A program made the position numbers and the translations under genes. Shown here piece by piece: positions 1-64,000 of a stretch of 64,000 nt of DNA; positions within the stretch are counted from its first letter, which is position 1; each line of letters starts with the position of its first letter. Source of the DNA: Prorocentrum cordatum. Taxonomy: Eukaryota. The notes below the pieces were generated by a model. The model was not told where the DNA came from and did not search any database. It saw nothing but the letters and a program-made list of their open reading frames with translations. Location: NCBI GenBank assembly GCA_963575745.1, contig CAUYUJ010000181.1:434001-498000 (forward strand), given 5' to 3'.

Positions 1-489
1 CCCAAAGACACCCGCAAGAGACCCCAGCCAAGATGGCCTCAAGACTGCTGAAGCGAGCAGTAGATGGCCCGGCAGGGCCCAGAGCTGGCCCAAAATGACC
101 CAAGGGACCGCCAAGACTGCCCCACAGAGGCCCAAGAAAAGACAGAAGAAAGGTTACACATCATTGACGAAGACGAGACGAGAACCCCCGACACAACGAG
201 AAAGAGTGTGACCCATGTTAAGGCTCCCCCAAGCTTCGGGACACAAGGTGTCATAATACGTTCCAGTCTCCTGCTTGCTCACAGACCAGTCGTCACCACA
301 GAGGTTGGAATGACATGGTGGCGGGACTTGCCGCAGGCAGCTGGATATCTTCTCCTCCTCCGCCTCCTCCTCCTTCCCTTCTCTTCCTCCTCCTTCTCAT
401 CCCTCCTTTTCCTTCTCGTGCTGATCGTCCTCGCCGTCCTTGTCCCGCTTCTCCTCGCTTTTACCTCCCCCCTTCTAGGGTCGAGGAGC

Positions 490-700
490 GTCTGCGTGGC
501 GCGTCGCGGCGGCGGCCCCGGCGACGCGCTCTACTTTGAGAGCGGATCGCGCGTCGCTCCGCTCCGCGGGACGGGAGGCCTGGGAAAGGAGCTCGGGACT
601 TTGGCGCTCGGGGTTGCTGGGGAGTGGATGTAGCGTGCCGCGCCGAAGCGCGGATGGCCAGAGCAGGCGGAGCGACACGCTGTCCAAAAGATCCTGACCG
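490..700 (+). repeat. Family C dispersed repeat; copies at about 22895-23125, 57140-57360 and a partial copy at 37440-37530
   Basis: Shared blocks GGCCCCGGCGAC...GCGGA...GTCGCTCCGCTCCGCGGGACGGGAGGC and GCCGCGCCGAA(G/C)CG(T/C)GG. Confidence 0.7.
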
Positions 701-1058
701 TACCTCCGCCTCTCACTCTTGTCATCACAGGGGAAAGAACAAATAACATAAACATGAAAACCTCTCTGAGGTCCGCGCGGACTTCTCAGATCGGCGCTGG
801 ACCCCCCTCCCCAACGAGCGCGCCAAGGGCGGCGCCGGAGGCGACGCCGGGGGGGGCCCAGCGCGGATCCAAGGAATCCGCGCGGAGCGCCAACAAAATT
901 ATGTTGATGGAGCTTTTGTTATTCTTCTCGACTTCATGTTTATGTTGATGGAATTAAATATTTTTCTTATTCGACTTCATTCTTCTCATCATTATCCTTC
1001 TCGTCATCATCCTCCGCCCCCGGTCGTTTCCCTCCCTTGCCGTGCCCTCCTCCCCCGC

Positions 1059-1170
1059 CCTGGCTTCGAGCGAGTGAGTGCCGGGGAGCAGACCGCCGTC
1101 TGCCACGGGGGTCCTCTGATAGCTCGCCCAGTAGCCAGGCTCGTGCAGAGTCTCCTCCAGCTCGCCCAGC
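1059..1170 (-). CDS. Exon (LGELEETLHEPGYWASYQRTPVADGGLLPGTHSLEAR); gene probably continues beyond the window start
   Basis: CCCAG|G acceptor in the correct phase and a complex peptide. Donor is either AG|GA at 1114 or about 1059. No stop codon reached. Confidence 0.62.
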
Positions 1171-1899
1171 CTGGGCACCGCAGCGCAGGGGGGGGGGGGG
1201 CAGCCTGCACGCAGGCTCCAGAGCGCCTCTAGCAGACTCGGGGAGGACGAGGGAGAGGAAGAGAAGGAGAGGGGAGGAGAAGAGGGCGAAGGAGAAACAC
1301 CCATATGGCATTGCTATTCGTTTCCTTGCCCCGTTTTTTTTTTGTTTCTCTCTCTCTATACATATATATGTCCCCCACTCACTCTCTGCACATAATACTA
1401 TATATCTGTATGTCTCGGAAGCCAGGGGGTGAGATCGCAGTGAAACGGAGAGCCCACCACGGGGAGATCGGTTTCGGTTTCGTGTTCGTGTTCGTGTCGT
1501 GCGTGCGGGCGAGGCGAAGCTGCGTGGGCGAACGAGAGGCATGCACCCGCGCTGCTGGGGCGAAGCCGGGCTCAATGGTTCCCCTCCCCCTGCTGGCCGC
1601 CGGTGGCTCGGGGGTGTAACGACGGTGTTCCGTGGCGCGGTGTCCATAGGGGCCCCTGGTGTCCCGTGGCGGGGTGTCCCGTGGTGTCCCATGAGGTCGA
1701 TTGTGAGATCGATCGTGAGATGGACAATGGGATCTATAGCGAGCAGCCCAATCGACAGATGACACCAGCCCTCTGGGCGTAGGTGGTCTAACGAGCTTCG
1801 TCTTCTCTCCGCCCGAACCCCTCCTTCCCCTGCTCGGGGGAGGGGTGTTTCCCTCCTCCTCCCCCCTCCCCTGGGTCTGGGAGGGGGGTGCGCGGGTAG

Positions 1900-2470
1900 T
1901 TAGAGCGACCAAGACGGCCCAAGAAGACTCCAAGAGGGCCTCAGGAAGCCCAAGATGGCCTGCAAGATTGCTCAAGATACCTCAAGATGGTTCAAGATAG
2001 CCTCCGACACACATCCAAGAGGCCTGTAGATGGCCCCAAGACGGTTTCAAGTGCCCTCCGAGCCCTCCAATGACCCCCCCTAAATCTCTCAAACATCTAC
2101 GGACATCTATGTTGTTTGCCTTCTCGCCTTCTCGCTCCCTATGGGCTCTTCATGCCTCAAGATGGCCCTAAGACGGCCCAAGAGCCCCACGAAGGGCCCA
2201 AGAGGGCCCTAAGAGCGCCCCAAGAGGGCCTCAAGAGATCATTTTTGAGCCTCCATGGGGGGGGGGATTTACCCCCCCACATACCCTTTTTGAGACATGG
2301 GGCCCAAAACGACCCCAAGAGGCTCCCCAGGCCCCCCCAAAGAGCCCCAAGAGGGCCCCTAGACCCCCCAAAAGAATCCCAAGGGGGCTCAATAGTGTCC
2401 CAAGTGGCTCCGCGAGGACACCAAGAGCGACCCACGACGTCTCCAGCAGACCTCCGAGAAAACACTTCCA
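1900..2470 (+). repeat. Degenerate GGCCCCAAGA-type minisatellite element. Related tracts at 1-135 and 6780-7150 (+), and 35125-35430, 43440-43570, 57955-58135 (-)
   Basis: Recurrent CCCAAGA/CTCAAGA motifs at about 11-bp spacing. Confidence 0.8.
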
Positions 2471-2843
2471 AGGCGGCTGTTGAACTGCATGCGTCTGCAT
2501 TTCCCTGATCAAGGCAACTCGCCTGGCGATTTGTTTCTGGATGGGCTGGTGGGGGACGCGAAGCGTCAATAATTTTGTTGTGAGATCGACAGTGGGGTCG
2601 ATTGTGTGATCGATATCGATCACGATGTCGATATCGATCGGTAGATCGAGAATGAGGCCGACAGATAGGTTGCAAAACAAGTGGTCCGTGGTGCCCAAGG
2701 AGTTTCTGCCGAATCCGATCCGATCCAGATCGCACACCCAAAACTGACCCCCCCCCCATACAATCTTCTTGTCACCCGAAATGTGGTCGTTCAGGTGTGT
2801 GTATATACACATATCTATATGCGCATATATATATATACATATC

Positions 2844-2874
<31 letters not shown>

Positions 2875-3670
2875 GTGTTAGCCGGCGTGGACCATGAACG
2901 CAATGTTTCTAGCATTCTCTCTACCGTGCAATCTATGTGGGGCAATCTAGCCTTCTCTGTTGTGCAATCCGGCGCAATATACGCGATGCAATCTGCGTTG
3001 TGCAGCTCACCCTGCCGAGCTTGAAGTTGACAACTCCACTGCTTGCGCAATCATCGCATCCACACACCCGCAATTTGGTTTGCAAAAGCCATGCGGCGGC
3101 GATTGCGATGCCTGCTTCGCGCTGGCTGCCACATCGCTGCGGCCGTTCTCAGGGGCGGGACCTGAGGATCCTTACCCTCCTGCTCTGACCCTTCCTCATC
3201 TTATAGATACGCACACACCACACCCCCCTTCCTTTCTCCTTTCCTTCCTCCTTACATGTACGCACACACCACAACCGCACTCTCGTTTCTCCTTCCTTTC
3301 TCCTCCTCTGGCTCCTCTCCCTCTTCCACGTACGTCTCCACTCCCTCCCCAACCAACGTTTCCTCCTACCTCCCTCCCCAACCACCCAGACTATCGAACA
3401 GCCGTAAGGTCCGCTGGGAGGACCCCTGAGTCCTCCTCCTCCTCCTCCTCCTCCTCCTCCTCATCATCATCATCATCATCATGATCTGTATTATAATATC
3501 TATCCTTATCCTTCATCCTCGTCCTCCTCCTCCTCATCACCAATGTCATCATCATGATCATGATGATGATAACGATGATCATCATCATCATCATCATCAT
3601 CATCAGCGTCTATATCATCATCAGCTGCATCATCATCATCATCATCATCATCAGCACCATCATCTTCATC

Positions 3671-3716
<46 letters not shown>

Positions 3717-3934
3717 CCATCATGAGCATCATCATCATCATCATCATCAGCAGCATCATCATCATCATCATCATCATCGCCGTCGTCTTCATCATCATCT
3801 TCATCATTGTCATCCTCATCATCAACATCATCAGCAGCACAATAAATAACACCATTATAATTACCACGATATTAATTATCAGACGTCCGTCCTCCTTCTC
3901 CTCCTTTCCCTCCTCCCCGCATCCCGGGTCGAAC

Positions 3935-4002
3935 CTCACTGTCAGCTCGCAAGCGGACCAGGCGCGCGTCTCCCGCGCCCGCGGCGGCGGCCAGGGGGCC
4001 GC
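3935..4002 (-). CDS. Exon (AAPWPPPRARETRAWSACELTV)
   Basis: GAG|G acceptor, AG|GT donor (phase 2). In-frame join to 1170 gives CELTV-R-LGELEETLHEPG. Confidence 0.6.
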
Positions 4003-4074
4003 CTCGTGGGGCCAGGGAGACAAGGATGCAGGGGGGCTCCCCCACCCGAAATCCTCCTTTTCCTCCCCTCCCCC

Positions 4075-4652
4075 CCCTCCACAATTACACAATATGAAAA
4101 TACTCTCCCACTTCGCCTGATGGCGTCCCGAAGATATCCGACCCCCCCCCGCGTAGTGTTTTTTTACACACAGGATTCCCGGGAAACGGGTTTTCGCTGG
4201 TGTTTTTTTCCAAAATGCTGCTCTCGCCGAGGCGCCGGCCTCATTTTCGGGCCCCGCTCGTTCAGAATCGTGCTCCCGCTGCAACGCTGGCCTCATTTCC
4301 GTGCTTCCGCTTGTTCCGACTCGTGCTCCCGCTGCAGCGCTGGCCTCATTTCCGCGCTTCCGCCCGTTTCGACTCGTGCTCCCGCTGCAGCGCTGGCGTC
4401 ATTTCCCGTGCCATGCCACAGCACACGCGCACACACGCACACACACACACCACCACCACCACCACCACCACCACCACCACCACCACCACCAGCACCACCA
4501 GCACCACCAGCACCAACAGCACGACCAGCACCACCAGCACCACCAGCACCACCAGCACCACCAGCACGACCAGCACCACCAGCACCACCAGCACCACCAG
4601 CACCAGCACCAGCACCAGCACCACCAGCACCAGCACCAGCACCAGCACCAGC

Positions 4653-4683
<31 letters not shown>

Positions 4684-4830
4684 CAACCACGCACCCACGC
4701 ACGCACGCACGCACGCGCACCACCACCCACTAGTCCGCGGATAGAGAAAATCAGCGCCATGGTAAGGGATGGGAGGGAGGGGTAGGACGTCAGATATGAC
4801 GCGCGCGCACCTAGCTTGCCTCCCCCCCTC
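4075..4830 (+). repeat. Family D dispersed element; copies at 17958-18462 and, diverged, 31800-32370
   Basis: Shared 5' block CCACAATT..CAATATGAAAA..CTCTCCC, internal GTGCTCCCGCTGCAGCG..GGCCTCATT units (three here at about 52-bp period), and a near-identical 3' block GATAGAGAAAATCAGCGCCATGGTAAGGGATGGGAGGGAGGGGTAGGACGTCAGATATGACGCG..CCTAGCTTGCC. Confidence 0.85.
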
Positions 4831-5039
4831 CTCCCCTCCCCCCACCCTCCCCTCCCACCCCCCCTCCCCTCCCGTCCGTCCCCATCGCCCTCATCCCCCC
4901 CCCAACTCCCGTCCCCGTTGCCTACTGCCTGCCCGGCGGGCCGAGCTTCACTGCCGGGTCCTGGGCTTTCACTTCGAGTGCCTTGCGCGTGCTGGCGCCG
5001 TCCCTCCTCCCCCACCACATCCGTCGTTGGACGACCAGA

Positions 5040-5229
5040 ATAGGGGAACAAAAAGTGGCATAAGCATAAAAACTCGGAGGTCCGCGCGGATTTCTCGGAT
5101 CGGCGCTGGGGCCCCCGGCGGCGCCTCCGGCGCCGCCCCTGGCGCGCTCCGCGCGGGGTCCAGCGCCGATCCGAGAAATTCGCGCGGACCTCCGAGTTTA
5201 TATGTTTATGTCTTTTTTCGTTCCCCTAT
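5040..5229. mobile_element. Family A foldback/MITE-like element (best copy). Other copies at about 728-930, 13940-14135, 15945-16110, 22522-22690, 27980-28185, 39200-39390, 44360-44560, 46560-46740, 49345-49550
   Basis: About 70-bp inverted arms (ATAGGGGAAC..CATAAAAACTCGGAGGTCCGCGCGGATTTCTCGGATCGGCGCTGG and its reverse complement ending GTTCCCCTAT) around a GC core. TA at both ends; non-coding. Confidence 0.85.
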
Positions 5230-5483
5230 GAAAGTCCGTGAGCACGTCCAGACCTGCCGAAACACTATCTGGGGACTGGCTCGCCCTCCGCACGCTTCCC
5301 AATTCCCCGTGTCCCTTCCGTTGCTTCCCCCTGCTGGTGCCCCTTCGCCTCCTCTCTTTTCTCCCGGTTATTTAACATTATGGCTCCTCTCTCTCTCTCT
5401 GTATATACGATAGATGTATGTATGTGTGTCTGTCTGTTTGTCAGAGTGCGGGGGCCGACCGGCCATTCGCTGTCCCTGGGCGC

Positions 5484-5762
5484 ATGGCTGAAGTGGGGGT
5501 TCCGCAATACGGATTCTTATTGCATTGTCACGACGCACCGCGCGACCCGCCCGCGACCCACCGCGCGACCCACCTCGCGACCCACTCCGCGACCGACCCG
5601 CGACCCACCTGCGACCCACCCGCCACCCACCCACATTGCTTTAACGAAAATTCGGCGCCTGCGGCGGGCTCGTGGTGCAATGTGTTCAAAAAATCGGCGC
5701 CTGCTGCGAGCCTTCTTCAGTCTCGCAGACTGCCGACGACCCCGCCGCCCTCTCACTCTTAT
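5484..5762. repeat. Family J dispersed repeat; inverted copy at 34640-34950
   Basis: GGCT.AAGTGGG.TTCCGC, an internal GCGACCC minisatellite, TCGGC.CCTGCGGCGGGCTCGT.GTGCAA and ACCCCGCCGCCC.CTCACTCTTAT. Confidence 0.82.
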
Positions 5763-8560
5763 CCGGAACTGCGGTTGCAACGTATATTCCTACTCTTTCG
5801 CATCCTGCATGACCCCCACCCCGCCACGGATGGCCCACACAAGCACGCGCACACATACGCACAAACACAGACCACAAAATGCCGGGACACCTCTCCATTT
5901 CCCCCCGCCCTGGGGCACGTTTCGGACGGTCTTGGGCCATATTGGGACCCTCCTGCGCAACCACGCTTGCGGCGCCGACCTACTTGGCTCGCCTTAAATA
6001 TGCCCAGTGAGTTTTTGTTTGCGTTTTCAGCTCGGCATCTTGGAATTCATGTTTGCTTAGCGTTTTCAGGTCTCAACCCAAAAAACTAAAAACGCTAAAA
6101 CAAAGATACGTTGTTTCAGCGTTGTCAGACATTGTGTTAGCGCTTTCAGCCTGAAAACGCAAAACAAAACAAAGACGCACGAAGATCTAAGGAGCGGCCC
6201 GAAAACCTGTGCTGCGAGAAGCAAAAAGACGACGGCGAACACGCGCAGGCGGGAGGCCAGGGCCGGCGGGACGAGGCAGGCGGGCGGGCAGGCGGGAGAA
6301 AGGGCAGGGGGGAGACAGCAAGCGGGGAGCAGGGGAGGAGGAGGCGAGGGAGAGGAGGAGGAGGAGGAGGAGGAGGAGGAGGAGGAGGAGGAGGAGGAGG
6401 AGGAGGAGGAGGAGGAGGAGGAGGAGGAGAGGAGGAGGAGGGGGAGAAGGAAGGAGGGGGGACGGGAGACGAAGAGGAAACAGACGGGCGGGAACAAAGG
6501 GGACCGGGAGCGAAGGGCCACCCGCTACGAAGCACTGCGGCGGCGACACCGACCAGGCGGCGCAGGCGGAGGGAGTGCTGCGTTGGCTGGCGGTTGTCGG
6601 GCTCGTCGAGGGGGGGGCGCTCGTCGAGGGGGGTTGTCGGGGTCATGGGGGAGGGGTGGCGGTGCAAGGTGGACGGGGACGAGCTGGACGGGGTGGCAAG
6701 GACCCTCGCGGACGGCTCCCTGGGCCTCCCTGGAAACCCGCCCGCACTCCTCTCGACGCCACGGACGGCCCCAGAAGACTTGCAGCGACGCTCAAGACGA
6801 GCAAGAGGGCCCAAGGATGGCTCCCACACGACGCCAGGACGGCTCCCAGATGGCCCCAGGATGGCCCCAACACGACCAAACAGACTCCCAAGAGGACCTT
6901 TGGAGACCCCCAAGAGGGCCGCCAGAGGCAACATTCATGGATTCCCATTCGGGTTTGGAACGATTTGGGCGTGCACTCATTTTTCGGACGGCTCACAGCC
7001 CAGGGCACCCCCAGGGGCTTCCGAGGTCGCCCCGCTACGACCCAAGTGGCCTCCAGGAGCGCCCGAAGACGGCCCAAGATGGCCCCAAGACGGCCCGAGA
7101 GGGCGTCCTACAGCGCCCCATGAAGGCACAGGCGGCTTCCAAGATAGCCCCAGAGTGGAGATCCTCAGACTGCCCAAAGAGTCTCGGCCCAAGCGGGCAT
7201 AGCTTTGGCATCAAGGCGGCCTCGCCCGCAGACGGTCCAGCGACGAACACAGCTATGACCTCACGGCCCCCAGGAGCTCCAGTGGACGGAACACTTTTGA
7301 GGCGAACCGCTGACGTAAAAACCTTGACTGCCAAGTCCCCCAAGGGCGAGCAGTGACGCAAGAAACTCATAGCTGAAAGGCTCTTAAGAGCGAACGGTGA
7401 CACAAAGGACTCGAACAGGGATGCAAAAGAAGGCATGTAATACTGAGGCTCCCCAAAGCTCGCGGTGACGTGAAACAACAACTCCTACGCTAAGGTTCCC
7501 AATAGCGAATGGCTCCGTGAGCCCTCTTGGGCAAAGGCCTGAAATGACATCGTCCTTGGACGATGCAAACTTTCGCTGGTCCTTGAACGCTTTCGCGATT
7601 CACTTCCAGCAGCTGCGCCCCGCCGAAGGCGTTTCGGGGGATCACGGTGGCTGCATGCTGGGTGCAAAAAAAACGCCTCCTCCCTCCTTTTTGCGTTTCC
7701 AAGACACGGATTGTGTGGTCGTTGCGTCCATGCAGAAACCGAGCTTCGGCGAAACAGAACTACTCACGTACGTACGAAGCTGCCTGGCACGATAATGAGA
7801 CGCAGTGACCTGCGGCTGCACGCCGCATCAAGGAAAAAGAAAGGCGGTGAGAGCAGACGAACTATTAGCAGCCCGTCCTCGAGGGGCAAGGTTCGGGGGG
7901 GAATCAGCTCATGGTATCCACATCGACATGGAATCGGCGATGCATCGGCAATCGGTCGGCACGAGGCCCCCGATGGCGACTCCGCGCGGGCCTGTGCGGG
8001 GTGGGCCATCAGGCGATCAGGCCCCTATAACGGCGATGTCTGGGCGACTGGGGGTCGAGGCCGTCCCCGCCCGCGCCTATCCTTGGGTCGGGCATGTCCT
8101 CCTACAGGGGATTTTGGACGAAACAAAGAATGTCAAAACATATACCCAACACTTGCTGTCAAAACGCTTGTAAGCATTGACCCCAGACTATTGATGGTCT
8201 GTTTTTGGATACTCCTCCTGTAGAGGGACAAGCCCGACTTTAAGCAGGCCTACGGCAGGTTCCTGTCGTGCCGACCCCGGCGTTGGTTCCCGACACCGCG
8301 CTGGATCGTTCAACCTTGAACGATCGGCCGTATCCGCAACGTCCGATCGTTCAACATCGACCGATTCTGGGCCGCCGGCGGCGTTCAACCTTGAACGCCC
8401 GCGCTGGGGTCGCCGCGAGTCGACACGACGCGAACCTACCGTACTCCTCCTGTAGAGGGACAAGCCCGACTTAAGCACGCCTAGCCGCCTCCCCCGAACG
8501 TTGCCCGTGACCCCCCCGCCCTCGAGCCCTCGAGCGCCGCAGAGCGAGCGGCAGCGAGGC

Positions 8561-8691
8561 CTCCGTGCGAGCCGCTCGCCCCGCCGCGCCGCCGTCGCCG
8601 AGGAGCCCGAGCCGCCGGAGCGCCCGCGCGGCGTGGTGGCCGCCCAGGTGCTGCAGGCGCAGGGCCGCGGCGAACCGAGGAGGAGAGGGGG
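8561..8691 (-). CDS. Exon (..RFAAALRLQHLGGHHAARALRRLGLLGDGGAAGRAARTE); 5' boundary uncertain
   Basis: Protein-like, GC3-rich frame. Donor GAG|GC in phase 0 joins the 4002 exon. The acceptor is ambiguous (AG at 8693-8692 or an internal CAG). Confidence 0.6.
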
Positions 8692-9369
8692 CTACTCTGT
8701 AAGGACGGTTTTTTGAAGGCAGATCTGCCTTCAAAGAGGAAAGACTGGTCTACTCTGTAAGAGCGGTTTTTTGAAGGCAGATCTGTCTTCACTGTAAGAA
8801 CGGTTTTTTGAAGGCAGATCTGCCTTCAAAAAACCGTTCTTGCAAGGGTCACGCAGCCGGGGAAAAACTTAGAACAAAATCACCCAGACGACCATCGGGA
8901 ATGATTTGCAGACGGCAGCGCTCAAATGGGATCGTTAATTGATGTTCGCCATTCAGTGTTGGCAGCGTGCGCAGGCTTGCACCATGGACCAGGTCATTGA
9001 TATGCCGCACTTCGGCTTGCGCGCCCAGTGGCAACCTTGAGAGGCGGACGCCACTTAATGCCCAGGTGCTCTTCCAAGTGAATCCTTCACAAGGCCGCTG
9101 GCGTGAGTGGTTCCACGTTCTGCTTTGCGGTTTCGGTCCCACCAATCGGATGGCTAACATGCAACGCGCAATGCAGACGAGACGTTAGCTCGGTAACCTT
9201 GACAGGCGGATGTCACTTGATGCGACGGGCCGCGCCTGGTTTGATTCAGCATCTTTTCGGCTTCGATCCCTGTGCCACTTTTGTTATAAGCTGTTCACGG
9301 GGATGGGTGAATCTGCCTAAGTACTGGGTTTCCGCGCGATTTCCCTCTCGTCTTTTAGCGTGCCGCCCT

Positions 9370-9782
9370 GTGGTTCCTGTGGAGCGTGTGAGACTTGTGC
9401 CCCTTTGGGACTTGTGCGACTTGTGGGACCTGCGAGACATGCGGGACCTGGGCGACTTGCGTGATCGGTGGGTTTTGTGGGACCTGTGCGACTTGTGCGA
9501 CCTGCGAGACTTGTGGGAGCTGAGGGGCCTGTAAGACCTGTGGGACCTGTGCAAAACGTCGGCTGTGTTAGGACCTGCGAAAGACCTGCGGGCTTTGCGG
9601 AACCTGTAGGGTTTGTGGGACCCGTGGGGCCTGTGCGACCTTTGGCACCTGTGGGACCTGCAGGACCTGTGGGACCTGCGAGACCTCTGGGACCTGCGAT
9701 ACCTGTGGGGCCTGTGAGACTTCTGCGACCTGTGAGGCTTGGGGGACCTGTGCGACTGACGAGACCTGTGGGACGTGTGAGG
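9370..9782 (+). repeat. Degenerate 9-bp minisatellite (GACCTGTGG/GACCTGCGA)n
   Basis: Direct inspection. Confidence 0.9.
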
Positions 9783-10112
9783 TGTCCAACGATACGTGTT
9801 GACGATACGGCGAAGGGCGGGGTCTATGATGTAAATTCACACACGGGGTGCAGTTTAGGTTGCCCAACAATCCCACTTAACGATCGGGCGGGTGCGGGCT
9901 TAGTGACGTGCTAAAATTCATACACGGAGCGCGTTTCGCGTAAAGTGGCGTGCCCCGGCGTGTCCACTTTACGATTTGTTCCCAACCATCCTGTGGTGTT
10001 GGGTCCTCGTTTTGAAAAGACGGTGCCCCGCGTTCCTCCTCCTTCCTCCCGCTGCCCCCTCCCTCCTCCCTCCCCCTTGCCTCTGCCCTTCGCATGTCTC
10101 TGTTTCGGCACA

Positions 10113-11107
10113 TCCCTCACGCGTTCCGTGGCCCCATAGGGAGCTCCACCGAAGGCCCCAGTGACAGGGTCCGCATGGCGGCCCCGCATTTTGGCGCACC
10201 CCTCACACGGTTCGTGGCCCCATAGGAAGCTCCACCGAAGGCCCCAGTAGCAGGGTCCGCATGGCGGCCCCGCATTTTGGCGCACCCCTCACACGGTTCG
10301 TGGCCCCATAAGGAGCTCCACCGAAGGCCCCAGTGGCAGGGTCCGCATGGCGGCCCCGCATTTTGGCCCGCCCCTCACACGGTTCGTGGCCCCATAGGGA
10401 GCTCCACCGACAGGGTCCGCATGGCGGCCCCGCATTTTGGCGCAACCCTCACACGGTTCGTGGCCCCATAGGGAGCTCCACCGAAGGCCCCAGTGGCAGG
10501 GGCCGCATGGCGGCCCCGCATTTTGGCGCACCCCTCACACGGTTCGTGGCCCCATAGGGAGCTCCACCGAAGGCCCCAGTGGCAGGGTCCGCATGGCGGC
10601 CCCGCATTTTGGCGCACCCCTCACACGGTTCGTGGCCCCATAGGGAGCTCCACCGAAGGCCCCAGTGGCAGGGTCCGCATGGCGGCCCCGCATTTTGGCG
10701 CACCCCTCACACGGTTCGTGGCCCCATAGGGAGCTCCACCGAAGGCCCCAGTGGCAGGGTCCGCATGGCGGCCCCGCATTTTGGCGCACCCCTCACACGG
10801 TTCGTGGCCCCATAGGGAGCTCCACCGAAGGCCCCAGTGGCAGGGTCCGCATGGCGGCCCCGCATTTTGGCGCACCCCTCACACGGTTCGTGGCCCCATA
10901 GGGAGCTCCACCGAAGGCCCCAGTGGCAGGGTCCGCATGGCGGCCCCGCCCCATTTTGGCGCCCCACCCCTCACACGGCTCGTCACACGGCCGTGGCCCC
11001 ATAGGGAGCTCCACCGAAGGCCCCAGTGGCAGGGTCCGCATGGCGGCCCCGCCCCATTTTGGCGCACCCCTCACACGATTCGTGGCCCCATAGGGAGCTC
11101 CGCCGAA
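10113..11107 (+). repeat. 86-bp tandem satellite, about 11.5 copies
   Basis: Unit CCCTCACACGGTTCGTGGCCCCATAGGGAGCTCCACCGAAGGCCCCAGTGGCAGGGTCCGCATGGCGGCCCCGCATTTTGGCGCAC. Central copies are identical and edge copies diverged; one unit has a 12-bp deletion near 10410. Confidence 0.95.
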
Positions 11108-14100
11108 GATGATGCCCACAATTGCGGTACTAACAATTGCTCATGGTTGGGTCTTTCGCCAGGCTATTTTTTTGTTCCGCGTTTGGTGCGTGGAAAAAAT
11201 GGCAAACATCCATCGCATGGTGGGACATGTGTTATACTTTCTGTTTAAGATAACATTCTTCCTTTTAAAATTCAAACAGTTCCACTTTACGATTGATGCT
11301 TCCCGTCCTATTGTTTCATTCACTTGACGCGGAAAAGCCATATCGTATAGTGGGCACGCCGGGGCACGCCACTTTACGCGAAGTGCGCCCCTGGTGAGAT
11401 TTTACACGCTAAACCTGCCACCGCCCGATCGTTAAGTGGGGTCCCTGGGCAACGGGAAATGCGCCCCGCAAATGAACTTACACAGTGAGCCTGAACCCGT
11501 CCACGTCCAATTGTTAAGTAATTTCGCCAGACATCGAAAATTTGCCGCCACGAGCGGATTTTCGCAGCGAGCACGCTTCCGCCCAATATGGAGTTGCGTC
11601 CTACAGCGACGGGTGGGTCCTGGGCCCCAGGCCCAGAACGCAGCCGTTATTGCCAGGAACGGCGGGCGACGACGACGACGACCACGGCGACGTCGACGAC
11701 GACGACGATGACGACCACGACAGCGGTGATGACGACGACGACGACCACGACGACGACGGCGACCACGGCGACCAGGACGAAAACGACATGCGTTCTCGTC
11801 ACATCGCTGGCAATTGCTTAGCTCTCGCTCCTCCGCCGAAACACCATCAGCATCCTCACTCGCCTCTTCCTTCTCATCCTCCTGCTCCTCCCCCCTCCTC
11901 CTTTTCCTTCTCTTCGCATCAACATGTTCTTTTCCCTCGCGTTCCCCCTAGCCTCCCAGCGAAGCCACAACAGACCACGGCAGCCGTCCGGGTACCTTTT
12001 TTGTATCAGCGACCGCGCGCTTCCCATTCCATCTGCCCGAGCGGCAGAGGTTGCCGACGCTACAAGGCCATTGCCGCCAGAACGATTGGAACACGCCCAA
12101 GCAGGTTCGACATCCACACAGCCGGGGATCAAATTATAACAAAGTCATCAAGGCGATCATCGTGAATGATTTGCAGACGGCAACGCCCAAATGGGATCAT
12201 TCAGCGATGTTCGCCATTCAATGTTGGCAGCGTGTGCAGGCTTGTACCATGGGCCAGGTCATTGATCGCACTTTGGCTTGCGCGCCCAGTGGCCGGGGGC
12301 GCAAGCCACTCGCACCTGCCCAGCGGACTCCTCGCCGAGGAAACCCTGCGGACCGGTGAGAACCACGTCCTCCTCCTCCACGACGGCGTCGAACGCTCCG
12401 AAATCGACGCAATCTAGCACCGCAGCGGTCGCCAACTCGCCAGGAACATCGGCTTGGCAAAAGCCTCCTCGACGGAGATGAGCGGCAGCAGCTGCGATGA
12501 CATGCGGTGCCGTAGGACGCCAGCACCAACCAGAAGGCTGAAAAGAGATGGAAGGTGGTACCAATTCCTTGGCGACCGGCTTCACGCGACCTCCAGCCCC
12601 GAACGTGACAGGCTCCACGACGCAGATCTCCACAGATGTGTCCAAGCCCGTCACCTCTCCAGGCCGCTGCCCCTTGGCCGCGGCACGCAGCTCCGAAGGC
12701 GACGCCGTGGACTCTCTCCTCCAGGGCACGGCGCACGGGCGTGAAGCGCGACGTTGCGCCTGAGGCGATCCAACCACGGCGGCACCCGACCAGCGGCCCG
12801 ATGCTGCAGCGCCGGGATGCCCGCCGCGATGCGGTCCGCGAGCGCGGCGTCGCCCGCCAGGGCCGAAAGGGCAGACTCGGCGAGCTCGAGCCGCGCCTCC
12901 AGCTGCTTCCGCTCGAGCCGCGGATCGGCTGCCGCTACTCGCCGCTAATCCGCCAACAGTTTGGCCAAGACAGGCTTCCATCAACAACGAACGTAAGCGA
13001 TCACGACGGCCGCCCATGCGACGGCCGCCCATGCGACGGCACGGCCCATGACATCCTGTCGAGCTGCGCGAGCTCGAGCCGAGCTCGAGCAACTCGACAC
13101 GGCGTTCCGAACAGCACAAGCGGCAGCCTCCCGAGCACGTGCACGACGGGCCCTCCGCGCCGCCGACGCCGACTCCCAGACGCCCTCGGAAAAGGGCGCC
13201 TCCCGCAGCCGCCATGCTCGCACCGCCCGACGGGCCAGGGGGTTCGAGCCAGCATGCGCCAACATGGCCACGGACCTACTCTAGGAGGGAGAGGGAGGTC
13301 AGAGAAGGGGGGAGGAGGAGGAGGAGGAGGAGAAGGATTAACGGGACGGGGGAGGAGTTGAGAAAGGGGTAGGGAAGGAAAGAGAGAGGAGGGGGGAGGA
13401 GGGAGTAAGGCAAGGAAGGGGGGAGGGAGAGGAGCTGGAGGAGGATATCCTCGATGATCGACGATCCTACTCGATCCTCGATGCTCCTCCATCTCCGTCA
13501 TGGGAAGGAGCCGCTCCAGCTTCCGCAGAGCCTTCCTCCTTCGGCGGCGTGCGAGGAGGGCCAGACTGGGGAGGCGGCCCTCTGAGAACGCGGCCTGGAA
13601 AGGAGCGCTCCTCCTCCTGCTCTTCCTCCTCCTCCTCCCCTCCTCCTCCTCCTCCTCCTCCCTCCGCCCCCTCCTCCTCCTCCTCCTCCTCCTCCTCCTC
13701 CTCCTCCTTCTCAACCTCCTCCTCCTCCTCCTCCTCCTCCTCCTCCTCCTCCTCCTCCTGACCATCATCATCATCCGCCTTCCTTCTTCCTCCTCCTCGA
13801 TCCTCGAGGATGACGGTTGTTGCACGGTTCCGAACCTTCCTGGTCCTGGAGGGCCTCGGGTGACCTCCGTTGACGACCATGCCCCGCCATCCCCCCCGAC
13901 CACACACACAAACACACCTCTGGGAGGCGGGGGGGGCTTCTTTAGAAGAAGAACAACTTGCATAAACATAAACTTTCGACGGTCTGCGCGGATTTCTTGG
14001 ATCTCTGCTAGACCCCCCTCCCTCGCGCGCGGAGCGCGCCAGGGGCGGTGCCGGAGGCGCCGCCCCGGGGGGCCCAACGCGGGTCCAAGAAACCCGCGCG

Positions 14101-14687
14101 GAGCGCCAAAAGTTTATATTTACGCCGTTTTTTCGTCGGCCGGGATGCGGGGGTGGGCTTCTTTTCTTGCACTCACTCCCCGCACGTAACGACATCAACC
14201 ACACTCCCGAGCAGCTGCCGTCACAGAGGAGTCGCCGGAGCTCGCTCTCTAAAGTGCGCAGGGCGCCGCCGCCGCCACGCCGGCGGGCCTTCTGCGAGGG
14301 ACCCCCCTCCCCCGCCCGACCCGACACCAGACGCCCGACGCCGCAGCGGTTCTATCCAAGTCGTCGCCCCCCGACCTGGAACCCCGCTCCCGGGGGGGAA
14401 CGTTCTGCTCGCCCTGCCTCCTTGATGGCGCCCTGGGCCCCGGAAGCGGGCTCCCGGATCGGCGCCAATGGCAGCGCTGGAGGTGCCGCCACAGGGGGCC
14501 GGTGCCATTCCGAGTTACTCCGCACGGACCTCCAGAAACCCTCCTCCTCCTCCTCCTCCTCCTCCTCCTCCTCCTCCTCCTCCTCCTCCTCCTCCTCCTC
14601 CTCCTCTTCCTCTTCCTCTTCCTCTTCCTCCTCCGCCTCCTTCATGATTTTGTTGTGAAGGGGGGCACAAAGAAGGCAAACCTACTT

Positions 14688-14803
14688 CCGGCTACTCCCC
14701 GGACCTCTCCTGGGGTGCGCTCCGACCAGAATCTCGAGGCGGACGCGGCCATGGCGACGATGGCCTCGCAGGAGGCCCACCAAAGGCGAAACGAGGCAAA
14801 AAG
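14688..14803 (+). repeat. Family M dispersed repeat; second copy at 57762-57878
   Basis: GCTACTCCCCGG.CCTCTCC.GGGGTGCG.TC.GACCA.AT.TCG.GGCG.A..C.G...GGCGACGA.GGCCTC.CAGGA.GCCCA. Confidence 0.8.
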
Positions 14804-14825
14804 GTGGTGGCATCAGCACCTGTGC

Positions 14826-14898
14826 CTCCCCTGAGCTGCCCCTCCTCTTCGCGGCAGCCGCGGAGGAACTGTCCGACTGCACTCCGGACGTCGGAGGA
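14826..14898 (-). CDS. Candidate exon (SSDVRSAVGQFLRGCREEEGQLRG)
   Basis: CCAG| acceptor, GAG|GC donor, open frame; lies next to a family-B hairpin element. Joins not verified. Confidence 0.3.
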
Positions 14899-14926
14899 CT
14901 GGAGCCCCCGCCCCCCCCGGTTACGC

Positions 14927-15107
14927 TTAAGTCGGGCCTGTCCCCCTACACAGGGGGATTTTCGACGAAAAATAAAACATACCCCAAAAATACTTCAAAA
15001 GGTCAAAAAATATAAAAATATCCCCTGACTATTTTTGGAATATTGTTTGGGGTATGTTGAAATTTTCGTCGAAAATCCCCCTGTAGGGGGACACAGGCCC
15101 GACTTAA
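14927..15107. mobile_element. Family B MITE-like element with TTAA ends. Other copies at about 8083-8243, 23788-23944, 40063-40219, 59705-59858; half copy at 8442-8476
   Basis: TIR GTCGGGC(A/C)TGTCCCCCTACA...TGTAG(A/G)GGGAC..GCCCGAC with an AT-rich interior. This copy is a near-complete hairpin bounded by TTAA. Confidence 0.82.
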
Positions 15108-15259
15108 GGTTAAGCCCGAGGTGGGTCTGACGCAGACGGGTCCGCGGGGAGAGGCGCCATAGCCTCTGCAAGAGGTGGCGCCTGGATGCATCCGTCTGCG
15201 CGCTGGGTGCATCAGTTGCGCGTGGACGCAATTCGTCTAGCTTCCTTTGCTCGCCACAG

Positions 15260-15412
15260 GTGAAGGGGCCCTAGCCCTAGGACACACAAATATATATTTT
15301 CCCATATTGTTGGAGGTGAGGTTTTGTCTCCCCCCCCACTTCCCATATTTTCCCAGATTTTCCGGGGAATCGTCGAGTAATTATGCCTGGTGTGCTTCTT
15401 TCCCTCCTGAAC
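15260..15412 (+). repeat. Family H AT-rich dispersed repeat; second copy at 47735-47897
   Basis: TGAAGGGGCC...GGACACACAAAT...CCCCCCACTTCCCATATTTTCC...TTTTCCGGGGAATCG.CGA.TAATT.TG.CTG.TGTG.TT.TT.CCTCCTGA in both. Confidence 0.85.
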
Positions 15413-15764
15413 GGGTGCTGCCCGTGCACAGAGCTCGTGCCCCTCCGCAGAGAGCTGCGCACACCACGGCGCGCGACGGTGCGCAGCAGCACCTGCAGCG
15501 TGCCGCCCCGGCTGCCCCGGCGGCGGGCGGTGCCTCGCGACCGGAGAGGAGAGCGCCGCTCCGTGCCGCGGGGCGGGAGGCTCGGAGGGAGCTCGGGGGG
15601 GACGCGGGTTTGCGTGGGGACCGGGAGCGGACGGCGTGTCGCGCCGACGCGGGGTGGCCCAGGTCCTCCTCCTCCTCCTCCTCCTCCTCCTCCTCCTCCT
15701 CCTCCTCCTCCTCCTCCTCCTCCTCGGCCGTGCCAGGAGAGCCAGGGGAAGGGCTGCAGCGGAG

Positions 15765-15940
15765 GCCAGTCCACAAGAGGCCTCCCACAGGGAAGCCCAA
15801 CCCCCTGAGGCCCCAGGACGTCCACCGGTTCTTGGTGTGGGCACGTCGCGCTCTCCACGGCACGGCCATCGAGACCCAGGAAACCCAGGGCACCCTGGAG
15901 GCAAGCAGCGTGTTCCTTGGTATGGGCCCCCACTGTAGAG
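15765..15940. repeat. Family G dispersed repeat; inverted copy at 22345-22525, interrupted copy at 39438-39560 plus 39785-39822
   Basis: Shared CCACAAG..CC.TCCACA.GAA.CCCA...GACGTCC...GGT(G)TGGG..CGTC...CCATCGA.ACCCA.GAA.CCCA.GGCA..CTGGAGGCA.GC. Confidence 0.75.
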
Positions 15941-16897
15941 GAAGCTGCATGAACATAAACTGTCGACGGTCCGCGCGGAGTTCTTGGATCTGCGCTGGAT
16001 CCCCGCGCGCCAGGAGCGGCGCCGGAGGCGCCGCCAAGGGGTGCCCAGCGCAGATCCGTGAAATCCGCGAGGAGCTCCGAAGGTCTATGTTGATGCCGTT
16101 TTTCTTCGAGCAGCCTTACACGATCCATGAACGACCGCACATCTCACCGCCGACCCATCTGCACCAGACTTGGGCGTCGCTTATAGGCGGGGGGCGATAC
16201 ATGGGGGGGGAGAGTGGTGCACTTCTCGGGCCCTGTAGGCCCCCTTTGGGGCCCGAAAGGGTCCCTTTCTAGGCGCGCTGCACGGCCCCTCTTCTGCAGC
16301 CCTCGCCGCCCCCCCCAGTTGTCGCTCCCCCCTTACCCAGAGACCCCCGACGTCGTGATGCTTTCAACACGTCGACCCTCAGAGCTCTCCACCCAGTCCC
16401 CTGGAATACCTTTTCATCTTTCGAAGCCGTTGTCTGACGGCCCCGCGGGGGCTGGCGCGGGCTTCGAGGAGGTCGCAAATTAGGACAAACCTCCCGCCAT
16501 GATTTTTGTTGTCATTGCCCGAGGGGGTCAGGTACGCGACGCCCGACAGTCCCACCAGTCCGGCTCGGACCGGTCCTCCTCCTCCCCCTCCTCCTCCTCC
16601 TCCTCTTCCTCCTCCTCCTCCTCCTCCTTCTCCTCCTCCTCTTCCTGGGATCGTCCGAACCCGGTCAATCCAGACCCGGGTCAGCCAGGCCTTGCAGAGT
16701 CCTGCAAGATCCTGCGCCCAAGCGCGGGTCCACGCAGAGGATCCTGCAAGATCCTGCAGGATCCTGCGCCCAAGCCCGGGTCAATGCGCCCCTGGCCCTG
16801 CAGGATCCTGCAAGGTCTGGCGCTCTGGCTGACCCCCGTCTGCACTGACCCCCGTCTCGAGGCTCCCGATCAGACCCCCGCTGCTCGCCGCCGGCTC

Positions 16898-16941
16898 CTG
16901 CTCTCGGCGCTCTCGGCCGCGGCCACGTCTTGCAGCAGCGC
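16898..16941 (-). CDS. Candidate short exon (ALLQDVAAAESAES in phase 0; frame not fixed)
   Basis: GAG|G acceptor, CAG|GA donor. Unique GC-rich island enclosed by an inverted pair of family-I repeats, as is the 47.1 kb exon. Confidence 0.38.
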
Positions 16942-17054
16942 CTCGCGTGCGCAGGGCGCGCCCCCCGCCCCCCCCCCCGGGGGCCCCGCCCCGCGAGCCG
17001 CACGGGCGGGCGCGCGCGGAGCAGGGGTGTACTCACCTGGAGACCCAGACCCCC

Positions 17055-17240
17055 TCGGGTCATGAAAAAAATCACGGCGGCAGGTCTTTCCCTGCTCTCG
17101 GCCCCGGGAGGCCCTCACGGGCCCCTCGGGGCCGGGACGAAATAAACTCGGGACGAAGAGCCGGTCCCAGAGAACGGGCCCCCGGACCGCTGGGGGTCCA
17201 CGTCATGAGAAGTTCGTGGCGTCGGGGACCTATGGGGACC
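17055..17240. repeat. Family I dispersed repeat (about 180 bp). Same orientation at 47435-47605 and 58912-59082; opposite orientation at 16337-16530, 23388-23537, 38632-38705 and 46748-46895
   Basis: Shared GGGTCATGAAA...TTCCCT...TCGGCC.C.GG.GGCCCTCAC...ACTC..GA.GAA...CGCTGGGGGTCCACGTCAT...TG.CGTCGGGG..CT.GGG, or its reverse complement. Copies are clearly diverged. Confidence 0.7.
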
Positions 17241-20139
17241 CCGTTCTCCAACGATGTGGTGCTGGAAACCCTCGCGCTGCGTCAAACTCTCGGCCCTCTG
17301 CGGCCGGCCTCGGGCTCTGGCAGCCTCGAAACCGGCGGCGAGCGAGGGGAAGAACTGAGAAGGAGAAGGCCTCCTCGGAAGGCGGCGGGACTTCGGAGAG
17401 CCCTCGCGCCTTCTGAGAGAAGCGTTGTTTGTGTCCTCGGGGAAGGCTCCGAGAGCTCCTCAGAAGGCCGGTGGACTTCCGAGCCCTCTGAGGAGGCCTT
17501 CTCCCTCTCGCTTCTCCCCCTCTCGGCTACACGCAAGAGGGACCCTGGGTACGAGTGACCTTTGCTGCGCGGCTTCTGGTGGGCCGCGGGGAGGCCAAAC
17601 CCGAGCGCACAAGACGCTGCGACCGCCTCGCGTTGAATCGCTGGGGGGCCCCACTGCGCCCGCACCAAAGGCCACTCCAGCGAGAGGTCACTCTTACGTC
17701 TGGTCGACCCTCGCCCGCCGCCGAATCGAGCACAGACCCTGGGCGACAAGCCGCCCCAGCGGTGGAAGGGGGTCCGACGCTCTGGGGGTGGCGTGCTCGT
17801 CCCGGCGCCCCTCTGGGCTGCCTGCCCCTCCCCACCCCTCCCCTCCCCTCCCCTCGCTCCTCCCCTCCCCTCGCTGCTCCCCTCCCCACCCTCCTCCCTC
17901 CCCTCCCCTCCCCTCCCCTCCCTCCCTCCCTCGGTCCCTCCTCCCTCCCGCCCCTCCCCTCCACAATTGTTCAATATGAAAAAACTCTCCCTCTTCCCCT
18001 GATGGCGTCCGGGTGATGGCCGCGCACCCTCCGCGTACTGTTTTTTACACACAAGATGCCCGGGAAATCCCGGGAAACGACTCTCGCTGAGGCGCCGGCG
18101 TCATTTTTTCCCAAAATGCTGCTCTCGTGAGGCGCCGGCCTCATTTCTGCTCCCGAATCGTTCCGAATCGTGCTCCCGCTGCAGCGTGGGCCTCATTTTC
18201 GGATCGGTGTTTGGCCTCCGTCGTTCAGGATGGCGTTCTCGCCCCAGCGCGGGCCTCTCGCGCGCCCCCGCCCCCCGCCCGCCCCGCACCGCCACCCACG
18301 CACCACGCACGCGCACCACCACCCACTACGCACGCGCGCGCGGAGCCACAGGTCCGCTACGACACGCGTCCGCGGATAGAGAAAATCAGCGCCATGGTAA
18401 GGGATGGGAGGGAGGGGTAGGACGTCAGATATGACGCGAGCGTACCTAGCTTGCCTCCCCCCCCTCCCTCCCCTCCTCCCTCTCTCCCGCCCCTCCCCTC
18501 CCCTCCCCTCCCCTCCTTCCCTCCCCTCCCTCCCTCCCTCCTTCTCAGATCCTTGCTGCATGCGTGAATACGCCCACTTTGCCACCTAGCTGGTCGATGG
18601 CGACCCCATCCTGGGCCTCCCATCGTACCCATCAGAAGCAGTACGAAGTGTACACGTCTGAAGTCAACGTGGACGTCACGTCGCCAGCGTTGCACGGTGC
18701 GCGGCAAGAGTGGGACGGGGCGCACATCCCGCGCGGAGGGTGAAATTTCGCTCTCGCCTGGACGCCGCGCTCAGTTCCTCCGAATTGGGTTCCCGCTTGG
18801 GCGCAGAGCTCATTTTTCGTGGGAGATTTCGTCGGCCGCGGGGTCGCGGGCGAGCGGACGTGTCGCTCTCGCCTCGGCGTCGCGCAGATGTCGCCTGAAA
18901 GCGGCGCTTCTGCTTGGGCGCGTCGCGAATTCATCACTCGCCGAGTGGTTGGGGGCGAGGCCGCGAGAGAGTAGGAGAATGGTCGCCCTCGCGTTTCCAT
19001 ATAGATTTCGCCTGCAAGTGGCGTTCCCGCTCCTGGACGTGGCGCACGTTTTCCGCTGAGTCGCCCGAGAGCGGGAGCAATGCTGCTCCCACCCTAGCGC
19101 CCTACAAGTTGTGCGTGAACCTGGCAGCGGTGCTGCCTCGACAAGGCGCATGCTTCGTCTTCGCCGTGCCAAGCGGAGACTCCGAGACGCGGGAGAAGGC
19201 AGAACATGGTTTTCTCGCCACAGCGTCGCGCAAGGATTTGCCCGCGTCTTTCCCCTCGGCCAGGTCGTCGGAAGCGGAACGGCGCGCGAGAGCCTTCCGT
19301 TCGCTAAGTGAGGACGCGTTCCAGCCCCAAAGCCTGGCTGCGCCACCATCTGGTGTGACTCTTACGTAATGGGAAGGAGGGTAAGAAACGGCAAGGGCCC
19401 AGTGACTCGTTCGACCTGGCTAAGTTGGCCTGTCCTCCTCCTCCTCCTCCTCCTCCTCCTCCTCCTCCTCCTCCTCCTCCTCCTCCTCCTCCTCCTCCTC
19501 CTCCTCCTCCTCCCCCTCCTCTGCCTTCGCGGTGGCTTGACATTCCACCAACCACCCAGAGATCTACACAGCGCCCTCCTCCTGCTCCTCCTCCTCCTCA
19601 TCCTCCTCCTCCTCCTGCTCCTCCTCCTCGCCCTCCTCCTCCTCCTCCTCCCCTCCTCCTCCTCCATCACCTCCTGCTCCTGCTCCTCGGGGACCCTCTT
19701 CCTGTAGCTGCCGCTGTCGGCTTTGGTGTTCGTCTGAACGAAGCCACCCTTCCCTCCCCCCTGTCGGGGGCGGTCGCCCCTGGAGGGGGGCGCTGGTCAA
19801 ACCTAATTCGGTTCTCCGCAAGAAGAAAAACGGCAGAGACCCTCCAAGGCACGAGGGCCTTGGAAGGCCATGCCGACACCTTTCGAGCGGGGCGCGGCCA
19901 GCGAACGTGGCCGAGGATGGACGGAAAGGGGGGAAGGAGGCGAGGGCAACCGTGGAAAGCCGCTCACCCCTACGAGGCGGAGGACCTGTAGGGCGAGGGA
20001 GGGCAGTGGGCAGGCGGCAAACGTTGCAGCGAAGAGGAAGCGGGGGTCGGCTGGAGGTGGCCGAGAGGCAGCGGTGAAGAGCCGGCGGTGGCGTGCGGTC
20101 GCCCTGGCCATTACTTCCGCCCATTGCCCAAGGTGTGTG

Positions 20140-20850
20140 CCTCCTCCTCCTCCTCCTCCTCCTCCTCCTCCTCCTCATCCACGTCCTTCTCCTCCTCCTC
20201 CTCCTCGTCCTCGTCCTCGTCCTTCTCCTCCTCCTCCTCCTCCTCCTCCTCGTCCTCCTCCTCCTCCTCCTCCTCCTCTCATCATCATCCCCTCCTCCTC
20301 CACCACCTCCGCCTCCTCCTCCTCCTCGTCCTTCTCCTCCTCCTCCTCCTCCTCCTCCTCCTCCTCCTCCTCCTCCTCCTCCTCTTGCCCGCCATCTACC
20401 TCCGTGGTGGCTTTGCCCGGCGCTGGCCATCCAGAAGAGGTCTCGCACCGCGCCCTCTCGGAGCGCCGCAAGGGCGGCGGAGGCCTTGGCCCGACGGAGA
20501 AGCACCCCCGTGCTTGGCATGGCCCGTCTTGAGGCCGTCACGCGCGAAGGAGGAGCAGGAGGAGACTGGAGGAGGAGGAGGAGGAGGAGGAGGAGGAGGA
20601 GGGAGGAGGAGGAGGAGGTGGAGAGGAGGAGGTGGAGGAGGAGGAGGCTGGGGAGGAGGAGGAGGCGAGGGGAGGAGGAGGAGGAGGAGGAGAGGAGGAG
20701 GAGGAGGAGGTGAGGAGGAGGAGGAGGAAAGGGAGGAGGAGGAGGAGGAGGAGGAGGAGGCGGAGGAGGCGGAGGCGGAGGAGGGAGGATGAGGAAGAGG
20801 AGGATGAGGAAGAGGAGGGGGAGGAGGAGGAGGAGGAGGAGGAGGCGAGG
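20140..20850. repeat. (CCT)n and (GGA)n microsatellites, representative of more than 25 such tracts in the window
   Basis: Direct inspection. Others at 6350-6440, 13610-13760, 19433-19680, 25780-25912, 44735-44850, 62512-62700, 63580-63945. Confidence 0.95.
20400..20484 (-). CDS. Candidate exon (ASAALAALREGAVRDLFWMASAGQSHHG)
   Basis: Unique GC-rich island between (CCT)n and (GGA)n tracts. AAG|G acceptor, GAG|GT donor; phase fits after 23591. Confidence 0.4.
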
Positions 20851-23590
20851 TCCAGTCTCGCAGCTGCTCGTCCACGGCCCTGGGCCGTCACGCGCCAAAG
20901 AGGAGCAGGAGGACTGGAGAGCCTCCCTCTCCATCCCCTCTCGCACCCCGAGGCGGGTCGGTGGGCGGGGGGGGGGGGAAGGGGGCAAGGCTTTTCGCCC
21001 GAGATTTCTGTTGTTCCCATCGTACTCAAGGACCACATCCCAGAAAAACAAGTTCGAGCACCTGGAGGAGTATGGAAACGGTGTCGAAGGAGTATCGCAT
21101 GCCAGGGCCCGACACGTGAAAACAAACCGTCTAGTTTCGGTATTTTCTTGGTGTTCGAATTTCTTTCTGGTGGCCAAGGCTTAACTAGGTTGGGACATCA
21201 CAACCCGAGACGTCCTCCCTATGAATGATCTTGAAGCTTGGAAGTTGCAGCAGCTTCACTGATCGAGGGCGGGTCCTTCTCAAAATGTGGCGCTCGCCTC
21301 ATCGCCGCGCACATTCGTCGTAAAAGCTTGCAAGAGCTTCACGGATGGAGGACGGGCGGCTTTCAACATGCGGCTCTCGCCTTCGAGCCGCGCACATTCG
21401 TCTTAACAGTTTGCAGGGGTTTTACAGATGGAGGGCAGCGCACGTTCAAGATGTGGCTCTCGCCGTTGCGCCACGCAGATTCGTCGCAACGGTTTCACAT
21501 CAGCGTCATCGACTATTGTGGCTGACGTCCCGGAACTCATGTTTTGGAACGATTTGGGATTGGCAGGGCGCGGCAGTCACGTTGATTCGCGGTGCTGACG
21601 TTCCAGGAACGGCGTTCTGGCACGATGTAGGGTCGTCAGATGGCAACAAGAGAGCTGATTCGCGGCGTCGAAGCCCCGGGAACGGTGGTTTGGCACGGCT
21701 GAAGATGTTCAGACGGTCGTCTTCCAACGGGGCTCTTCCCGCGGTGCAAACAGATCCTTATATGAGCCTGTGAAGAGGGAACTTGGAGGGGTGGTGTATT
21801 GCAACATCGTTGATGGGTCTTCGGTTTGCACTGGTCCTCCTCCTCCTCCTCCTCCTCCTCCTCCTCCTCCTCCTCCTCCTCCTCCTCATCGTCACCATTA
21901 TCCTCCTCCCTCGCCTTCCCTGCTCTTGTCCACCCTTCCTCCCTCTCTCCCCCCTCCCTCCCCCCTTCCTCCCTCCCCCCTTCCTCCCTCCCCCCATCCT
22001 CCTGTCTAGTCGTTTTGAATGTTCTGCTAGCTGCAGCGCTGGGCCGGCAGGCCGACAGCTGACAGGCCATCGGCTTCCACAGCTTCGCAATCCCAAATCC
22101 GCGCCTCACCGACTCTCCCCCCCCCTCCTTCTCCTCCCTCCCCCCCATTCTCCTCTCTCCGTCCTCTGCTCCAGGCGAGGACTGAGGGAAGGGAGAAGAC
22201 ACCCCCAGGCGTGCACCCACCTCCCAGCAAACAGATCGAGACCGCTGGCTTGGCACCGCGATATCTTTTGGCCCTCCCGAGCACCACCGCCGGCTCGTAC
22301 ACCGCGTCGCGGAACGCTGCAGCGGCCTCTGTGGAAGAAGAACTGCGTACAATGGGGGCCCATGCCAAGGAACACCCCGCTTGCCTCCAGTTTGCCATGG
22401 GTTTCTTGGGTTTCGATGGTTTTGCTATGGAAAGCGAGACGTTCCCACACCAAGAACCAACGGACGTCCGGGGGGCTCAGGGCTGGGTTTCTTGTGGAAG
22501 GTTCATTGTGGACTGGACTCCACTGTAAACATGAACTGTCGGAGGACCAGGCGGATTCCTTTGATCGGCGCTGGTTGCCCCTCCCCCTGGCGCGCGGAGC
22601 ATGCCAGGAGCAGCGCCGCAGGCGCCGCTAAAGGGGGCCCAGCGCAGATCCAAGAGATCCGTGCGGACCTCCCGAAGTTGATGCTTACGTTAGCGGCGAG
22701 CGCGGGGGGAAACGAGAAGGGGCGGGCCTTCTCAGAAGGCTCGGAAGTCCCCCGGGCCTTCCGAGAAGTGTCCTAAGCCTCCCCCGAAGGCCAACAACAA
22801 ACTCCTCGGAAGGCGCGAGAACCTCTGAGCAGTCCCGCCGCCTTCTGAGAAGGCCCTCTCCTGCTCACTCACCCCGCCTTCGCTCGCCGCCGATTGCGGT
22901 CGGGAGCTGCTGCATCGAGTGTCGCGGAGGCGGCCCCGGCGACAAAGCTGTGCCCTGCAAGCGGACAGCGTGCCGCTCCTCCCCTCGGGGTGGGCGGCCG
23001 GGAGCCGCGCGGGGCCGGGAGGCCTGCGGGCGATCACGCGGACCGCGCGCCGCGCCGAAGCGTGGAGGGCCACCACGGGCGCGCTCCACGACTCGAGACA
23101 CACGACCCGTCACATCGAGGCGCGCATGCGTGTTTCGTTTCAGGCGTCTGCGAGTACACCCTGCGAAATGCTTAAGAAATCATGGGTTAAGAAATTCATA
23201 GTCTCAGAATTTGAATAAAAACTCCAAATTTCTACCAACTTTGTAGGATTTACATTGAAACATTAAGAATAAGCGAGACTCTGGCCGAAAATTTTAGTTT
23301 TCTTAAGCATCGCCTAAGGTGTAGGCACTTTGCGAGCAGTGGCGCGCGCTCGGCGAGAAAGCCAACCTTCCCGACCGTGTTTGCCGTTCCCAGACCCCCG
23401 GCGCCGTGAATATTTCGTGACGTGGACCCCCAACAGTTTGCACCCCTTCCACGGGACCGGTTCTTCGTCCCGAATCGTTCCTTGACGGTCCCGAGGATCG
23501 GTAAGGGGCCCCCAGGGGCCGAAAACAGCAAAACATGCCCCGTCCTGTTGGCCTAACTCGAGGGGGTCTGGGTCGTTTCCCCTTCGATGC

Positions 23591-23780
23591 CTCGTGGCGT
23601 GGCGAGCCAGGCGCCGCGGGCGTCGCGCCGGGCGAGGCCAGGGCCTCGGCCAGCTCGGCCCAGTTCTCGCCGCGGTCCTCCTCGCACAGGGGCGAGCTCG
23701 CGTGCGCCAGGAACTGCCGCGCGAGCGAGGCGAGCGCGCGGTCCTCGGAGAACCCCGCGTTCGCGAGCGCCCAGAGCATC
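23591..23780 (-). CDS. Exon of helical-repeat gene (MLWALANAGFSEDRALASLARQFLAHASSPLCEEDRGENWAELAEALASPG...)
   Basis: Acceptor CCCCAG|G in the correct phase; repeat motif MLWALANAG. The 3' boundary (GAG|GC at 23591) is less certain. Confidence 0.78.
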
Positions 23781-25242
23781 CTGGGGTCAGGTCGGGCATG
23801 TCCCCCTACAGGCAGATGTTGGCGGAAATCAAAAATAGCCAAGATTAATCAAAATAGACTCAACAATTATCAAAGAGTCGTCCCCATATGATCTTTTGGA
23901 CTATTTTTGAGTACTCCTCCTGTAGAGGGACATGCCCGACTTAATCCTGGGGGGAAGCGGCTCGTCCGCGCGGCCTATGCCAGAAGTGAAGCTGCAAGTG
24001 GGATGGAAAGGTTGCGGGGAGCTGCCCGAGCACGGGAGACGGGTATAGGTCTCTGGGTGCGAGCGGGCTGCCCTCACGAGCCGATGAGCCCACATCTGTC
24101 GAACCAGCCATGTTCACAGGCGCATTCGTTGCAGCTGCCCCCGCCCACTCAGTAGGCTACCGGAGGCCCTCGACTGGAGCGCACAGAAAAGCACGACCAC
24201 TGAACGCATCGGAACTGGACGCCACTGGAAGGAGGATGGGCACAAACCCTGTGTGCATGCCGTATCCAGCTTTGCTTCTCCTCCTCCTCCTCCTTCTCTG
24301 CTTCCTCCTCATCATCCTCATCATCATCATCATTCGCCTCCCGTGCCCCGCGTTCTTCACGTCTGCCATACCTCCTTCCCCTTCTCATCCCAATCCGCAC
24401 ATATCTCTATCCCTCCCACATATTTACATATACATATACATACCAATGTGCATAGGTATATACATGTACACAGATATGAATATATGAATATATATTCATA
24501 TATGTATACATATATGTATATATACATGTGTGTGTAAATTTCCGTCGGTCCCCCACCCCACCCAAGCGACCCCCCAAAGCGCTCAAAGCACGAAACCGCA
24601 GAACCGGTCGCTTCACGAAGCTGCACAATCGCTTTGAAACTTGTAGTGGTTATTGCGCAACCTGCTCATCAGCCTGCAATTCTGGCTGGCGAACGGCTTG
24701 CCACAATCACCCGTTCTAATGTGTTCCCCCAGGGGTCCTTAGGACAGATTCTTTAATGAGACATCCTTGTTAGAAACTCCAGACCAGACCGGCCTTTCCC
24801 TAGTACCCCGAACTAGAAGAATCCGTACTAAGGACCCCCTACTTGAGACATCCTGGCGAAAGAACCCTTACCAAGGAATCTGGACAAACCAAACATCCCG
24901 GCCGCCGGACCCAGAATGCTAATATATCTCATGTGTCCCTCGTGTTGTTCCATTCGCCTTGGCGGAGGCTCTCCTCCCGCTCTCTGTTGCGGCCCTCCTC
25001 CTCCTCCTCCTCCTCATCATCATCCTCTTCCTCCTCCTCCTTCTCCTCCTCCTCCTCCTCCTCCTCCTTCTCCTCTCCTCCTCCTCCTCCTCCTCTACCT
25101 CCCTCCTCCTCCTCCTCCTCCTCCTCCTCCCTCCTCCTCCTCCTCCCTGCCTCCTCCTCCTCCTCCTCCTCCTCCTCCTCCTCCTCCTCCACCTCCTCCT
25201 CCTCCTCCTCCTCCTCCTCATCATCATCATCATCATCATCAG

Positions 25243-25277
<35 letters not shown>

Positions 25278-27769
25278 ACATCATCTTCATCATCATATTC
25301 ACCATCCGTCAACTCCTCCTTCTCGTCCTCCCTTCTCCTCCTCCTCCTCCTCCTCCTCCTCCTGTCCTCCTCCTCCTACCTCTTTCCTATTTCCTCCTTC
25401 TTCTCCTCCTCTCCTCCTCCTCCTCCTCCTCCTCCTCCTCCTGCTCCTCCTCCTCCTCCTCCTGCTCCTCCTCCTGCTCCTCCTCGTCCTCCTCCTCCTT
25501 CTCCTCCTCCCTCCTCCCTCCTCCCTCCTCTATCCTCCTGTCCCCCCCCCGTCCCCCTTGAGCGCAGCGAACCGGCACGCAGCGCGCGCCCGCGAGGCCA
25601 TGCGGGCCGAGGCGGAGGCGCAGCGCAGGCGCCATGGAGGGAGCGGTTTGCTTTTGCTTCCCAGTTTCAGGATGGCCCTTGTTCAGTATCGGGCCCCACT
25701 TGGGCCCCACAGGACGCGAGCGCGGCGACACCGCCAATGCCACCGTCCCACCACCTCTCTCCTCCCTCCTCCCCCTCCCTCCTCCCCCCTCCTCCTCCTC
25801 CTCCTCCTCCTCCTCCTTCTCCTCCTCCTCCTCCTCCTCCTCCTCCTCCTCCTCCTCCTCCTCCTCCTCCAACTCCTCTTCCTCCTCCTCCTCCTCCTCC
25901 TCCTCCTCCTCGCCATCCTACTCATTCTCCCTCTCTTATCCGCCCCTTGCCAGTTGTCCCCCTTCACCTCCCGTGGTTCCTGTTCGGGGCCAGCCGATTG
26001 TCCTCGGCACCGATGCGGCCACCGGCGGCATGGGCCCGTTCTCCGATGGCCGGATCGCGAATCCGTTGGGACGGCCCCACGGGCGATGCCGTTGAGACAA
26101 GTCCGCGAGCCGCTGGGGCGCGGGAGCCAGCCGTTGGGACAACCCCTCAGGTCTCGAGCTAATCGCGGCCGCGCTCAGACGGGAGGCAGCTTGAAGTCCA
26201 GCTCTGCCGCGATCTGTTCCGCCTCATCCCTGGAGTTCACCCCCTGTGCCTGGCCGCCGTCGTCCTCCTCAATTCCTGTTCCTCCCATTCTTCCTCCCCT
26301 GATGGGTCGAGCGAGTGGCCGCTGGGATTGGCCCACGAAGGCTCACATCTCCTTTTCGTTCTGGGAGCCTCAGCAACGACAGCAACACCGATCAAAGAAA
26401 CCCTCGCCCAGGCCATATTCAAGCCTCAGGAGCCCGAACATGCCAACAATGACGACAAAAACAAAGTTTGCCGACGACCAGCTCGGCATACACCACGCGG
26501 ATTGCCAACAGTAAGTGCGAGCGCCCCAGGGAGGGGTGGCCAGTGAGGGCCAGTGGCAGGCCAGCTGAGGGTCGCACTCCCAATCAATGGGCAACCTTTT
26601 TCCGGACGCGGGCCGGAGACGCCCCCGCGACCCACTCCCGGACGAAGCTCCCGCTGGACCCTGCCTCGACGCCAAATCGGCGCTATCTCATCGACTCCCA
26701 GACGCTACTCGACGCGAGTCGGCGCTAGAGACGGAATTCGGAGGGTACGCCAGGCCCCATGCTTCGCCACCGAGACATCGAAGCCGAATCGGCGCATGCT
26801 GGCCGAACTTGGCAGCGAACCGGATCGATCGGAGCGCATTTGGGCCCTGCCTCGGGGGGCTCCCGCTGCCGAGGCTGCGGACGGAGCCTGGCGGCGCGCA
26901 CCGCGGACGGAGTTTGGCGGCGCGCACCCGGGGGGGGCAAGGGGGGGAGGAGGGGGGAGCGTGTCAGAAGCAGGGGTGCTTCCAGGAATCGGGGGGGCGT
27001 GGGACTCGGGTTTGGGGGACTCGGGCTGGCCCGACGGGGCCATCACGACAAGGACGCGGCCCAATCTGAAACTTGACGCGAGCTCCCGCAGCAGACATCC
27101 CGGGACAACTGGACCGTCAAAAAGCAGGGCGGGCTCGTCAGAAAGCATAGGCGCACCCGAGTTCCGGCGTACGCGAGCATTACGTTTCCCTGAAGGAATC
27201 CTTCCCCCCCTCTCCCCCCGCTCCCCTCTGCTCTGGCGCGTGCCTTTGGTTGACCCAATAGATGTAGGGCAATTGGATTGCAAATGCATTGCGCCAGAGG
27301 CTTGTATCGCCTTGTTTTGCAGCGAATGCATTGCACGCGAAAATCCAGCAATACACTTGCGCACCGGAATATATTGCACGCCCCAACTCGATTGCAACCC
27401 CACAAATTGGAGGGGTGCAAAAACGCCCCTACCCTGGGTTACAACTTTGTGGTCTGTGCTCCCAGGGGCCAGAGAGCCGCCAGGACGCCGCGCGACACGC
27501 GCGATATGCAGGGCTTATCCTGTCAGCCCACAGGCAGGAGGCTCAGCGCACAGCGCTTCGTAAACCAGGGCAGGGGCGTTTTTTTAACGCCCTTGGCAAA
27601 TCTACTGTGCCAAATCTATTGCGCCACCCCCTTTCGGCTGGACCCCCTCTTTTTGGTCAACCAAGAGTGCCCGCGCGGTCCTCTTTGTCCTCCTCTTTGT
27701 CCTCGCGCTGTCCTCGCGCCCTCCTCTTTGTCCTCGCGCTGTACCAAGAGTTTGGACCCCCTCTTTGTC

Positions 27770-27900
27770 CTCGCGCTGTCGCGCGGCGAGAGGTCCCCGC
27801 GCCGCTCGGCCTCCGCCGCCAGCGCGCCGAAGAGCGCCTCGTCGCGGCTGCCCAGCGCCGCGGCGGCCCACGCCAGCCCCGCCAGCTTGCCCGAGGCGAC
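27770..27900 (-). CDS. Exon of helical-repeat gene (VASGKLAGLAWAAAALGSRDEALFGALAAEAERRGDLSPRDSA)
   Basis: Clear repeat unit LAGLAWAAAALG..DEALF.ALA. Acceptor GAG|G, donor AG|GA (phase 2); joins the 23780 exon as LSPRDSA-R-MLWALA. Confidence 0.8.
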
Positions 27901-28459
27901 CTCTCGGGCGCGGCCTGGCCGACCCCTCGCAAACCATCCCCCTTCGTGGCGTCCCCCTCGCCTCTCAAGCTGCCCTAGACCAAAAGAAACGCCCTAAATA
28001 TAAACTTGTGGCGCTCCGCGCGGAATTCTCGGATCTGCGCTGGACCCCCCCTCCCTGGCGCGCGGAGCGCGCCAGGCCTGGGGCGGCGCCGGAGGCGCCG
28101 CCGGGGGGGGAGGCCCAGCGCGGATCCAAGAGATCCGCGCGGAGCGCCAAAAACTTCTGTTTATGGCGCCTTCTCTTCTTCGACTATCAGGCTGCCCCCC
28201 GGCCGCACAGCTGCGCCCTGGGACGCGGCGAGGGGAACGCCGCGGCAGGGGATGGCTTGCTATAGGTAGGGGGCAAACTAACCTACCTCGCTTTTGACCA
28301 CCCTCGCTTCCAAGAGATACCAAGCGATGCCAAACTACGGCATGTACTGGTCAGGCCGCTTGCCGAGGAGGCGTGTGGTATGACTTGGTTTTGCCTGGAA
28401 GCGAAAGCTGGGTAGGTAATCCACGCCCTGAATAGGGGTCGCTCAGGCCGCCCCTGAGC

Positions 28460-28499
28460 CTCGCGCGCGCCCGGCGCGGCCCGGGACAGCACGCCGCTC
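28460..28499 (-). CDS. Candidate 40-bp exon (SGVLSRAAPGARE)
   Basis: GAG|G acceptor and GAG|GC donor. It bridges the phase between the 32.7 kb and 27.9 kb exons (ALCR-SGVLSRAAPGARE-VASGKL). Confidence 0.45.
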
Positions 28500-29429
28500 C
28501 TCCCGGGGCGGCGGGGCCAGGGCAGCGCCGGAGAGCGGGAGGCGGGGCCGGAGGGGGCGCCCCAGAGGTGGCCGCGGAGGGGGGGGCAGACGCCTCCTCC
28601 TCCTCCGCCACCTCCTCCTCCTCCTCCTCCCCCCTCCTCCCTCCTCCTCCCTCCTCCCTCCCTCCTCCCTCCTCCCTCCTCCCTCCCCCCCCTCCGCCTC
28701 CTCCTCCCTCCTCCCCCTCCGTCCCCCTCCTCCCCCCTCCCTCCTCCTCCTCCCTCCTCCCCCTCCTCCTCCTCCTCCGCCTCCTCCTCCTCATCATACT
28801 CTTCCTGCTCCTCCTCCTGCTCCTTCTCCTCCTCCAATTCCTCTTCTTTCTCCTCCTGCCCCTCCTCCTTCTCCTCCTCCTCCGCCTCCTCCTCCTTCTC
28901 CTCCTCCTTCTACATGGGAGCCCTCCCCTCAGATCCTGGCGCTGCAGCTCTGTGACAACGAGGGTCTCCGCCCAATCTCGGGTCCGTGGGCTCTGGCAGA
29001 TCGATGCCGGTCAACAAAAAAGAGCGCAGAGAGCTGGGTTATGGGGCTCCCGTGGTGTGTTCTTGTGCTTGCGATGCTACGGTTGTGTCTGCAACGTCGA
29101 CTCCCAGGGGACAAGCATGCTCGTGGGATCCATCATCAGCTGGGCTTGCCAGAGCAAACTCGCATCTCCGAGCTTGGACCCTGAAGGGCACACCCATGTG
29201 GCTGTCGACTTGCCGGCATCTGAGCCGTGCACATGCCGTGGCGCGAGGATCGAAACACCTCCTGCCCTCCTTCTGGCCCTCGAGCAGAGGGAGGAGGGAG
29301 GAGGAGGCGGGAGGTCCGGCCCAGGGCTGGACCTAAACGCTGTTGTTCGTTATGTTTTCGTTATGGTCTTCGTTTTGCTCGACCTGTTTTCCTGTACCCC
29401 CTTGCCACAACAAAAACCAACAAAACACA

Positions 29430-29900
29430 GCGCCTGCCCCCCAGCGCCGCCGCTGGCGCGTATGGCGCGCGGCCTGGCCAGGGGCTTGCGCACGCGCGGC
29501 GTCCGCGCCAGGGCCCCAACGCCGCCAGCCGCGCCCCCGCGGCCCCGCCTGCAGCTCGGCTACGCCGGGGCGCCAGCGCCGAGCCCGTCAGCGCCGGCGC
29601 CCTGCTCGCCGAGTTCGCTGCGGGCCGCTCATCATGGCCCCACTCCCTCGCGCAGGGGCCCGGGCAGGCCTGCTGCCTGCACTGCGGCCGCAGCACGGAG
29701 ACCTCGGCGGCGATGCTGGCCACTGCTTGTCCGCGACGGCGGGAGCGCCGGTCGGCGCTTGGGCAGGGGGCGATGCTGCTGCTTGGAGCCCCGCTCGGCG
29801 CTGGCGGCGGGCCGCGTCGCCCAGCTGCCCAAGGTGCCCCGACTAGGGGGCTCCGCGCCGGGCGTCGGCGACCGCGCTTGCTGCCCGCTTTCGCCCGTCA
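29430..29900 (+). pseudogene. Probable 3' remnant of a non-LTR retrotransposon
   Basis: PHSLAQGPGQACCLHCGRS...MLATAC parallels the H-x-L...C-x-x-C-G...L-x-x-x-C motif at 54264-54390. Confidence 0.42.
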
Positions 29901-31411
29901 GAAAAGCGCTCATGGCCAGTGGTGCCGTGTCAGAAGTACTGGGAGGACAGGGTAGTCCTGGAAAGCTGGCCCGAGTCTCAGGACTGGGCTCGGCGATATT
30001 CAAAAAAAAGGGCGAGCCTGGATTGTGAGAGAACTGCAGGCTAACTTGGTTGATCCAGGCTGGTTGCACGTCGCGGGTATACTGCAACGGCTCAAGGCTC
30101 AGGGAGCGGAAGACCGTGTGGAGCACGCAGTTTGGATTGAAGTGCAAGGCACGGCACGGCCGATGCCATCCTCCTCAAGAGGCGTCATCTGCGAGCTGCC
30201 CAGGCCGTGACTTTCGAGAGCGTGAACCCATAAACCCCACATGGAAGCATTAGTGCGTATCGGCATCTCCTCACACATGCTTAACGCCATCGGCGATATT
30301 TGCAAGGACAGGAGCTCTGCGGTGGGGGACACCAGACAAGCATCAGCCCCCACCTCTCCAACTACAGCCACTCAAGTTTAATAGGAAGAAGCTTGCACTC
30401 CCAGTTCGATGCGCCGCTAACATTCCGATGCCAGACGGAAATTGGGCAAGTCAGGAAGACGGCGCCGTCTACCTCAGCTGCGTTCTTTCGGCGGACGCCA
30501 CGAATCGATCGGAACTCCGCCAGAGGCTCGGGGCAGTCAGAGCGGCGGTGGAAACTGTGCTTCTAGTCTAGCCGCACGCTGCGATTATCAGCTGCCCGAA
30601 GCAAGGTCCAGGCCGTGGAGGCCTGTACAGTCAGCAAGCGTCTTTGTATCTTGACAGCTGCGCGGCTGAAGAGCGCAGAGCTCGATCAAAACGATGCATC
30701 CCTGGCGCGATGCTTGCAGAAAGTACCGCAAATGCAACATTCGCACTGCAGTCGCACAGAGCAGAATCCGAACGAGCATCCGGAAAGGACAGCTGTTATC
30801 CTCCTAGAGCGACAGAAGTCTCGAACCCGCGCGGAAGACGCAGGAGAGGAACACCCCGACAAGCATGCATCGCCGAGGCGGACAGGCGACGCAGCGCCAG
30901 CCTGCCAACCTTCACGCGTGAGAGAGAGGCGGAGGTGGAGGTGCGAGGAGCACCCGTCGCCAGATGCCGCGCCCGGGCTGCTCGGGTGTGCCCGCTGTGT
31001 GCTCCGCGCCCCTGCACCCCCCCCCCCCGAGCAGCCCCTGCACTCGTGGGGCTCTCGCCGCGCTCGCCCGCGGGCTTCGGCGGGCGCGGCGAGAGGAGGC
31101 CTCTCGTCGCCCGGTGGGCGGCCGGTGGGCGCCCCGTGGGCGCGCCTCGTGCGCCCCGCGTGCCGCGCGAGGGCGCCCACGCGTGTCGCCCGAGGGGGCG
31201 GCCGCGGGCGGGGCGTGGGCGCCCCGCGTGCGCTGGGCGGGCGCGGCGAGGCTGCCGCCCGGTGGGCGGCCGTGGGCGCCCCGGGCGGCGCGTGCCGCAC
31301 CGCCTGGCACCGCGCAGCTCGCGCCGCGTCGAGCTCGCGTTCTCGTCTCCTGCACGGCGTGGGCGGGGCGCCACGTGGGCTGCGCCACGTGGCCTGCGCC
31401 TTACGGCCTGC

Positions 31412-31439
31412 AACACACGCACACACACAGACGCACACA

Positions 31440-31511
<72 letters not shown>

Positions 31512-31572
31512 CACACGCACACACGCACAGACACACACACACGCACAGACACACACACACACACACACACCT
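31412..31572 (+). repeat. (CACG)n/(CA)n microsatellite
   Basis: Direct inspection. Confidence 0.95.
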
Positions 31573-32680
31573 CACGCCGCACAACTTGCAGCATATCGGT
31601 CGCACCCCACAGCTCGCACCACACAGCTCCAGGCACATGGCTTGCACCACACAGCTTACACACAGCTCACACCACGTAGCTTGTCCATCCACAGCGCAAT
31701 TGCTGACTGTTTGGGGTCAACGATGGCATGCGTCCATCTGCGATATTACTAACAGTCCTCAAACTCGTGCACATAACCGCACACCCTCTTGCAGAATTCC
31801 TGAATACATGCTGCTCTCCTCTCTCCCCTGACCCTGTCCATAAAAACATTCGCCCTCACCGAATACTGTTTCAACACACAAGATTGGACGAAGGCTATGT
31901 TCCATTCGTTGTTCAACAATCTGAGTGTTTTCGGTGTCAAAATGGTGCTCCCGCTGCAGCGCAGGCCTCATTGTTTGGATCGGCGCCGTGCTCCCGTCGT
32001 GCAGAATGGCGCTCTCGCCCAAGCGCGGGTCACTTTTCTGGATCACATTTCCATCGTTCTCGACCCCCTCATTCGCTCTCCTCCGCCTTCCCGCTCCAGC
32101 TTGTGCTGCTGCTGTTGCTGTTCGTCCTCGTTCTCCTCATCCTTCTTTTGCCTCCTGCTCATGCTTCTGCTCATCCGCCACCTTCCCCTCCAATGTGCGC
32201 AGCTCCCTTTTTTCTCAGTGCGCGTAACGCAATCAGGTCCCCTTTAGAGTTCAAGGCCCGCTATGACACACGTCAACAGAGAAAGAGAGAAACCGCGCAG
32301 TGGGAATGGATGGGTGGGAGAGGTAGGATGTCAGATATGGCGCAGGCTCACCTAACTTGCCTCCCTCCTCCCTTTCTCACCTCCCAACTCCCCACTCTCA
32401 TCCCCCTCCACCGGCCTCATCCCTAACACTTGGTTTTCATTCCTTCCCTGATCCCCCATCCTCCACCCTCTGCTCCTCCACCGCCACCCCCGCTTCAACA
32501 CCCACCTCAACTCCGCCTTCTCCTCCCATCCTCATCCTCCCTCCTCCTCCTTCCCCTGCCCTCATCCCACACGTCCCCCTGTCGCCCCTCCTCTTCTGGC
32601 CTCCCTCGTCCCCCTGCTCCCACGGCTCCCCTGCGTTCTCCTCCTCTGTGGCCCCCCCCCCCCCTCTACGATCGCGGCTC

Positions 32681-32793
32681 CGGCAGAGCGCCTCCCCGCA
32701 GGCGCCCAGGGTGGCGTGCGCCCAGGCCACGTCCGAGACGGCCGCTGCGGGGGGGTCTGGCCCGCAGCGCGCCAGGAACTGGGCCGTGAGGGC
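32681..32793 (-). CDS. Exon of helical-repeat gene (ALTAQFLARCGPDPPAAAVSDVAWAHATLGACGEALC)
   Basis: Acceptor CCCAG|G. SDVAWAHATLG matches the S-x-x-x-W-A-x-A-x-L-G repeat motif. Donor is either GAG|GC (32692) or CG|GA (32681). Confidence 0.72.
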
Positions 32794-33719
32794 CTGGGCC
32801 CCACGCGCTTCGCTGCCACTGCTGCGGCGCCTCCTCATCCTACCCGCATCCTCCTCCTCCACCTTCTCTACCTCCTGCTCTTCCTCGTCCTCCTCCACCA
32901 CCTTCTCTTCCTCCTGCTCTTCCTCCTCCTCATCCTCCTCCATCGCCTCCCCCATCTCCTCCTCCTCCTCCTCCTCCTCCTCCTCCTCCTCCTCCTCCTC
33001 CTCCTCCTCTTCCACCACCACCACCACCACCTCCTCCTCCTCCTCCTGCTCCGTCGCAACCCTCATCGCGTTTTCATCGTCCCCCTCCTCATCATCAAAT
33101 GGTGTCCAGTCTCCCCTTGACTCATCTTTCCATCATTCACTCTTCATCTGTTGTATGCCCTTGCCCATATTGTCCCCCATCGAATTTCCGTATCATCGTT
33201 CTCCTCCTGCTGCTTTTCATCATCCCGTTCCTTTCTTCTCTCCCCCATCCTCTGCCTCGGACTACAGTGTCCCGCTCCTCCTCATCCGTCTCCCGCCCAA
33301 TCTTCTACTCACCTTCTCTCCTTGTGATTTCCGCCATCCCCCTCTGCATCTTCTTACTCATGTGCAACCCAAACTCTCATGTTCATCATCCTTACCGCCA
33401 CCATCATAATCAGCATCATCACCACATTCTGACCATTACCATGACCATGACCATGACCGTAACCATCAGCACCAGAAGCATCAACAACAACTTCAGCATC
33501 AGCATCAACATCAGCATCATAAAATGAGGCCACATAAGTACTACATCAAAGGTTGGGAGGGGGGGCGTGAAGGGAAGTGACCCAACCAGGAAATCGGTTT
33601 CGGTTTCCTTTCGTGTCGTGCGTGCGGACAAAGCGAAGCTGCGCGAACTCCTGCACTTGTAGAGGCCACATGGAGCCCAAAAGGTCGCCCGCCCCCCACC
33701 CCGGCCGAGCGCGGCCCCC

Positions 33720-34212
33720 GTGGTTGTCCCGATGGTTGTCCCGATGGTTGTCCCGATGGTTGTCCCGATGGCTGTCCCGATGGTTTTCCCGATGGTTGTC
33801 CCGATGGTTGGCCCGATGGTTGTCCCGATGGTTTGCCCGATGGTTGGCCCGATTGTTGTCCCGATGGTTGTCCCGGTGGGTGTCCCGATGATTGTCCCGA
33901 TGGTTGTGCCGATGGTTGTTCCGATGGTTGTCCCGATGGTTGTCCCCATGGTTGTCCCGATGGTAGTCCCGATGGTTGTCCCTGTGGTAGTCCCGATGGT
34001 TGTCCCGATGGCTGTCCCGATGGTTGTCCCGATGGTAGTCTCGATGGTGGTCCCGATGGTTGTCCCGATGGTTGTCCCGATGGTTGTCCCGATGGTTGGC
34101 CCGATGGTTGTCCCGATGGTTGTCCCGATGGTTGTCCCGATGGTTGTCCCGATGGTTGTCCCGATGGTTATCCCGATGGTTGTCCCGACTTGTCCCGATG
34201 GTGTCCCGACGG
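33720..34212 (+). repeat. 12-bp tandem minisatellite (GATGGTTGTCCC)n, about 40 copies
   Basis: Direct inspection: point variants, with the register kept throughout. Confidence 0.95.
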
Positions 34213-35504
34213 TGGGTACAGAGATAGATAGATAGTTGGGTCGAGAGATAGATAGGTAGACCAGTAGACAGGCAGACAAATGGACAGTTAGATAGGTAGA
34301 TGGACACACATTGACACCATTAGCACCACCATCACCACCATCATCTCGAAGACATCTGCAATCAAGCCACAGATAGAGAGAGAGAGAGGTAGATGGATAT
34401 ATAGACAGCACCACCACCCACCACCACCACCAAACCACCACCATCGCCACCACCACCACCAAGAACCCAGAGCCATCGCTAATCGATCGCCTCCCCCTTC
34501 TCCCCACCAACCTCCTTATCACCCGACAGGCCATCCTATCGGTATAGACCCAATGCTGCAATGACACATCGTGCCATGCCCTTTGGCCCTTCAACTATCG
34601 CATGCAAGCAACATGAAAATGGGAAAAATAGAGGGGAACTATAAGAGTGAGGGGGCGGCGGGGTTGTCAGCAATATTTGAAGCTCTGACGAAGCCCGCCG
34701 TAATTGCCGATCCTTCTTCATCCTACACCTTGCACAACGAGCCCGCCGCAGGTGCCGACTTACTTCGTCAAGCAACGTGGGTGCATCGCGGATGGGTAGC
34801 AGGTAGGGTCGCGGGATGGGTCGCGGGGTGGTCGCGGGTTGGGTCGCAGGTGGGTCGTGGACGGGTCGCGGGCGGGTCGCGGGCGAGGACGACACAACAA
34901 CGCAACGCAACGCAACAACACTCCACACCGCGGAACCCACTTTAGCCACGCAACCAATGACTAATTAAAAAACGAGCACATCCTTGTTCCCGTTTTCGTC
35001 CTCGCCGCTATCCTCATGTTGTTCCTTCACGCTGTGAATTACCATGTCAAATGTTATTTCCCGTCTCGTTCTGGCCCATTCCTGCAAAACCTTCCCTAAA
35101 ATCCCTCTGGGAGTTGTTTCTGCAGAGGCTCCTTCTTGGGGTCCTCTTGGGGGCCGGACGAAAGCTTCTTGGGGGCCTCTGGAGGCCTACAGGGCGCGGT
35201 TTGGGGGTCTGCGCGGCCACTTAGAGCCCCCTTGCTGCCAGCTAAGGTGTCCCTCAACGACATGGCAGTGACTTGGAACTGTTTGGGGGCTGTCATGGTG
35301 CTCTCTTCGAGTCGTCTTGGGGCCCTGTTGGGCCGTCTTGGGGCTCTCGTGGACTTTCTGGGTGCCCTTTTGGCTGGTTTGGATGCGATGTTCGGGACCG
35401 CTTGAACGGCTTCAGAAGCCCAGAAGACCGACGAACCAACCTCTCCAAACCGATACAAACAGATGCAAACATCAACGTCAGTCCGCTTGGATGGCTTCTT
35501 AATT

Positions 35505-35731
35505 GGGCGCCCGAGTTATCCGGGGTAACTCGGGTCCGGGGTAACTCGGGTTTGGAGTCCCGAAAAAGGAACCCGAGTTAGCCCTGACCCGAGTTACCCC
35601 TGATGATTCGGGGCTCTGGATGCCCGAGTTATCCGGGGTAACTCGGGTCCGGGGTAACTCGGGTTTGGATTCCCGAAAAACGAACCCGAATTATCCCTGA
35701 CCCGAGTTACCCCGGATGATTCGAGGCTCTG
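35505..35731. repeat. Family F: tandem dimer of a unit of about 115 bp; second dimer at 58333-58560
   Basis: Unit GCCCGAGTTATCCGGGGTAACTCGGGTCCGGGGTAACTCGGGTTTGGA.TCCCGAAAA..ACCCGAGTTA.CCCTGACCCGAGTTACCCCTGATGATTCGGGGCTCTG; internally self-complementary. Confidence 0.9.
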
Positions 35732-37242
35732 ACTTAAGGATCTCCTCTGGCACGTTTTCGGGCGTCTTGGGTGTTTTTGGGGTCTCGCGGGGCCGTCCGG
35801 CCTCTCTCCGGACCGACCCGGGCCCAATTTCGAGGCCCAACAGGCAGTGACGTCCAGGAGGGCCAAGAAGCCGAGGAGACGCCCTGCAGGAATGCTCAGA
35901 CGGCAAGGCCGCCGACGGCGCCGATGCTGGTGATGACGATGGCGACGATGCTGCCCATGCGTAGGAAAGGAAGGTGACCAGTTGATGATGGCCCCAGTGG
36001 CGACGACTGCCAGTTACGATGACGGCGATCAAGCGATGTCGCTGATGAGGGTGATGCTGAGGAAGTGCGCGCGTGCAGAAATTCGAAGCTCTGACAAGCG
36101 TGAATTGAACACCGCTTGCTTTGTATATGTTTTTGAAGGGCTCCATTTTGAGATGCTTCGGGAGCCAATGGGTTGCAAGGGATTTCAAGACGCGCGCGTG
36201 GCGGCGCGCGCGCTCGCGCGACCCGCATTGCATTATCTGGCACGGATTCGCGCACTGGGCGCACGCCAGATCAACACAACTGGGCAGGCATTTCTTGCAG
36301 TGAGCACACATACTTGTAGGTAGATCTACACGGCGTCTGCATACACAACGAAATACCTAGGTAAACGCCAAGATACACGACAAACGAACGGAAGGGTAAC
36401 TATCCCACTGTTGTTCACTCGTGTTCGAATCTGCGGACGACCTTGAACACCCAGCGGCATATCCAATCTCTCCATCATCTCTCCATGGGCCACCTCATTA
36501 TCGCAGTATCGCTCCCATTCCCACCATGAACGTCATTGCGTACTCATCTGTATGAGACCTCGGGGCGCAAGGAGAGGTCATGCCTGAACTAAACCCAGGT
36601 TGTCGTAGCGCAAAGTCGCAACCGACATCATCATGTCCGCAGCATCCTGCGGCCTGAACTGGTCCGCTCGCCTCATTGACTCTGCGCCGAGCAAGTCCAG
36701 GAACCTGAAGAGAAGGAGAGATCAAAGACGGCGGAAAAGGAAAAACCAAGAAAAGGATAACGACAGAAGGACAACGGGAAGAAAATGGCAGGGTGAAGGG
36801 GCGTGAGGCAGACGGGGGCACATGCGACACCGAGGAGGCAGAACGATTCCACCGCCTCCTTACCGACTGGAAGACCTCCAATACCTCAACCCCATCCTCG
36901 TCCTCTTCCTTGATGTCCTCTTTCATTCTCGGCATCCATCCCTTTTTCTGCTCCTCCTCTTACTCAAATATTCATCCTCCTGCGCGTTGCACAACTCCCC
37001 GCGGCTACCACACAGACCACCCGTCAGGCGATGAGGAGGCAAAGGGGGGGAATTGAAACCACTCGTGGTTTGCATTCGGCGCGCAGTTCAACTCACTGTT
37101 ACACACGGATCTGTATACCAACACAGAGACGCATGTGTGTGCATATACAAATGCATGCCGATAAGTCTTTAAACCTACCATACGTCTGGACGTTGACGCT
37201 TGGGGACTGGGAGGCTTTGAAAGGCTGGGGACGTTGATTCTT

Positions 37243-37428
37243 GTCGGCTACACGTAAGAGTGACCCTGGGTAAGAGTGACCTTTGGTGCGCGGCAAAACG
37301 GAGGACGCGGGGTGGCCAAACCTGGGCGCGCAAGCCGCTGCTACCGCTTCGCGCTCAGCGATCGGGGGACCCCATTGGGCCCCACCAAAGGTCACTCCGG
37401 CGAGAGCTCACTCTTACGTGTAGTCGAT
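37243..37428. mobile_element. Family E MITE-like element; copies at 17523-17707 and, diverged, 59545-59703
   Basis: TIR TCGGCTACACGTAAGAGTGA...TCACTCTTACGTGTAGTCGA with subterminal GAGTGACCTTTG/CAAAGGTCACTC. Confidence 0.8.
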
Positions 37429-39939
37429 CTTGGACCTTGCAAGTGGGCAGCGTGTCGCGCCGAAGCGTGGTGGGCGGCTAGGGCCGACGCCGCGGCACGC
37501 TACTTGAGCAAGAGTTACCGACCGTGGGACGTCAAATGTTGCGCGGTGGCTGGCACTTGGCTTGCCCAACCCCGGCCCGCAGCCGCAGCCTCAGCCGCAG
37601 CAACTCCATTCCCTATCCCTCCCTCCGCCTCCGCCTCCGCCTCCGCCTCCGCCTCCGCCTTCGCCTCCTCGACCTCCTCGACCTCCTCCTCCTCCTCCTC
37701 CTCCTCCGCCTCCGCCTCCTCCTCCTCCTCCTCCGCCTCCTCCTCCGCCGAGCAGTGTGACCCTCGCCGCGCCGCGCTCGTGGCCGCGGGCCCCGCGGGC
37801 CCCTCGGGTCCCTTCCTCCCCGTGCCCCTCCTCTGCCGCCCTCCTCTGCGTCCACCTCGCCGCCCTCCTCCTCCCCTGCCCCCTCCCCCCCTCCACTGCC
37901 CTGCTCCTGCTGATGCTGCTTCCCCATCCCTCCACCTCCTCTTCCTCCCCCTCTTCTCCTTCCGCCTCTACTTCCTCCCCCTCCTCTCCTTCCGCCTCTA
38001 CTTCCTCACCCTCCTCCTCCTCCTCCTCCTCCTCCTCCTCCTCCTCCTCCTCCTCCTCCTCCTGCTTAACGTTGACCAAACCTGAATTCTACGATTGTGG
38101 CGTTCTTCCTCCTCCTCCCCCTCCTCCTCCTCCTCCTTCTCATCCTTCTCATCCTGCTTCTCCTCCTCCTCCGCCTCCTCCTCCTCCTCCCTTTCCTTCT
38201 CCTCTTCTCCGGAGGACCGGGCAAGCTCCGCAGCGGGCGCGGCGTGTCCCGGGGACGCCAGAAGGGGGACGACCCCCGGGCACCCTCGCCCTCGCCGCCG
38301 GGTCGCAGCAGGCCGTGCGCTGGTGTGCAGCAAAGTAAGGGGCCGAACTCTAGACACCGATGCCTCTTACCGGCCCCGCACGGAAGCTCGTACAAGAAAG
38401 CGGATCCTGGTGTGTACACGGGATCCTGTATATCTTTTTCGCTGTTTCTCCCGGAAAACGGGGAAGCAAATGTACACCACACCACCCCGACCTCGCCCCC
38501 GGCCCTGAAAGTCCTGGGATTGAGACACAGCCCGCCACTAGTAATGCATATGCTCCGATTTCCGACAAAAGCAATCTTGGCCCTCCACCGCAGGGCCGCT
38601 CTGGCGTGGGCCCAGTGGCCGATGTCGGCAGAGCTCAGACCCCCGACGTCGTGAACACGAAGGCCTTGAAAGGACCCGACCCTTTCCGCGGGACTGGCTT
38701 CTCATCCTGCGCCGTGTTTGCCGGCGCCGTGGCCCGGGCAGCCCCCCCCTCGGGCCGAACGTTGCAACAGCGCGCATCCACAAGTCCCGCCGTACAGTCG
38801 GGTCGCTGAAGAAGGAACCCTTTTCGTTGGGGAGAGAGCGGAGTTCCTTATTGTTTCGCAGCCTGCCTTAGGTTTTCCTTAGGTTTTCGATCTGAGATCA
38901 AAGTTGAACTTTTGGAAAATAGGGGCCTCGTTCCTTGTTGAGGGTTCCTTTGGTCAACGCCCCGACTGTAACTGTTGACGCGGCGCGCGGCGGTCTTCGG
39001 GCCCTAGCTCGGGCCCTGGGCCGCCGCTCGGGACGACCCGGGCGTCCCCAGAGCGCTCTCGGCGAGGCTCCGCGGCCGGACAGCGCTCCGAGGCGGGAAA
39101 AATGCTGAGGACCGACGACCACGTGCGAGAACTCAACGCTGCCCCTGGGCGTTCCCAGAAGAAGAAGAAGAAGAAGAAGAAAAAGAAGAAGAAGAAGAAG
39201 AAGAAACGGCATGAACATAACTATTCGCCAGTCCGCGCGGATTTCTCGGATCTGCGTTGGACCCCCTCCCTGGCGCGCGGATCGCGCCAGGGGCGGCGCT
39301 GGAGGCGCCGCCGGGGGGCCCCAGCGCGGGTCCAAGAAATCCGCGCGGAGCCCCAAAAGTTTATGTGTATGGCGGTTGTTTCTTCCTCGACTGGCGTTGC
39401 CCCTGGGCGTTCCCGCCTGAGCCTACAGAGGGGCCCGACCACAAGAAACCTTCCACAAGAAACCCAACTCCGAGACCCCAGGGCGTCCATCGATTTTGGA
39501 TGTGGGAGCGTCACGATTTCCACAACAAAACCATCGAACCCCAAGAAGCCCAGGGCATGTTAGCGTTTTCTTATTCAGCGTTTCGACATTGAGCGAAGAG
39601 GGGGGGGAGGGGGGGGGGTCTGGCTCTGGACCTCTGCTTAATGCGACTGTTTGGAACCGTGCGTCCTATGGGGGAGACCCCACCTGCTCGAAACAGGCGC
39701 CCAAAACAGCCAAGATCTACTCCATGGAGGGGGCGGGGGTGCGAGGGCCCGCGCCGATCGGCAAAACAATGAAGAAAAAACGATCACCATCCTGGAGGCA
39801 TGCAGGGTGTTTCTTGGTGTAACGTTGCCCCGGGGCGTTCCCCCCTGAGCCTACCCTTGAGCAGGGACCGACCGTCCTGGCACTCCTACAGGCCTACCGC
39901 TGCTTGATACCCCGTCCCTTCGGAGCAGCGCGCGGGAGC

Positions 39940-40019
39940 CTCTCGTCCCAGTGCCGGAGGTCGGCCAAAGCGCGCGCGGCCCTCGAGAGGTGGTGGGGCG
40001 CCACGTCCCCGATCCTCTC
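39940..40019 (-). CDS. Exon of helical-repeat gene (ERIGDVAPHHLSRAARALADLRHWDE)
   Basis: Acceptor CCGCAG|G, donor AG|GC (phase 2). The peptide has the P-x-x-L-S-x-x-x-x-A-L-A-x-L repeat pattern. The link to the 32.8 kb exon is unresolved; a small exon is probably missed. Confidence 0.75.
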
Positions 40020-41188
40020 CTGCGGGGGACCGGCCTCGAGCTCACCCCTCCTCCTCCTCATCGTAACTCGGGCGTGTCCCTCTACAGAAGGAATAATCAA
40101 AAGAAACAAAATAATACGGGGACGATTTGTTCCACTATCTTTAACTATGTGGGAAAATGTTTAAACTATTTTGAAATTGTCCTTTTCAATCCGCCAGTAG
40201 GAGGACACGCCCGACCTAATCCTCCTACTCGTTCTCCTCCTCCGCCTCCTCCGGTTCCGCCTCCGCCTACGCCTCCGCCTCCGCCTGCGCCTCCTCGTCC
40301 TCATCCTCCTCCTCCTCCTCCTCCTCCTCCTCCGCCTCATCCTCCTCTCCGCCTCGACCTCCTCCTCCTCCGCCTCCTCCTCCTACTCGGCCTCCTCCTC
40401 CTTCTCCTTCGCCTCCTCCTCCTCCGCCTCCTCCTCCTCCTCGTCCTCCTCCGCCTCCGCCTCCGCCTCCGCCTCCACCTCCTCCTCCTCCGCCTCCCCC
40501 AGAGATGGACAAGCGCAAGTCGATGACGATCTCCTCGACATACCCTTGCAAAACTGGGGGGGGGCCTCGAGATCGGCATCGACGTGAGGCGATACCAGAG
40601 AACCAGAAGGGTAGGGATGCGTGCCCCAGGCTGATGAGACAGAGGGGGCCCCTGGGAAACCAAACAAGAGGAGGGGATGACCTGGCTCCAGCCGGCTGCT
40701 TCCTCGGGGAGGAACGTCTCAAACCGAAGGCCAAGCTGACCGAATCCTTTCTGGCTCGATTGCGGCAGCTTCCTGTCGTGACGACCTGCGCGCTGGATTC
40801 CGGCACCGCGTGGATCGCTCCACCTTGAGAGCGATCGCGGCGGCTTTCCGATGGCGTCCACCAGTATATATATATACATATATATATATATATCGGCTGG
40901 TCAATTACGCCCGCGCTGGCATCGCCGCCGCGTCGACACGGCACGAGCTCACCGTGCGCACGGCCTCCAGACGACCCCAACCGCCGACCCTTCGTCAGTG
41001 GTACCACTGGACAATTACTTTGGGGCCTATAACTCGAGAGTCCACGATGGGGGGGCGCGCCTCCTCCTCAAGAGGGTGCGTCTGGATAGCCCCCGGGGTG
41101 CGTGCCCCCGAATTACGCTTGCTCTTTTTATCGGCCGGCTTGGGGGGGTACTTGGGGGATTTGGGGAGAGAGAGAGAGAGAGAGAGAG

Positions 41189-41225
<37 letters not shown>

Positions 41226-41299
41226 AGAGAGAGAGAGAGAGAGATCGCCACCGATCTTGCGGGCAAGATTAACCTGCCCGTCCGTTGCGCCTCGGGTTT

Positions 41300-43340
41300 T
41301 CGGAGCCTCTTCCCATTGAAACATCAGTCTCCCGCGTGAATCGAGAGGAAGTCTCAAGCGATAGCGTGATTCCCAAGTAACTCGTGAGGAAGTCCCGATC
41401 GAGAGCGTAAGTCCTGAGTTTCGAGGGTGCGGCGTCTGAACAAATTGCGACGAAGTCCAACGCGAGAGCACGAATCCTGGGTGCATTGCGGGGACGTGCT
41501 GTGCGGGAGCGCGATTCGTCCCTGAATTGTGGGCACGTATCAGGCGTAAGCCGTTGTTGTAGTAAAGCGAGGGGCAAAAGCCAGATTTGGAAATTCAAGA
41601 TTTGCCCTTGTAGAGGCCAAAGAGGGACACTTCAATTGAAAAACAAATGATACTGGAGGGGAGGTCAACAACAATTTGTCAGCAGAGATGACAATTCAAC
41701 GACAATACCAGCAATTCAGTATCTTACTACTGTTCGGTCTTAACTGCTCGCGCACCAATCAATCAACATGTACATATCAAGCCCTCGATACCCACCCTCT
41801 TCGCCTCCGATCGTGCAACCCTTGGGGGTATCTCCTTGACCTGCCACGTGTAGGTAGTTGGTGCAACCTTTGAACGCGGAAGGATGAGGGGGGGGCGGCA
41901 GAAGCAGATGGCGAGGAGGCAGGGAGTGCGAGCCGGGAGGGCCGAGGGAGGGGGCAAGGGGGCAGGGAGAAGGATGGAGCACGAGGGAGGAGGAGGAGGA
42001 GGAGGAGGAGGAGGAGGAGGAGGAGGAGGGGGAGGAGGAGGAGGAGGAGGAGGAGGAGGAGGAGGAGGAGGAGGAGGACGAGGGAGGAGGAGGAGGGAGG
42101 AGGAGGAGGAGGAGGATAAAAAAAAGCGGCAGGGCAACGGGGCGGGTCGGCGGGGCGGGACCTGGCGGGCTGTGTTGGGCGGACGGGCCCTCCATCAGGC
42201 GGGTCGCTGAGCTGTCAGTCCTGCACGGATCGCGGGGGGGAGTGCCAGGGATAAAGGCGATCCCCAGGGGAATCGTGAGGATGCCCAGAGCGAGAGCAGG
42301 ATGCCCGAGTGTCGAGGCTGCGGCGTTTGGAGTAGATTGCGAGGCCGTCCCGCTCGAGAGGGCGATTTGTGGGTGAATTGAAAGAGGTCCTGAGAGAGAG
42401 CGCGAACTCTTCAATCAATTGTGAGGAAGCGCAAGGTGGGAGCCGTTGTCGTAGTAGTCCGGGGCCAACGGCGCAGTTTGGAGACTCACGATTTTCTGTT
42501 AAGAAGTGCGAGCCCAGGGAGGCGCAATCCAATTGAAAAAACAGACGGTGCACCAGACGGGGGGGTCAACAAGTATTATCCTTCAGAAATGAAAGTTCAA
42601 CGGCAATCAGTTTAACTATGTTCGCTCTTATCTCCTCGTTTGCCATTAACATGTATCTCCCGCACTCTGGGTACCCGCCTTCTTCGTCTCCGATCGTAGC
42701 CCCCTTGGGAGTGTACCTTCTTTACCTGCCACGCGTAGTTGGCGCAAGCAATAAAACAGGGGGAGGGAGAGAGGAGGGAAGGGACAAGGGGGAAAGGGAG
42801 AAGGATGGAGCACGAGAGAGACTAGCAAGAAGAGAGCCAGAAGCAGGAAAATAAGCAGCAAATCAAGATGGACGGGCCGGGCGGGCGGACCCTAGCGGGT
42901 GTCGGGCGGGCAAGCCCAATCGGCGGGGTCGAGCGGGCGGGTCGCTCAAACGTCAGTCCTGCATGAATCGCAAGAAACTTTAAAGCGATAGCGCGATTCC
43001 TATGTGAGTCGTGAGAGGGTCCAGCGCGAGAGCGTGATTCCTGCTGTGTCGTAGGCGCGGCGTTTCCATATTCTGAAGAAGTCCAACGCGAGAGCGCGAT
43101 TCCTGCACGAACTATGCGGAAGTCCCGCGCGAGAGCGCGATCTTGAACCATTTGTGAGGACGCACCGTGCGGGAGCCGTTGTTGTTGCAGCTCGGGGGCC
43201 AGGGGCCCAGTCTGAGGCGCAAGACATTTTCTCTTGTAGAAAACAAGGGTGCGAGCCCCAGGAGGAGCACTTCAATCGGAGCTCAATAACATTCATCTTA
43301 CCATATTGTTCAAATATGCAGCATGCATTCATGATGCTAA
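41300..43340 (+). repeat. Old, diverged tandem triplication of a block of about 0.7-0.9 kb
   Basis: Recurrent GCCGTTGT.GT.G (41550, 42442, 43174), TCAAT.G/CCAATTGAAAAA, CTCCGATCGT...CCTTGGG...ACCTGCCACG.GTAG (41805, 42688) and GTCAGTCCTGCA (42214, 42952). Confidence 0.7.
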
Positions 43341-44583
43341 CTCCCCCGTCCAAGGGGGGATTATTCCATGCACCTGGGGGCTGTTTTGCCCATATCTCTC
43401 GTCCGAAACTGTTTTGCGAACGCCTGTGACGAATACTCGGGGCCTCATTTGGCCCGGCTTGGGGCGCCCGCGGAAATTTATTGGCGCCTCTTCGGGGCCC
43501 GGGTGGAGCCTCTGCAAGAGCCTTTTCGGAACCCTCCTGGGGCCGCCAGGAAGCCCTCCAGAGGCGATGCCGAAAGAAGGGCACCACTCTTGAGTTAAAA
43601 GAAAAGAAGTATCGACCCGAACCGACGTTGATGTAGGGGGTCGGTTTGTGGCGCCAAGGCACGCGCGCCATTCCCGAGCAAAGAGCGAAGGACTAACAAG
43701 CGGGAGCGCTGATCTTGTTGAGGGGCTAGTCTTCGGCGGGGAGCAAGGGCTCCACTCTTGAGTTAAATTGTAGGGAAATATCGAGCGGGAGAGCCGCTGT
43801 TGTAGAGGGACCTGTTTGCGGACATAAAGCGCAACTGCCACTCTTGAGTTAACGGGCGAAGAACGGTATAAAATAAACTTTTTCGCTGTCGGGGGCGCCT
43901 GTCCCTGGGCGGCTGGAAAGTTTATACCCTTTATGGTTGCACCGTAGGGGTATAAACTTTCCAGCCGCCCAAGGACAGGCGCCCCCGACAGCGAAGAAGT
44001 GTATTTTATACCGTTCTTCGCTCGCTGATTGAGTACCTACCGATCGGGAGCGAGCATTTTTTTTCGAGCGCCGATTCTTGGCGGCGAGCAAGAACGCCAG
44101 TCTTGAGTAAAAAGCGAGGGGGTATCGAGTGAACGCCGCTCCCAGCAAAAAGTGTTGAAGTGATTATGGAGCGGGAGCCCTGTTGTTGTTTGGGGCGGGC
44201 GCAGAACGCTTGAGCGTGAGCCTCCACTTCAAAGTGCATGCATCCAGCATCCAGGCGATAGCGCCAGAGCGGATAGAGGGGGACCAGCAGTCAGAATCTC
44301 AGTGGACGAATTGACAAACAACAGACAGCAAACACCAAACAAGCCCGATCAACTCTGATAATAGAGGAACAAAAAGTGGCATAAACATGAAAACTCGGAG
44401 GTCCGCGCGGATTTCTCGGATCGGCGCTGGGGCCCCCCGGCGGCGCCTCCGGCGCCGCCCTTGGCGCGCTCCGCGCGCCAGGGAGGGGGGTCCAGCGCCG
44501 ATCCGAGAAATCTGTGCGGACCTCCGAGTGTTTATGCTTATGTCACTTCTTGCTCCCCTGGATGAATCTGCTCCGCAGGTCGC

Positions 44584-44687
44584 CTGCAGCTCGCCGAACA
44601 GACCCTGCACCAGCGGCGAGAGCGAGCCGCCGCGCGTGCCGGCGGTGGAGTACGGCACGGCGGCGCACGCGAGGATCACGAGCTCCT
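44584..44687 (-). CDS. Exon of helical-repeat gene (ELVILACAAVPYSTAGTRGGSLSPLVQGLFGELQ)
   Basis: Acceptor CCCCAG| at 44687 (or GAG|G at 44685). Donor CAG|GC in phase 0; joins the next exon as FGELQ-ERIGDVAP. Confidence 0.72.
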
Positions 44688-47120
44688 CTGGGGCATGCAG
44701 GCGGCCCCGAGATCTGGGCGCTGCAGTTTGTTCGCTCCTCCTCCTCCTCCTCCTCCTCCTCCTCCTCCCTCCTCTCCTCTCCTCCTCCTCCTCTCCTCCT
44801 CCTCCTCCTCCTCCTCCTCCTCCTCCTCCTCCTCCTCCTCCTCCTCCCTCCCCTCCTCCCCCTCCCCCCCTCCCCCTCCCCCTCCCCCTCCCCCTCCCCT
44901 CCCCCCCCCCCCCCCTCCCCTCCGCCTCCCTCCGGGCCCAGGGAACATGACAGATCGCTCTGGCTCGAAAACACTAAGGTGAACGATAGAGGGGACCAGC
45001 TTAGAGGAGGGGAACATAAGCCTGGAATCGGCGATGCGTCGCCGGTAGATGGCCAATAAGCCCCGGATAGTAAATCCGCAAGGTCATGCGCAGGGCGGGC
45101 TATCGGGCCCCTATCGGCGATGAATGGGCGATTGAAGGTCGATGAATCAAATCCTCACCTTGCACCTATCCCCCCCCCCAAACGTTACATCTGAATGCTG
45201 CCAAAGAAAACTGGGGTCCGGGACTCCAGTCGAAGTTTTTAAGGAATTGCAATGTTTGGTGCGAGCGCGCCAAGGGGGGCCACCCTGGCTCAAAGTCCCA
45301 AAGACGTCTCCTCCCCCTCCCTTCCGTTCCACGTGCCTCAGCCTCCAGCTCGTCCTCCCCCTCCTCCGCCTCCTCCACTGCCGCCCTCCCCCATGTCCCC
45401 TCCCCTCCTGCCCCTCCTCTCATCCCTCCCGCCACTCCTCTCCTGCCTCCTCGTCCTTCTGATCCGCCAAAAGAGGAGGACGAGAGCGAGAGGAGATGAC
45501 GAAGAGGAGGGCGAAGAGAGGCAGAACTGAGGCAGGGACAGAGGGAGAGAGGGAGAGAGGGAGAGGGCGGGAGGGAAAGAGAGAGACAGAGAGAGAGATA
45601 TAGGACAGAAAAGGCAGAAAAGGACAATAATTGGAGGACAAAGAAGTGGAAAGAAGTGGTGAGGTCAGAAGACGAGGGAAGCGTGGGAGGGAAGGCGGAG
45701 GGAGAGTGGGAGAAAGAGATGGGGAAAACGAGCGAGGGAGAATTGGGACGGGAGCGAGGGAGACAGGCTGAAGGGAGCGAGGCACGGAACGAGAGGTGAA
45801 GAAGGGACGGACGTGGGAAGGTACCGGAGAAGCGCCATGGGGTGGGACGGCGGCGAGGATCGGAGCGAGTAAAGGACTGAAGGAAGCGAGGGACGGCGGA
45901 GGGGGGGAAACGATGCAGGGAAGGTGGAGAGGAGGGGGGGGAAGATGAGAGGGAAGGTGGAGGGAGGGGGGGGGGGGGGGGGAAAGCGGGAGGTGGAGAG
46001 GAGGGGGGGGGGAAGGTGAGGGGGAAGGTGGAGGGAGGGGGGGGGTGAGGGATGCTGGGAGTCAGGTGGAGGGGGGCAGGGGGCCCGACCGGCGGCCTGC
46101 GGATTGAACCAGCTGACGTGCCTGAGGGAGCGCACCACGAGCCGCAGGGCGCAGTCCTGGCCCGGTCGCCGAGACTTCGAGATGGCCGGAATGGCCAGTC
46201 GGGGCTTCCCTTTTCCTCCTCCCCCTCCTCCTCCTCCTCCTCCTCCTCCTCCTCCTCCTCCTTCTCCTCTTCACTCCCCCAATCCCCCTTTTCCTCCCCC
46301 CCCAGAGAGAGAGAGAGAGAGAGAGAACAAAAAAAAAGAGAGCGCATTTCAAGTTCGCTTTGTTTGGAGAATTCCCTGGAAAGGGGGTCTGGAAACCAAA
46401 GGCACTGCTTGCCCTCCCCCCCCCCCGCACCCCCCACCTCACCGCGCACCCCCCGCCGCAAGGACGGGAAGGGGGGTTCCAGACCACCACCGCCCCCCAG
46501 GGCGCAAGGGGGGAGGGGGGGAGTGGGGGTACCGAACACCCTCCCTGCCCAAACGCACGTAAAAAAACTACCTCGAATTGAAACAACAAACGACATGAGC
46601 ATGAACTTCCACACAGGTCCGCGTGGATTTCTGGGATCGGCGCTGGACACCCTCTCCCTGGCGCGCGGAGCGCGACAGGCGCAGCGACGTCCGGGGGCCC
46701 CCGGCACCGATCCAAGAAACCGCTGCGGCCTTCGAAATTTCACGGGTACCCAGACCTCCGACGTCGCGTTTCCTTCCGTAACGTCGACACCCAGGGACCT
46801 CGACCCATTCCTGGGACCAATCTTTCCTCCCGAGCCGTCGATTGACGGTCCCCAGGCCCCGTGAGGGCCCCCCAGATGCCGCAGATATGGGAAACATCTA
46901 CGAACGTGCTCCACTACTCGCAAAGTAGCTACTCGCAAATGGCCTGGATCCGCCGGGGGGGATTCACGACAAATCACGTCGAGGAGCACGTGTGCTTGTC
47001 GGACGCGTGCGAGTCCGTACTTTGCGAGTCGTGGAACGCGCTCGGTGAACGACGATTCTTGCCATGGCCCGACTTAAGCCTGGCTGGCATGCCCGTGGCA
47101 TCCTCTGGCCACCCCCCCGC

Positions 47121-47187
47121 GTGGGGGGAGCCCCTCTCGGGCCCCGCCCAGGGCCAGGGCGAGCCCCCCGAGGAGGCACGAGCTGAG
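47121..47187 (-). CDS. Exon of helical-repeat gene (LSSCLLGGLALALGGAREGLPP)
   Basis: Acceptor CCCAG|, GC donor in phase 1. Joining it to the next exon gives LPP-Q-ELVILA, an OPR-like PQEL motif. This frame is not listed in the ORF track. Confidence 0.6.
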
Positions 47188-48249
47188 CTGGGCGCCCGCC
47201 CCCCGTGCAGAAGCCGAAGCCGGGACGAGGACACGTCCGGGCGAGGATGACATCGAGAATCTCGGAGGAGCCAGGACGAGATCTGGACGGAGCCAGGACG
47301 TGCATTGAGACGAAGCCAGGACGATATCAAGAATCTCAGAGATCCGGCGAGGAGCGTTCCGAATCGCTCTGAGAGCGTTCAGGAACGCTCTGGAACGGAT
47401 GTATCCTCGTCCTAGCCCCGCCTGGCAGGCCCCGTCGGGTCATGAAAGAAAACATGATGAGAGATCTGTTCCCTATTTTCGGCCTCTGGGGGCCCTCACC
47501 ACCGTCAAGCAACGACTCCTGATGAAAAACCGTTATCGGGGAATGGGTCCCGAGCGCTGGGGGTCCACGTCATAACAAATTCATGACGTCGGGGCTCTGG
47601 GGAGGAGTGGGCCAATACCCAGCATTACGACTACCATGATGGTTTTTGCAGCAAGGGTTTTCCACATGGATTCAAGTTCCTTCCGTCAGGAGCGGAGTTC
47701 GCCGAGTATGAGTGGAGTGGCTGAATCGATCAAATGAAGGGGCCTTGGGACACACAAATCAACTACACAAATAACCGGATTCCCAATATTTTCACTTTTT
47801 TTGTGGTTTTTGTCTTCCCCCCACTTCCCATATTTTCCAATATTTTCCGGGGAATCGACGATTAATTCTGTCTGTGTGTTTTCTTCCCTCCTGATCCAGG
47901 CCCTGCACATCCCCGAACGGTCCCGACATGTGCAGTTATCCCGCCTGCGCAGTGATCACATACCTCGTTAACGCAAGGTGGGAACCACACATACGCCATC
48001 ACACTGGACACGCTGTGCCAGGGGCCCCGGGCCCCCCCATAAAAAGAAACTAGAAAACCAACCGAGTTTGGTTTTTTGTTCCGGTGGTTTCCCCCCCCCT
48101 GGAGCCTGGGGTGGCCGGAGAACCCCTGAAGCACCTTTGGAACAGCCCGAGTTGGGTTTTTGGGGATGGGGTCTGGTGGTTTTCGCGGGGGGGTTCAGAA
48201 GGAACCCTCTGAACAAAAAAACGAACAACCCGCGAGCTGGGGGGTTGAG

Positions 48250-49310
48250 GACATGATTCGGTCGACTGGATCTTTGACGATGCCATGATCGACACCACAC
48301 AAGTAGACACATCAGTCTTAAATGTTGATTTCAAGCAGTCTTTGGAAGGAGGCCTCTGGGAGCAGGCAGCCAGAAAAGGTTTTGCGGAGAAGGGCCAGAG
48401 TGTGGAGCTGACAGCGCGTCGATATGCATGTTCATTGCTAAACTCTGTGAGTTGCCACATAGAGCTCCGTTGTCCAAGCTCATGCTCTGACTGTCGTCGC
48501 TGGAGGGTGCTGGACACGACAACGAAAGTTCGAATGTGGTGCTTGTGACCCCCCCAACTGCCAGAGGTGCAAGCAGGAGTCTGAAACATTAAAACGTCGA
48601 GTCTAGCTTCGTTCGGCAAATCACGGTGCTAAAGCTTTCAGCTTCATTGACGAGCTGGCCCCAGAGGCGCTGGCACAGCCCGACGCTGATCCGAGCGATT
48701 GGCTCCGCGGCATGATATCTGCACCATGGACGTGGACATCAGCACCAGCATCAGTCGAGCAGACAGTGACCACTGGGTCCAACAGTGATGTCTTGACTCC
48801 AGGTACGTTGGGAACAAGCTCGGTGCAAACGCATCTCTATCTCTCTCTCTCTCTGGGGACACGTCGGGAGGCAAGGACAGCCGTGACTCCTCTCTTCGGC
48901 GGGTAGGCGTCGGGGTCACGGTTATCTCAGACGTTCAGTTGTCAGGTCGGTACCACTGCCATAGGCACACCCACGGGCAGAATCCAAGCGATCCCAAAGG
49001 GCGAGGCCGTTCGAGGATCCCTGAGCGCCACTTACGTGACCGACAACGGAGCAGTTTGCAAAGGTTGGCACAGTGAGTACTAGTTGTCATGTTCATGAGG
49101 GTTGAACGCACGTTGGAAAGAAATGGGCAAGCATTCCGAGACATCAGATCCCGCAGAGCTTGATGTGCTGCAGATTCCCTCACACACTTTTCTCCCGAGA
49201 TGGCCGCCCAGAAGACGCATCAGGACTGGATGCCTGTTGGGAACGGAGAACTGGTGATGCGCCCTGCAGCTGGCGCAGCAGAGAGGCACATAATCAGTGC
49301 ATAGGCTCGA
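48250..49310 (+). pseudogene. Highly decayed non-LTR retrotransposon fragment (pre-RNase H region and RNase H)
   Basis: Residual peptides LWEQAARK, DWLRGMISAPW, SGDTSGGKDSRDSSLRRVGVGV (similar to the DGS...RRAGWG start of RNase H in the other copies) and LQIPSH. Many stops and frameshifts. Confidence 0.5.
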
Positions 49311-49730
49311 GAGAGAATGTGCAGCATTGAACATGTTTTTGCATAAAAACAAAACAAAAATAGGCATAAACTTCTGGCGCTCCGTGCGGATTTCGTGGAT
49401 CTGCGCTGGAACCCCCTGCGCGGAGCACGCCAGGCCGCCAGAGGCGGCGCCAGAGGCGCCGCCTGGGGGCCGCCTGGGGGCCCCAGCGCAGATCCACGAA
49501 ATCCACGCGGAGCGCCAAAAGTTTATGTTCATGGTGTTTTTGTTCCTTCCTCGACGTGGAAAACGTAAATGAGGACTGATCAGGAAGCGGCTGCCTTGGG
49601 CCACTCTCGAGGCGGCCCGCCGCGGAACACAACACTGCTCGGCGCGAAGCCCGCATCTCTGGTGCTCAGGCCGCGGAGGAGGCTGTTGCCGCTCTGGCCT
49701 CCCCCCGTACGTCGTCGGCCTCGTCGTCGT

Positions 49731-49762
<32 letters not shown>

Positions 49763-50860
49763 GCGGCGTCGTCGTCTCGTGTTCCTCGCGCTCCCATCGT
49801 GGCCGCACTGTGTGGCACGTCCCACGTCATGAGAGCAAGCGTGGTCTCGGCTGCTTGAGCCGCGCAGGCAGCGTTCTGCCGCAGCTCGGCCCTCGTGCCT
49901 CACGCCGGCCTGAGGGAATCGGGCTGCAGTTCTGCCGGGGGGGTGGGCGCATGAACTCATAGCTAGCAGCACCATGACGATTGAGGGGCCCGGTTGTGGG
50001 ACGTGCGGTTTCTGTTCTGCTGATCTTCGGGCTGAGCTGCCCTGGTCGTGTTCCAAGCCCCTGCGTGATAACGAGGAGAGAGTACCTAGCGTATCAGTGA
50101 TCGGTTTTCTCCGAATGCCAGAGATATGCTGTGAATGCAGTGCCCTTTAGTTTTGATCTTTCTTATGACACCGTCATGTTGCTATTCCTATTCCTATTCC
50201 TGACATTCACCTCCGCATCTCTCTCCCATTCCTCCTTCTCCTCCTTCTCCTCCTCTTCCACCTCCTCCTCCTCCTCCTCCTACAACTCCTCACCCTCCTC
50301 ATCACCATCACCCTCACCACTTCTTCCCCCTTCCCCCCACCTCCGCATCCATGACCATGACCCATCGCATCCCCCTCCTCGCTCGCCCCCTCCCCTCCCG
50401 TGCTCCGCCCCCCGAGGCCTTCTGGGAGGCACCCTCTGGCCCGAGCTGGGGCCCCCCGCCGCGAGGCAGTGCTGGGCCGTGCCGCCCTGCCCGCATCCCT
50501 CGACCCGCTCCCCTAATTGCTCTCCGCATCCCGGCCCTTCGGGGGCGCCCTCGTCGCTGCGCTCTGGCAGGGCGCGGCTCGCACGGCTGCCCCGGGTTCG
50601 CCCCCGTCCTCCGCCCCCTTCCTCGCACGACGCCGCCGCCGCCGGCGTGCTCCGCCCCCCCCCCTCCCAAAAAAAGAAGCAAGCGCGAGGAGCCGCGAAA
50701 ACCCGCACCGACCCCGACAAAACACTTCCACGCCGCGGCCCGCCGGCTCCGCCTGGGCCGACGTGCCCACCGCCGCTCGACGCTCGACGCTCGACGATCG
50801 ACGCCGACGACGGCGACCTCCGCTGGCACGGCCACGCTGCAGCTGCGGGCAGGCCCGGTC

Positions 50861-50954
50861 CTCCTCGAGCCAGCCCACCCGGCCGCCGTCGGGGCGCAGC
50901 CGGGAGAGCCCTCCGAGGGTGTGCGCGAGGGCGGCTGGGGAGAGGTCCTTGTGC
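50861..50954 (-). CDS. Exon of helical-repeat gene (HKDLSPAALAHTLGGLSRLRPDGGRVGWLEE)
   Basis: Acceptor TGTCAG|G, phase-compatible with the previous exon (VSH-R-HKDLSPAALAHTL). Probable donor GAG|GA at 50861; alternative downstream donors exist. Confidence 0.75.
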
Positions 50955-51139
50955 CTGACAGGGGGGCCCCAGGGCCGGGGGGGGGACGGAGCGCGAGGGA
51001 GGGAGGCACGGGGGAGCGTGGGGGAAGGCAGCAGAACGGGGGGACGGAGGATCGAGGAGAGGCGGGGGGGAGGACGAGGCGAGGCTTTGACGGAGCAGGG
51101 AGGGACGGATGGAGGGGAGGATGAGAGGGGGGAGGGCGC

Positions 51140-51864
51140 CTGTGCGAGACGTGGGGCAGCAGCGCGGCCAGGGCGCGCTCTCTCCGCCGCCGCAGCCGCC
51201 CCATGGCCCACACCAGGCTCGCCAGGCACTCGGGGCGCAGCCGGGCCCCGCGGTCCGCGGCCTCGTGCAGTACGGCGTCCGCGGCCCCGCTGCCGCGCAT
51301 GCGGGCCGTCGCGGCCGCGCACACGACCCGCACCAGGGCCCGCGTCCCGAACGCGGCGGCCCTGGCGGCCGCAGCCTCCGCCACGGCCTCGACGACCTCG
51401 GGGCGCCCGAGCCGCGCGAACGCCTGCGCGAGCAGGGCGGCCTCTGGCGCTCCGAGCGTCGGGGCCGCACCCGCGGCGCCCGCCGCGACCGTGCTGGCGG
51501 CCGGCGAGCCGCTCAGGGACATGGCGCCCAGCGCGGCCGCCAGCCGCGCCAGGTCCTCGGCGGCCACGCTCCCGACCCTGTCCAGCAGCGCCCCGAGCTC
51601 CGCGGGCGGCGCGGCCCGGGCGTCCCAGGTGAAGCCCAGCTCCGCCGCCCGCCCCAGGCAGTCCGCGACGCCGCGGCCCTCGAGCTGCCGCGGGCTGGAC
51701 CGCACCGCGCCCCAGAGCTGCTCCAGGGTCGCGGGCGCCCGGGCGCCCCAGGGCGGCGCGGCGCGGGCAGCAGGCGCGGGAGGGCCGCGGCACGCGGGAG
51801 CCCAGCCCGAGGGGTCGAGGGGCGGGTCGGGGATCGAAGGGGGGGGTCGGGGATCTAGCGTCAT
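51140..51864 (-). CDS. Large 5' exon of a helical-repeat (OPR/RAP/RESC6-like) protein gene; 5' boundary uncertain
   Basis: Non-repetitive, GC3-rich frame ...LGAPEAALLAQAFARLGRPEVVEAVAEAAAARAAAFGTRALVRVVCAAATARMRG...LRPECLASLVWAMGRLRRRRERALAALLPHVSH. Ends CACAG|GC (phase 2) at 51140. The ATG at 51864 may or may not be the start. Confidence 0.8.
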
Positions 51865-52152
51865 CGGGTTGGAACGCTCCTGCTCCCACTCATCCTCCTG
51901 CTAGGCTTCCTCCTCCTCCTCCTCCTCCTCCTCCTCCTCCTCCTCCTCCTCCTCCTCCTCCTCCTCCTCCTGCTCCGCCATCCACGAACAGCATGACCAC
52001 CATTTCTTCAACTTCTTCCAGCATCGTCATCAGCAGCAACATCATCATCAGCAACATCTGCATCAGCAGCATCATCACCAGCACTAACATGAGCAGCATC
52101 TTCCTCCTCATCCTCATCCTCCTCATCCTCATCCTCATCCTCATCCTCATCC

Positions 52153-52203
<51 letters not shown>

Positions 52204-52522
52204 ACATCACCAGTATCAACATGAGCAGCAGCTGCATCATCATCATCATCATCATCAGCATCATCAGCATCATCAGCATCATCAGCATCATCAGCATCAT
52301 CATATTCATCAGCAGCATCAGCATCATCAGCATCATCAACAGCAACATCATAATCATCATCATCATCATCATCATCATCACCATCATCGCCATCATCAGC
52401 ATCATCATCGTCGCCAGCATAATCAGCATCATCAGCAGCAGCATCAGCAGACTCAACATCATCAATCATTAACTAATTGTCATACTCACCACAACAAGTG
52501 TCATTGTCAGCCTCACCATCAA

Positions 52523-52554
<32 letters not shown>

Positions 52555-52597
52555 GCATCAGCATCATCACCATCAGCATCAGCATCACCATCATCAC

Positions 52598-52669
<72 letters not shown>

Positions 52670-52674
<5 letters not shown>

Positions 52675-54685
52675 CGCGCGAGGCCGCGGCTCGCGACGAG
52701 GACCTCGAGCACGTGGCCAGCGGCGCAGCCGCCCGCGGCCTCCGGCGGCGGCCGCTCGCCGCCGAGGCGACCCCCCCGAGCAGCGGGCGCGGTGGTCCAG
52801 CGCCCGCAGCGCGGCCCCTCGGCGGGCTCCGGCAGGTGGCCCGCCGGGCCGCCCTCGGCCCGCCGCCGTGCCGCTCGGGAGCCTGCCCCGCGGGGCGCGG
52901 CGGCCGCGGCACGGCGCGGCACCTCGCCCGGAGGTGCCGCGCCCTTGCAGCGGAGAGGCGCGCCGCCATCGCGGGCGACGAGGTGCTGCAGGCCTTCGCC
53001 GACGCGGCCGAGGCGTCCGGCAGCGAGGACCCCCGCTGCCCGAGGGCGCTCGTTCCCCGACCGGGTGGCCGCCCTCCCGCCGCCGCTGGAGGCCGAGGAG
53101 GTGCGGTGGAGCAGCGGTCACGGCTACGCGGCCTTGGCGGGCGCCAGCGTCCTGTACACCGACGGCTCGGCGATGCACGGCAAGGCGGGGTCGCCCGAGG
53201 TGCGCGCTGGCTGGGGGCTCGCGGCGCTGCAGGTCCGCGGTGCAGCGCACGGCGCCTGGGGCTGCGTCCCCGCCCACCTGCCGCAGGACGCGAACGCGGG
53301 CGAGATCCTGGCTGCAGCCCGCGCCCTGCGCTGGGGCCTGCCAGGCGCGGACGGCATCCTCGAGATCAGGACGGACTGCAAGCTGCTCATGACGGGCTTC
53401 GCTGCGGGCAAGGCCTGGTGCTGTGCGTGGGACCGCCCGTACCTGGAGGTGTGGCGCGAGTTCTGGCAGGCCGTGGACGGCTTCGGCGGACAGCAGTGCG
53501 TGCGGGTCACCAAGGTGAAAGGGCACGCCACGCTCCGCTCGGTCCGCGACGGCTGCACCAGGATGGAAGACTACGAGGGCAACCACGCCGCGGACGGCTT
53601 CGCCAAGAAGGGCGCAGGGCTCCACCCCACGAGCGAGGCGGCGGTGGAGCGCATCGAACTGGCCGACGCGATCGCGGTGGCGACGGCCCGCTGGCTCGGC
53701 GAGGCGCTGCAGCTGGGGAGCGCCGCCCTCACGGCGGCCGACGGCGCGGACGCGGGCGCGGCGGAGTCCACCTGCTGCGGGCGCAGATGCGGGCGGCGGG
53801 GCGCCGCGCGCTGCCGTGACGGCGGGCCAGGCTGCAGACGCTGGCCCTGCGGCGCGCACGGCACGGCGGCCTCGGACGTGAGCGGGACGCGCTGGCTCTG
53901 CGACGCCTGCGCGGGCCGATCGGACGGCACGCCCGGCCCCGGTGGGCCGGCAGCGGCCATGGCGGGGAGCGCCACCGGTGGGCCGCCGGGGCCCCAGACG
54001 GCGGGGCGGAAGCGCCAGGCCCCTGGCCAGGAGGCGGATGCGCGGCGCGGCCGCGCGCGGACCACCGCGAGTGCGGGCCGACGAGGCGCCGAGGGCGCGG
54101 GAGCAGCCGCCGCAGCCGCGGTGGCAGCAGCGGCGCTGGCGGCCCAGGCCCGCGGAGGAGCCCAGCACGCCGACGGCGACGCGGAGGTGAGCGGCGAGGC
54201 TGCAGGCGCCGAGGGTGCGCAAGGCACCGAGGCGGCGGGCACCCGCGCCCGCGCTGGTGGAACGTGAACTTCGACGAGACGCACCGCCTCTGGTCGAAAG
54301 GCGAGGGGCCGCGCCGCCTCGTCTTCTGCGCGGTCTGCGGCTGCTACGCCGACGGCGCCCGCGTGGTCTCGCTCCGCGGCCCGTGCGCGGGCGGGGCCAG
54401 CGCCCGCAAGGACGCCGCGCTGAGGAGGATGCGGCAAGGGCGGCACCCCACGCGAGGGGGCGCTGGCGCCGAGCTCGGGGGCGGCCGCCCCGAACCGCTG
54501 AGGCGCCCGCGCAGCCGCTCGCGAGGGCGCGGCTCGGAGGCGGGAGGCCCGAGCCGCTGAGCGCTACAGAGCGCTCCCCTCCCCCCCCTCCCCTCCTCGG
54601 TGGGGCCTGAGGGCTCCGTGGGTGTGCACGAGAATTTATAACGGCTGCGCCGAGCACCGCTCCCAGACCGTAGTGGCCTTACCCG
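52670..54685 (+). mobile_element. 5'-truncated non-LTR (LINE-like) retrotransposon fragment with RNase H and Cys/His motifs
   Basis: RNase HI motifs YTDGS...AGWG...NAGEI...IRTDC...KVKGH...GNHAADGFAK. An upstream frame has C..C...HLARRC; a downstream frame has ETHRL...FCAVCG...LRGPC. Frameshifts near 53050 and 54260. (CAT)n/(CAC)n on both flanks. Confidence 0.85.
53146..53625 (+). CDS. Ribonuclease H type I domain of the retroelement
   Basis: All four acidic catalytic residues (D in TDGS, E in GEI, D in TDC, D in AAD) and the His of KVKGH lie in one open frame. Confidence 0.85.
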
Positions 54686-54686
<1 letters not shown>

Positions 54687-54782
<96 letters not shown>

Positions 54783-54886
54783 GCAGCATCATCCTCCTCC
54801 TCCTCCTCCTCCTCCTCCTCCTCCTCCTCCGCCTCCTCCTCCTCCTCCTCCTCCTCATCATCATCACACCATCACATCATCATTAG

Positions 54887-54918
<32 letters not shown>

Positions 54919-54967
54919 GCATCATCATCATCATCAACATGAACATCATCAGCATCCTCATCATCAT

Positions 54968-55001
<34 letters not shown>

Positions 55002-55483
55002 TGTATCATCATCATCTTTATCATCATCGGCATCATCATCATCATCATCATCAGCAACAGCAACAGCATCAGCATCATCATCAGCATCATCATCACACTT
55101 ATCGCCATCAACATAAGCATGCTAATCACAATCGCCATCACCATCAGCATCATCAGCATCACCATCATCATCAACATAAGCATCGGCATCGTGCTAATCA
55201 TCACCGGCAGCATCATCATAATCATCAACACTATCAGTCTCACCATCATCATCACCATCACTATATCCATCGCCATCACCATCACAATCACCATCAACAT
55301 TACCATCGTCATCACAATCAACCTCACCATCACCACCACCATCACCACCAACACAACCACCATCATCATCAGCATCAGCATCAGCATCGTCGTCGTCATC
55401 ATCATCAGCAGCACCGTCATCATCAGCATCATCATCACCACCACAACCACCATCATCATCATCATGATCATCATCATCATCAG

Positions 55484-55526
<43 letters not shown>

Positions 55527-55673
55527 GTCATCGTCATCGTCATCGTCGTCATCGTCATCATCATCACCATCGTCATCATAATCAGCATCATCATCACGAT
55601 CATCACTGCCATCATCACAAGCATCACCACCAACATCATCCTGAACAGCATCATCATCACTAACATTATCATT

Positions 55674-55746
<73 letters not shown>

Positions 55747-55750
55747 CTCC
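54687..55750 (+). repeat. Compound (CAT/CAG/CCT/CAC)n microsatellite; similar tracts at 3430-3860, 24993-25530, 33405-33520, 51908-52670, 60255-60625
   Basis: Direct inspection. These tracts produce the poly-His/Ile/Met/Asp ORFs in the track. Confidence 0.95.
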
Positions 55751-58700
55751 CAGTCCTCCTCCTCCTTCTCCTCTTCCCCCTCCTTGCTCCTCGTGATCCT
55801 TGTGCTCCTCCTCCTTTTCCTCCTCCTCGTCCTCATCCTCCTTCCTCTCCAGTCGTCCAGCTTTCGCTCGTCCTGCTCCCTGGGAGTCGGCGAGGGACGC
55901 GGGACTTGGCAGCGTGAGGGGAGAGAGAAGGATGGGGCGGGAGAGCGAGATGGAAGAGCAGCGCGCGGGTGAGAGGGAAGGAGAGCGCAGTGGCAAGGGG
56001 GCGGGGCAGTGGGAGGGAGAGGGTGTGCGCGAGGGGGATGCGGAAGGGGGAAGCGGGAGGGGCACGGGGGGAAGGAGGGTGGGGAGATTGAGAGCGAGAG
56101 GGGGAGGGATGGGGGATGGGGCAGGGGGGACGCGGAGGCTCCTCCTCCTCCTCCTCCTCATCATCATCATCCTTCTCCTTCTCCTCCACCTCCTTCTTCT
56201 CCTCCTCCTCCTGCTCCTCCTCCTCCTGCTCCTCCTCCTCCTCCTCCTCCTCCTCCCACTACTCCACTTCCTGATCGGACGATCTCGAAGCGTCTCATAT
56301 CGTGGTCCTGCCCGTCACTATCCAGGCTCTGCTTCGCCCACGGCGCAAGTGTGCTCAAAGCATCAGCGGGGGCCTCATCGCAGAGCCGCGTGGGCGCATT
56401 CAGCGACTCAACCAAGAAAGATCCCCCTCTTCTGAGGGACACAGCGGTACCGAGGCCGCTACTCCCATGGCCTCTCAAGGGGTGGTTTTTGCTCAGAGCT
56501 TCCATGCAAATCCAGCCAGGGCGAAAAGGGGGTGGCGGTTTGAGGCGACCGGGGGGTCTGCGCTGGATGCGCCCCGAGAAAACCAATCAAGAGGGGGGAT
56601 GTGGGCAAATCCCTTCAACATCGAATCCCGGACCCCTCCCATGGGTTCATCCGGGCCAGCCGTTCACTCCAGATCGATTCCCGGCGGTCCTGTGCCCGAA
56701 GACAGCCCCCAGACACCGAACACAAGTAGTGCTGGGCCATCTCAGCCCCCCAGGTGGCTCCAAGGTAGCGGTATCGGTATCTTCTTCCTCCTCTGATCCC
56801 CCCCGCCGAGGTAACGTGGCAAGCACTAGAGGCATCCTAGGTAGGGCCCGAGCAAACTGGGGGTGGAGGACTCCGCCGCATCGCCGACGCCTCGCCGACG
56901 CATCGCCGATGCATGGGCGATGCATCGGCGACGTCGGCGTGGACGAACCTTGGCTCCACATCGACCGCGTCGGCGATGCATCGGCGATGCGGCGCGATCA
57001 TCCGACCCCATCTCCTCGGTCGCCACTCAGGAGGCCTGGACCTGACCCCCCCCCGCGGAATTAGATCTGAGCCTCTCATCTGGGAGGCCCAGACCTGCGG
57101 CCCCATCTACTCCGACTCCACCTGGGACCCCGTCTACGGTCGAGAATTGCTGCATAGCCTGTCTCCGCGGTGGCCCCGGCGACACGCTATGCCCTGCAAG
57201 CGGATAGAGTGTCGCTCCGCTCCGCGGGACGGGAGGCTCGGAATGGCTCGGGACATTGGCGCCTCTGGATAATGTGCCGCGCCGAACCGTGGTGGGCCAG
57301 AACTGGCGCAGCGGCACGCCATCCAAAAATTTCCGACCGCACCCCGACGCCGTCCAGGCCCCCATCTACTCCGATGCGCAAGACGCAGCCCGCAGCGTGT
57401 TGACACGGAGCACAACACGGAGCTTGCAAACTCCACGTCTGGCGTGACGCGCTCGCCACAACGTGGGCCAGCACGCCGAACCAACACGCAGCGTGTTCAC
57501 ACGGGCGACTCGAACACGGCACGTGCTGAATTCTAAAACGGGCGTACCAGGGCAGCTGAGGCCAGGGAGCACACAAAAGACGTACGCGACCACGCACGTA
57601 CATGAACACGGCCCACCAATCCATGAGACTGGCCGCAGAATACGAAAGCTCGCACAGTGCGTACTCTCGACACAAGCGTGGATCCATGTACGTGTGCGTC
57701 CCTCTCTCGCTCCTGAAAGACTCCCGCCCCCTTCTGGTGGGGAAGCCAAAAGGTACCGATACCGCTACTCCCCGGGCCTCTCCCGGGGTGCGTTCTGACC
57801 AAGATTTCGCGGCGAATCCAGCGGCGGCGACGAGGGCCTCCCAGGATGCCCAAAAAACAAGGGAAACGAGCGAAGGGTAGAGGCATGGGTACCTCTTCCT
57901 CCTTCGATCTATCTGGCGCCCCCGCCGATGAAACAAAGCGAGGCGGAGCACGACCTTCTTGGGCTGTCTCGGGGCCATCTTGGGCCGTCCTGGGGCCCTC
58001 TTGGGGATGCTTCGTGGGCCGCCTTTGGGGAACGCCATCAACTGTCAGAAGCTGCAGGAAACTCAGACACTTCTGCCTCTGTGGGCCCTCTTGGGAGTTC
58101 TCTTGGAGGCCTCTCGGGGCGCCCCCCGCTTTGGACGCCCGAAATGGGTACGGAAAAAATGGGTACAATGCCCAACAGCAAATGTTGTCCCGATCCAGCA
58201 GCGGCCGCTGTTGCGCAGGCGGCCCTCTGTCTCAAATAGACGCAGGCCGCGGCGGTGCGGACAGCGAGGCCTGTTCAAAGGAACAAGAACTGCGGTTGGG
58301 CACTGTACCCATTCCTTCCGCACCCGTGTCTTGGGCGCCCGAGTTATCCGGGGTAACTCGGTTCCGGGGTAACTCGGGTTTGGATTCCCGAAAAAGGAAC
58401 CCGAGTTATCCCTGACCCGAGTTACCCCTGATGATTCGGGGCTCTGGACGCCCGAGTTATCCGGGGTAACTCGGGTCCGGGGTAACTCGGGTTTGGATTC
58501 CCGAAAAACGCACCCGAGTTATCCCTGACCCGAGTTACCCCTGATGATTCGGGGCTCTGAGTCGGTCGTCCCGACACCGCGGGTGGACTCCCGCCCGCCG
58601 CGCGCTCGGCGGCCGCGGCCGCCGCGCCGCACGGGGCGCGCAGCGCTGCCCCCGCGGCGCACGGCCGCGCGGCGGGCCGCCGCGCGGCCAGGGCGCGCGC

Positions 58701-61700
58701 CGCCGCCCGCCGAGCAGCATCGCGGGGCGGCGCGCTCGGCCCGGGCCTCCGACGACGCGGCTCGTCCCGGCCATCCTGAGGTGCCCAGAGCCCTCGGGGC
58801 CACGGGAGGAGGAGGAGGAGGAGGAGGAGGAGGAGGAGAAGGAGGAGGGGGAGGAGAGGGAGGAGGAGGAGGAGGAGGACGAGGAGGAGGAGGAGGAGGA
58901 GGAGGAGGAGGAGAAAACACGACGGCAGATGTCTTATCTATATGTTCGGCCTCCGGGGTCCCTCGCCGGGTCTCGGGACCGTCCAGAGACGACTCGGGAC
59001 GAAGAAAGAGCGGGTCCCAGGGAGTGGGTCGACAGCTGTGGGGCAGACGCTGTGAGCAAAAACATGGCGTCAGGGGACTGGGGTGTTGGTTCCTCGTTTT
59101 GAAATGACAGCGCCCGCGTCTCCTCCTCCTCCTCCTCCTCCTGCTCCTGCTCCTGCTCCTCCGCCTCCTCCTCCGCCTCCTTCTCCTTCTCCTCCTCCTC
59201 CTCCTCTTCTCCTCTCCTCTCCTCCTCCCTCGTCCCTCCTCCCTCCCCCTATACCTGCCTCTGCCCTCCGCGCGCACTTGTCAGAACACCCCTCACACGT
59301 GGCCCCATAGGGAGCTCCACTGAAAAACAGATTCACAAGCGCGGTACTCCCAACTGCAGATGGTTGGGTCCTTCGCCAAAACTGCTTCAATCCAAGCGTC
59401 TCTCATCTACGTCGGCCCTTCGGAAGCCGCTCCCGAGCCCCAGGGCCGTCAAACATGGATCCCCGATCAAAACTTGGCCTCTGAAGGGGTCGGGACCTCT
59501 GGAGCCGCCCCTTGAACAAATGATATCGTCAGGTGTCTGGATCGTCTGCGCGCAAAAAGGACCCTAGGCAAGAGTGGCCAATGGTGCGCGACTTTCCGAC
59601 CGTGAGCGGCGGTGCGGCGTGCTTGGCTTTGCCCCCCCCCTGCAAAACCGGCGAGCCGCGCACTGAAGGTCCCTCCGGCGAAAGGCCACTCTCACGTATA
59701 GCCTGAGGTCAGGCGTGCCCCCCTACATGCGGATTTTGGGCGAAACATGGAACAGTCTCAACCAATATGCAAAAATACGCAAACATACCACAAATCCTCT
59801 CATTACTACTTTTTCGCTATTTTTGAATGTTCCTCCTGCAGAAGGACGCGTCCGACTTGCGCATCGCCGCCTGGATGTGCGCGCGCCGGGTGCCGCACGC
59901 GTGCACGCGCCGCGCCCCTTTGCGCTGGCGCGCGCCGCGCCGCAACGCCGAGGGGGGGCGCCCGCGAGGCGAGCGGTGCAGATCGAAAACGTGCGGCGCC
60001 AGCCCGCCCGCCGGCCGCCGAAGTAGCACTGGGCGGGCCACACGCGCGCGTCTCCGCGCGCGCAGGTAGAAGCCCTTCCAAAACCGCACTGGTGCCAAGA
60101 GCAGGTCAAAGCAGATGTGTTGACACGTGCAGGGTCCGTGTGGCTTCGTCACGGAAGGATGCCAGGCTGTCGAATGCCTGAGGGCGTGCGCCTCCTGATC
60201 ATCCTCATCTGCAAGATGGCCAGCATTATCGCAAGCCTCATCGTTGGCATCGCGCTCGCCATGATCATCATCATCAGCGACAACATCATCATCATCAGCA
60301 ACATCATCATCACCATCGGCATATTCAACATAATCATCATCGACATCATCATCATCAGCATCATCATCACCATCACCATCACCATCACCATCACCATCAC
60401 CATCACCATCACCATCATATGTATAATCGTCCTCTTCATCATCATCAGCATCGCCAACATCATCACCATCGTGTCAGCATTGTGAATGTTATCACTGTCG
60501 ATCATCACCATCAGCTTCATCACCATCACCATCACCATCAACATCATCGACATCATCCCCACCGTCGTCATACATACATATACATGTGTGTATATATACA
60601 CCGTCATCGTCATCGTCATCGTCGTTTTCGCCGCCCAGTTGGGTGTTCCCACCAATTTGCGAGCGGGCGGGGTGTGATGCTTGCACGAACGTTGGAGGGG
60701 GTCACGTGCGGATACGAGCATTAATTGCTCCACATAATATGTAACACATGTGGCTTACATCAAGAATACACAAACGTACAATGTTTGGACCCATGCTGGC
60801 CCATAACCATACACAAGTCCATGTGAAACACATGACACAAGCGGAAGCTTCCAGAGCATTGGATGCCAGTCCGCCAGTTCGCGACGCGCCCCAAGGCGAA
60901 CTCTTGGATCCCGGAAGCAGGAGGGCGCAGAATCCCCACGAAGACCCGAGGCCCCCCCGACGCCCCCCCCCTCTCCAGCGACGGACGGGCGAGCCCTGCA
61001 TGCTGCCGCGGCAGGAGCACGCGAGCGACGACCCGAAGCGGGCCCCAGGCGGGAGGACGCAGCGACCCCGCGCTGCGGCTCACGAGGGCCAGCGGCGCAG
61101 AAAACCCCAACTCTGGAAGCGAGGGCGCTCACGCGCAGCCCGATGCGGGCAGCCTGCGCGCGGAGACGCGTGCAGTCGAGCCCGCCTCTCTCCGCTACAC
61201 GCTTTCCGTCGGCAGCGAGGCGGGACGATGCGCGCCAGCGTGGCGGCGATGCAGGGGCACTACACAGCGAATTGGCCGGCACGCAGGAGGAGGGAAGGGA
61301 AAGAAAGGGCCCACCTCTTTCGGCTGCACGCAAAGAGCGACCCCAACGCAAGAGAAAAGCGACCTCAGGTGCGCGACTCTCTCGGGGGCCCGCCGGGAGT
61401 CCCAGGCGACGAGCGCGCACGACGCTGCCACCGCAGCGCCTTCGGCCACCCGGGGGCCCCTCCTCCTCCTCCTCCTCCTCCTCCTCCTCCTCCTCCTCCT
61501 CCTCCTCCTCCTCCTCCTCCCTCCTCCCAGACCTCCCCCCTTCTCCTCCTCCTCCTCCTCCGAGTGTCCCCGCACCACAGGCCACTCCGGCGAGAGGAGG
61601 AGGAGGAGGGGGAGGAGGAGGAGGAGGAGGAGGAGGAGGAGGAAGAGGAGGAGGAGGAGAAGGAGGCGGAAGACGACGACGAGGACCCCTGAGCAGGCGC

Positions 61701-62699
61701 GACGAAAGGTCTCACCGCCGGCCGCCGCGCCTCGGCGAGGGTACCCGCCGGCCCCGCCCGGCAAAGCGGGGCAGGCCTCGCGGGGCGCCAGGCTACAACC
61801 TCCCCCCCTCACTCCCTCCCTCCTTTCCCTCCCTCCCTCCCTCCCTCCCTCCCTCGCGGGCCCATGCTGCGGCCTTCCTGCCTCCCTCCGAGACTCTCTC
61901 GAGTCCTGGCAAAAATCACGACTGGAGACGCTTTGCTACGTGCGGCCTCTGGGGGGCCTGACTAGCCCTCGGGACCGTCAGAGAACGGTTAGGGAGGAAG
62001 AGCTGGTCTTGGGGAGACAGTGTGCTCCCCCCGGTTCTCGGGGTGAGTCTTCGACAGCGGCGCGCAGACTGCTGCAATGCAGGGTCCGACTGACCTGGGT
62101 CCCCTCCTCCCTCCTCGCCCGAATTGCGGCCTTCTCCTGCTCCTCCTCTTCCCTCTCTCTCAACACTATCTCTCTTCCCTCTCTTCCTGCTCCTGCTCCT
62201 GCTCCTGCGCCTCCTCTTCCTCCTCCTCCTCCTCCTTCCCCTCCTCCTCCTCCTCCTCCTCCTCCTCCTCCTCCTCCTCCTCTTCTAGATTGCGGCCTCC
62301 TCCTCCTCCTCCTCCTCCTCCTCCTCCTCCTCCTGCTCCTCCTCCTCCTCCTGCTCACTGCGACGCTGACGTGGGCTCCCTCCGGCATGCGGCTTGGCCG
62401 GGCTGCCTGCGGCGAAGCTGCGGCGCTGGAGAGTTGCGATCTCCCCGGCCGCGTCCGTCTGGCAGAGCCGCGCGGCAGCACCCGGACGGAGTGACGCAAG
62501 TTTTTGTTGTTAGGAGGAGGAGGAGGAGGAGGAGGAGGAGGAGGAGGAGGAGGAGGAGGAGGAGAGGAGGAGGAGGAGGAGGAGGAGGAGGAGGAGGAGG
62601 AGGAGGAGGAGGAGGAGGAGAGGAGGAGGAGGAGGAGGAGGGAGGGGGAGGAGGAGGAGGAGGAGGAGGAGGAGGAGGAGGAGGAGGAGGAGGAGGAGG

Positions 62700-63575
62700 C
62701 GTTCTGTCCAACTGAGCGTGCATCCCTCTGGAGGCCGCCTGGCGGGCGACGTTCTGGGGACGGCTCAGCGTCTCCTGTCGTTCGCGGCAGTTATCTCGTT
62801 ACGCCGGGCGGGGTGGGGCCTGGCGCAGGTGGACCCTGCAGGCAATCTTGCGTGCGCCGCCCACGGCCCAGTTCCCGGCCACGCTCCTGGCCCCGAGACA
62901 GCCGAAGGATAGGCGGTGGTGGCTTGCCTTCGCTCTCGGGGAGCTGGCGCGATGAATTTTCACTCCGACTGCCTATGAGTGGTGACCTCATTCGCCAAAG
63001 GGCGGTGGGAGACCACGCCTTCAGGTTGTGTTGGTGTCGATTTCCGGTCTGCGATCTGGGATGCCCTTGAAGATATCGAGTTCGAGGCTCGGGTTCGCAA
63101 GGTCAAAGGACATGCCCGAATTGCTGACGACGATTCGGCCGACAACGCCTGTTATCTCCGCGATGGAAACGCCGAGGCGGGCAAACGGAGGGGCGCGGCC
63201 ATGCCCCCCGAGGATGTGGGGGTCGAGGGTGGGGGGGTGGGTGCTGTCCAGCTCGTCACGACAGTAGCAAACATCTGGGCCGCTTTCTGCGGGCTTGGCA
63301 TTTTCCGCGGCAAGAGCACGCCCGCCGCGGCCCAGCGCTATCGGCCGACCACCCAGTGCCTGACGGCCAGCACGATTTGGTTTGAGTGCAGGGGCGCCTG
63401 CGATGCATACGCTGCGGCCTCGTCCCCTCCTGTCTTCCTCCACGCTGCACGGCAGAGGGCAGCCAGAACTGGCTTTGGCCCGCGGGGCCCTCTGTTTTCT
63501 GCTCGGCCTGCGGCTCTTACCCCCGTGAGAACACGACACGGGCGGATTGGCCAAGCCTTGCAAAGGGGACGTGAT
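62700..63575 (+). pseudogene. Degraded RNase H region of a related non-LTR retrotransposon
   Basis: Fragments across frames: DGSA, RRAGWGLAQVD..GNL..AAHGPVP, and IWDALEDIEFEARVRKVKGHA...DGNAEA. Flanked by (GGA)n. Confidence 0.75.
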
Positions 63576-64000
63576 CCGCCAGGAGGAGGAGGAGGAGGAG
63601 AAGAAGGAGGAGGAGAAGGAGGAGGAGGAGGGGAAGGAGGAGGAGGAGGAGGAGGAGGAGGAGGAGGAGGAGGAGGAGGAGGAGAAGGGGGGAGAAGGAG
63701 GAGGAGGAAGAGGAGAGGAGGAGAGGAGAAGGAGGAGGAGGAGGAGCAGCAGGAGGAGGAGGAGGGATGAGGAGGAGGAGAAGGAGGAGGAGGAGGAGGA
63801 GGAGGGGAGGGGGAGGAGGAGGAGGAGAAGGATAATGAGGATAATGAGGAGGGAGGAGGAGGTGGAGGAGGAGGAGGAGGAGGAGGAGGAGGAGGAGGAG
63901 GAGGGGGAGGAGGAGGAGGAGGAGGAGGAGGAGGAGGAGGAGGAGAGCGCCACAGCCTACCGGTCGAACAGACTATGAGAGACACGCAGTCCGCGTACTG

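What the first reader, a model, noticed from the sequence alone, without database searches (positions are those of the whole stretch)
1059..51864. Cryptic gene of at least 50 kb encoding an OPR/RAP-like helical-repeat protein, assembled from tiny exons
Seen: about a dozen unique GC-rich islands on the minus strand splice in frame at AG|G-type junctions. Examples are VSH-R-HKDLSPAALAHTL, GWLEE-LSSCLL..LPP-Q-ELVILA, FGELQ-ERIGDVAPHHLSRAA, LSPRDSA-R-MLWALA and CELTV-R-LGELEE. Junctions often fall inside repeat motifs and restore them, which chance joins would not do. Only about 3-4% of the span is coding. Known: OPR/RAP/FASTK/RESC6-type repeats bind RNA, mostly in organelles. Inference: an organellar RNA-binding protein. 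The joins at 39.9-32.8 kb and 23.6-8.7 kb remain unresolved.
Basis: partly seen in the sequence, partly recalled or inferred. Interest (0 to 1): 0.75.

Follow-up and report, generated by a model that had tools for sequence, protein, structure and literature searches.

The report
Dinoflagellate helical-repeat gene, deaminase-family ortholog
The islands are real exons of an ordinary, already annotated long-intron dinoflagellate gene for a helical-repeat protein, and its relatives in other dinoflagellates end in a deaminase-like domain, which makes the family a candidate RNA-editing factor.

Summary
On the minus strand at least 15 small, GC3-rich exons (about 2.0 kb of coding sequence in 50.8 kb, 4%) join in frame at GC/GA/GT...AG|G splice sites. 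Twelve of them match, letter for letter, a public gene model: CAK0789142.1 of Prorocentrum cordatum, which UniRef names 'FAST kinase leucine-rich domain-containing protein'. So the gene is not cryptic. Its architecture is typical for this genome, where the mean intron is 4.7 kb and 75% of donors are GC or GA. The true exon 3 lies at 46156-46097.

The protein folds as an alpha-solenoid. Its closest solved structures are trypanosome RESC chains and mitoribosomal helical-repeat proteins, and its sequence relatives are FAST_1/RAP proteins.

New here: full-length orthologues (about 850 aa) carry a C-terminal HAE...PCxxC domain with a deaminase fold. The window's exons follow these orthologues colinearly up to just before that domain and then run off the window's low edge. 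The public model stops early, at 16.9 kb.

The gene is therefore probably a helical-repeat-plus-deaminase protein. It resembles PPR-DYW editing factors in architecture but is not homologous to them. No transcript from this species was examined. Neither the deaminase exons of this gene nor any enzymatic activity has been shown.

The parts
52830..52969 (-). annotated 5' exon of the public model (MAARLSAAR...); uncertain
   Evidence: Exact match to P0002 residues 1-47. The first 30 aa hold 8 basic and 0 acidic residues, like the orthologue N-termini. Its only in-frame acceptor is 51694, which skips the conserved LEQLW motif. It lies beside an RNase H-like ORF on the plus strand.
   Evidence: Profile hit of 147.5 bits, hmm 42-246. 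Exact match to P0002 over 51693-51139. Junction.
50861..50954 (-). exon 2 (R)HKDLSPAALAHTL...GWLEE
   Evidence: Absent from P0002. No profile hit. The orthologues read GWLEED-x-x-LRL at this point.
   Evidence: Exact match to P0002. Junctions GAG|GA...CAG|G and CAG|GC. tblastn match to P0019.
44584..44685 (-). exon 4 ELVILA...FGELQ
39940..40019 (-). exon 5 ERIGDVAPHHLSRAA...
36584..36704 (-). exon 6 FLDLLGAESMRRADQFRPQDAADMMM...
32681..32793 (-). exon 7 ALTAQFLARCGPDPP...
28460..28499 (-). exon 8, 40 nt
27770..27900 (-). exon 9 ...LSPRDSA(R)
23591..23780 (-). exon 10 MLWALANAGF...GRxW motif region
22285..22326 (-). exon 11 AAAFRDAVYEPAV
16898..16941 (-). exon 12 ALLQDVAAAESAES(R). The public model appears to end this exon 2 nt further on, which gives K plus a stop.
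8561..8696 (-). exon 13 (inferred) ...RFAAALRLQHLGGHHAARALRRLGLLGD...
   Evidence: Profile hit of 15.3 bits, hmm 599-653. Frame-compatible CAG|GA...ACAG|A and GAG|GC junctions. No transcript evidence.
3935..4002 (-). exon 14 (inferred) AAPWPPPRARETRAWSACELTV
   Evidence: Profile hit of 7.0 bits. GAG|G acceptor and AG|GT donor.
1082..1170 (-). exon 15 (inferred; 3' end unverified) (R)LGELEETLHEPGYW...GGLLP. This is the last coding piece in the window.
   Evidence: Profile hit of 5.3 bits, hmm 671-705. No HAE/PCxxC-type exon was found in 1-1100.

Best explanation
This is a genuine nuclear protein-coding gene of the dinoflagellate Prorocentrum cordatum. It lies on the minus strand and has at least 15 short exons separated by introns of 0.2 to 8.2 kb, which use the lineage's usual GC/GA/GT donors and AG|G acceptors.

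It encodes an alpha-solenoid of roughly 37-44-residue helix pairs. These are related by sequence to the FASTK/heptatricopeptide (HPR) repeat proteins of organellar RNA metabolism.

It is the P. cordatum member of a low-copy, dinoflagellate-wide family. In that family the repeat array is followed by a small C-terminal zinc-deaminase-fold domain (HAE...PCxxC) instead of a RAP nuclease domain. That domain is closest to bacterial toxin-type and AID/APOBEC-type deaminases.

The window holds the gene up to the residues just before that domain. The last exons lie beyond the window's low edge, and the public model is truncated at 16.9 kb.

Most likely mechanism (inferred): an Arg-rich presequence takes the protein into an organelle, probably the mitochondrion. 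The repeat array binds single-stranded RNA, and the C-terminal domain deaminates, or at least binds, a base in that RNA.

Sub-confidences:
- real multi-exon gene: 0.97
- helical-repeat FASTK/HPR-like protein: 0.9
- this gene carries the deaminase-like exons off-window: 0.75
- active RNA deaminase: about 0.35
For: Gene and exons:
- Exact 13-piece mapping of P0002 = CAK0789142.1.
- One unique splice solution per junction.
- Nine colinear profile hits on the minus strand only, with plus-strand and reversed controls at or below 2.3 bits.
- GC3 of 0.94 against an intron GC of 0.61.
- The 15-exon join is open for 678 aa and aligns as one block, 454.9 bits over hmm 42-694. The first 12 exons alone give 404.8 bits.

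Fold:
- The AF2 model has pLDDT above 90 across nearly all exon joins from residue 120 to 480.
- The top Foldseek matches are RESC-complex chains and mitoribosomal repeat proteins.

Family:
- 109 relatives at E <= 1e-3.
- 46 of the 61 scanned carry FAST_1 and 16 carry RAP. Others carry pseudouridine synthase or methyltransferase domains in the same C-terminal position.

Deaminase domain in orthologues:
- HAE...PCxxC is present in 4 of 4 transcripts of about 850 aa.
- H, A, E, P and the first C are invariant in 6 of 6 sequences.
- The best Pfam hit is PF14424 Toxin-deaminase, followed by APOBEC-like families. All are below cut-off.
- A profile search against PDB puts APOBEC3 at E 0.005.
- The AF2 model has pLDDT 84 and the order b1-b2-a(HAE)-b3-a(PCxxC)-b4.
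- All 40 Foldseek rows shown are AID/APOBEC.
- VIA-align gives DddB at Z 9.1 and PPR-DYW at Z 7.7. At least 23 of the first 25 rows are deaminases.

Architecture:
- It is seen in independent transcript-sized contigs and in genome models from Effrenium and Symbiodinium.
Against: - No transcript of this species was examined.
- The deaminase exons of this gene are not in the window. No P. cordatum protein bearing them was found.
- The public model ends with a stop after exon 12. If that junction is transcript-based, the protein is truncated.
- No window peptide, and not P0002 itself, reaches any Pfam threshold.
- Every deaminase Pfam hit is below its gathering score. Structural scores are moderate (TM about 0.4, Z 9.1).
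- In the clade nearest to P0002 in the tree (Suessiales: P0011, P0019, P0111-P0116), the second zinc cysteine is Phe, and one member reads HAD. These may be inactive.
- Iyer et al. 2011 judged the Perkinsus members of the best-matching clade to be inactive.
- The 5' end is unresolved.
Confidence: 0.65

Rival explanations
1. The protein is a helical-repeat RNA-binding factor whose C-terminal deaminase-like domain is catalytically dead. The domain serves only as an RNA- or protein-binding module. The protein then works like other HPR/FASTK proteins, in RNA stabilisation, processing or mitoribosome assembly, and performs no editing.
For: - The Suessiales orthologues lack the second zinc cysteine (PCLSF), and P0116 reads HAD.
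- Iyer et al. 2011 predicted that the Perkinsus members of the BURPS668_1122 clade are inactive and organellar (passages seen).
- The family appears to have about one copy per species, unlike plant PPR-DYW families.
- The closest structural matches of the repeat part include mitoribosomal proteins.
Against: - Four orthologues keep the complete HAE...PCxxC motif, and H, A, E, P and C are invariant in 6 of 6 sequences.
- In the Cys-to-Phe clade, the residue three positions after the first His changes to His (HAEH). This could replace the lost ligand, but that is my inference.
- A single-copy PPR-DYW protein is reported to support multisite editing in diplonemids (title and abstract only).
Confidence: 0.3
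2. The public truncated model is the true product in P. cordatum. Splicing after exon 12 creates a stop, the protein is the 572-aa solenoid alone, and the exons at 8.7, 4.0 and 1.1 kb are untranslated or decaying remnants.
For: - P0002 ends ...AESRK.
- Ending exon 12 two bases later and joining it to the acceptor at 8696 reproduces exactly K plus a stop.
- The annotation pipeline weights transcript-based models heavily, and 84.8% of genes have transcript support (Table 2 and methods passages).
Against: - The alternative donor CAG|GA, 2 nt upstream, fits this gene's consensus better. Nine of the other 11 donors are AG|G.
- Using it keeps three further exons in one open frame.
- Those exons have GC3 of 0.87, score 5.3 to 15.3 bits where controls stay at or below 2.3, and raise the joined alignment from 404.8 to 454.9 bits.
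Confidence: 0.15
3. The deaminase-like domain acts on DNA or on free nucleotides, for example mutagenic defence against transposons or viruses, or organellar DNA editing, rather than on RNA.
For: - The best structural matches are DNA deaminases: DddB, DddA, AID and APOBEC3.
- Krishnan et al. 2018 raise a conflict-related role for deaminase expansions in dinoflagellates (passage seen, about the DYW clade).
Against: - The domain is fused to a repeat array whose relatives are RNA-metabolism proteins. Those relatives carry RAP, pseudouridine synthase and RNA methyltransferase-type domains in the same position.
- The family is low-copy and conserved rather than expanded.
Confidence: 0.05
4. The islands are chance open frames in GC-rich DNA, or they belong to several different genes.
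For: GC-rich sequence has many long stop-free frames: 680 ORFs of 60 aa or more in the window.
Against: Colinear, single-strand profile hits with clean controls, exact identity to one public protein, and high model confidence across the joins.
Confidence: 0.01

Closest known systems
FASTK-family / RAP-domain proteins (Pfam FAST_1 PF06743, RAP PF08373)
   Same: The repeat array is homologous by sequence search. Exon 1 alone finds 109 relatives, and 46 of the 61 scanned carry FAST_1. UniRef names the locus protein 'FAST kinase leucine-rich domain-containing protein'. The layout is the same: N-terminal presequence, helical array, C-terminal effector domain.
   Different: The locus protein and its close orthologues stay below Pfam's FAST_1 cut-off. 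The orthologues have no RAP domain. A deaminase-fold domain takes its place.
Heptatricopeptide repeat (HPR) proteins of alveolates (Hillebrand et al. 2018, PMC6212722)
   Same: The repeats are helix pairs of about 37 residues. In the model, repeat starts are spaced 37, 37, 44, 43, 37 and 38 residues apart. The family is expanded in dinoflagellates, with 72-73 members in Symbiodinium minutum, and overlaps FAST_1 (passages). Toxoplasma mitoribosomal repeat proteins are among the best structural matches.
   Different: The authors' HPR motif was not run here. The passages I read describe no deaminase fusion.
Chains of the trypanosomal RESC RNA-editing substrate-binding complex (PDB 8fni, 8fn4, 8fnc)
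   Same: These are the best structural matches of the solenoid: E 2.6e-9, TM 0.58 by query and 0.71 by target, over 477 columns.
   Different: Sequence identity is only 15-19%, and helical repeats match each other easily. The lineage is different, and U-insertion/deletion editing is a different chemistry.
Plant-type PPR-DYW editing factors
   Same: The architecture and presumed logic are the same: an RNA-binding helical-repeat array followed by a small C-terminal zinc deaminase with HxE...CxxC. A synthetic PPR-DYW structure matches the C-terminal model at Z 7.7.
   Different: There are no PPR motifs and no Pfam DYW_deaminase hit at E <= 1 in 4 of 4 orthologues. The motif is PCxSC rather than CxDCH, there is no terminal DYW, and the repeat family is different. 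This is an analogue, not a member.
BURPS668_1122 / SCP1.201 (DddA-like) bacterial toxin deaminase clades and their Perkinsus homologues (Iyer et al. 2011, PMC3239186)
   Same: PF14424 is the best Pfam hit of the orthologue C-termini. The domain is short and ends soon after the PCxxC helix. DddB and DddA are among the top structural matches. Atlas feature hits point to PF14424 clusters (leads only). Perkinsus, a sister lineage of dinoflagellates, has members with transit peptides.
   Different: Scores are below Pfam's cut-off (22.2 against 29.6 bits). The motif is HAE, whereas many members of that clade have DxE. There is no toxin context, and the domain is fused to a eukaryotic repeat array.

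Membership tests
FASTK family (Pfam FAST_1/FAST_2/RAP) | FAST_1 match above Pfam's gathering score | tested here: not met
   0 families for 12 window exon peptides at E <= 10 and for P0002. The orthologues reach only 16.5-20.7 bits against a cut-off of 27.4.
FASTK family (Pfam FAST_1/FAST_2/RAP) | Sequence homology of the repeat array to bona fide FAST_1 proteins | tested here: met
   phmmer with exon 1 hits proteins at E 1e-12 to 1e-3. Of the 61 best, 46 carry FAST_1 at E <= 1e-4.
FASTK family (Pfam FAST_1/FAST_2/RAP) | C-terminal RAP domain | tested here: not met
   No RAP hit at E <= 1 in orthologues P0004, P0007, P0009 or P0013. For the window's own gene the C-terminus is off-window.
HPR (heptatricopeptide repeat) proteins | Tandem helix-turn-helix repeats of about 37 residues | tested here: met
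   The AF2 model has about 26 helices in pairs, with repeat spacing of 37-44 residues and pLDDT 81.3.
HPR (heptatricopeptide repeat) proteins | Match to the published HPR motif; organellar localisation | not tested
   No HPR profile or targeting predictor was available. The N-termini of 5 of 7 full-length orthologues have 5-8 basic and 0-2 acidic residues in the first 30.
OPR (octotricopeptide repeat) proteins | 38-40-residue repeats with the OPR consensus | tested here: inconclusive
   No OPR profile was on hand. Chlamydomonas and Polytomella mitoribosomal repeat proteins match structurally at E 3e-6 to 7e-6.
PPR-DYW editing factors | PPR motifs and a DYW-type deaminase (PG box, HxE, CxDCH, terminal DYW) | tested here: not met
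   No PPR or DYW_deaminase Pfam hit at E <= 1 in 4 orthologues. The motif is PCxSC and the C-termini differ. The resemblance is structural only, Z 7.7.
Cytidine-deaminase-like superfamily | Helix with H/CxE plus a helix with PCxxC on a b-a-b core | tested here: met
   Shown for orthologues only. The motifs are present in 4 of 4, and the AF2 topology fits. All 40 Foldseek rows shown are AID/APOBEC. VIA-align gives Z 9.1, with at least 23 of the first 25 rows being deaminases. It cannot be tested for the window's own gene because the exons are off-window.
BURPS668_1122 toxin-deaminase clade (PF14424) | Pfam PF14424 above the gathering score | tested here: not met
   Best score 22.2 bits against 29.6 (P0004). 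The other orthologues score 14.8-21.1 bits.

The most novel reading that the evidence does not exclude
This family (an HPR/FASTK-like array plus a toxin-type HAE/PCxxC deaminase, at about one copy per species) is the catalytic enzyme of substitutional RNA editing in dinoflagellate mitochondria and/or plastids, whose machinery is still unidentified. It would be a second, independent invention of the 'helical-repeat guide plus deaminase' editor, alongside plant PPR-DYW. Relatives that carry pseudouridine synthase, methyltransferase or RAP domains on the same scaffold suggest that the scaffold is a general RNA-targeting chassis.
Probability: 0.3. Interest if true: 0.85.

Novelty: new variant of a known kind. 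Interest (0 to 1): 0.5.

Why it matters
The tiny-exon, long-intron structure is ordinary for this genome, and the locus is already annotated.

What matters is the family. Dinoflagellate organelles edit RNA extensively, and the effector proteins 'remain poorly understood' (Klinger et al. 2018; passage seen). A 2026 review of dinoflagellate RNA-binding proteins discusses only doubtful PPR-DYW candidates and never mentions FAST or heptatricopeptide proteins.

A conserved helical-repeat protein with an apparently intact deaminase centre gives that open question a concrete gene to test. It would also show convergent evolution of programmable RNA deaminases.

The case also shows that the public P. 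cordatum model is probably truncated by a 2-nt choice of donor site.

Tried and rejected
- **Read laying.** No transcript junction could therefore be checked.
- **Sequencing-run index.** Of 24 runs listed, 12 hold part of 50800-51900, with shares of 0.08 to 0.63. Exons make up 0.75 of that stretch. Only one run (X6, share 0.08) is on record as RNA. None was laid, so I draw no conclusion about expression.
- **Pfam on window peptides.** Nothing was found for any of 14 peptides.
- **Own genome.** None is held.
- **Search with the P0004 C-terminus.** It found only P0004 itself.
- **Profile searches with A1.** They found 9 proteins and 1 protein, none from P. cordatum.
- **JGI metagenome scan.** With P0002, 593 pattern matches were found and none encoded a relative.
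- **Candidate exon at 12798-12929.** It has high GC3 on both strands but was rejected, because it has no profile hit and no Pfam hit.
- **Alternative 5' acceptor.** I looked for an acceptor that would join the annotated 5' exon upstream of the LEQLW motif. None is in frame.
- **Window 1-1200.** No deaminase exon was found in the three minus-strand frames.
- **Earlier findings of this scan.** Nothing was returned.
- **Atlas feature search.** Only one hit reached 0.9, a eukaryotic 'hypothetical protein' cluster. The toxin-deaminase clusters scored 0.78-0.86, which makes them leads only.
- **tblastn with P0002.** It missed exon 1 and the short exons. It was replaced by exact-substring mapping.
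- **First join of exons 12-15.** I entered an exon 12 end that was two bases too long. I corrected it. By accident, the wrong join reproduced the public model's terminal K plus stop.

Full report
**What the window is.** The window is about 62% G+C, rich in trinucleotide microsatellites, and belongs to no held prokaryote genome. A search with the longest coding piece returned P0002. Exact substrings of P0002 map in 13 pieces to the minus strand. The collection lists P0002 as CAK0789142.1, 'unnamed protein product [Prorocentrum cordatum]', on a contig of 666,656 bp. UniRef names it 'FAST kinase leucine-rich domain-containing protein'. The locus is therefore a publicly annotated dinoflagellate gene, not a cryptic one.

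**Check of the observation.** For each of the 12 junctions of P0002 I enumerated every split that reproduces the protein. Exactly one split per junction has a G[T/C/A] donor and an AG acceptor. Donors are GC x7, GA x4 and GT x1, and 11 of 12 acceptors are followed by G.

The confirmed exons are:

| Exon | Coordinates |
|---|---|
| 1 | 51864/51693-51140 |
| 2 | 50954-50861 |
| 3 | 46156-46097 |
| 4 | 44685-44584 |
| 5 | 40019-39940 |
| 6 | 36704-36584 |
| 7 | 32793-32681 |
| 8 | 28499-28460 |
| 9 | 27900-27770 |
| 10 | 23780-23591 |
| 11 | 22326-22285 |
| 12 | 16941-16898 |

Exon lengths after the first are 40-190 nt. Introns are 185-5343 nt. GC3 is 0.94 against an intron GC of 0.61.

As a test against chance, I built a profile of 814 positions from six full-length orthologues and searched all 1596 six-frame ORF pieces of 12 aa or more. 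Nine hits of 5.3-147.5 bits all lie on the minus strand, in strictly colinear order from 51.7 kb to 1.1 kb. The best plus-strand hit is 2.3 bits, and the best hit to reversed sequences is 1.7 bits.

CELTV-R-LGELEE is not in the public model. It is supported by an AG|GT...AG|G pair and by orthologues that read ...VV-R-VGELEE....

The chain GWLEE-LSSCLL...LPP-Q-ELVILA is wrong. The island at 47.1 kb has no profile hit. The real exon 3 (DCALRLVVRSLRHVSWFNPQ) matches the orthologues' GWLEED-x-x-LRL... motif.

The unresolved 39.9-32.8 kb gap holds exon 6 at 36.7 kb. The 23.6-8.7 kb gap holds exons 11 and 12.

**The 3' part and the truncated public model.** Downstream of exon 12, three further pieces match the orthologue profile: 8677-8504, 4011-3877 and 1181-1083. 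With the junctions CAG|GA (16898)...ACAG|A (8696), GAG|GC (8561)...GAG|G (4002) and GAG|GT (3935)...CAG|G (1170), all 15 exons form one open frame of 678 codons. That frame aligns to the profile as a single block of 454.9 bits (hmm 42-694). Exons 1-12 alone give 404.8 bits. GC3 of the last four exons is 0.87.

When I first entered an exon 12 end two bases too long, the join read ...AESRK plus a stop. That is exactly the C-terminus of P0002. The public model therefore probably uses the same acceptor with a donor 2 nt further on. This is my inference. These three junctions have no transcript support here.

The profile's last 110 positions, the catalytic domain described below, have no counterpart in window 1-1100. 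The gene runs off the low edge of the window.

**The 5' end is open.** The annotated first exon (52969-52830) is Arg-rich, like the orthologues' N-termini: 8 basic and 0 acidic residues in the first 30 aa. However, the annotated exon can join in frame only at 51694, which skips the conserved L-x-E-L-W motif that is encoded in frame just upstream.

**Is the architecture unusual?** It is not. Table 2 of Dougan et al. 2023 (passages read) gives the following for P. cordatum: mean gene length 24.5 kb, 11.7 exons per gene, mean intron 4709 bp, donors GT 24.7%, GC 51.4% and GA 23.8%, and AGG acceptors 79.7%. This gene is about twice the mean length and is otherwise typical.

**What the protein is.** AlphaFold2 on P0002 with 11 relatives gives pLDDT 81.3 and pTM 0.73. 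The model has about 26 helices arranged in pairs, and confidence is above 90 over most of residues 120-480, that is, across the exon joins.

Foldseek against the PDB ranks five chains of the trypanosomal RESC RNA-editing complexes first. The best has E 2.6e-9, with TM 0.58 by query and 0.71 by target. Toxoplasma, Chlamydomonas and Polytomella mitoribosomal repeat proteins follow. PPR10 appears only at rank 33.

By sequence, exon 1 finds 109 proteins at E <= 1e-3. Of the best 61, 46 carry Pfam FAST_1 and 16 carry RAP. Others carry PseudoU_synth_2 (2 proteins) or methyltransferase domains (2 proteins) C-terminal to the repeats.

The locus protein itself reaches no Pfam threshold. I call it FASTK/HPR-like, not a certified member.

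**The new element.** The closest full-length relatives are P0004, P0007, P0009 and P0013. They are 845-874 aa long and sit on contigs of 2.6-2.9 kb, which is transcript size. They end in a domain of about 140 residues with invariant HAE and PC(x)SC motifs.

The evidence that this domain is a deaminase is as follows:
- **Pfam.** The best hit is PF14424 (BURPS668_1122 toxin deaminases), followed by APOBEC-like families. All are below their cut-offs.
- **Profile against PDB sequences.** The first ten rows are all APOBEC3, the best at E 0.005, aligned on the strand-PCxxC-helix segment.
- **AF2 model of the P0004 domain.** pLDDT is 84.1 and pTM 0.78. The topology is b1-b2-helix(HAE)-b3-helix(PCxxC)-b4-helix.
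- **Foldseek.** All 40 rows shown are AID/APOBEC, the best at E 3e-4, with TM about 0.4.
- **VIA-align, which does not lean on Foldseek.** It gives DddB at Z 9.1, a synthetic PPR-DYW at 7.7, AID at 6.9, a T6S cytidine-deaminase toxin at 6.9 and DddA at 6.7. At least 23 of the first 25 rows are deaminases by title.

The same architecture recurs in genome-derived models from Effrenium voratum, Symbiodinium sp. KB8 and unnamed records. In that clade the second cysteine is Phe, and the residue three positions after the first His becomes His (HAEH...PCLSF). One member reads HAD.

A tree places all 17 family rows in one clade (100/100), apart from FAST_1+RAP outgroups. P0002 is a weakly supported sister (90/77) to the clade of Polarella plus the Cys-to-Phe group. 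The tool flagged the composition of P0002 as deviant. Which motif state P. cordatum has is therefore unknown.

**Mechanism.** The following is shown:
- the exon chain;
- the solenoid fold;
- homology to FAST_1/RAP proteins;
- the deaminase fold and motif in orthologues.

The following is inferred:
- that this gene continues into such a domain (about 0.75);
- organellar, probably mitochondrial, import through an Arg-rich presequence;
- RNA binding by the array;
- base deamination (about 0.35).

The logic matches PPR-DYW editing factors, but both modules are of different origin.

**Prior knowledge.** These are the papers I consulted and what I saw of each:
- Iyer et al. 2011 list Perkinsus members of the BURPS668_1122 clade as 'apparently inactive', with transit peptides (passages).
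- Krishnan et al. 2018 note an expansion of the DYW clade in dinoflagellates (passage).
- Hillebrand et al. 2018 count 72-73 HPR proteins in S. minutum and speculate about editing. The passages I read show no deaminase fusion.
- The 2026 review of dinoflagellate RNA-binding proteins has no occurrence of 'FAST' or 'heptatricopeptide'.
- Klinger et al. 2018 state that the editing effectors remain poorly understood (passage).

Searches of the held library found no description of such a fusion. 'dinoflagellate' + 'FAST kinase' + 'deaminase' returned 0 papers. 'heptatricopeptide' + 'deaminase' returned 7 papers, none of which describes such a fusion by title or abstract. The broader searches were also negative. 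Subscription-journal papers and supplementary tables were not seen and may hold it.

**Limits.** No RNA evidence from this species could be obtained. Neither the JGI scan nor the protein searches recovered a P. cordatum sequence with the C-terminal domain.

**Verdict.** This is a real gene with ordinary architecture that is already annotated, though probably truncated. Its value lies in membership of an apparently undescribed family that combines helical repeats with a deaminase.

Noticed in passing
window 53242-53784 (+), with flanking high-GC3 ORF pieces at 52944-53235 and 54219-54452 (+): An RNase H ORF (Pfam PF00075, E 5.6e-8, 33.5 bits against a cut-off of 25.8). It is probably a retroelement remnant just upstream of the gene. 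It reaches the outer end of the public model's first exon on the opposite strand (plus-strand ORF piece from 52944, exon up to 52969).
   Followed up: partly
window 733-916, 5042-5125, 13944-14132, 15931-16103, 22599-22697, 27976-28173, 39193-39379, 44363-44550, 49443-49541: A dispersed element of about 200 nt, seen as repeat families D14 and D15 with 8 and 7 copies at 61-81% identity to the reference copies. All but the first copy lie inside the introns mapped here, and one starts 34 nt after the donor of exon 4. It may be one of the introner or MITE-like elements reported for this genome, but terminal repeats were not checked.
   Followed up: no
window 10103-11108: A tandem array with an 86-bp unit, about 11 copies at 92-94% match, inside the intron between exons 12 and 13.
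   Followed up: no
window 35509-35731 and 58332-58559: Two copies of a 113-bp tandem dimer, 97% alike, that is internally palindromic (GGGTAACTCGGG / CCCGAGTTACCC motifs). One lies in an intron and one lies outside the gene.
   Followed up: no
window 3461-3833, 24994-25539, 28593-28908, 52022-52644, 54686-55746 and others: Very long trinucleotide microsatellites (TCA/ATC, CCT/AGG) fill much of the introns and flanks. They create hundreds of spurious long ORFs of poly-Ser, Glu, Arg, Leu, Ile or Met.
   Followed up: no
relatives P0039, P0040, P0030, P0048, P0018, P0020 (not in the window): The same FAST_1-type repeat scaffold is fused in other proteins to pseudouridine synthase, methyltransferase, peptidase U32 or RRM domains. 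This suggests a modular repertoire of 'RNA-targeting array plus effector' proteins.
   Followed up: no
orthologues P0011, P0019, P0111-P0116: In these orthologues the second zinc cysteine is Phe (PCLSF), and the residue three positions after the HAE histidine is His (HAEH) where the PCxxC orthologues have Arg (P0113 has PSLSF, P0116 HADH). This may be a swap of zinc ligand, or it may be inactivation.
   Followed up: partly

What the first reader, a model, noticed from the sequence alone, without database searches (positions are those of the whole stretch)
16337..59082. Family I repeat orientation tracks its side of the exon; inverted pairs bracket single exons
Seen: 46748-46895 and 47435-47605 form an inverted pair around the 67-bp exon at 47121-47187. 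Likewise 16337-16530 and 17055-17240 enclose the candidate exon at 16898-16941. Unpaired copies follow the same rule. The left-type orientation occurs left of exon 23591-23780 (23388-23537) and left of a GC island at 39.0 kb (38632). The right-type orientation occurs right of a GC island at 58.6-58.8 kb (58912). Inference: pairing across an exon could loop it out (exon definition, skipping or circRNA), while pairing between opposite ends of an intron could bring splice sites together. Only 7 copies support this, and three of the adjacent exons are candidates.
Basis: partly seen in the sequence, partly recalled or inferred. Interest (0 to 1): 0.7.

Follow-up and report, generated by a model that had tools for sequence, protein, structure and literature searches.

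The report
Old intronic MITE family in a dinoflagellate gene
The repeat is an old, decayed miniature transposon scattered through the long introns of a Prorocentrum cordatum gene, and its link to exon sides is real for one tiny exon but is no stronger than chance overall.

Summary
Family I is real. It is a roughly 190-bp element with 11-12-nt terminal inverted repeats (CCCAGACCCCC ... GGGGGTCTGGG). The window holds 9 copies, not 7, and they are 64-81% identical to each other, so it is an old MITE-like family.

The window encodes a predicted Prorocentrum cordatum protein (P0008, 572 aa) exactly. The gene lies on the minus strand in at least 13 exons (52969-16896) with dinoflagellate splice sites.

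The 67-bp "exon" at 47121-47187 and the 39.0-kb island lie inside introns of this model. The 58.6-58.8-kb island lies outside the gene.

The pair at 16.3/17.0 kb does bracket a real 46-nt exon. Both arms of the pair at 46.7/47.4 kb sit in intron 3.

The orientation rule holds for 5 of 6 genic copies (P about 0.11). Two close inverted pairs give P about 0.02, a post hoc figure.

The paired arms could form RNA duplexes (-45 and -33 kcal/mol against about -13 for shuffled arms). They are no better matched than arbitrary copies, ranking 21st and 33rd of 72. They also compete with 724 other inverted repeats in the two flanking introns.

No RNA data could test exon skipping or back-splicing. The arrangement is most likely incidental.

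The parts
16336..16532 (+). Family I copy, antisense to the gene, in the intron after exon 13 and 363 nt downstream of its donor. Left arm of pair 1.
   Evidence: nhmmer E 3.8e-40. TIRs are visible, with TA on both flanks.
17044..17237 (-). Family I copy, sense to the gene, in intron 12. It ends 102 nt upstream of the exon 13 acceptor. Right arm of pair 1.
   Evidence: nhmmer E 1.6e-40; sequence; exon map.
23389..23572 (+). Family I copy, antisense to the gene. It starts 18 nt after the exon 11 donor in intron 11 and has an AACG direct repeat on both flanks, offset by 1 nt.
   Evidence: nhmmer E 2.7e-47; sequence read.
38634..38830 (+). Family I copy, antisense to the gene, in intron 6, 1109 nt from exon 6. 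Its 3' end is decayed.
   Evidence: nhmmer E 1e-30; alignment.
46749..46950 (+). Family I copy, antisense to the gene, in intron 3, 592 nt from exon 4. Left arm of pair 2; its 3' end is decayed.
   Evidence: nhmmer E 1.4e-39.
47424..47603 (-). Family I copy, sense to the gene, in intron 3. Right arm of pair 2.
   Evidence: nhmmer E 1.4e-46.
58905..59085 (-). Family I copy upstream of the modelled gene. Its 3' end is replaced by (CTC)n.
   Evidence: nhmmer E 9.1e-36.
59380..59543 (-).
   Evidence: nhmmer E 1.3e-9 with a profile that did not include it; E 6.9e-29.
61890..62040 (-).
   Evidence: nhmmer E 6.1e-19 with a profile that did not include it; E 7.2e-31.
16896..16941 (-). Exon 13 of the P0008 gene (46 nt, or 44 nt if the donor is CAG|GA at 16898). 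This internal micro-exon is bracketed by pair 1.
   Evidence: tblastn 100% over aa 557-571; the rebuilt CDS equals P0008.
22285..22326 (-). Exon 12 (42 nt, in frame). It lies between the copies at 23389 and 17044.
23591..23780 (-).
46157..50860 (-). Intron 3 (4704 nt, GA..AG). It holds both arms of pair 2 and the claimed 67-bp exon.
47121..47187 (-). It is a GC island inside intron 3, absent from the P0008 model, would shift the frame, and has atypical boundaries.
16896..52969 (-). The P0008 gene span inside the window, exons 1-13. The last 5 coding nt lie in an exon 14 at 13280, 8754 or 8696, or outside the window.

Best explanation
Family I is an old family of miniature inverted-repeat transposable elements (a non-autonomous TIR DNA transposon of about 185-200 bp) in the dinoflagellate Prorocentrum cordatum.

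Six of its nine window copies sit inside the long introns of one minus-strand gene, a predicted protein that UniRef names 'FAST kinase leucine-rich domain-containing'. The other three lie upstream of that gene.

The copies inserted independently and long ago. Their orientations, the two convergent pairs and their nearness to some exon ends are by-products of insertion into intron-dominated DNA, not a splicing device. In the pre-mRNA, opposite-sense copies can base-pair in principle, as any inverted repeats can, but nothing shows that this pairing is selected or has an effect.

Shown: the family, its TIRs, the copy list, the exon map and the predicted duplex energies. Inferred: that the element transposes as a MITE, and that the arrangement is neutral.
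For: Family and anatomy:
- 9 copies.
- 11-12-nt TIRs are readable at both ends in 3 copies (16336, 17044, 23389) and, more degenerate, in 47424; an environmental copy, L008, also shows them.
- Two of the 200 long ORFs scanned reached a Pfam curated cut-off (RNase_H, and a glycine-zipper match in a tandem-repeat translation), and neither lies in a Family I copy.
- No Rfam family and no tRNA matched.
- There is no conserved RNA structure: RNAalifold gives -6.8 kcal/mol with a covariation term of +0.76.

Age and independence:
- Pairwise identity is 64-81%. Partner arms, at 72% and 76%, are no closer than the family norm.
- The sequences between the arms of the two pairs share no homology; the best blastn hit is 16 nt, E 0.007.

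Host:
- The RNase H ORF's five hits are all P. cordatum.
- P0008 is encoded exactly by the window.
- Its splice sites are 7 GC, 4 GA and 1 GT donors, and 11 of 12 acceptors are AG|G. This matches the species statistics in PMC10666404 (passages).

No excess over chance:
- Side rule 5 of 6, P = 0.108.

No co-adaptation:
- The real pairs rank 21st and 33rd of 72 combinations.

Competition:
- 724 inverted repeats of 40 nt or more lie in introns 12 and 13.
Against: - Two close convergent pairs among 6 genic copies is nominally unusual (P = 0.021), as is one pair bracketing an exon (P = 0.022).
- Two copies lie very near splice sites: 18 nt from the exon 11 donor (P of a minimum distance this small = 0.079) and 102 nt from the exon 13 acceptor.
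- Predicted duplexes are well above shuffled controls: -45.5 against -12.3 +/- 3.7, and -33.2 against -13.4 +/- 5.7 kcal/mol.
- Target-site duplications, a defining MITE trait, are clear in only one copy (AACG at 23389) and possible in one more (TA at 16336).
- No autonomous partner was sought.
- The gene model is a prediction, so exons of other isoforms could exist.
Confidence: 0.75

Rival explanations
1. Functional RNA bridges. Opposite-sense Family I copies pair in the pre-mRNA and change splicing of the micro-exons. The pair at 17044/16336 would loop out exon 13. The better-matched, splice-site-adjacent pair at 23389/17044 would bring the exon 11 donor to the exon 13 acceptor and favour skipping of the in-frame 42-nt exon 12. 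This is essentially the first reader's idea.
For: - Pair 1 flanks a real internal exon.
- Inter-arm binding is -45.5 kcal/mol for 17044 x 16336 and -73.7 kcal/mol for 17044 x 23389.
- Those two copies lie 102 nt and 18 nt from the relevant splice sites.
- Nominal P = 0.02 for the pair statistics.
- The species paper reports differential exon usage and intronic RNA editing in P. cordatum (passages).
Against: - Partner arms are no better matched than random family members.
- The second pair brackets no modelled exon.
- Hundreds of competing inverted repeats lie in the same introns.
- The copies are decayed, with 3' ends lost in 4 of 9.
- All statistics are post hoc on 6 copies.
- 4 of the 6 genic copies are antisense and 2 are sense, so there is no fixed polarity relative to transcription.
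Confidence: 0.1
2. Insertion-site preference. The transposase favoured sites near existing copies or near exon ends (local hopping, open chromatin or structured DNA). That would give clustering and exon proximity without any RNA-level role.
For: - 3 adjacent copy pairs lie less than 700 bp apart among 9 copies in 64 kb. My rough estimate of the chance expectation is about 1 (coordinates).
- At least 2 close pairs among the 6 genic copies: P = 0.08.
- Minimum distance to an exon of 18 nt: P = 0.079.
Against: - Neighbouring copies are not each other's closest relatives, which argues against recent local hopping.
- The excesses are weak.
Confidence: 0.1
3. Composite or foldback element. Each inverted pair is the pair of long terminal repeats of one larger transposon of about 0.9 kb, and the enclosed DNA is its interior.
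For: - Both pairs are convergent, with 3' ends facing inward.
- The inner distances are similar: 528 and 515 bp by the nhmmer bounds, or 511 and about 474 bp by the TIR bounds.
Against: - The two interiors share no homology (best hit 16 nt, E 0.007).
- One interior contains a genuine coding exon of the host gene.
- Each arm has its own short TIRs at both ends.
- 5 of the 9 copies are solo or in tandem.
Confidence: 0.03
4. Introner. Family I creates spliceosomal introns on insertion, like the introner elements reported in dinoflagellates.
For: - P. cordatum introns are reported to be enriched in introner elements (PMC10666404, passages).
- Family I is MITE-like and lies in introns.
Against: - None of the 6 genic copies forms an intron. 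They sit inside introns of 1264-5343 nt or more, 18-1267 nt from the nearest splice site.
- The element ends read CCCAG...GTCTGGG, that is, acceptor-like at the 5' end and donor-like at the 3' end. This is the wrong order for a self-contained intron.
Confidence: 0.02

Closest known systems
MITEs (miniature inverted-repeat transposable elements, e.g. Stowaway/Tourist-type non-autonomous TIR DNA transposons). The names are from general knowledge, not from a call.
   Same: Short (about 185-200 bp), non-coding, short terminal inverted repeats, many dispersed and diverged copies, a small subterminal hairpin, and a location in genic or intronic DNA.
   Different: Target-site duplications are not consistently readable: AACG at one copy and possibly TA at another. 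The superfamily and the autonomous partner are unknown. The copies are old (64-81% identity).
Dinoflagellate introner elements (Roy et al., bioRxiv 10.1101/2020.10.14.339549, passages read; Dougan et al., PMC10666404, passages read)
   Same: Non-autonomous DNA-transposon-like repeats in dinoflagellate introns, and the same host species as one of the reports.
   Different: Introners make up the whole intron and supply or recruit its splice sites from the element end or the target-site duplication. Family I copies are embedded in much longer introns and supply no splice site in this gene.
Inverted Alu (IRAlu) pairs flanking circularised or skipped exons in primates (recalled from general knowledge; no paper on this was read here)
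   Same: Opposite-orientation copies of one repeat family lie in the two introns flanking an exon, with predicted duplex stability far above shuffled controls.
   Different: Here there is only one such case, around a 46-nt exon. The arms are only 72% identical, and there is no back-splice or skipping evidence. Nothing comparable for dinoflagellates appeared among the 8 titles listed in my one search.
Intronic self-complementarity or 'RNA bridges' that bring distant splice sites together (recalled from general knowledge)
   Same: Copies at 23389 and 17044 are complementary in the transcript and lie 18 nt after a donor and 102 nt before an acceptor.
   Different: They span two introns and an exon, not a single intron. 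They show no conservation or covariation, so the geometry may be coincidental.

Membership tests
MITE (non-autonomous TIR DNA transposon) | Short length (under about 600 bp) and no coding capacity | tested here: met
   Copies are 151-202 bp. Two of the 200 ORFs of 109 aa or more reached a Pfam curated cut-off (RNase_H, and a glycine-zipper match in a tandem-repeat translation), and neither lies in a Family I copy.
MITE (non-autonomous TIR DNA transposon) | Terminal inverted repeats | tested here: met
   CCCAGACCCCC at the 5' end and GGGGGTCTGGG at the 3' end in copies 16336, 17044, 23389 and, more degenerate, 47424, and in L008. The 3' end is decayed or lost in 38634, 46749, 58905 and 59380, and the 5' end is lost in 61890.
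MITE (non-autonomous TIR DNA transposon) | Target-site duplication of fixed length | tested here: inconclusive
   AACG on both flanks of 23389-23572, offset by 1 nt. TA on both flanks of 16336-16532. No clear repeat at 17044. The other copies have decayed ends.
MITE (non-autonomous TIR DNA transposon) | Many dispersed copies in the genome | tested here: met
   9 copies in 64 kb, and 2 of 10 metagenome loci carry real copies. The genome-wide count is not testable because no genome is held.
MITE (non-autonomous TIR DNA transposon) | An autonomous element with matching TIRs | not tested
   No transposase was found in the window, and no genome was available to search.
Introner elements | The element (with its target-site duplication) makes up the intron, and the splice sites lie at or within its ends | tested here: not met
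   All 6 genic copies lie inside introns of 1264-5343 nt or more, 18-1267 nt from the nearest splice site.
Inverted-repeat pairs that drive exon circularisation or skipping (IRAlu-like) | Complementary repeats in both introns flanking the exon | tested here: inconclusive
   Met for pair 1 around exon 13. Not met for pair 2, where both arms are in intron 3.
Inverted-repeat pairs that drive exon circularisation or skipping (IRAlu-like) | The cross-exon duplex is favoured over competing pairings | tested here: not met
   The real pairs rank 4th and 6th of the 8 possible in-transcript combinations and 21st and 33rd of all 72. Introns 12 and 13 hold 724 other inverted repeats.
Inverted-repeat pairs that drive exon circularisation or skipping (IRAlu-like) | Back-splice or exon-skipping junctions in RNA | not testable with these tools
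   No RNA holder was listed. The laid runs are contigs with only small shares of the stretch.

The most novel reading that the evidence does not exclude
In P. cordatum, complementary copies of an intronic MITE may act as RNA bridges that tune inclusion of micro-exons. The copy 18 nt after the exon 11 donor and the copy 102 nt before the exon 13 acceptor (predicted -74 kcal/mol) would favour skipping of the in-frame 42-nt exon 12. The pair around the 46-nt exon 13 would favour its skipping, which changes the C-terminus. The resulting intronic dsRNA could also be a substrate for the RNA editing reported near differentially used exons in this species. That would be a dinoflagellate counterpart of Alu-driven exon skipping and circRNA formation, and a reason why very long dinoflagellate introns tolerate or retain such repeats.
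Probability: 0.07. Interest if true: 0.6.

Novelty: new member of a known kind. Interest (0 to 1): 0.2.

Why it matters
As it stands this is ordinary: an unnamed, decayed MITE family in the repeat-rich introns of a dinoflagellate gene.

It is useful as annotation. It ties the window to P. cordatum. It gives a checked 13-exon map with GC, GA and GT donors. It shows that GC islands are weak exon predictors here, since 13 of 88 islands overlap exons.

It would matter only if a genome-wide test showed that repeat orientation or pairing is tied to exon ends or to exon usage. Dinoflagellates have unusually long introns, non-canonical splice sites, and reported differential exon usage and RNA editing, and how their splice sites are paired is poorly understood.

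Tried and rejected
- The look-up of sequencing runs on 43000-50000 listed no RNA holder, only 6 rows with shares of 0.05-0.07.
- Read laying on 38900-58899 with X1, X2, X4 and X5 gave mostly repeat-derived contigs. Nothing informative covered 47121-47187.
- Rfam at gathering thresholds found 0 matches, and ARAGORN found 0 tRNAs.
- Pfam on 200 ORFs of 109 aa or more gave two hits above a curated cut-off: RNase_H, and a spurious glycine-zipper hit in a tandem-repeat translation. A GC3-periodicity scan flagged mostly trinucleotide microsatellites.
- The protein atlas on the RNase H part gave no taxon.
- The metagenome scan with a 19-mer returned 10 loci, of which only 2 carry the family. Two viral-contig scans returned 0. 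That is too few copies for any orientation test.
- Pfam on P0008 found no family at E 0.01 or better, although a precomputed PF26188 tag and a UniRef name exist.
- Composite-element idea: rejected, because the interiors are not homologous.
- Local inverted duplication: rejected, because partner arms are not closest relatives.
- Structured RNA gene: rejected.
- Earlier scan notes held nothing on this genome or family.
- I did not search for a gene upstream of 53 kb. All frames of the 58.5-58.8-kb island are open and of low complexity, so the three upstream copies remain unplaced relative to exons.
- One literature search on circRNA or back-splicing in dinoflagellates listed 8 papers. None of the titles concerns dinoflagellate circRNA. 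This was a single search and does not show absence.
Full report
**What the window is.** The window is 57-73% G+C in 2-kb bins and is full of trinucleotide microsatellites and interspersed repeats. It has no tRNA or Rfam match. Among 200 ORFs of 109 aa or more, the only genuine Pfam domain is an RNase H in 52477-54267 (+). The five relatives of that ORF (54-68% identity) are all Prorocentrum cordatum proteins.

A protein-like stretch at 44563-44700 (-) hit P0008, a 572-aa P. cordatum "unnamed protein product" that UniRef names "FAST kinase leucine-rich domain-containing". tblastn of P0008 against the window gave 13 collinear minus-strand blocks that are 100% identical within their exonic parts. 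Solving each junction gave 13 exons, and the rebuilt CDS translates to P0008 exactly. So the window is P. cordatum DNA.

The exons are:

| Exon | Coordinates (minus strand) |
|---|---|
| E1 | 52969-52830 |
| E2 | 51694-51140 |
| E3 | 50954-50861 |
| E4 | 46156-46097 |
| E5 | 44685-44584 |
| E6 | 40019-39940 |
| E7 | 36704-36584 |
| E8 | 32793-32681 |
| E9 | 28499-28460 |
| E10 | 27900-27770 |
| E11 | 23780-23591 |
| E12 | 22326-22285 |
| E13 | 16941-16896 |

The last 5 coding nt lie in an exon 14. Candidates are at 13280, 8754 and 8696. If the exon 13 donor is instead CAG|GA at 16898, exon 14 lies outside the window.

Donors are G|GC in 7 introns, G|GA in 4 and G|GT in 1, and acceptors are AG|G in 11 of 12. 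This fits the published species figures of 51% GC, 24% GA and 25% GT donors, 80% AGG acceptors and a mean intron of 4.7 kb (PMC10666404, passages).

**The repeat.** A profile built from them found two more, at 59.4 kb and 61.9 kb, both on the minus strand. A nine-copy profile run with --max found nothing further.

Extending the alignment shows that the unit runs from CCCAGACCCCC to GGGGGTCTGGG, an 11-12-nt terminal inverted repeat, with a small subterminal hairpin. Copies are 64-81% identical over aligned columns. Four of the nine have lost the 3' end and one has lost the 5' end.

One copy has a clean AACG direct repeat on both flanks, offset by 1 nt. Another has TA on both flanks. The rest are unreadable.

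A 19-mer scan of metagenome contigs returned 10 loci. Two of them carry the family: L008 holds a full copy whose 3' TIR is tandemly repeated, and L006 holds a partial copy. There is no coding capacity and no conserved RNA fold (-6.8 kcal/mol, covariation term +0.76). This is the anatomy of an old MITE.

Two anchors are correct to the base or nearly so: 23591-23780 is exon 11, and 16898-16941 is exon 13. Three are not supported.
- 47121-47187 lies in intron 3. It is absent from P0008 and would shift the frame. It has an AG|C acceptor and a C|GC donor, unlike the gene's real sites.
- The 39.0-kb island is intronic.
- The 58.6-58.8-kb island is upstream of the model. It is open and of low complexity in all minus-strand frames.

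GC islands are common, 88 in the window, and 13 of them overlap exons.

**Geometry against the true exon map.** The gene is on the minus strand, so + copies are antisense in the pre-mRNA and - copies are sense.

| Copy | Strand | Position relative to the exons |
|---|---|---|
| 23389-23572 | + | starts 18 nt after the exon 11 donor |
| 17044-17237 | - | ends 102 nt before the exon 13 acceptor |
| 16336-16532 | + | starts 363 nt after the exon 13 donor |
| 38634-38830 | + | 1109 nt from exon 6 |
| 46749-46950 | + | intron 3, 592 nt from exon 4 |
| 47424-47603 | - | intron 3, 1267 nt from exon 4 |

Pair 1 therefore truly brackets an internal 46-nt exon. Pair 2 brackets nothing in the model.

The exception is 46749.

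In 40,000 random placements of six copies in these introns with random orientation:
- 5 or more of 6 agreeing with the rule: P = 0.108.
- At least 2 close inverted pairs: P = 0.021.
- At least 1 such pair bracketing an exon: P = 0.022.
- A minimum exon distance of 18 nt or less: P = 0.079.

These are post hoc looks at six objects. None would survive correction for multiple tests.

**Could the arms pair?** Thermodynamically, yes. The net inter-arm gain is -45.5 kcal/mol for pair 1 and -33.2 for pair 2, against -12.3 +/- 3.7 and -13.4 +/- 5.7 for dinucleotide-shuffled arms. That follows from their being diverged copies of one family.

Selection for pairing predicts that partner arms should match better than non-partners, and they do not. 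The real pairs rank 21st and 33rd of 72 forward x reverse-complement combinations. Among the 8 combinations possible in this pre-mRNA they rank 4th and 6th.

The best positioned and better matched duplex is 17044 x 23389, at -73.7 kcal/mol. It would juxtapose the exon 11 donor and the exon 13 acceptor across the in-frame 42-nt exon 12. That is the basis of my "novel case".

Against any special role, introns 12 and 13 alone contain 724 inverted repeats of 40 nt or more. The longest ones listed lie in (CTC)n/(GAG)n microsatellite tracts and are 75-91% complementary, and some of them also span exon 13.

**Alternatives.**
- Composite transposon: excluded. The interiors of the two pairs share no homology, and one interior holds a host exon.
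- Local inverted duplication: excluded by the identity matrix.
- Introner status: not met. No copy constitutes an intron or supplies a splice site. Introners as described for dinoflagellates make the whole intron (passages).
- Mild insertion clustering cannot be excluded.

**What could not be done.**
- No genome is held.
- No RNA run was listed.
- The single read-laying run covered 38.9-58.9 kb with contigs only.

In that call, two X1 contigs with zero mismatches stop at modelled exon boundaries (51138 and 44684) and have further letters that lie on nothing there. I read this as spliced RNA that supports the E2/E3 and E4/E5 junctions. That is an inference, because the run's kind is not on record.

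**Verdict.** The object is a new, unnamed member of a well-known kind.

Noticed in passing
window 44357-44560 (with relatives at 722-886, 5039-5229, 13944-14117, 16005-16107, 22526-22689, 28000-28185, 39193-39392, 49365-49545): This is a second, palindromic (long-TIR hairpin) MITE-like family of about 200 bp. A 492-nt contig of run X1 matches 44097-44356 and then 44561-44684 with no mismatch, so it lacks exactly this 204-bp copy. A GAT repeat sits at the junction and the boundaries are not GY..AG. This could be a presence/absence polymorphism, a reverse-transcription or assembly jump across the hairpin, or unusual excision.
   Followed up: partly
window 52477-54267 (+): This is a retroelement-like ORF with an RNase H domain (E 9e-10). 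Its closest relatives are 54-68% identical P. cordatum proteins. The modelled first exon of P0008 (52969-52830, minus strand) lies antisense inside this ORF, so the 5' end of the gene model may be repeat-derived.
   Followed up: partly
window 16896-52969 (-): This is the complete exon map of a 572-aa P. cordatum protein (P0008), with micro-exons of 40, 42, 46 and 60 nt. Exon G+C is 78.5% against 61.9% for the gene span. Pfam finds no domain in P0008 at E 0.01 or better, despite the UniRef name.
   Followed up: yes
window 10017-11108: A tandem array of an 86-bp unit, about 11-12 copies at 86-96% identity, lies downstream of exon 13.
   Followed up: no
window 33608-34213: A 12-bp tandem repeat array lies inside intron 7. 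Its translation gives a spurious glycine-zipper Pfam hit.
   Followed up: no
window 35503-35732 and 58331-58560: This is a young repeat: 230 bp at 96.5% identity between the two sites, and each site is itself a tandem or inverted duplication of a unit of about 115 bp.
   Followed up: no
L008 640-760: In an environmental Family I copy, the 3' terminal repeat (GGTCGAGGGGGTCTGGGGA) is reiterated about four times in tandem.
   Followed up: no
window 13600-13760, 16560-16650, 19430-19660, 20140-20850 and many others: Long (CTC)n and (GAG)n tracts on both strands give hundreds of near-perfect inverted repeats within single introns and across exons. These are far more numerous than the Family I pairs.
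   Followed up: partly
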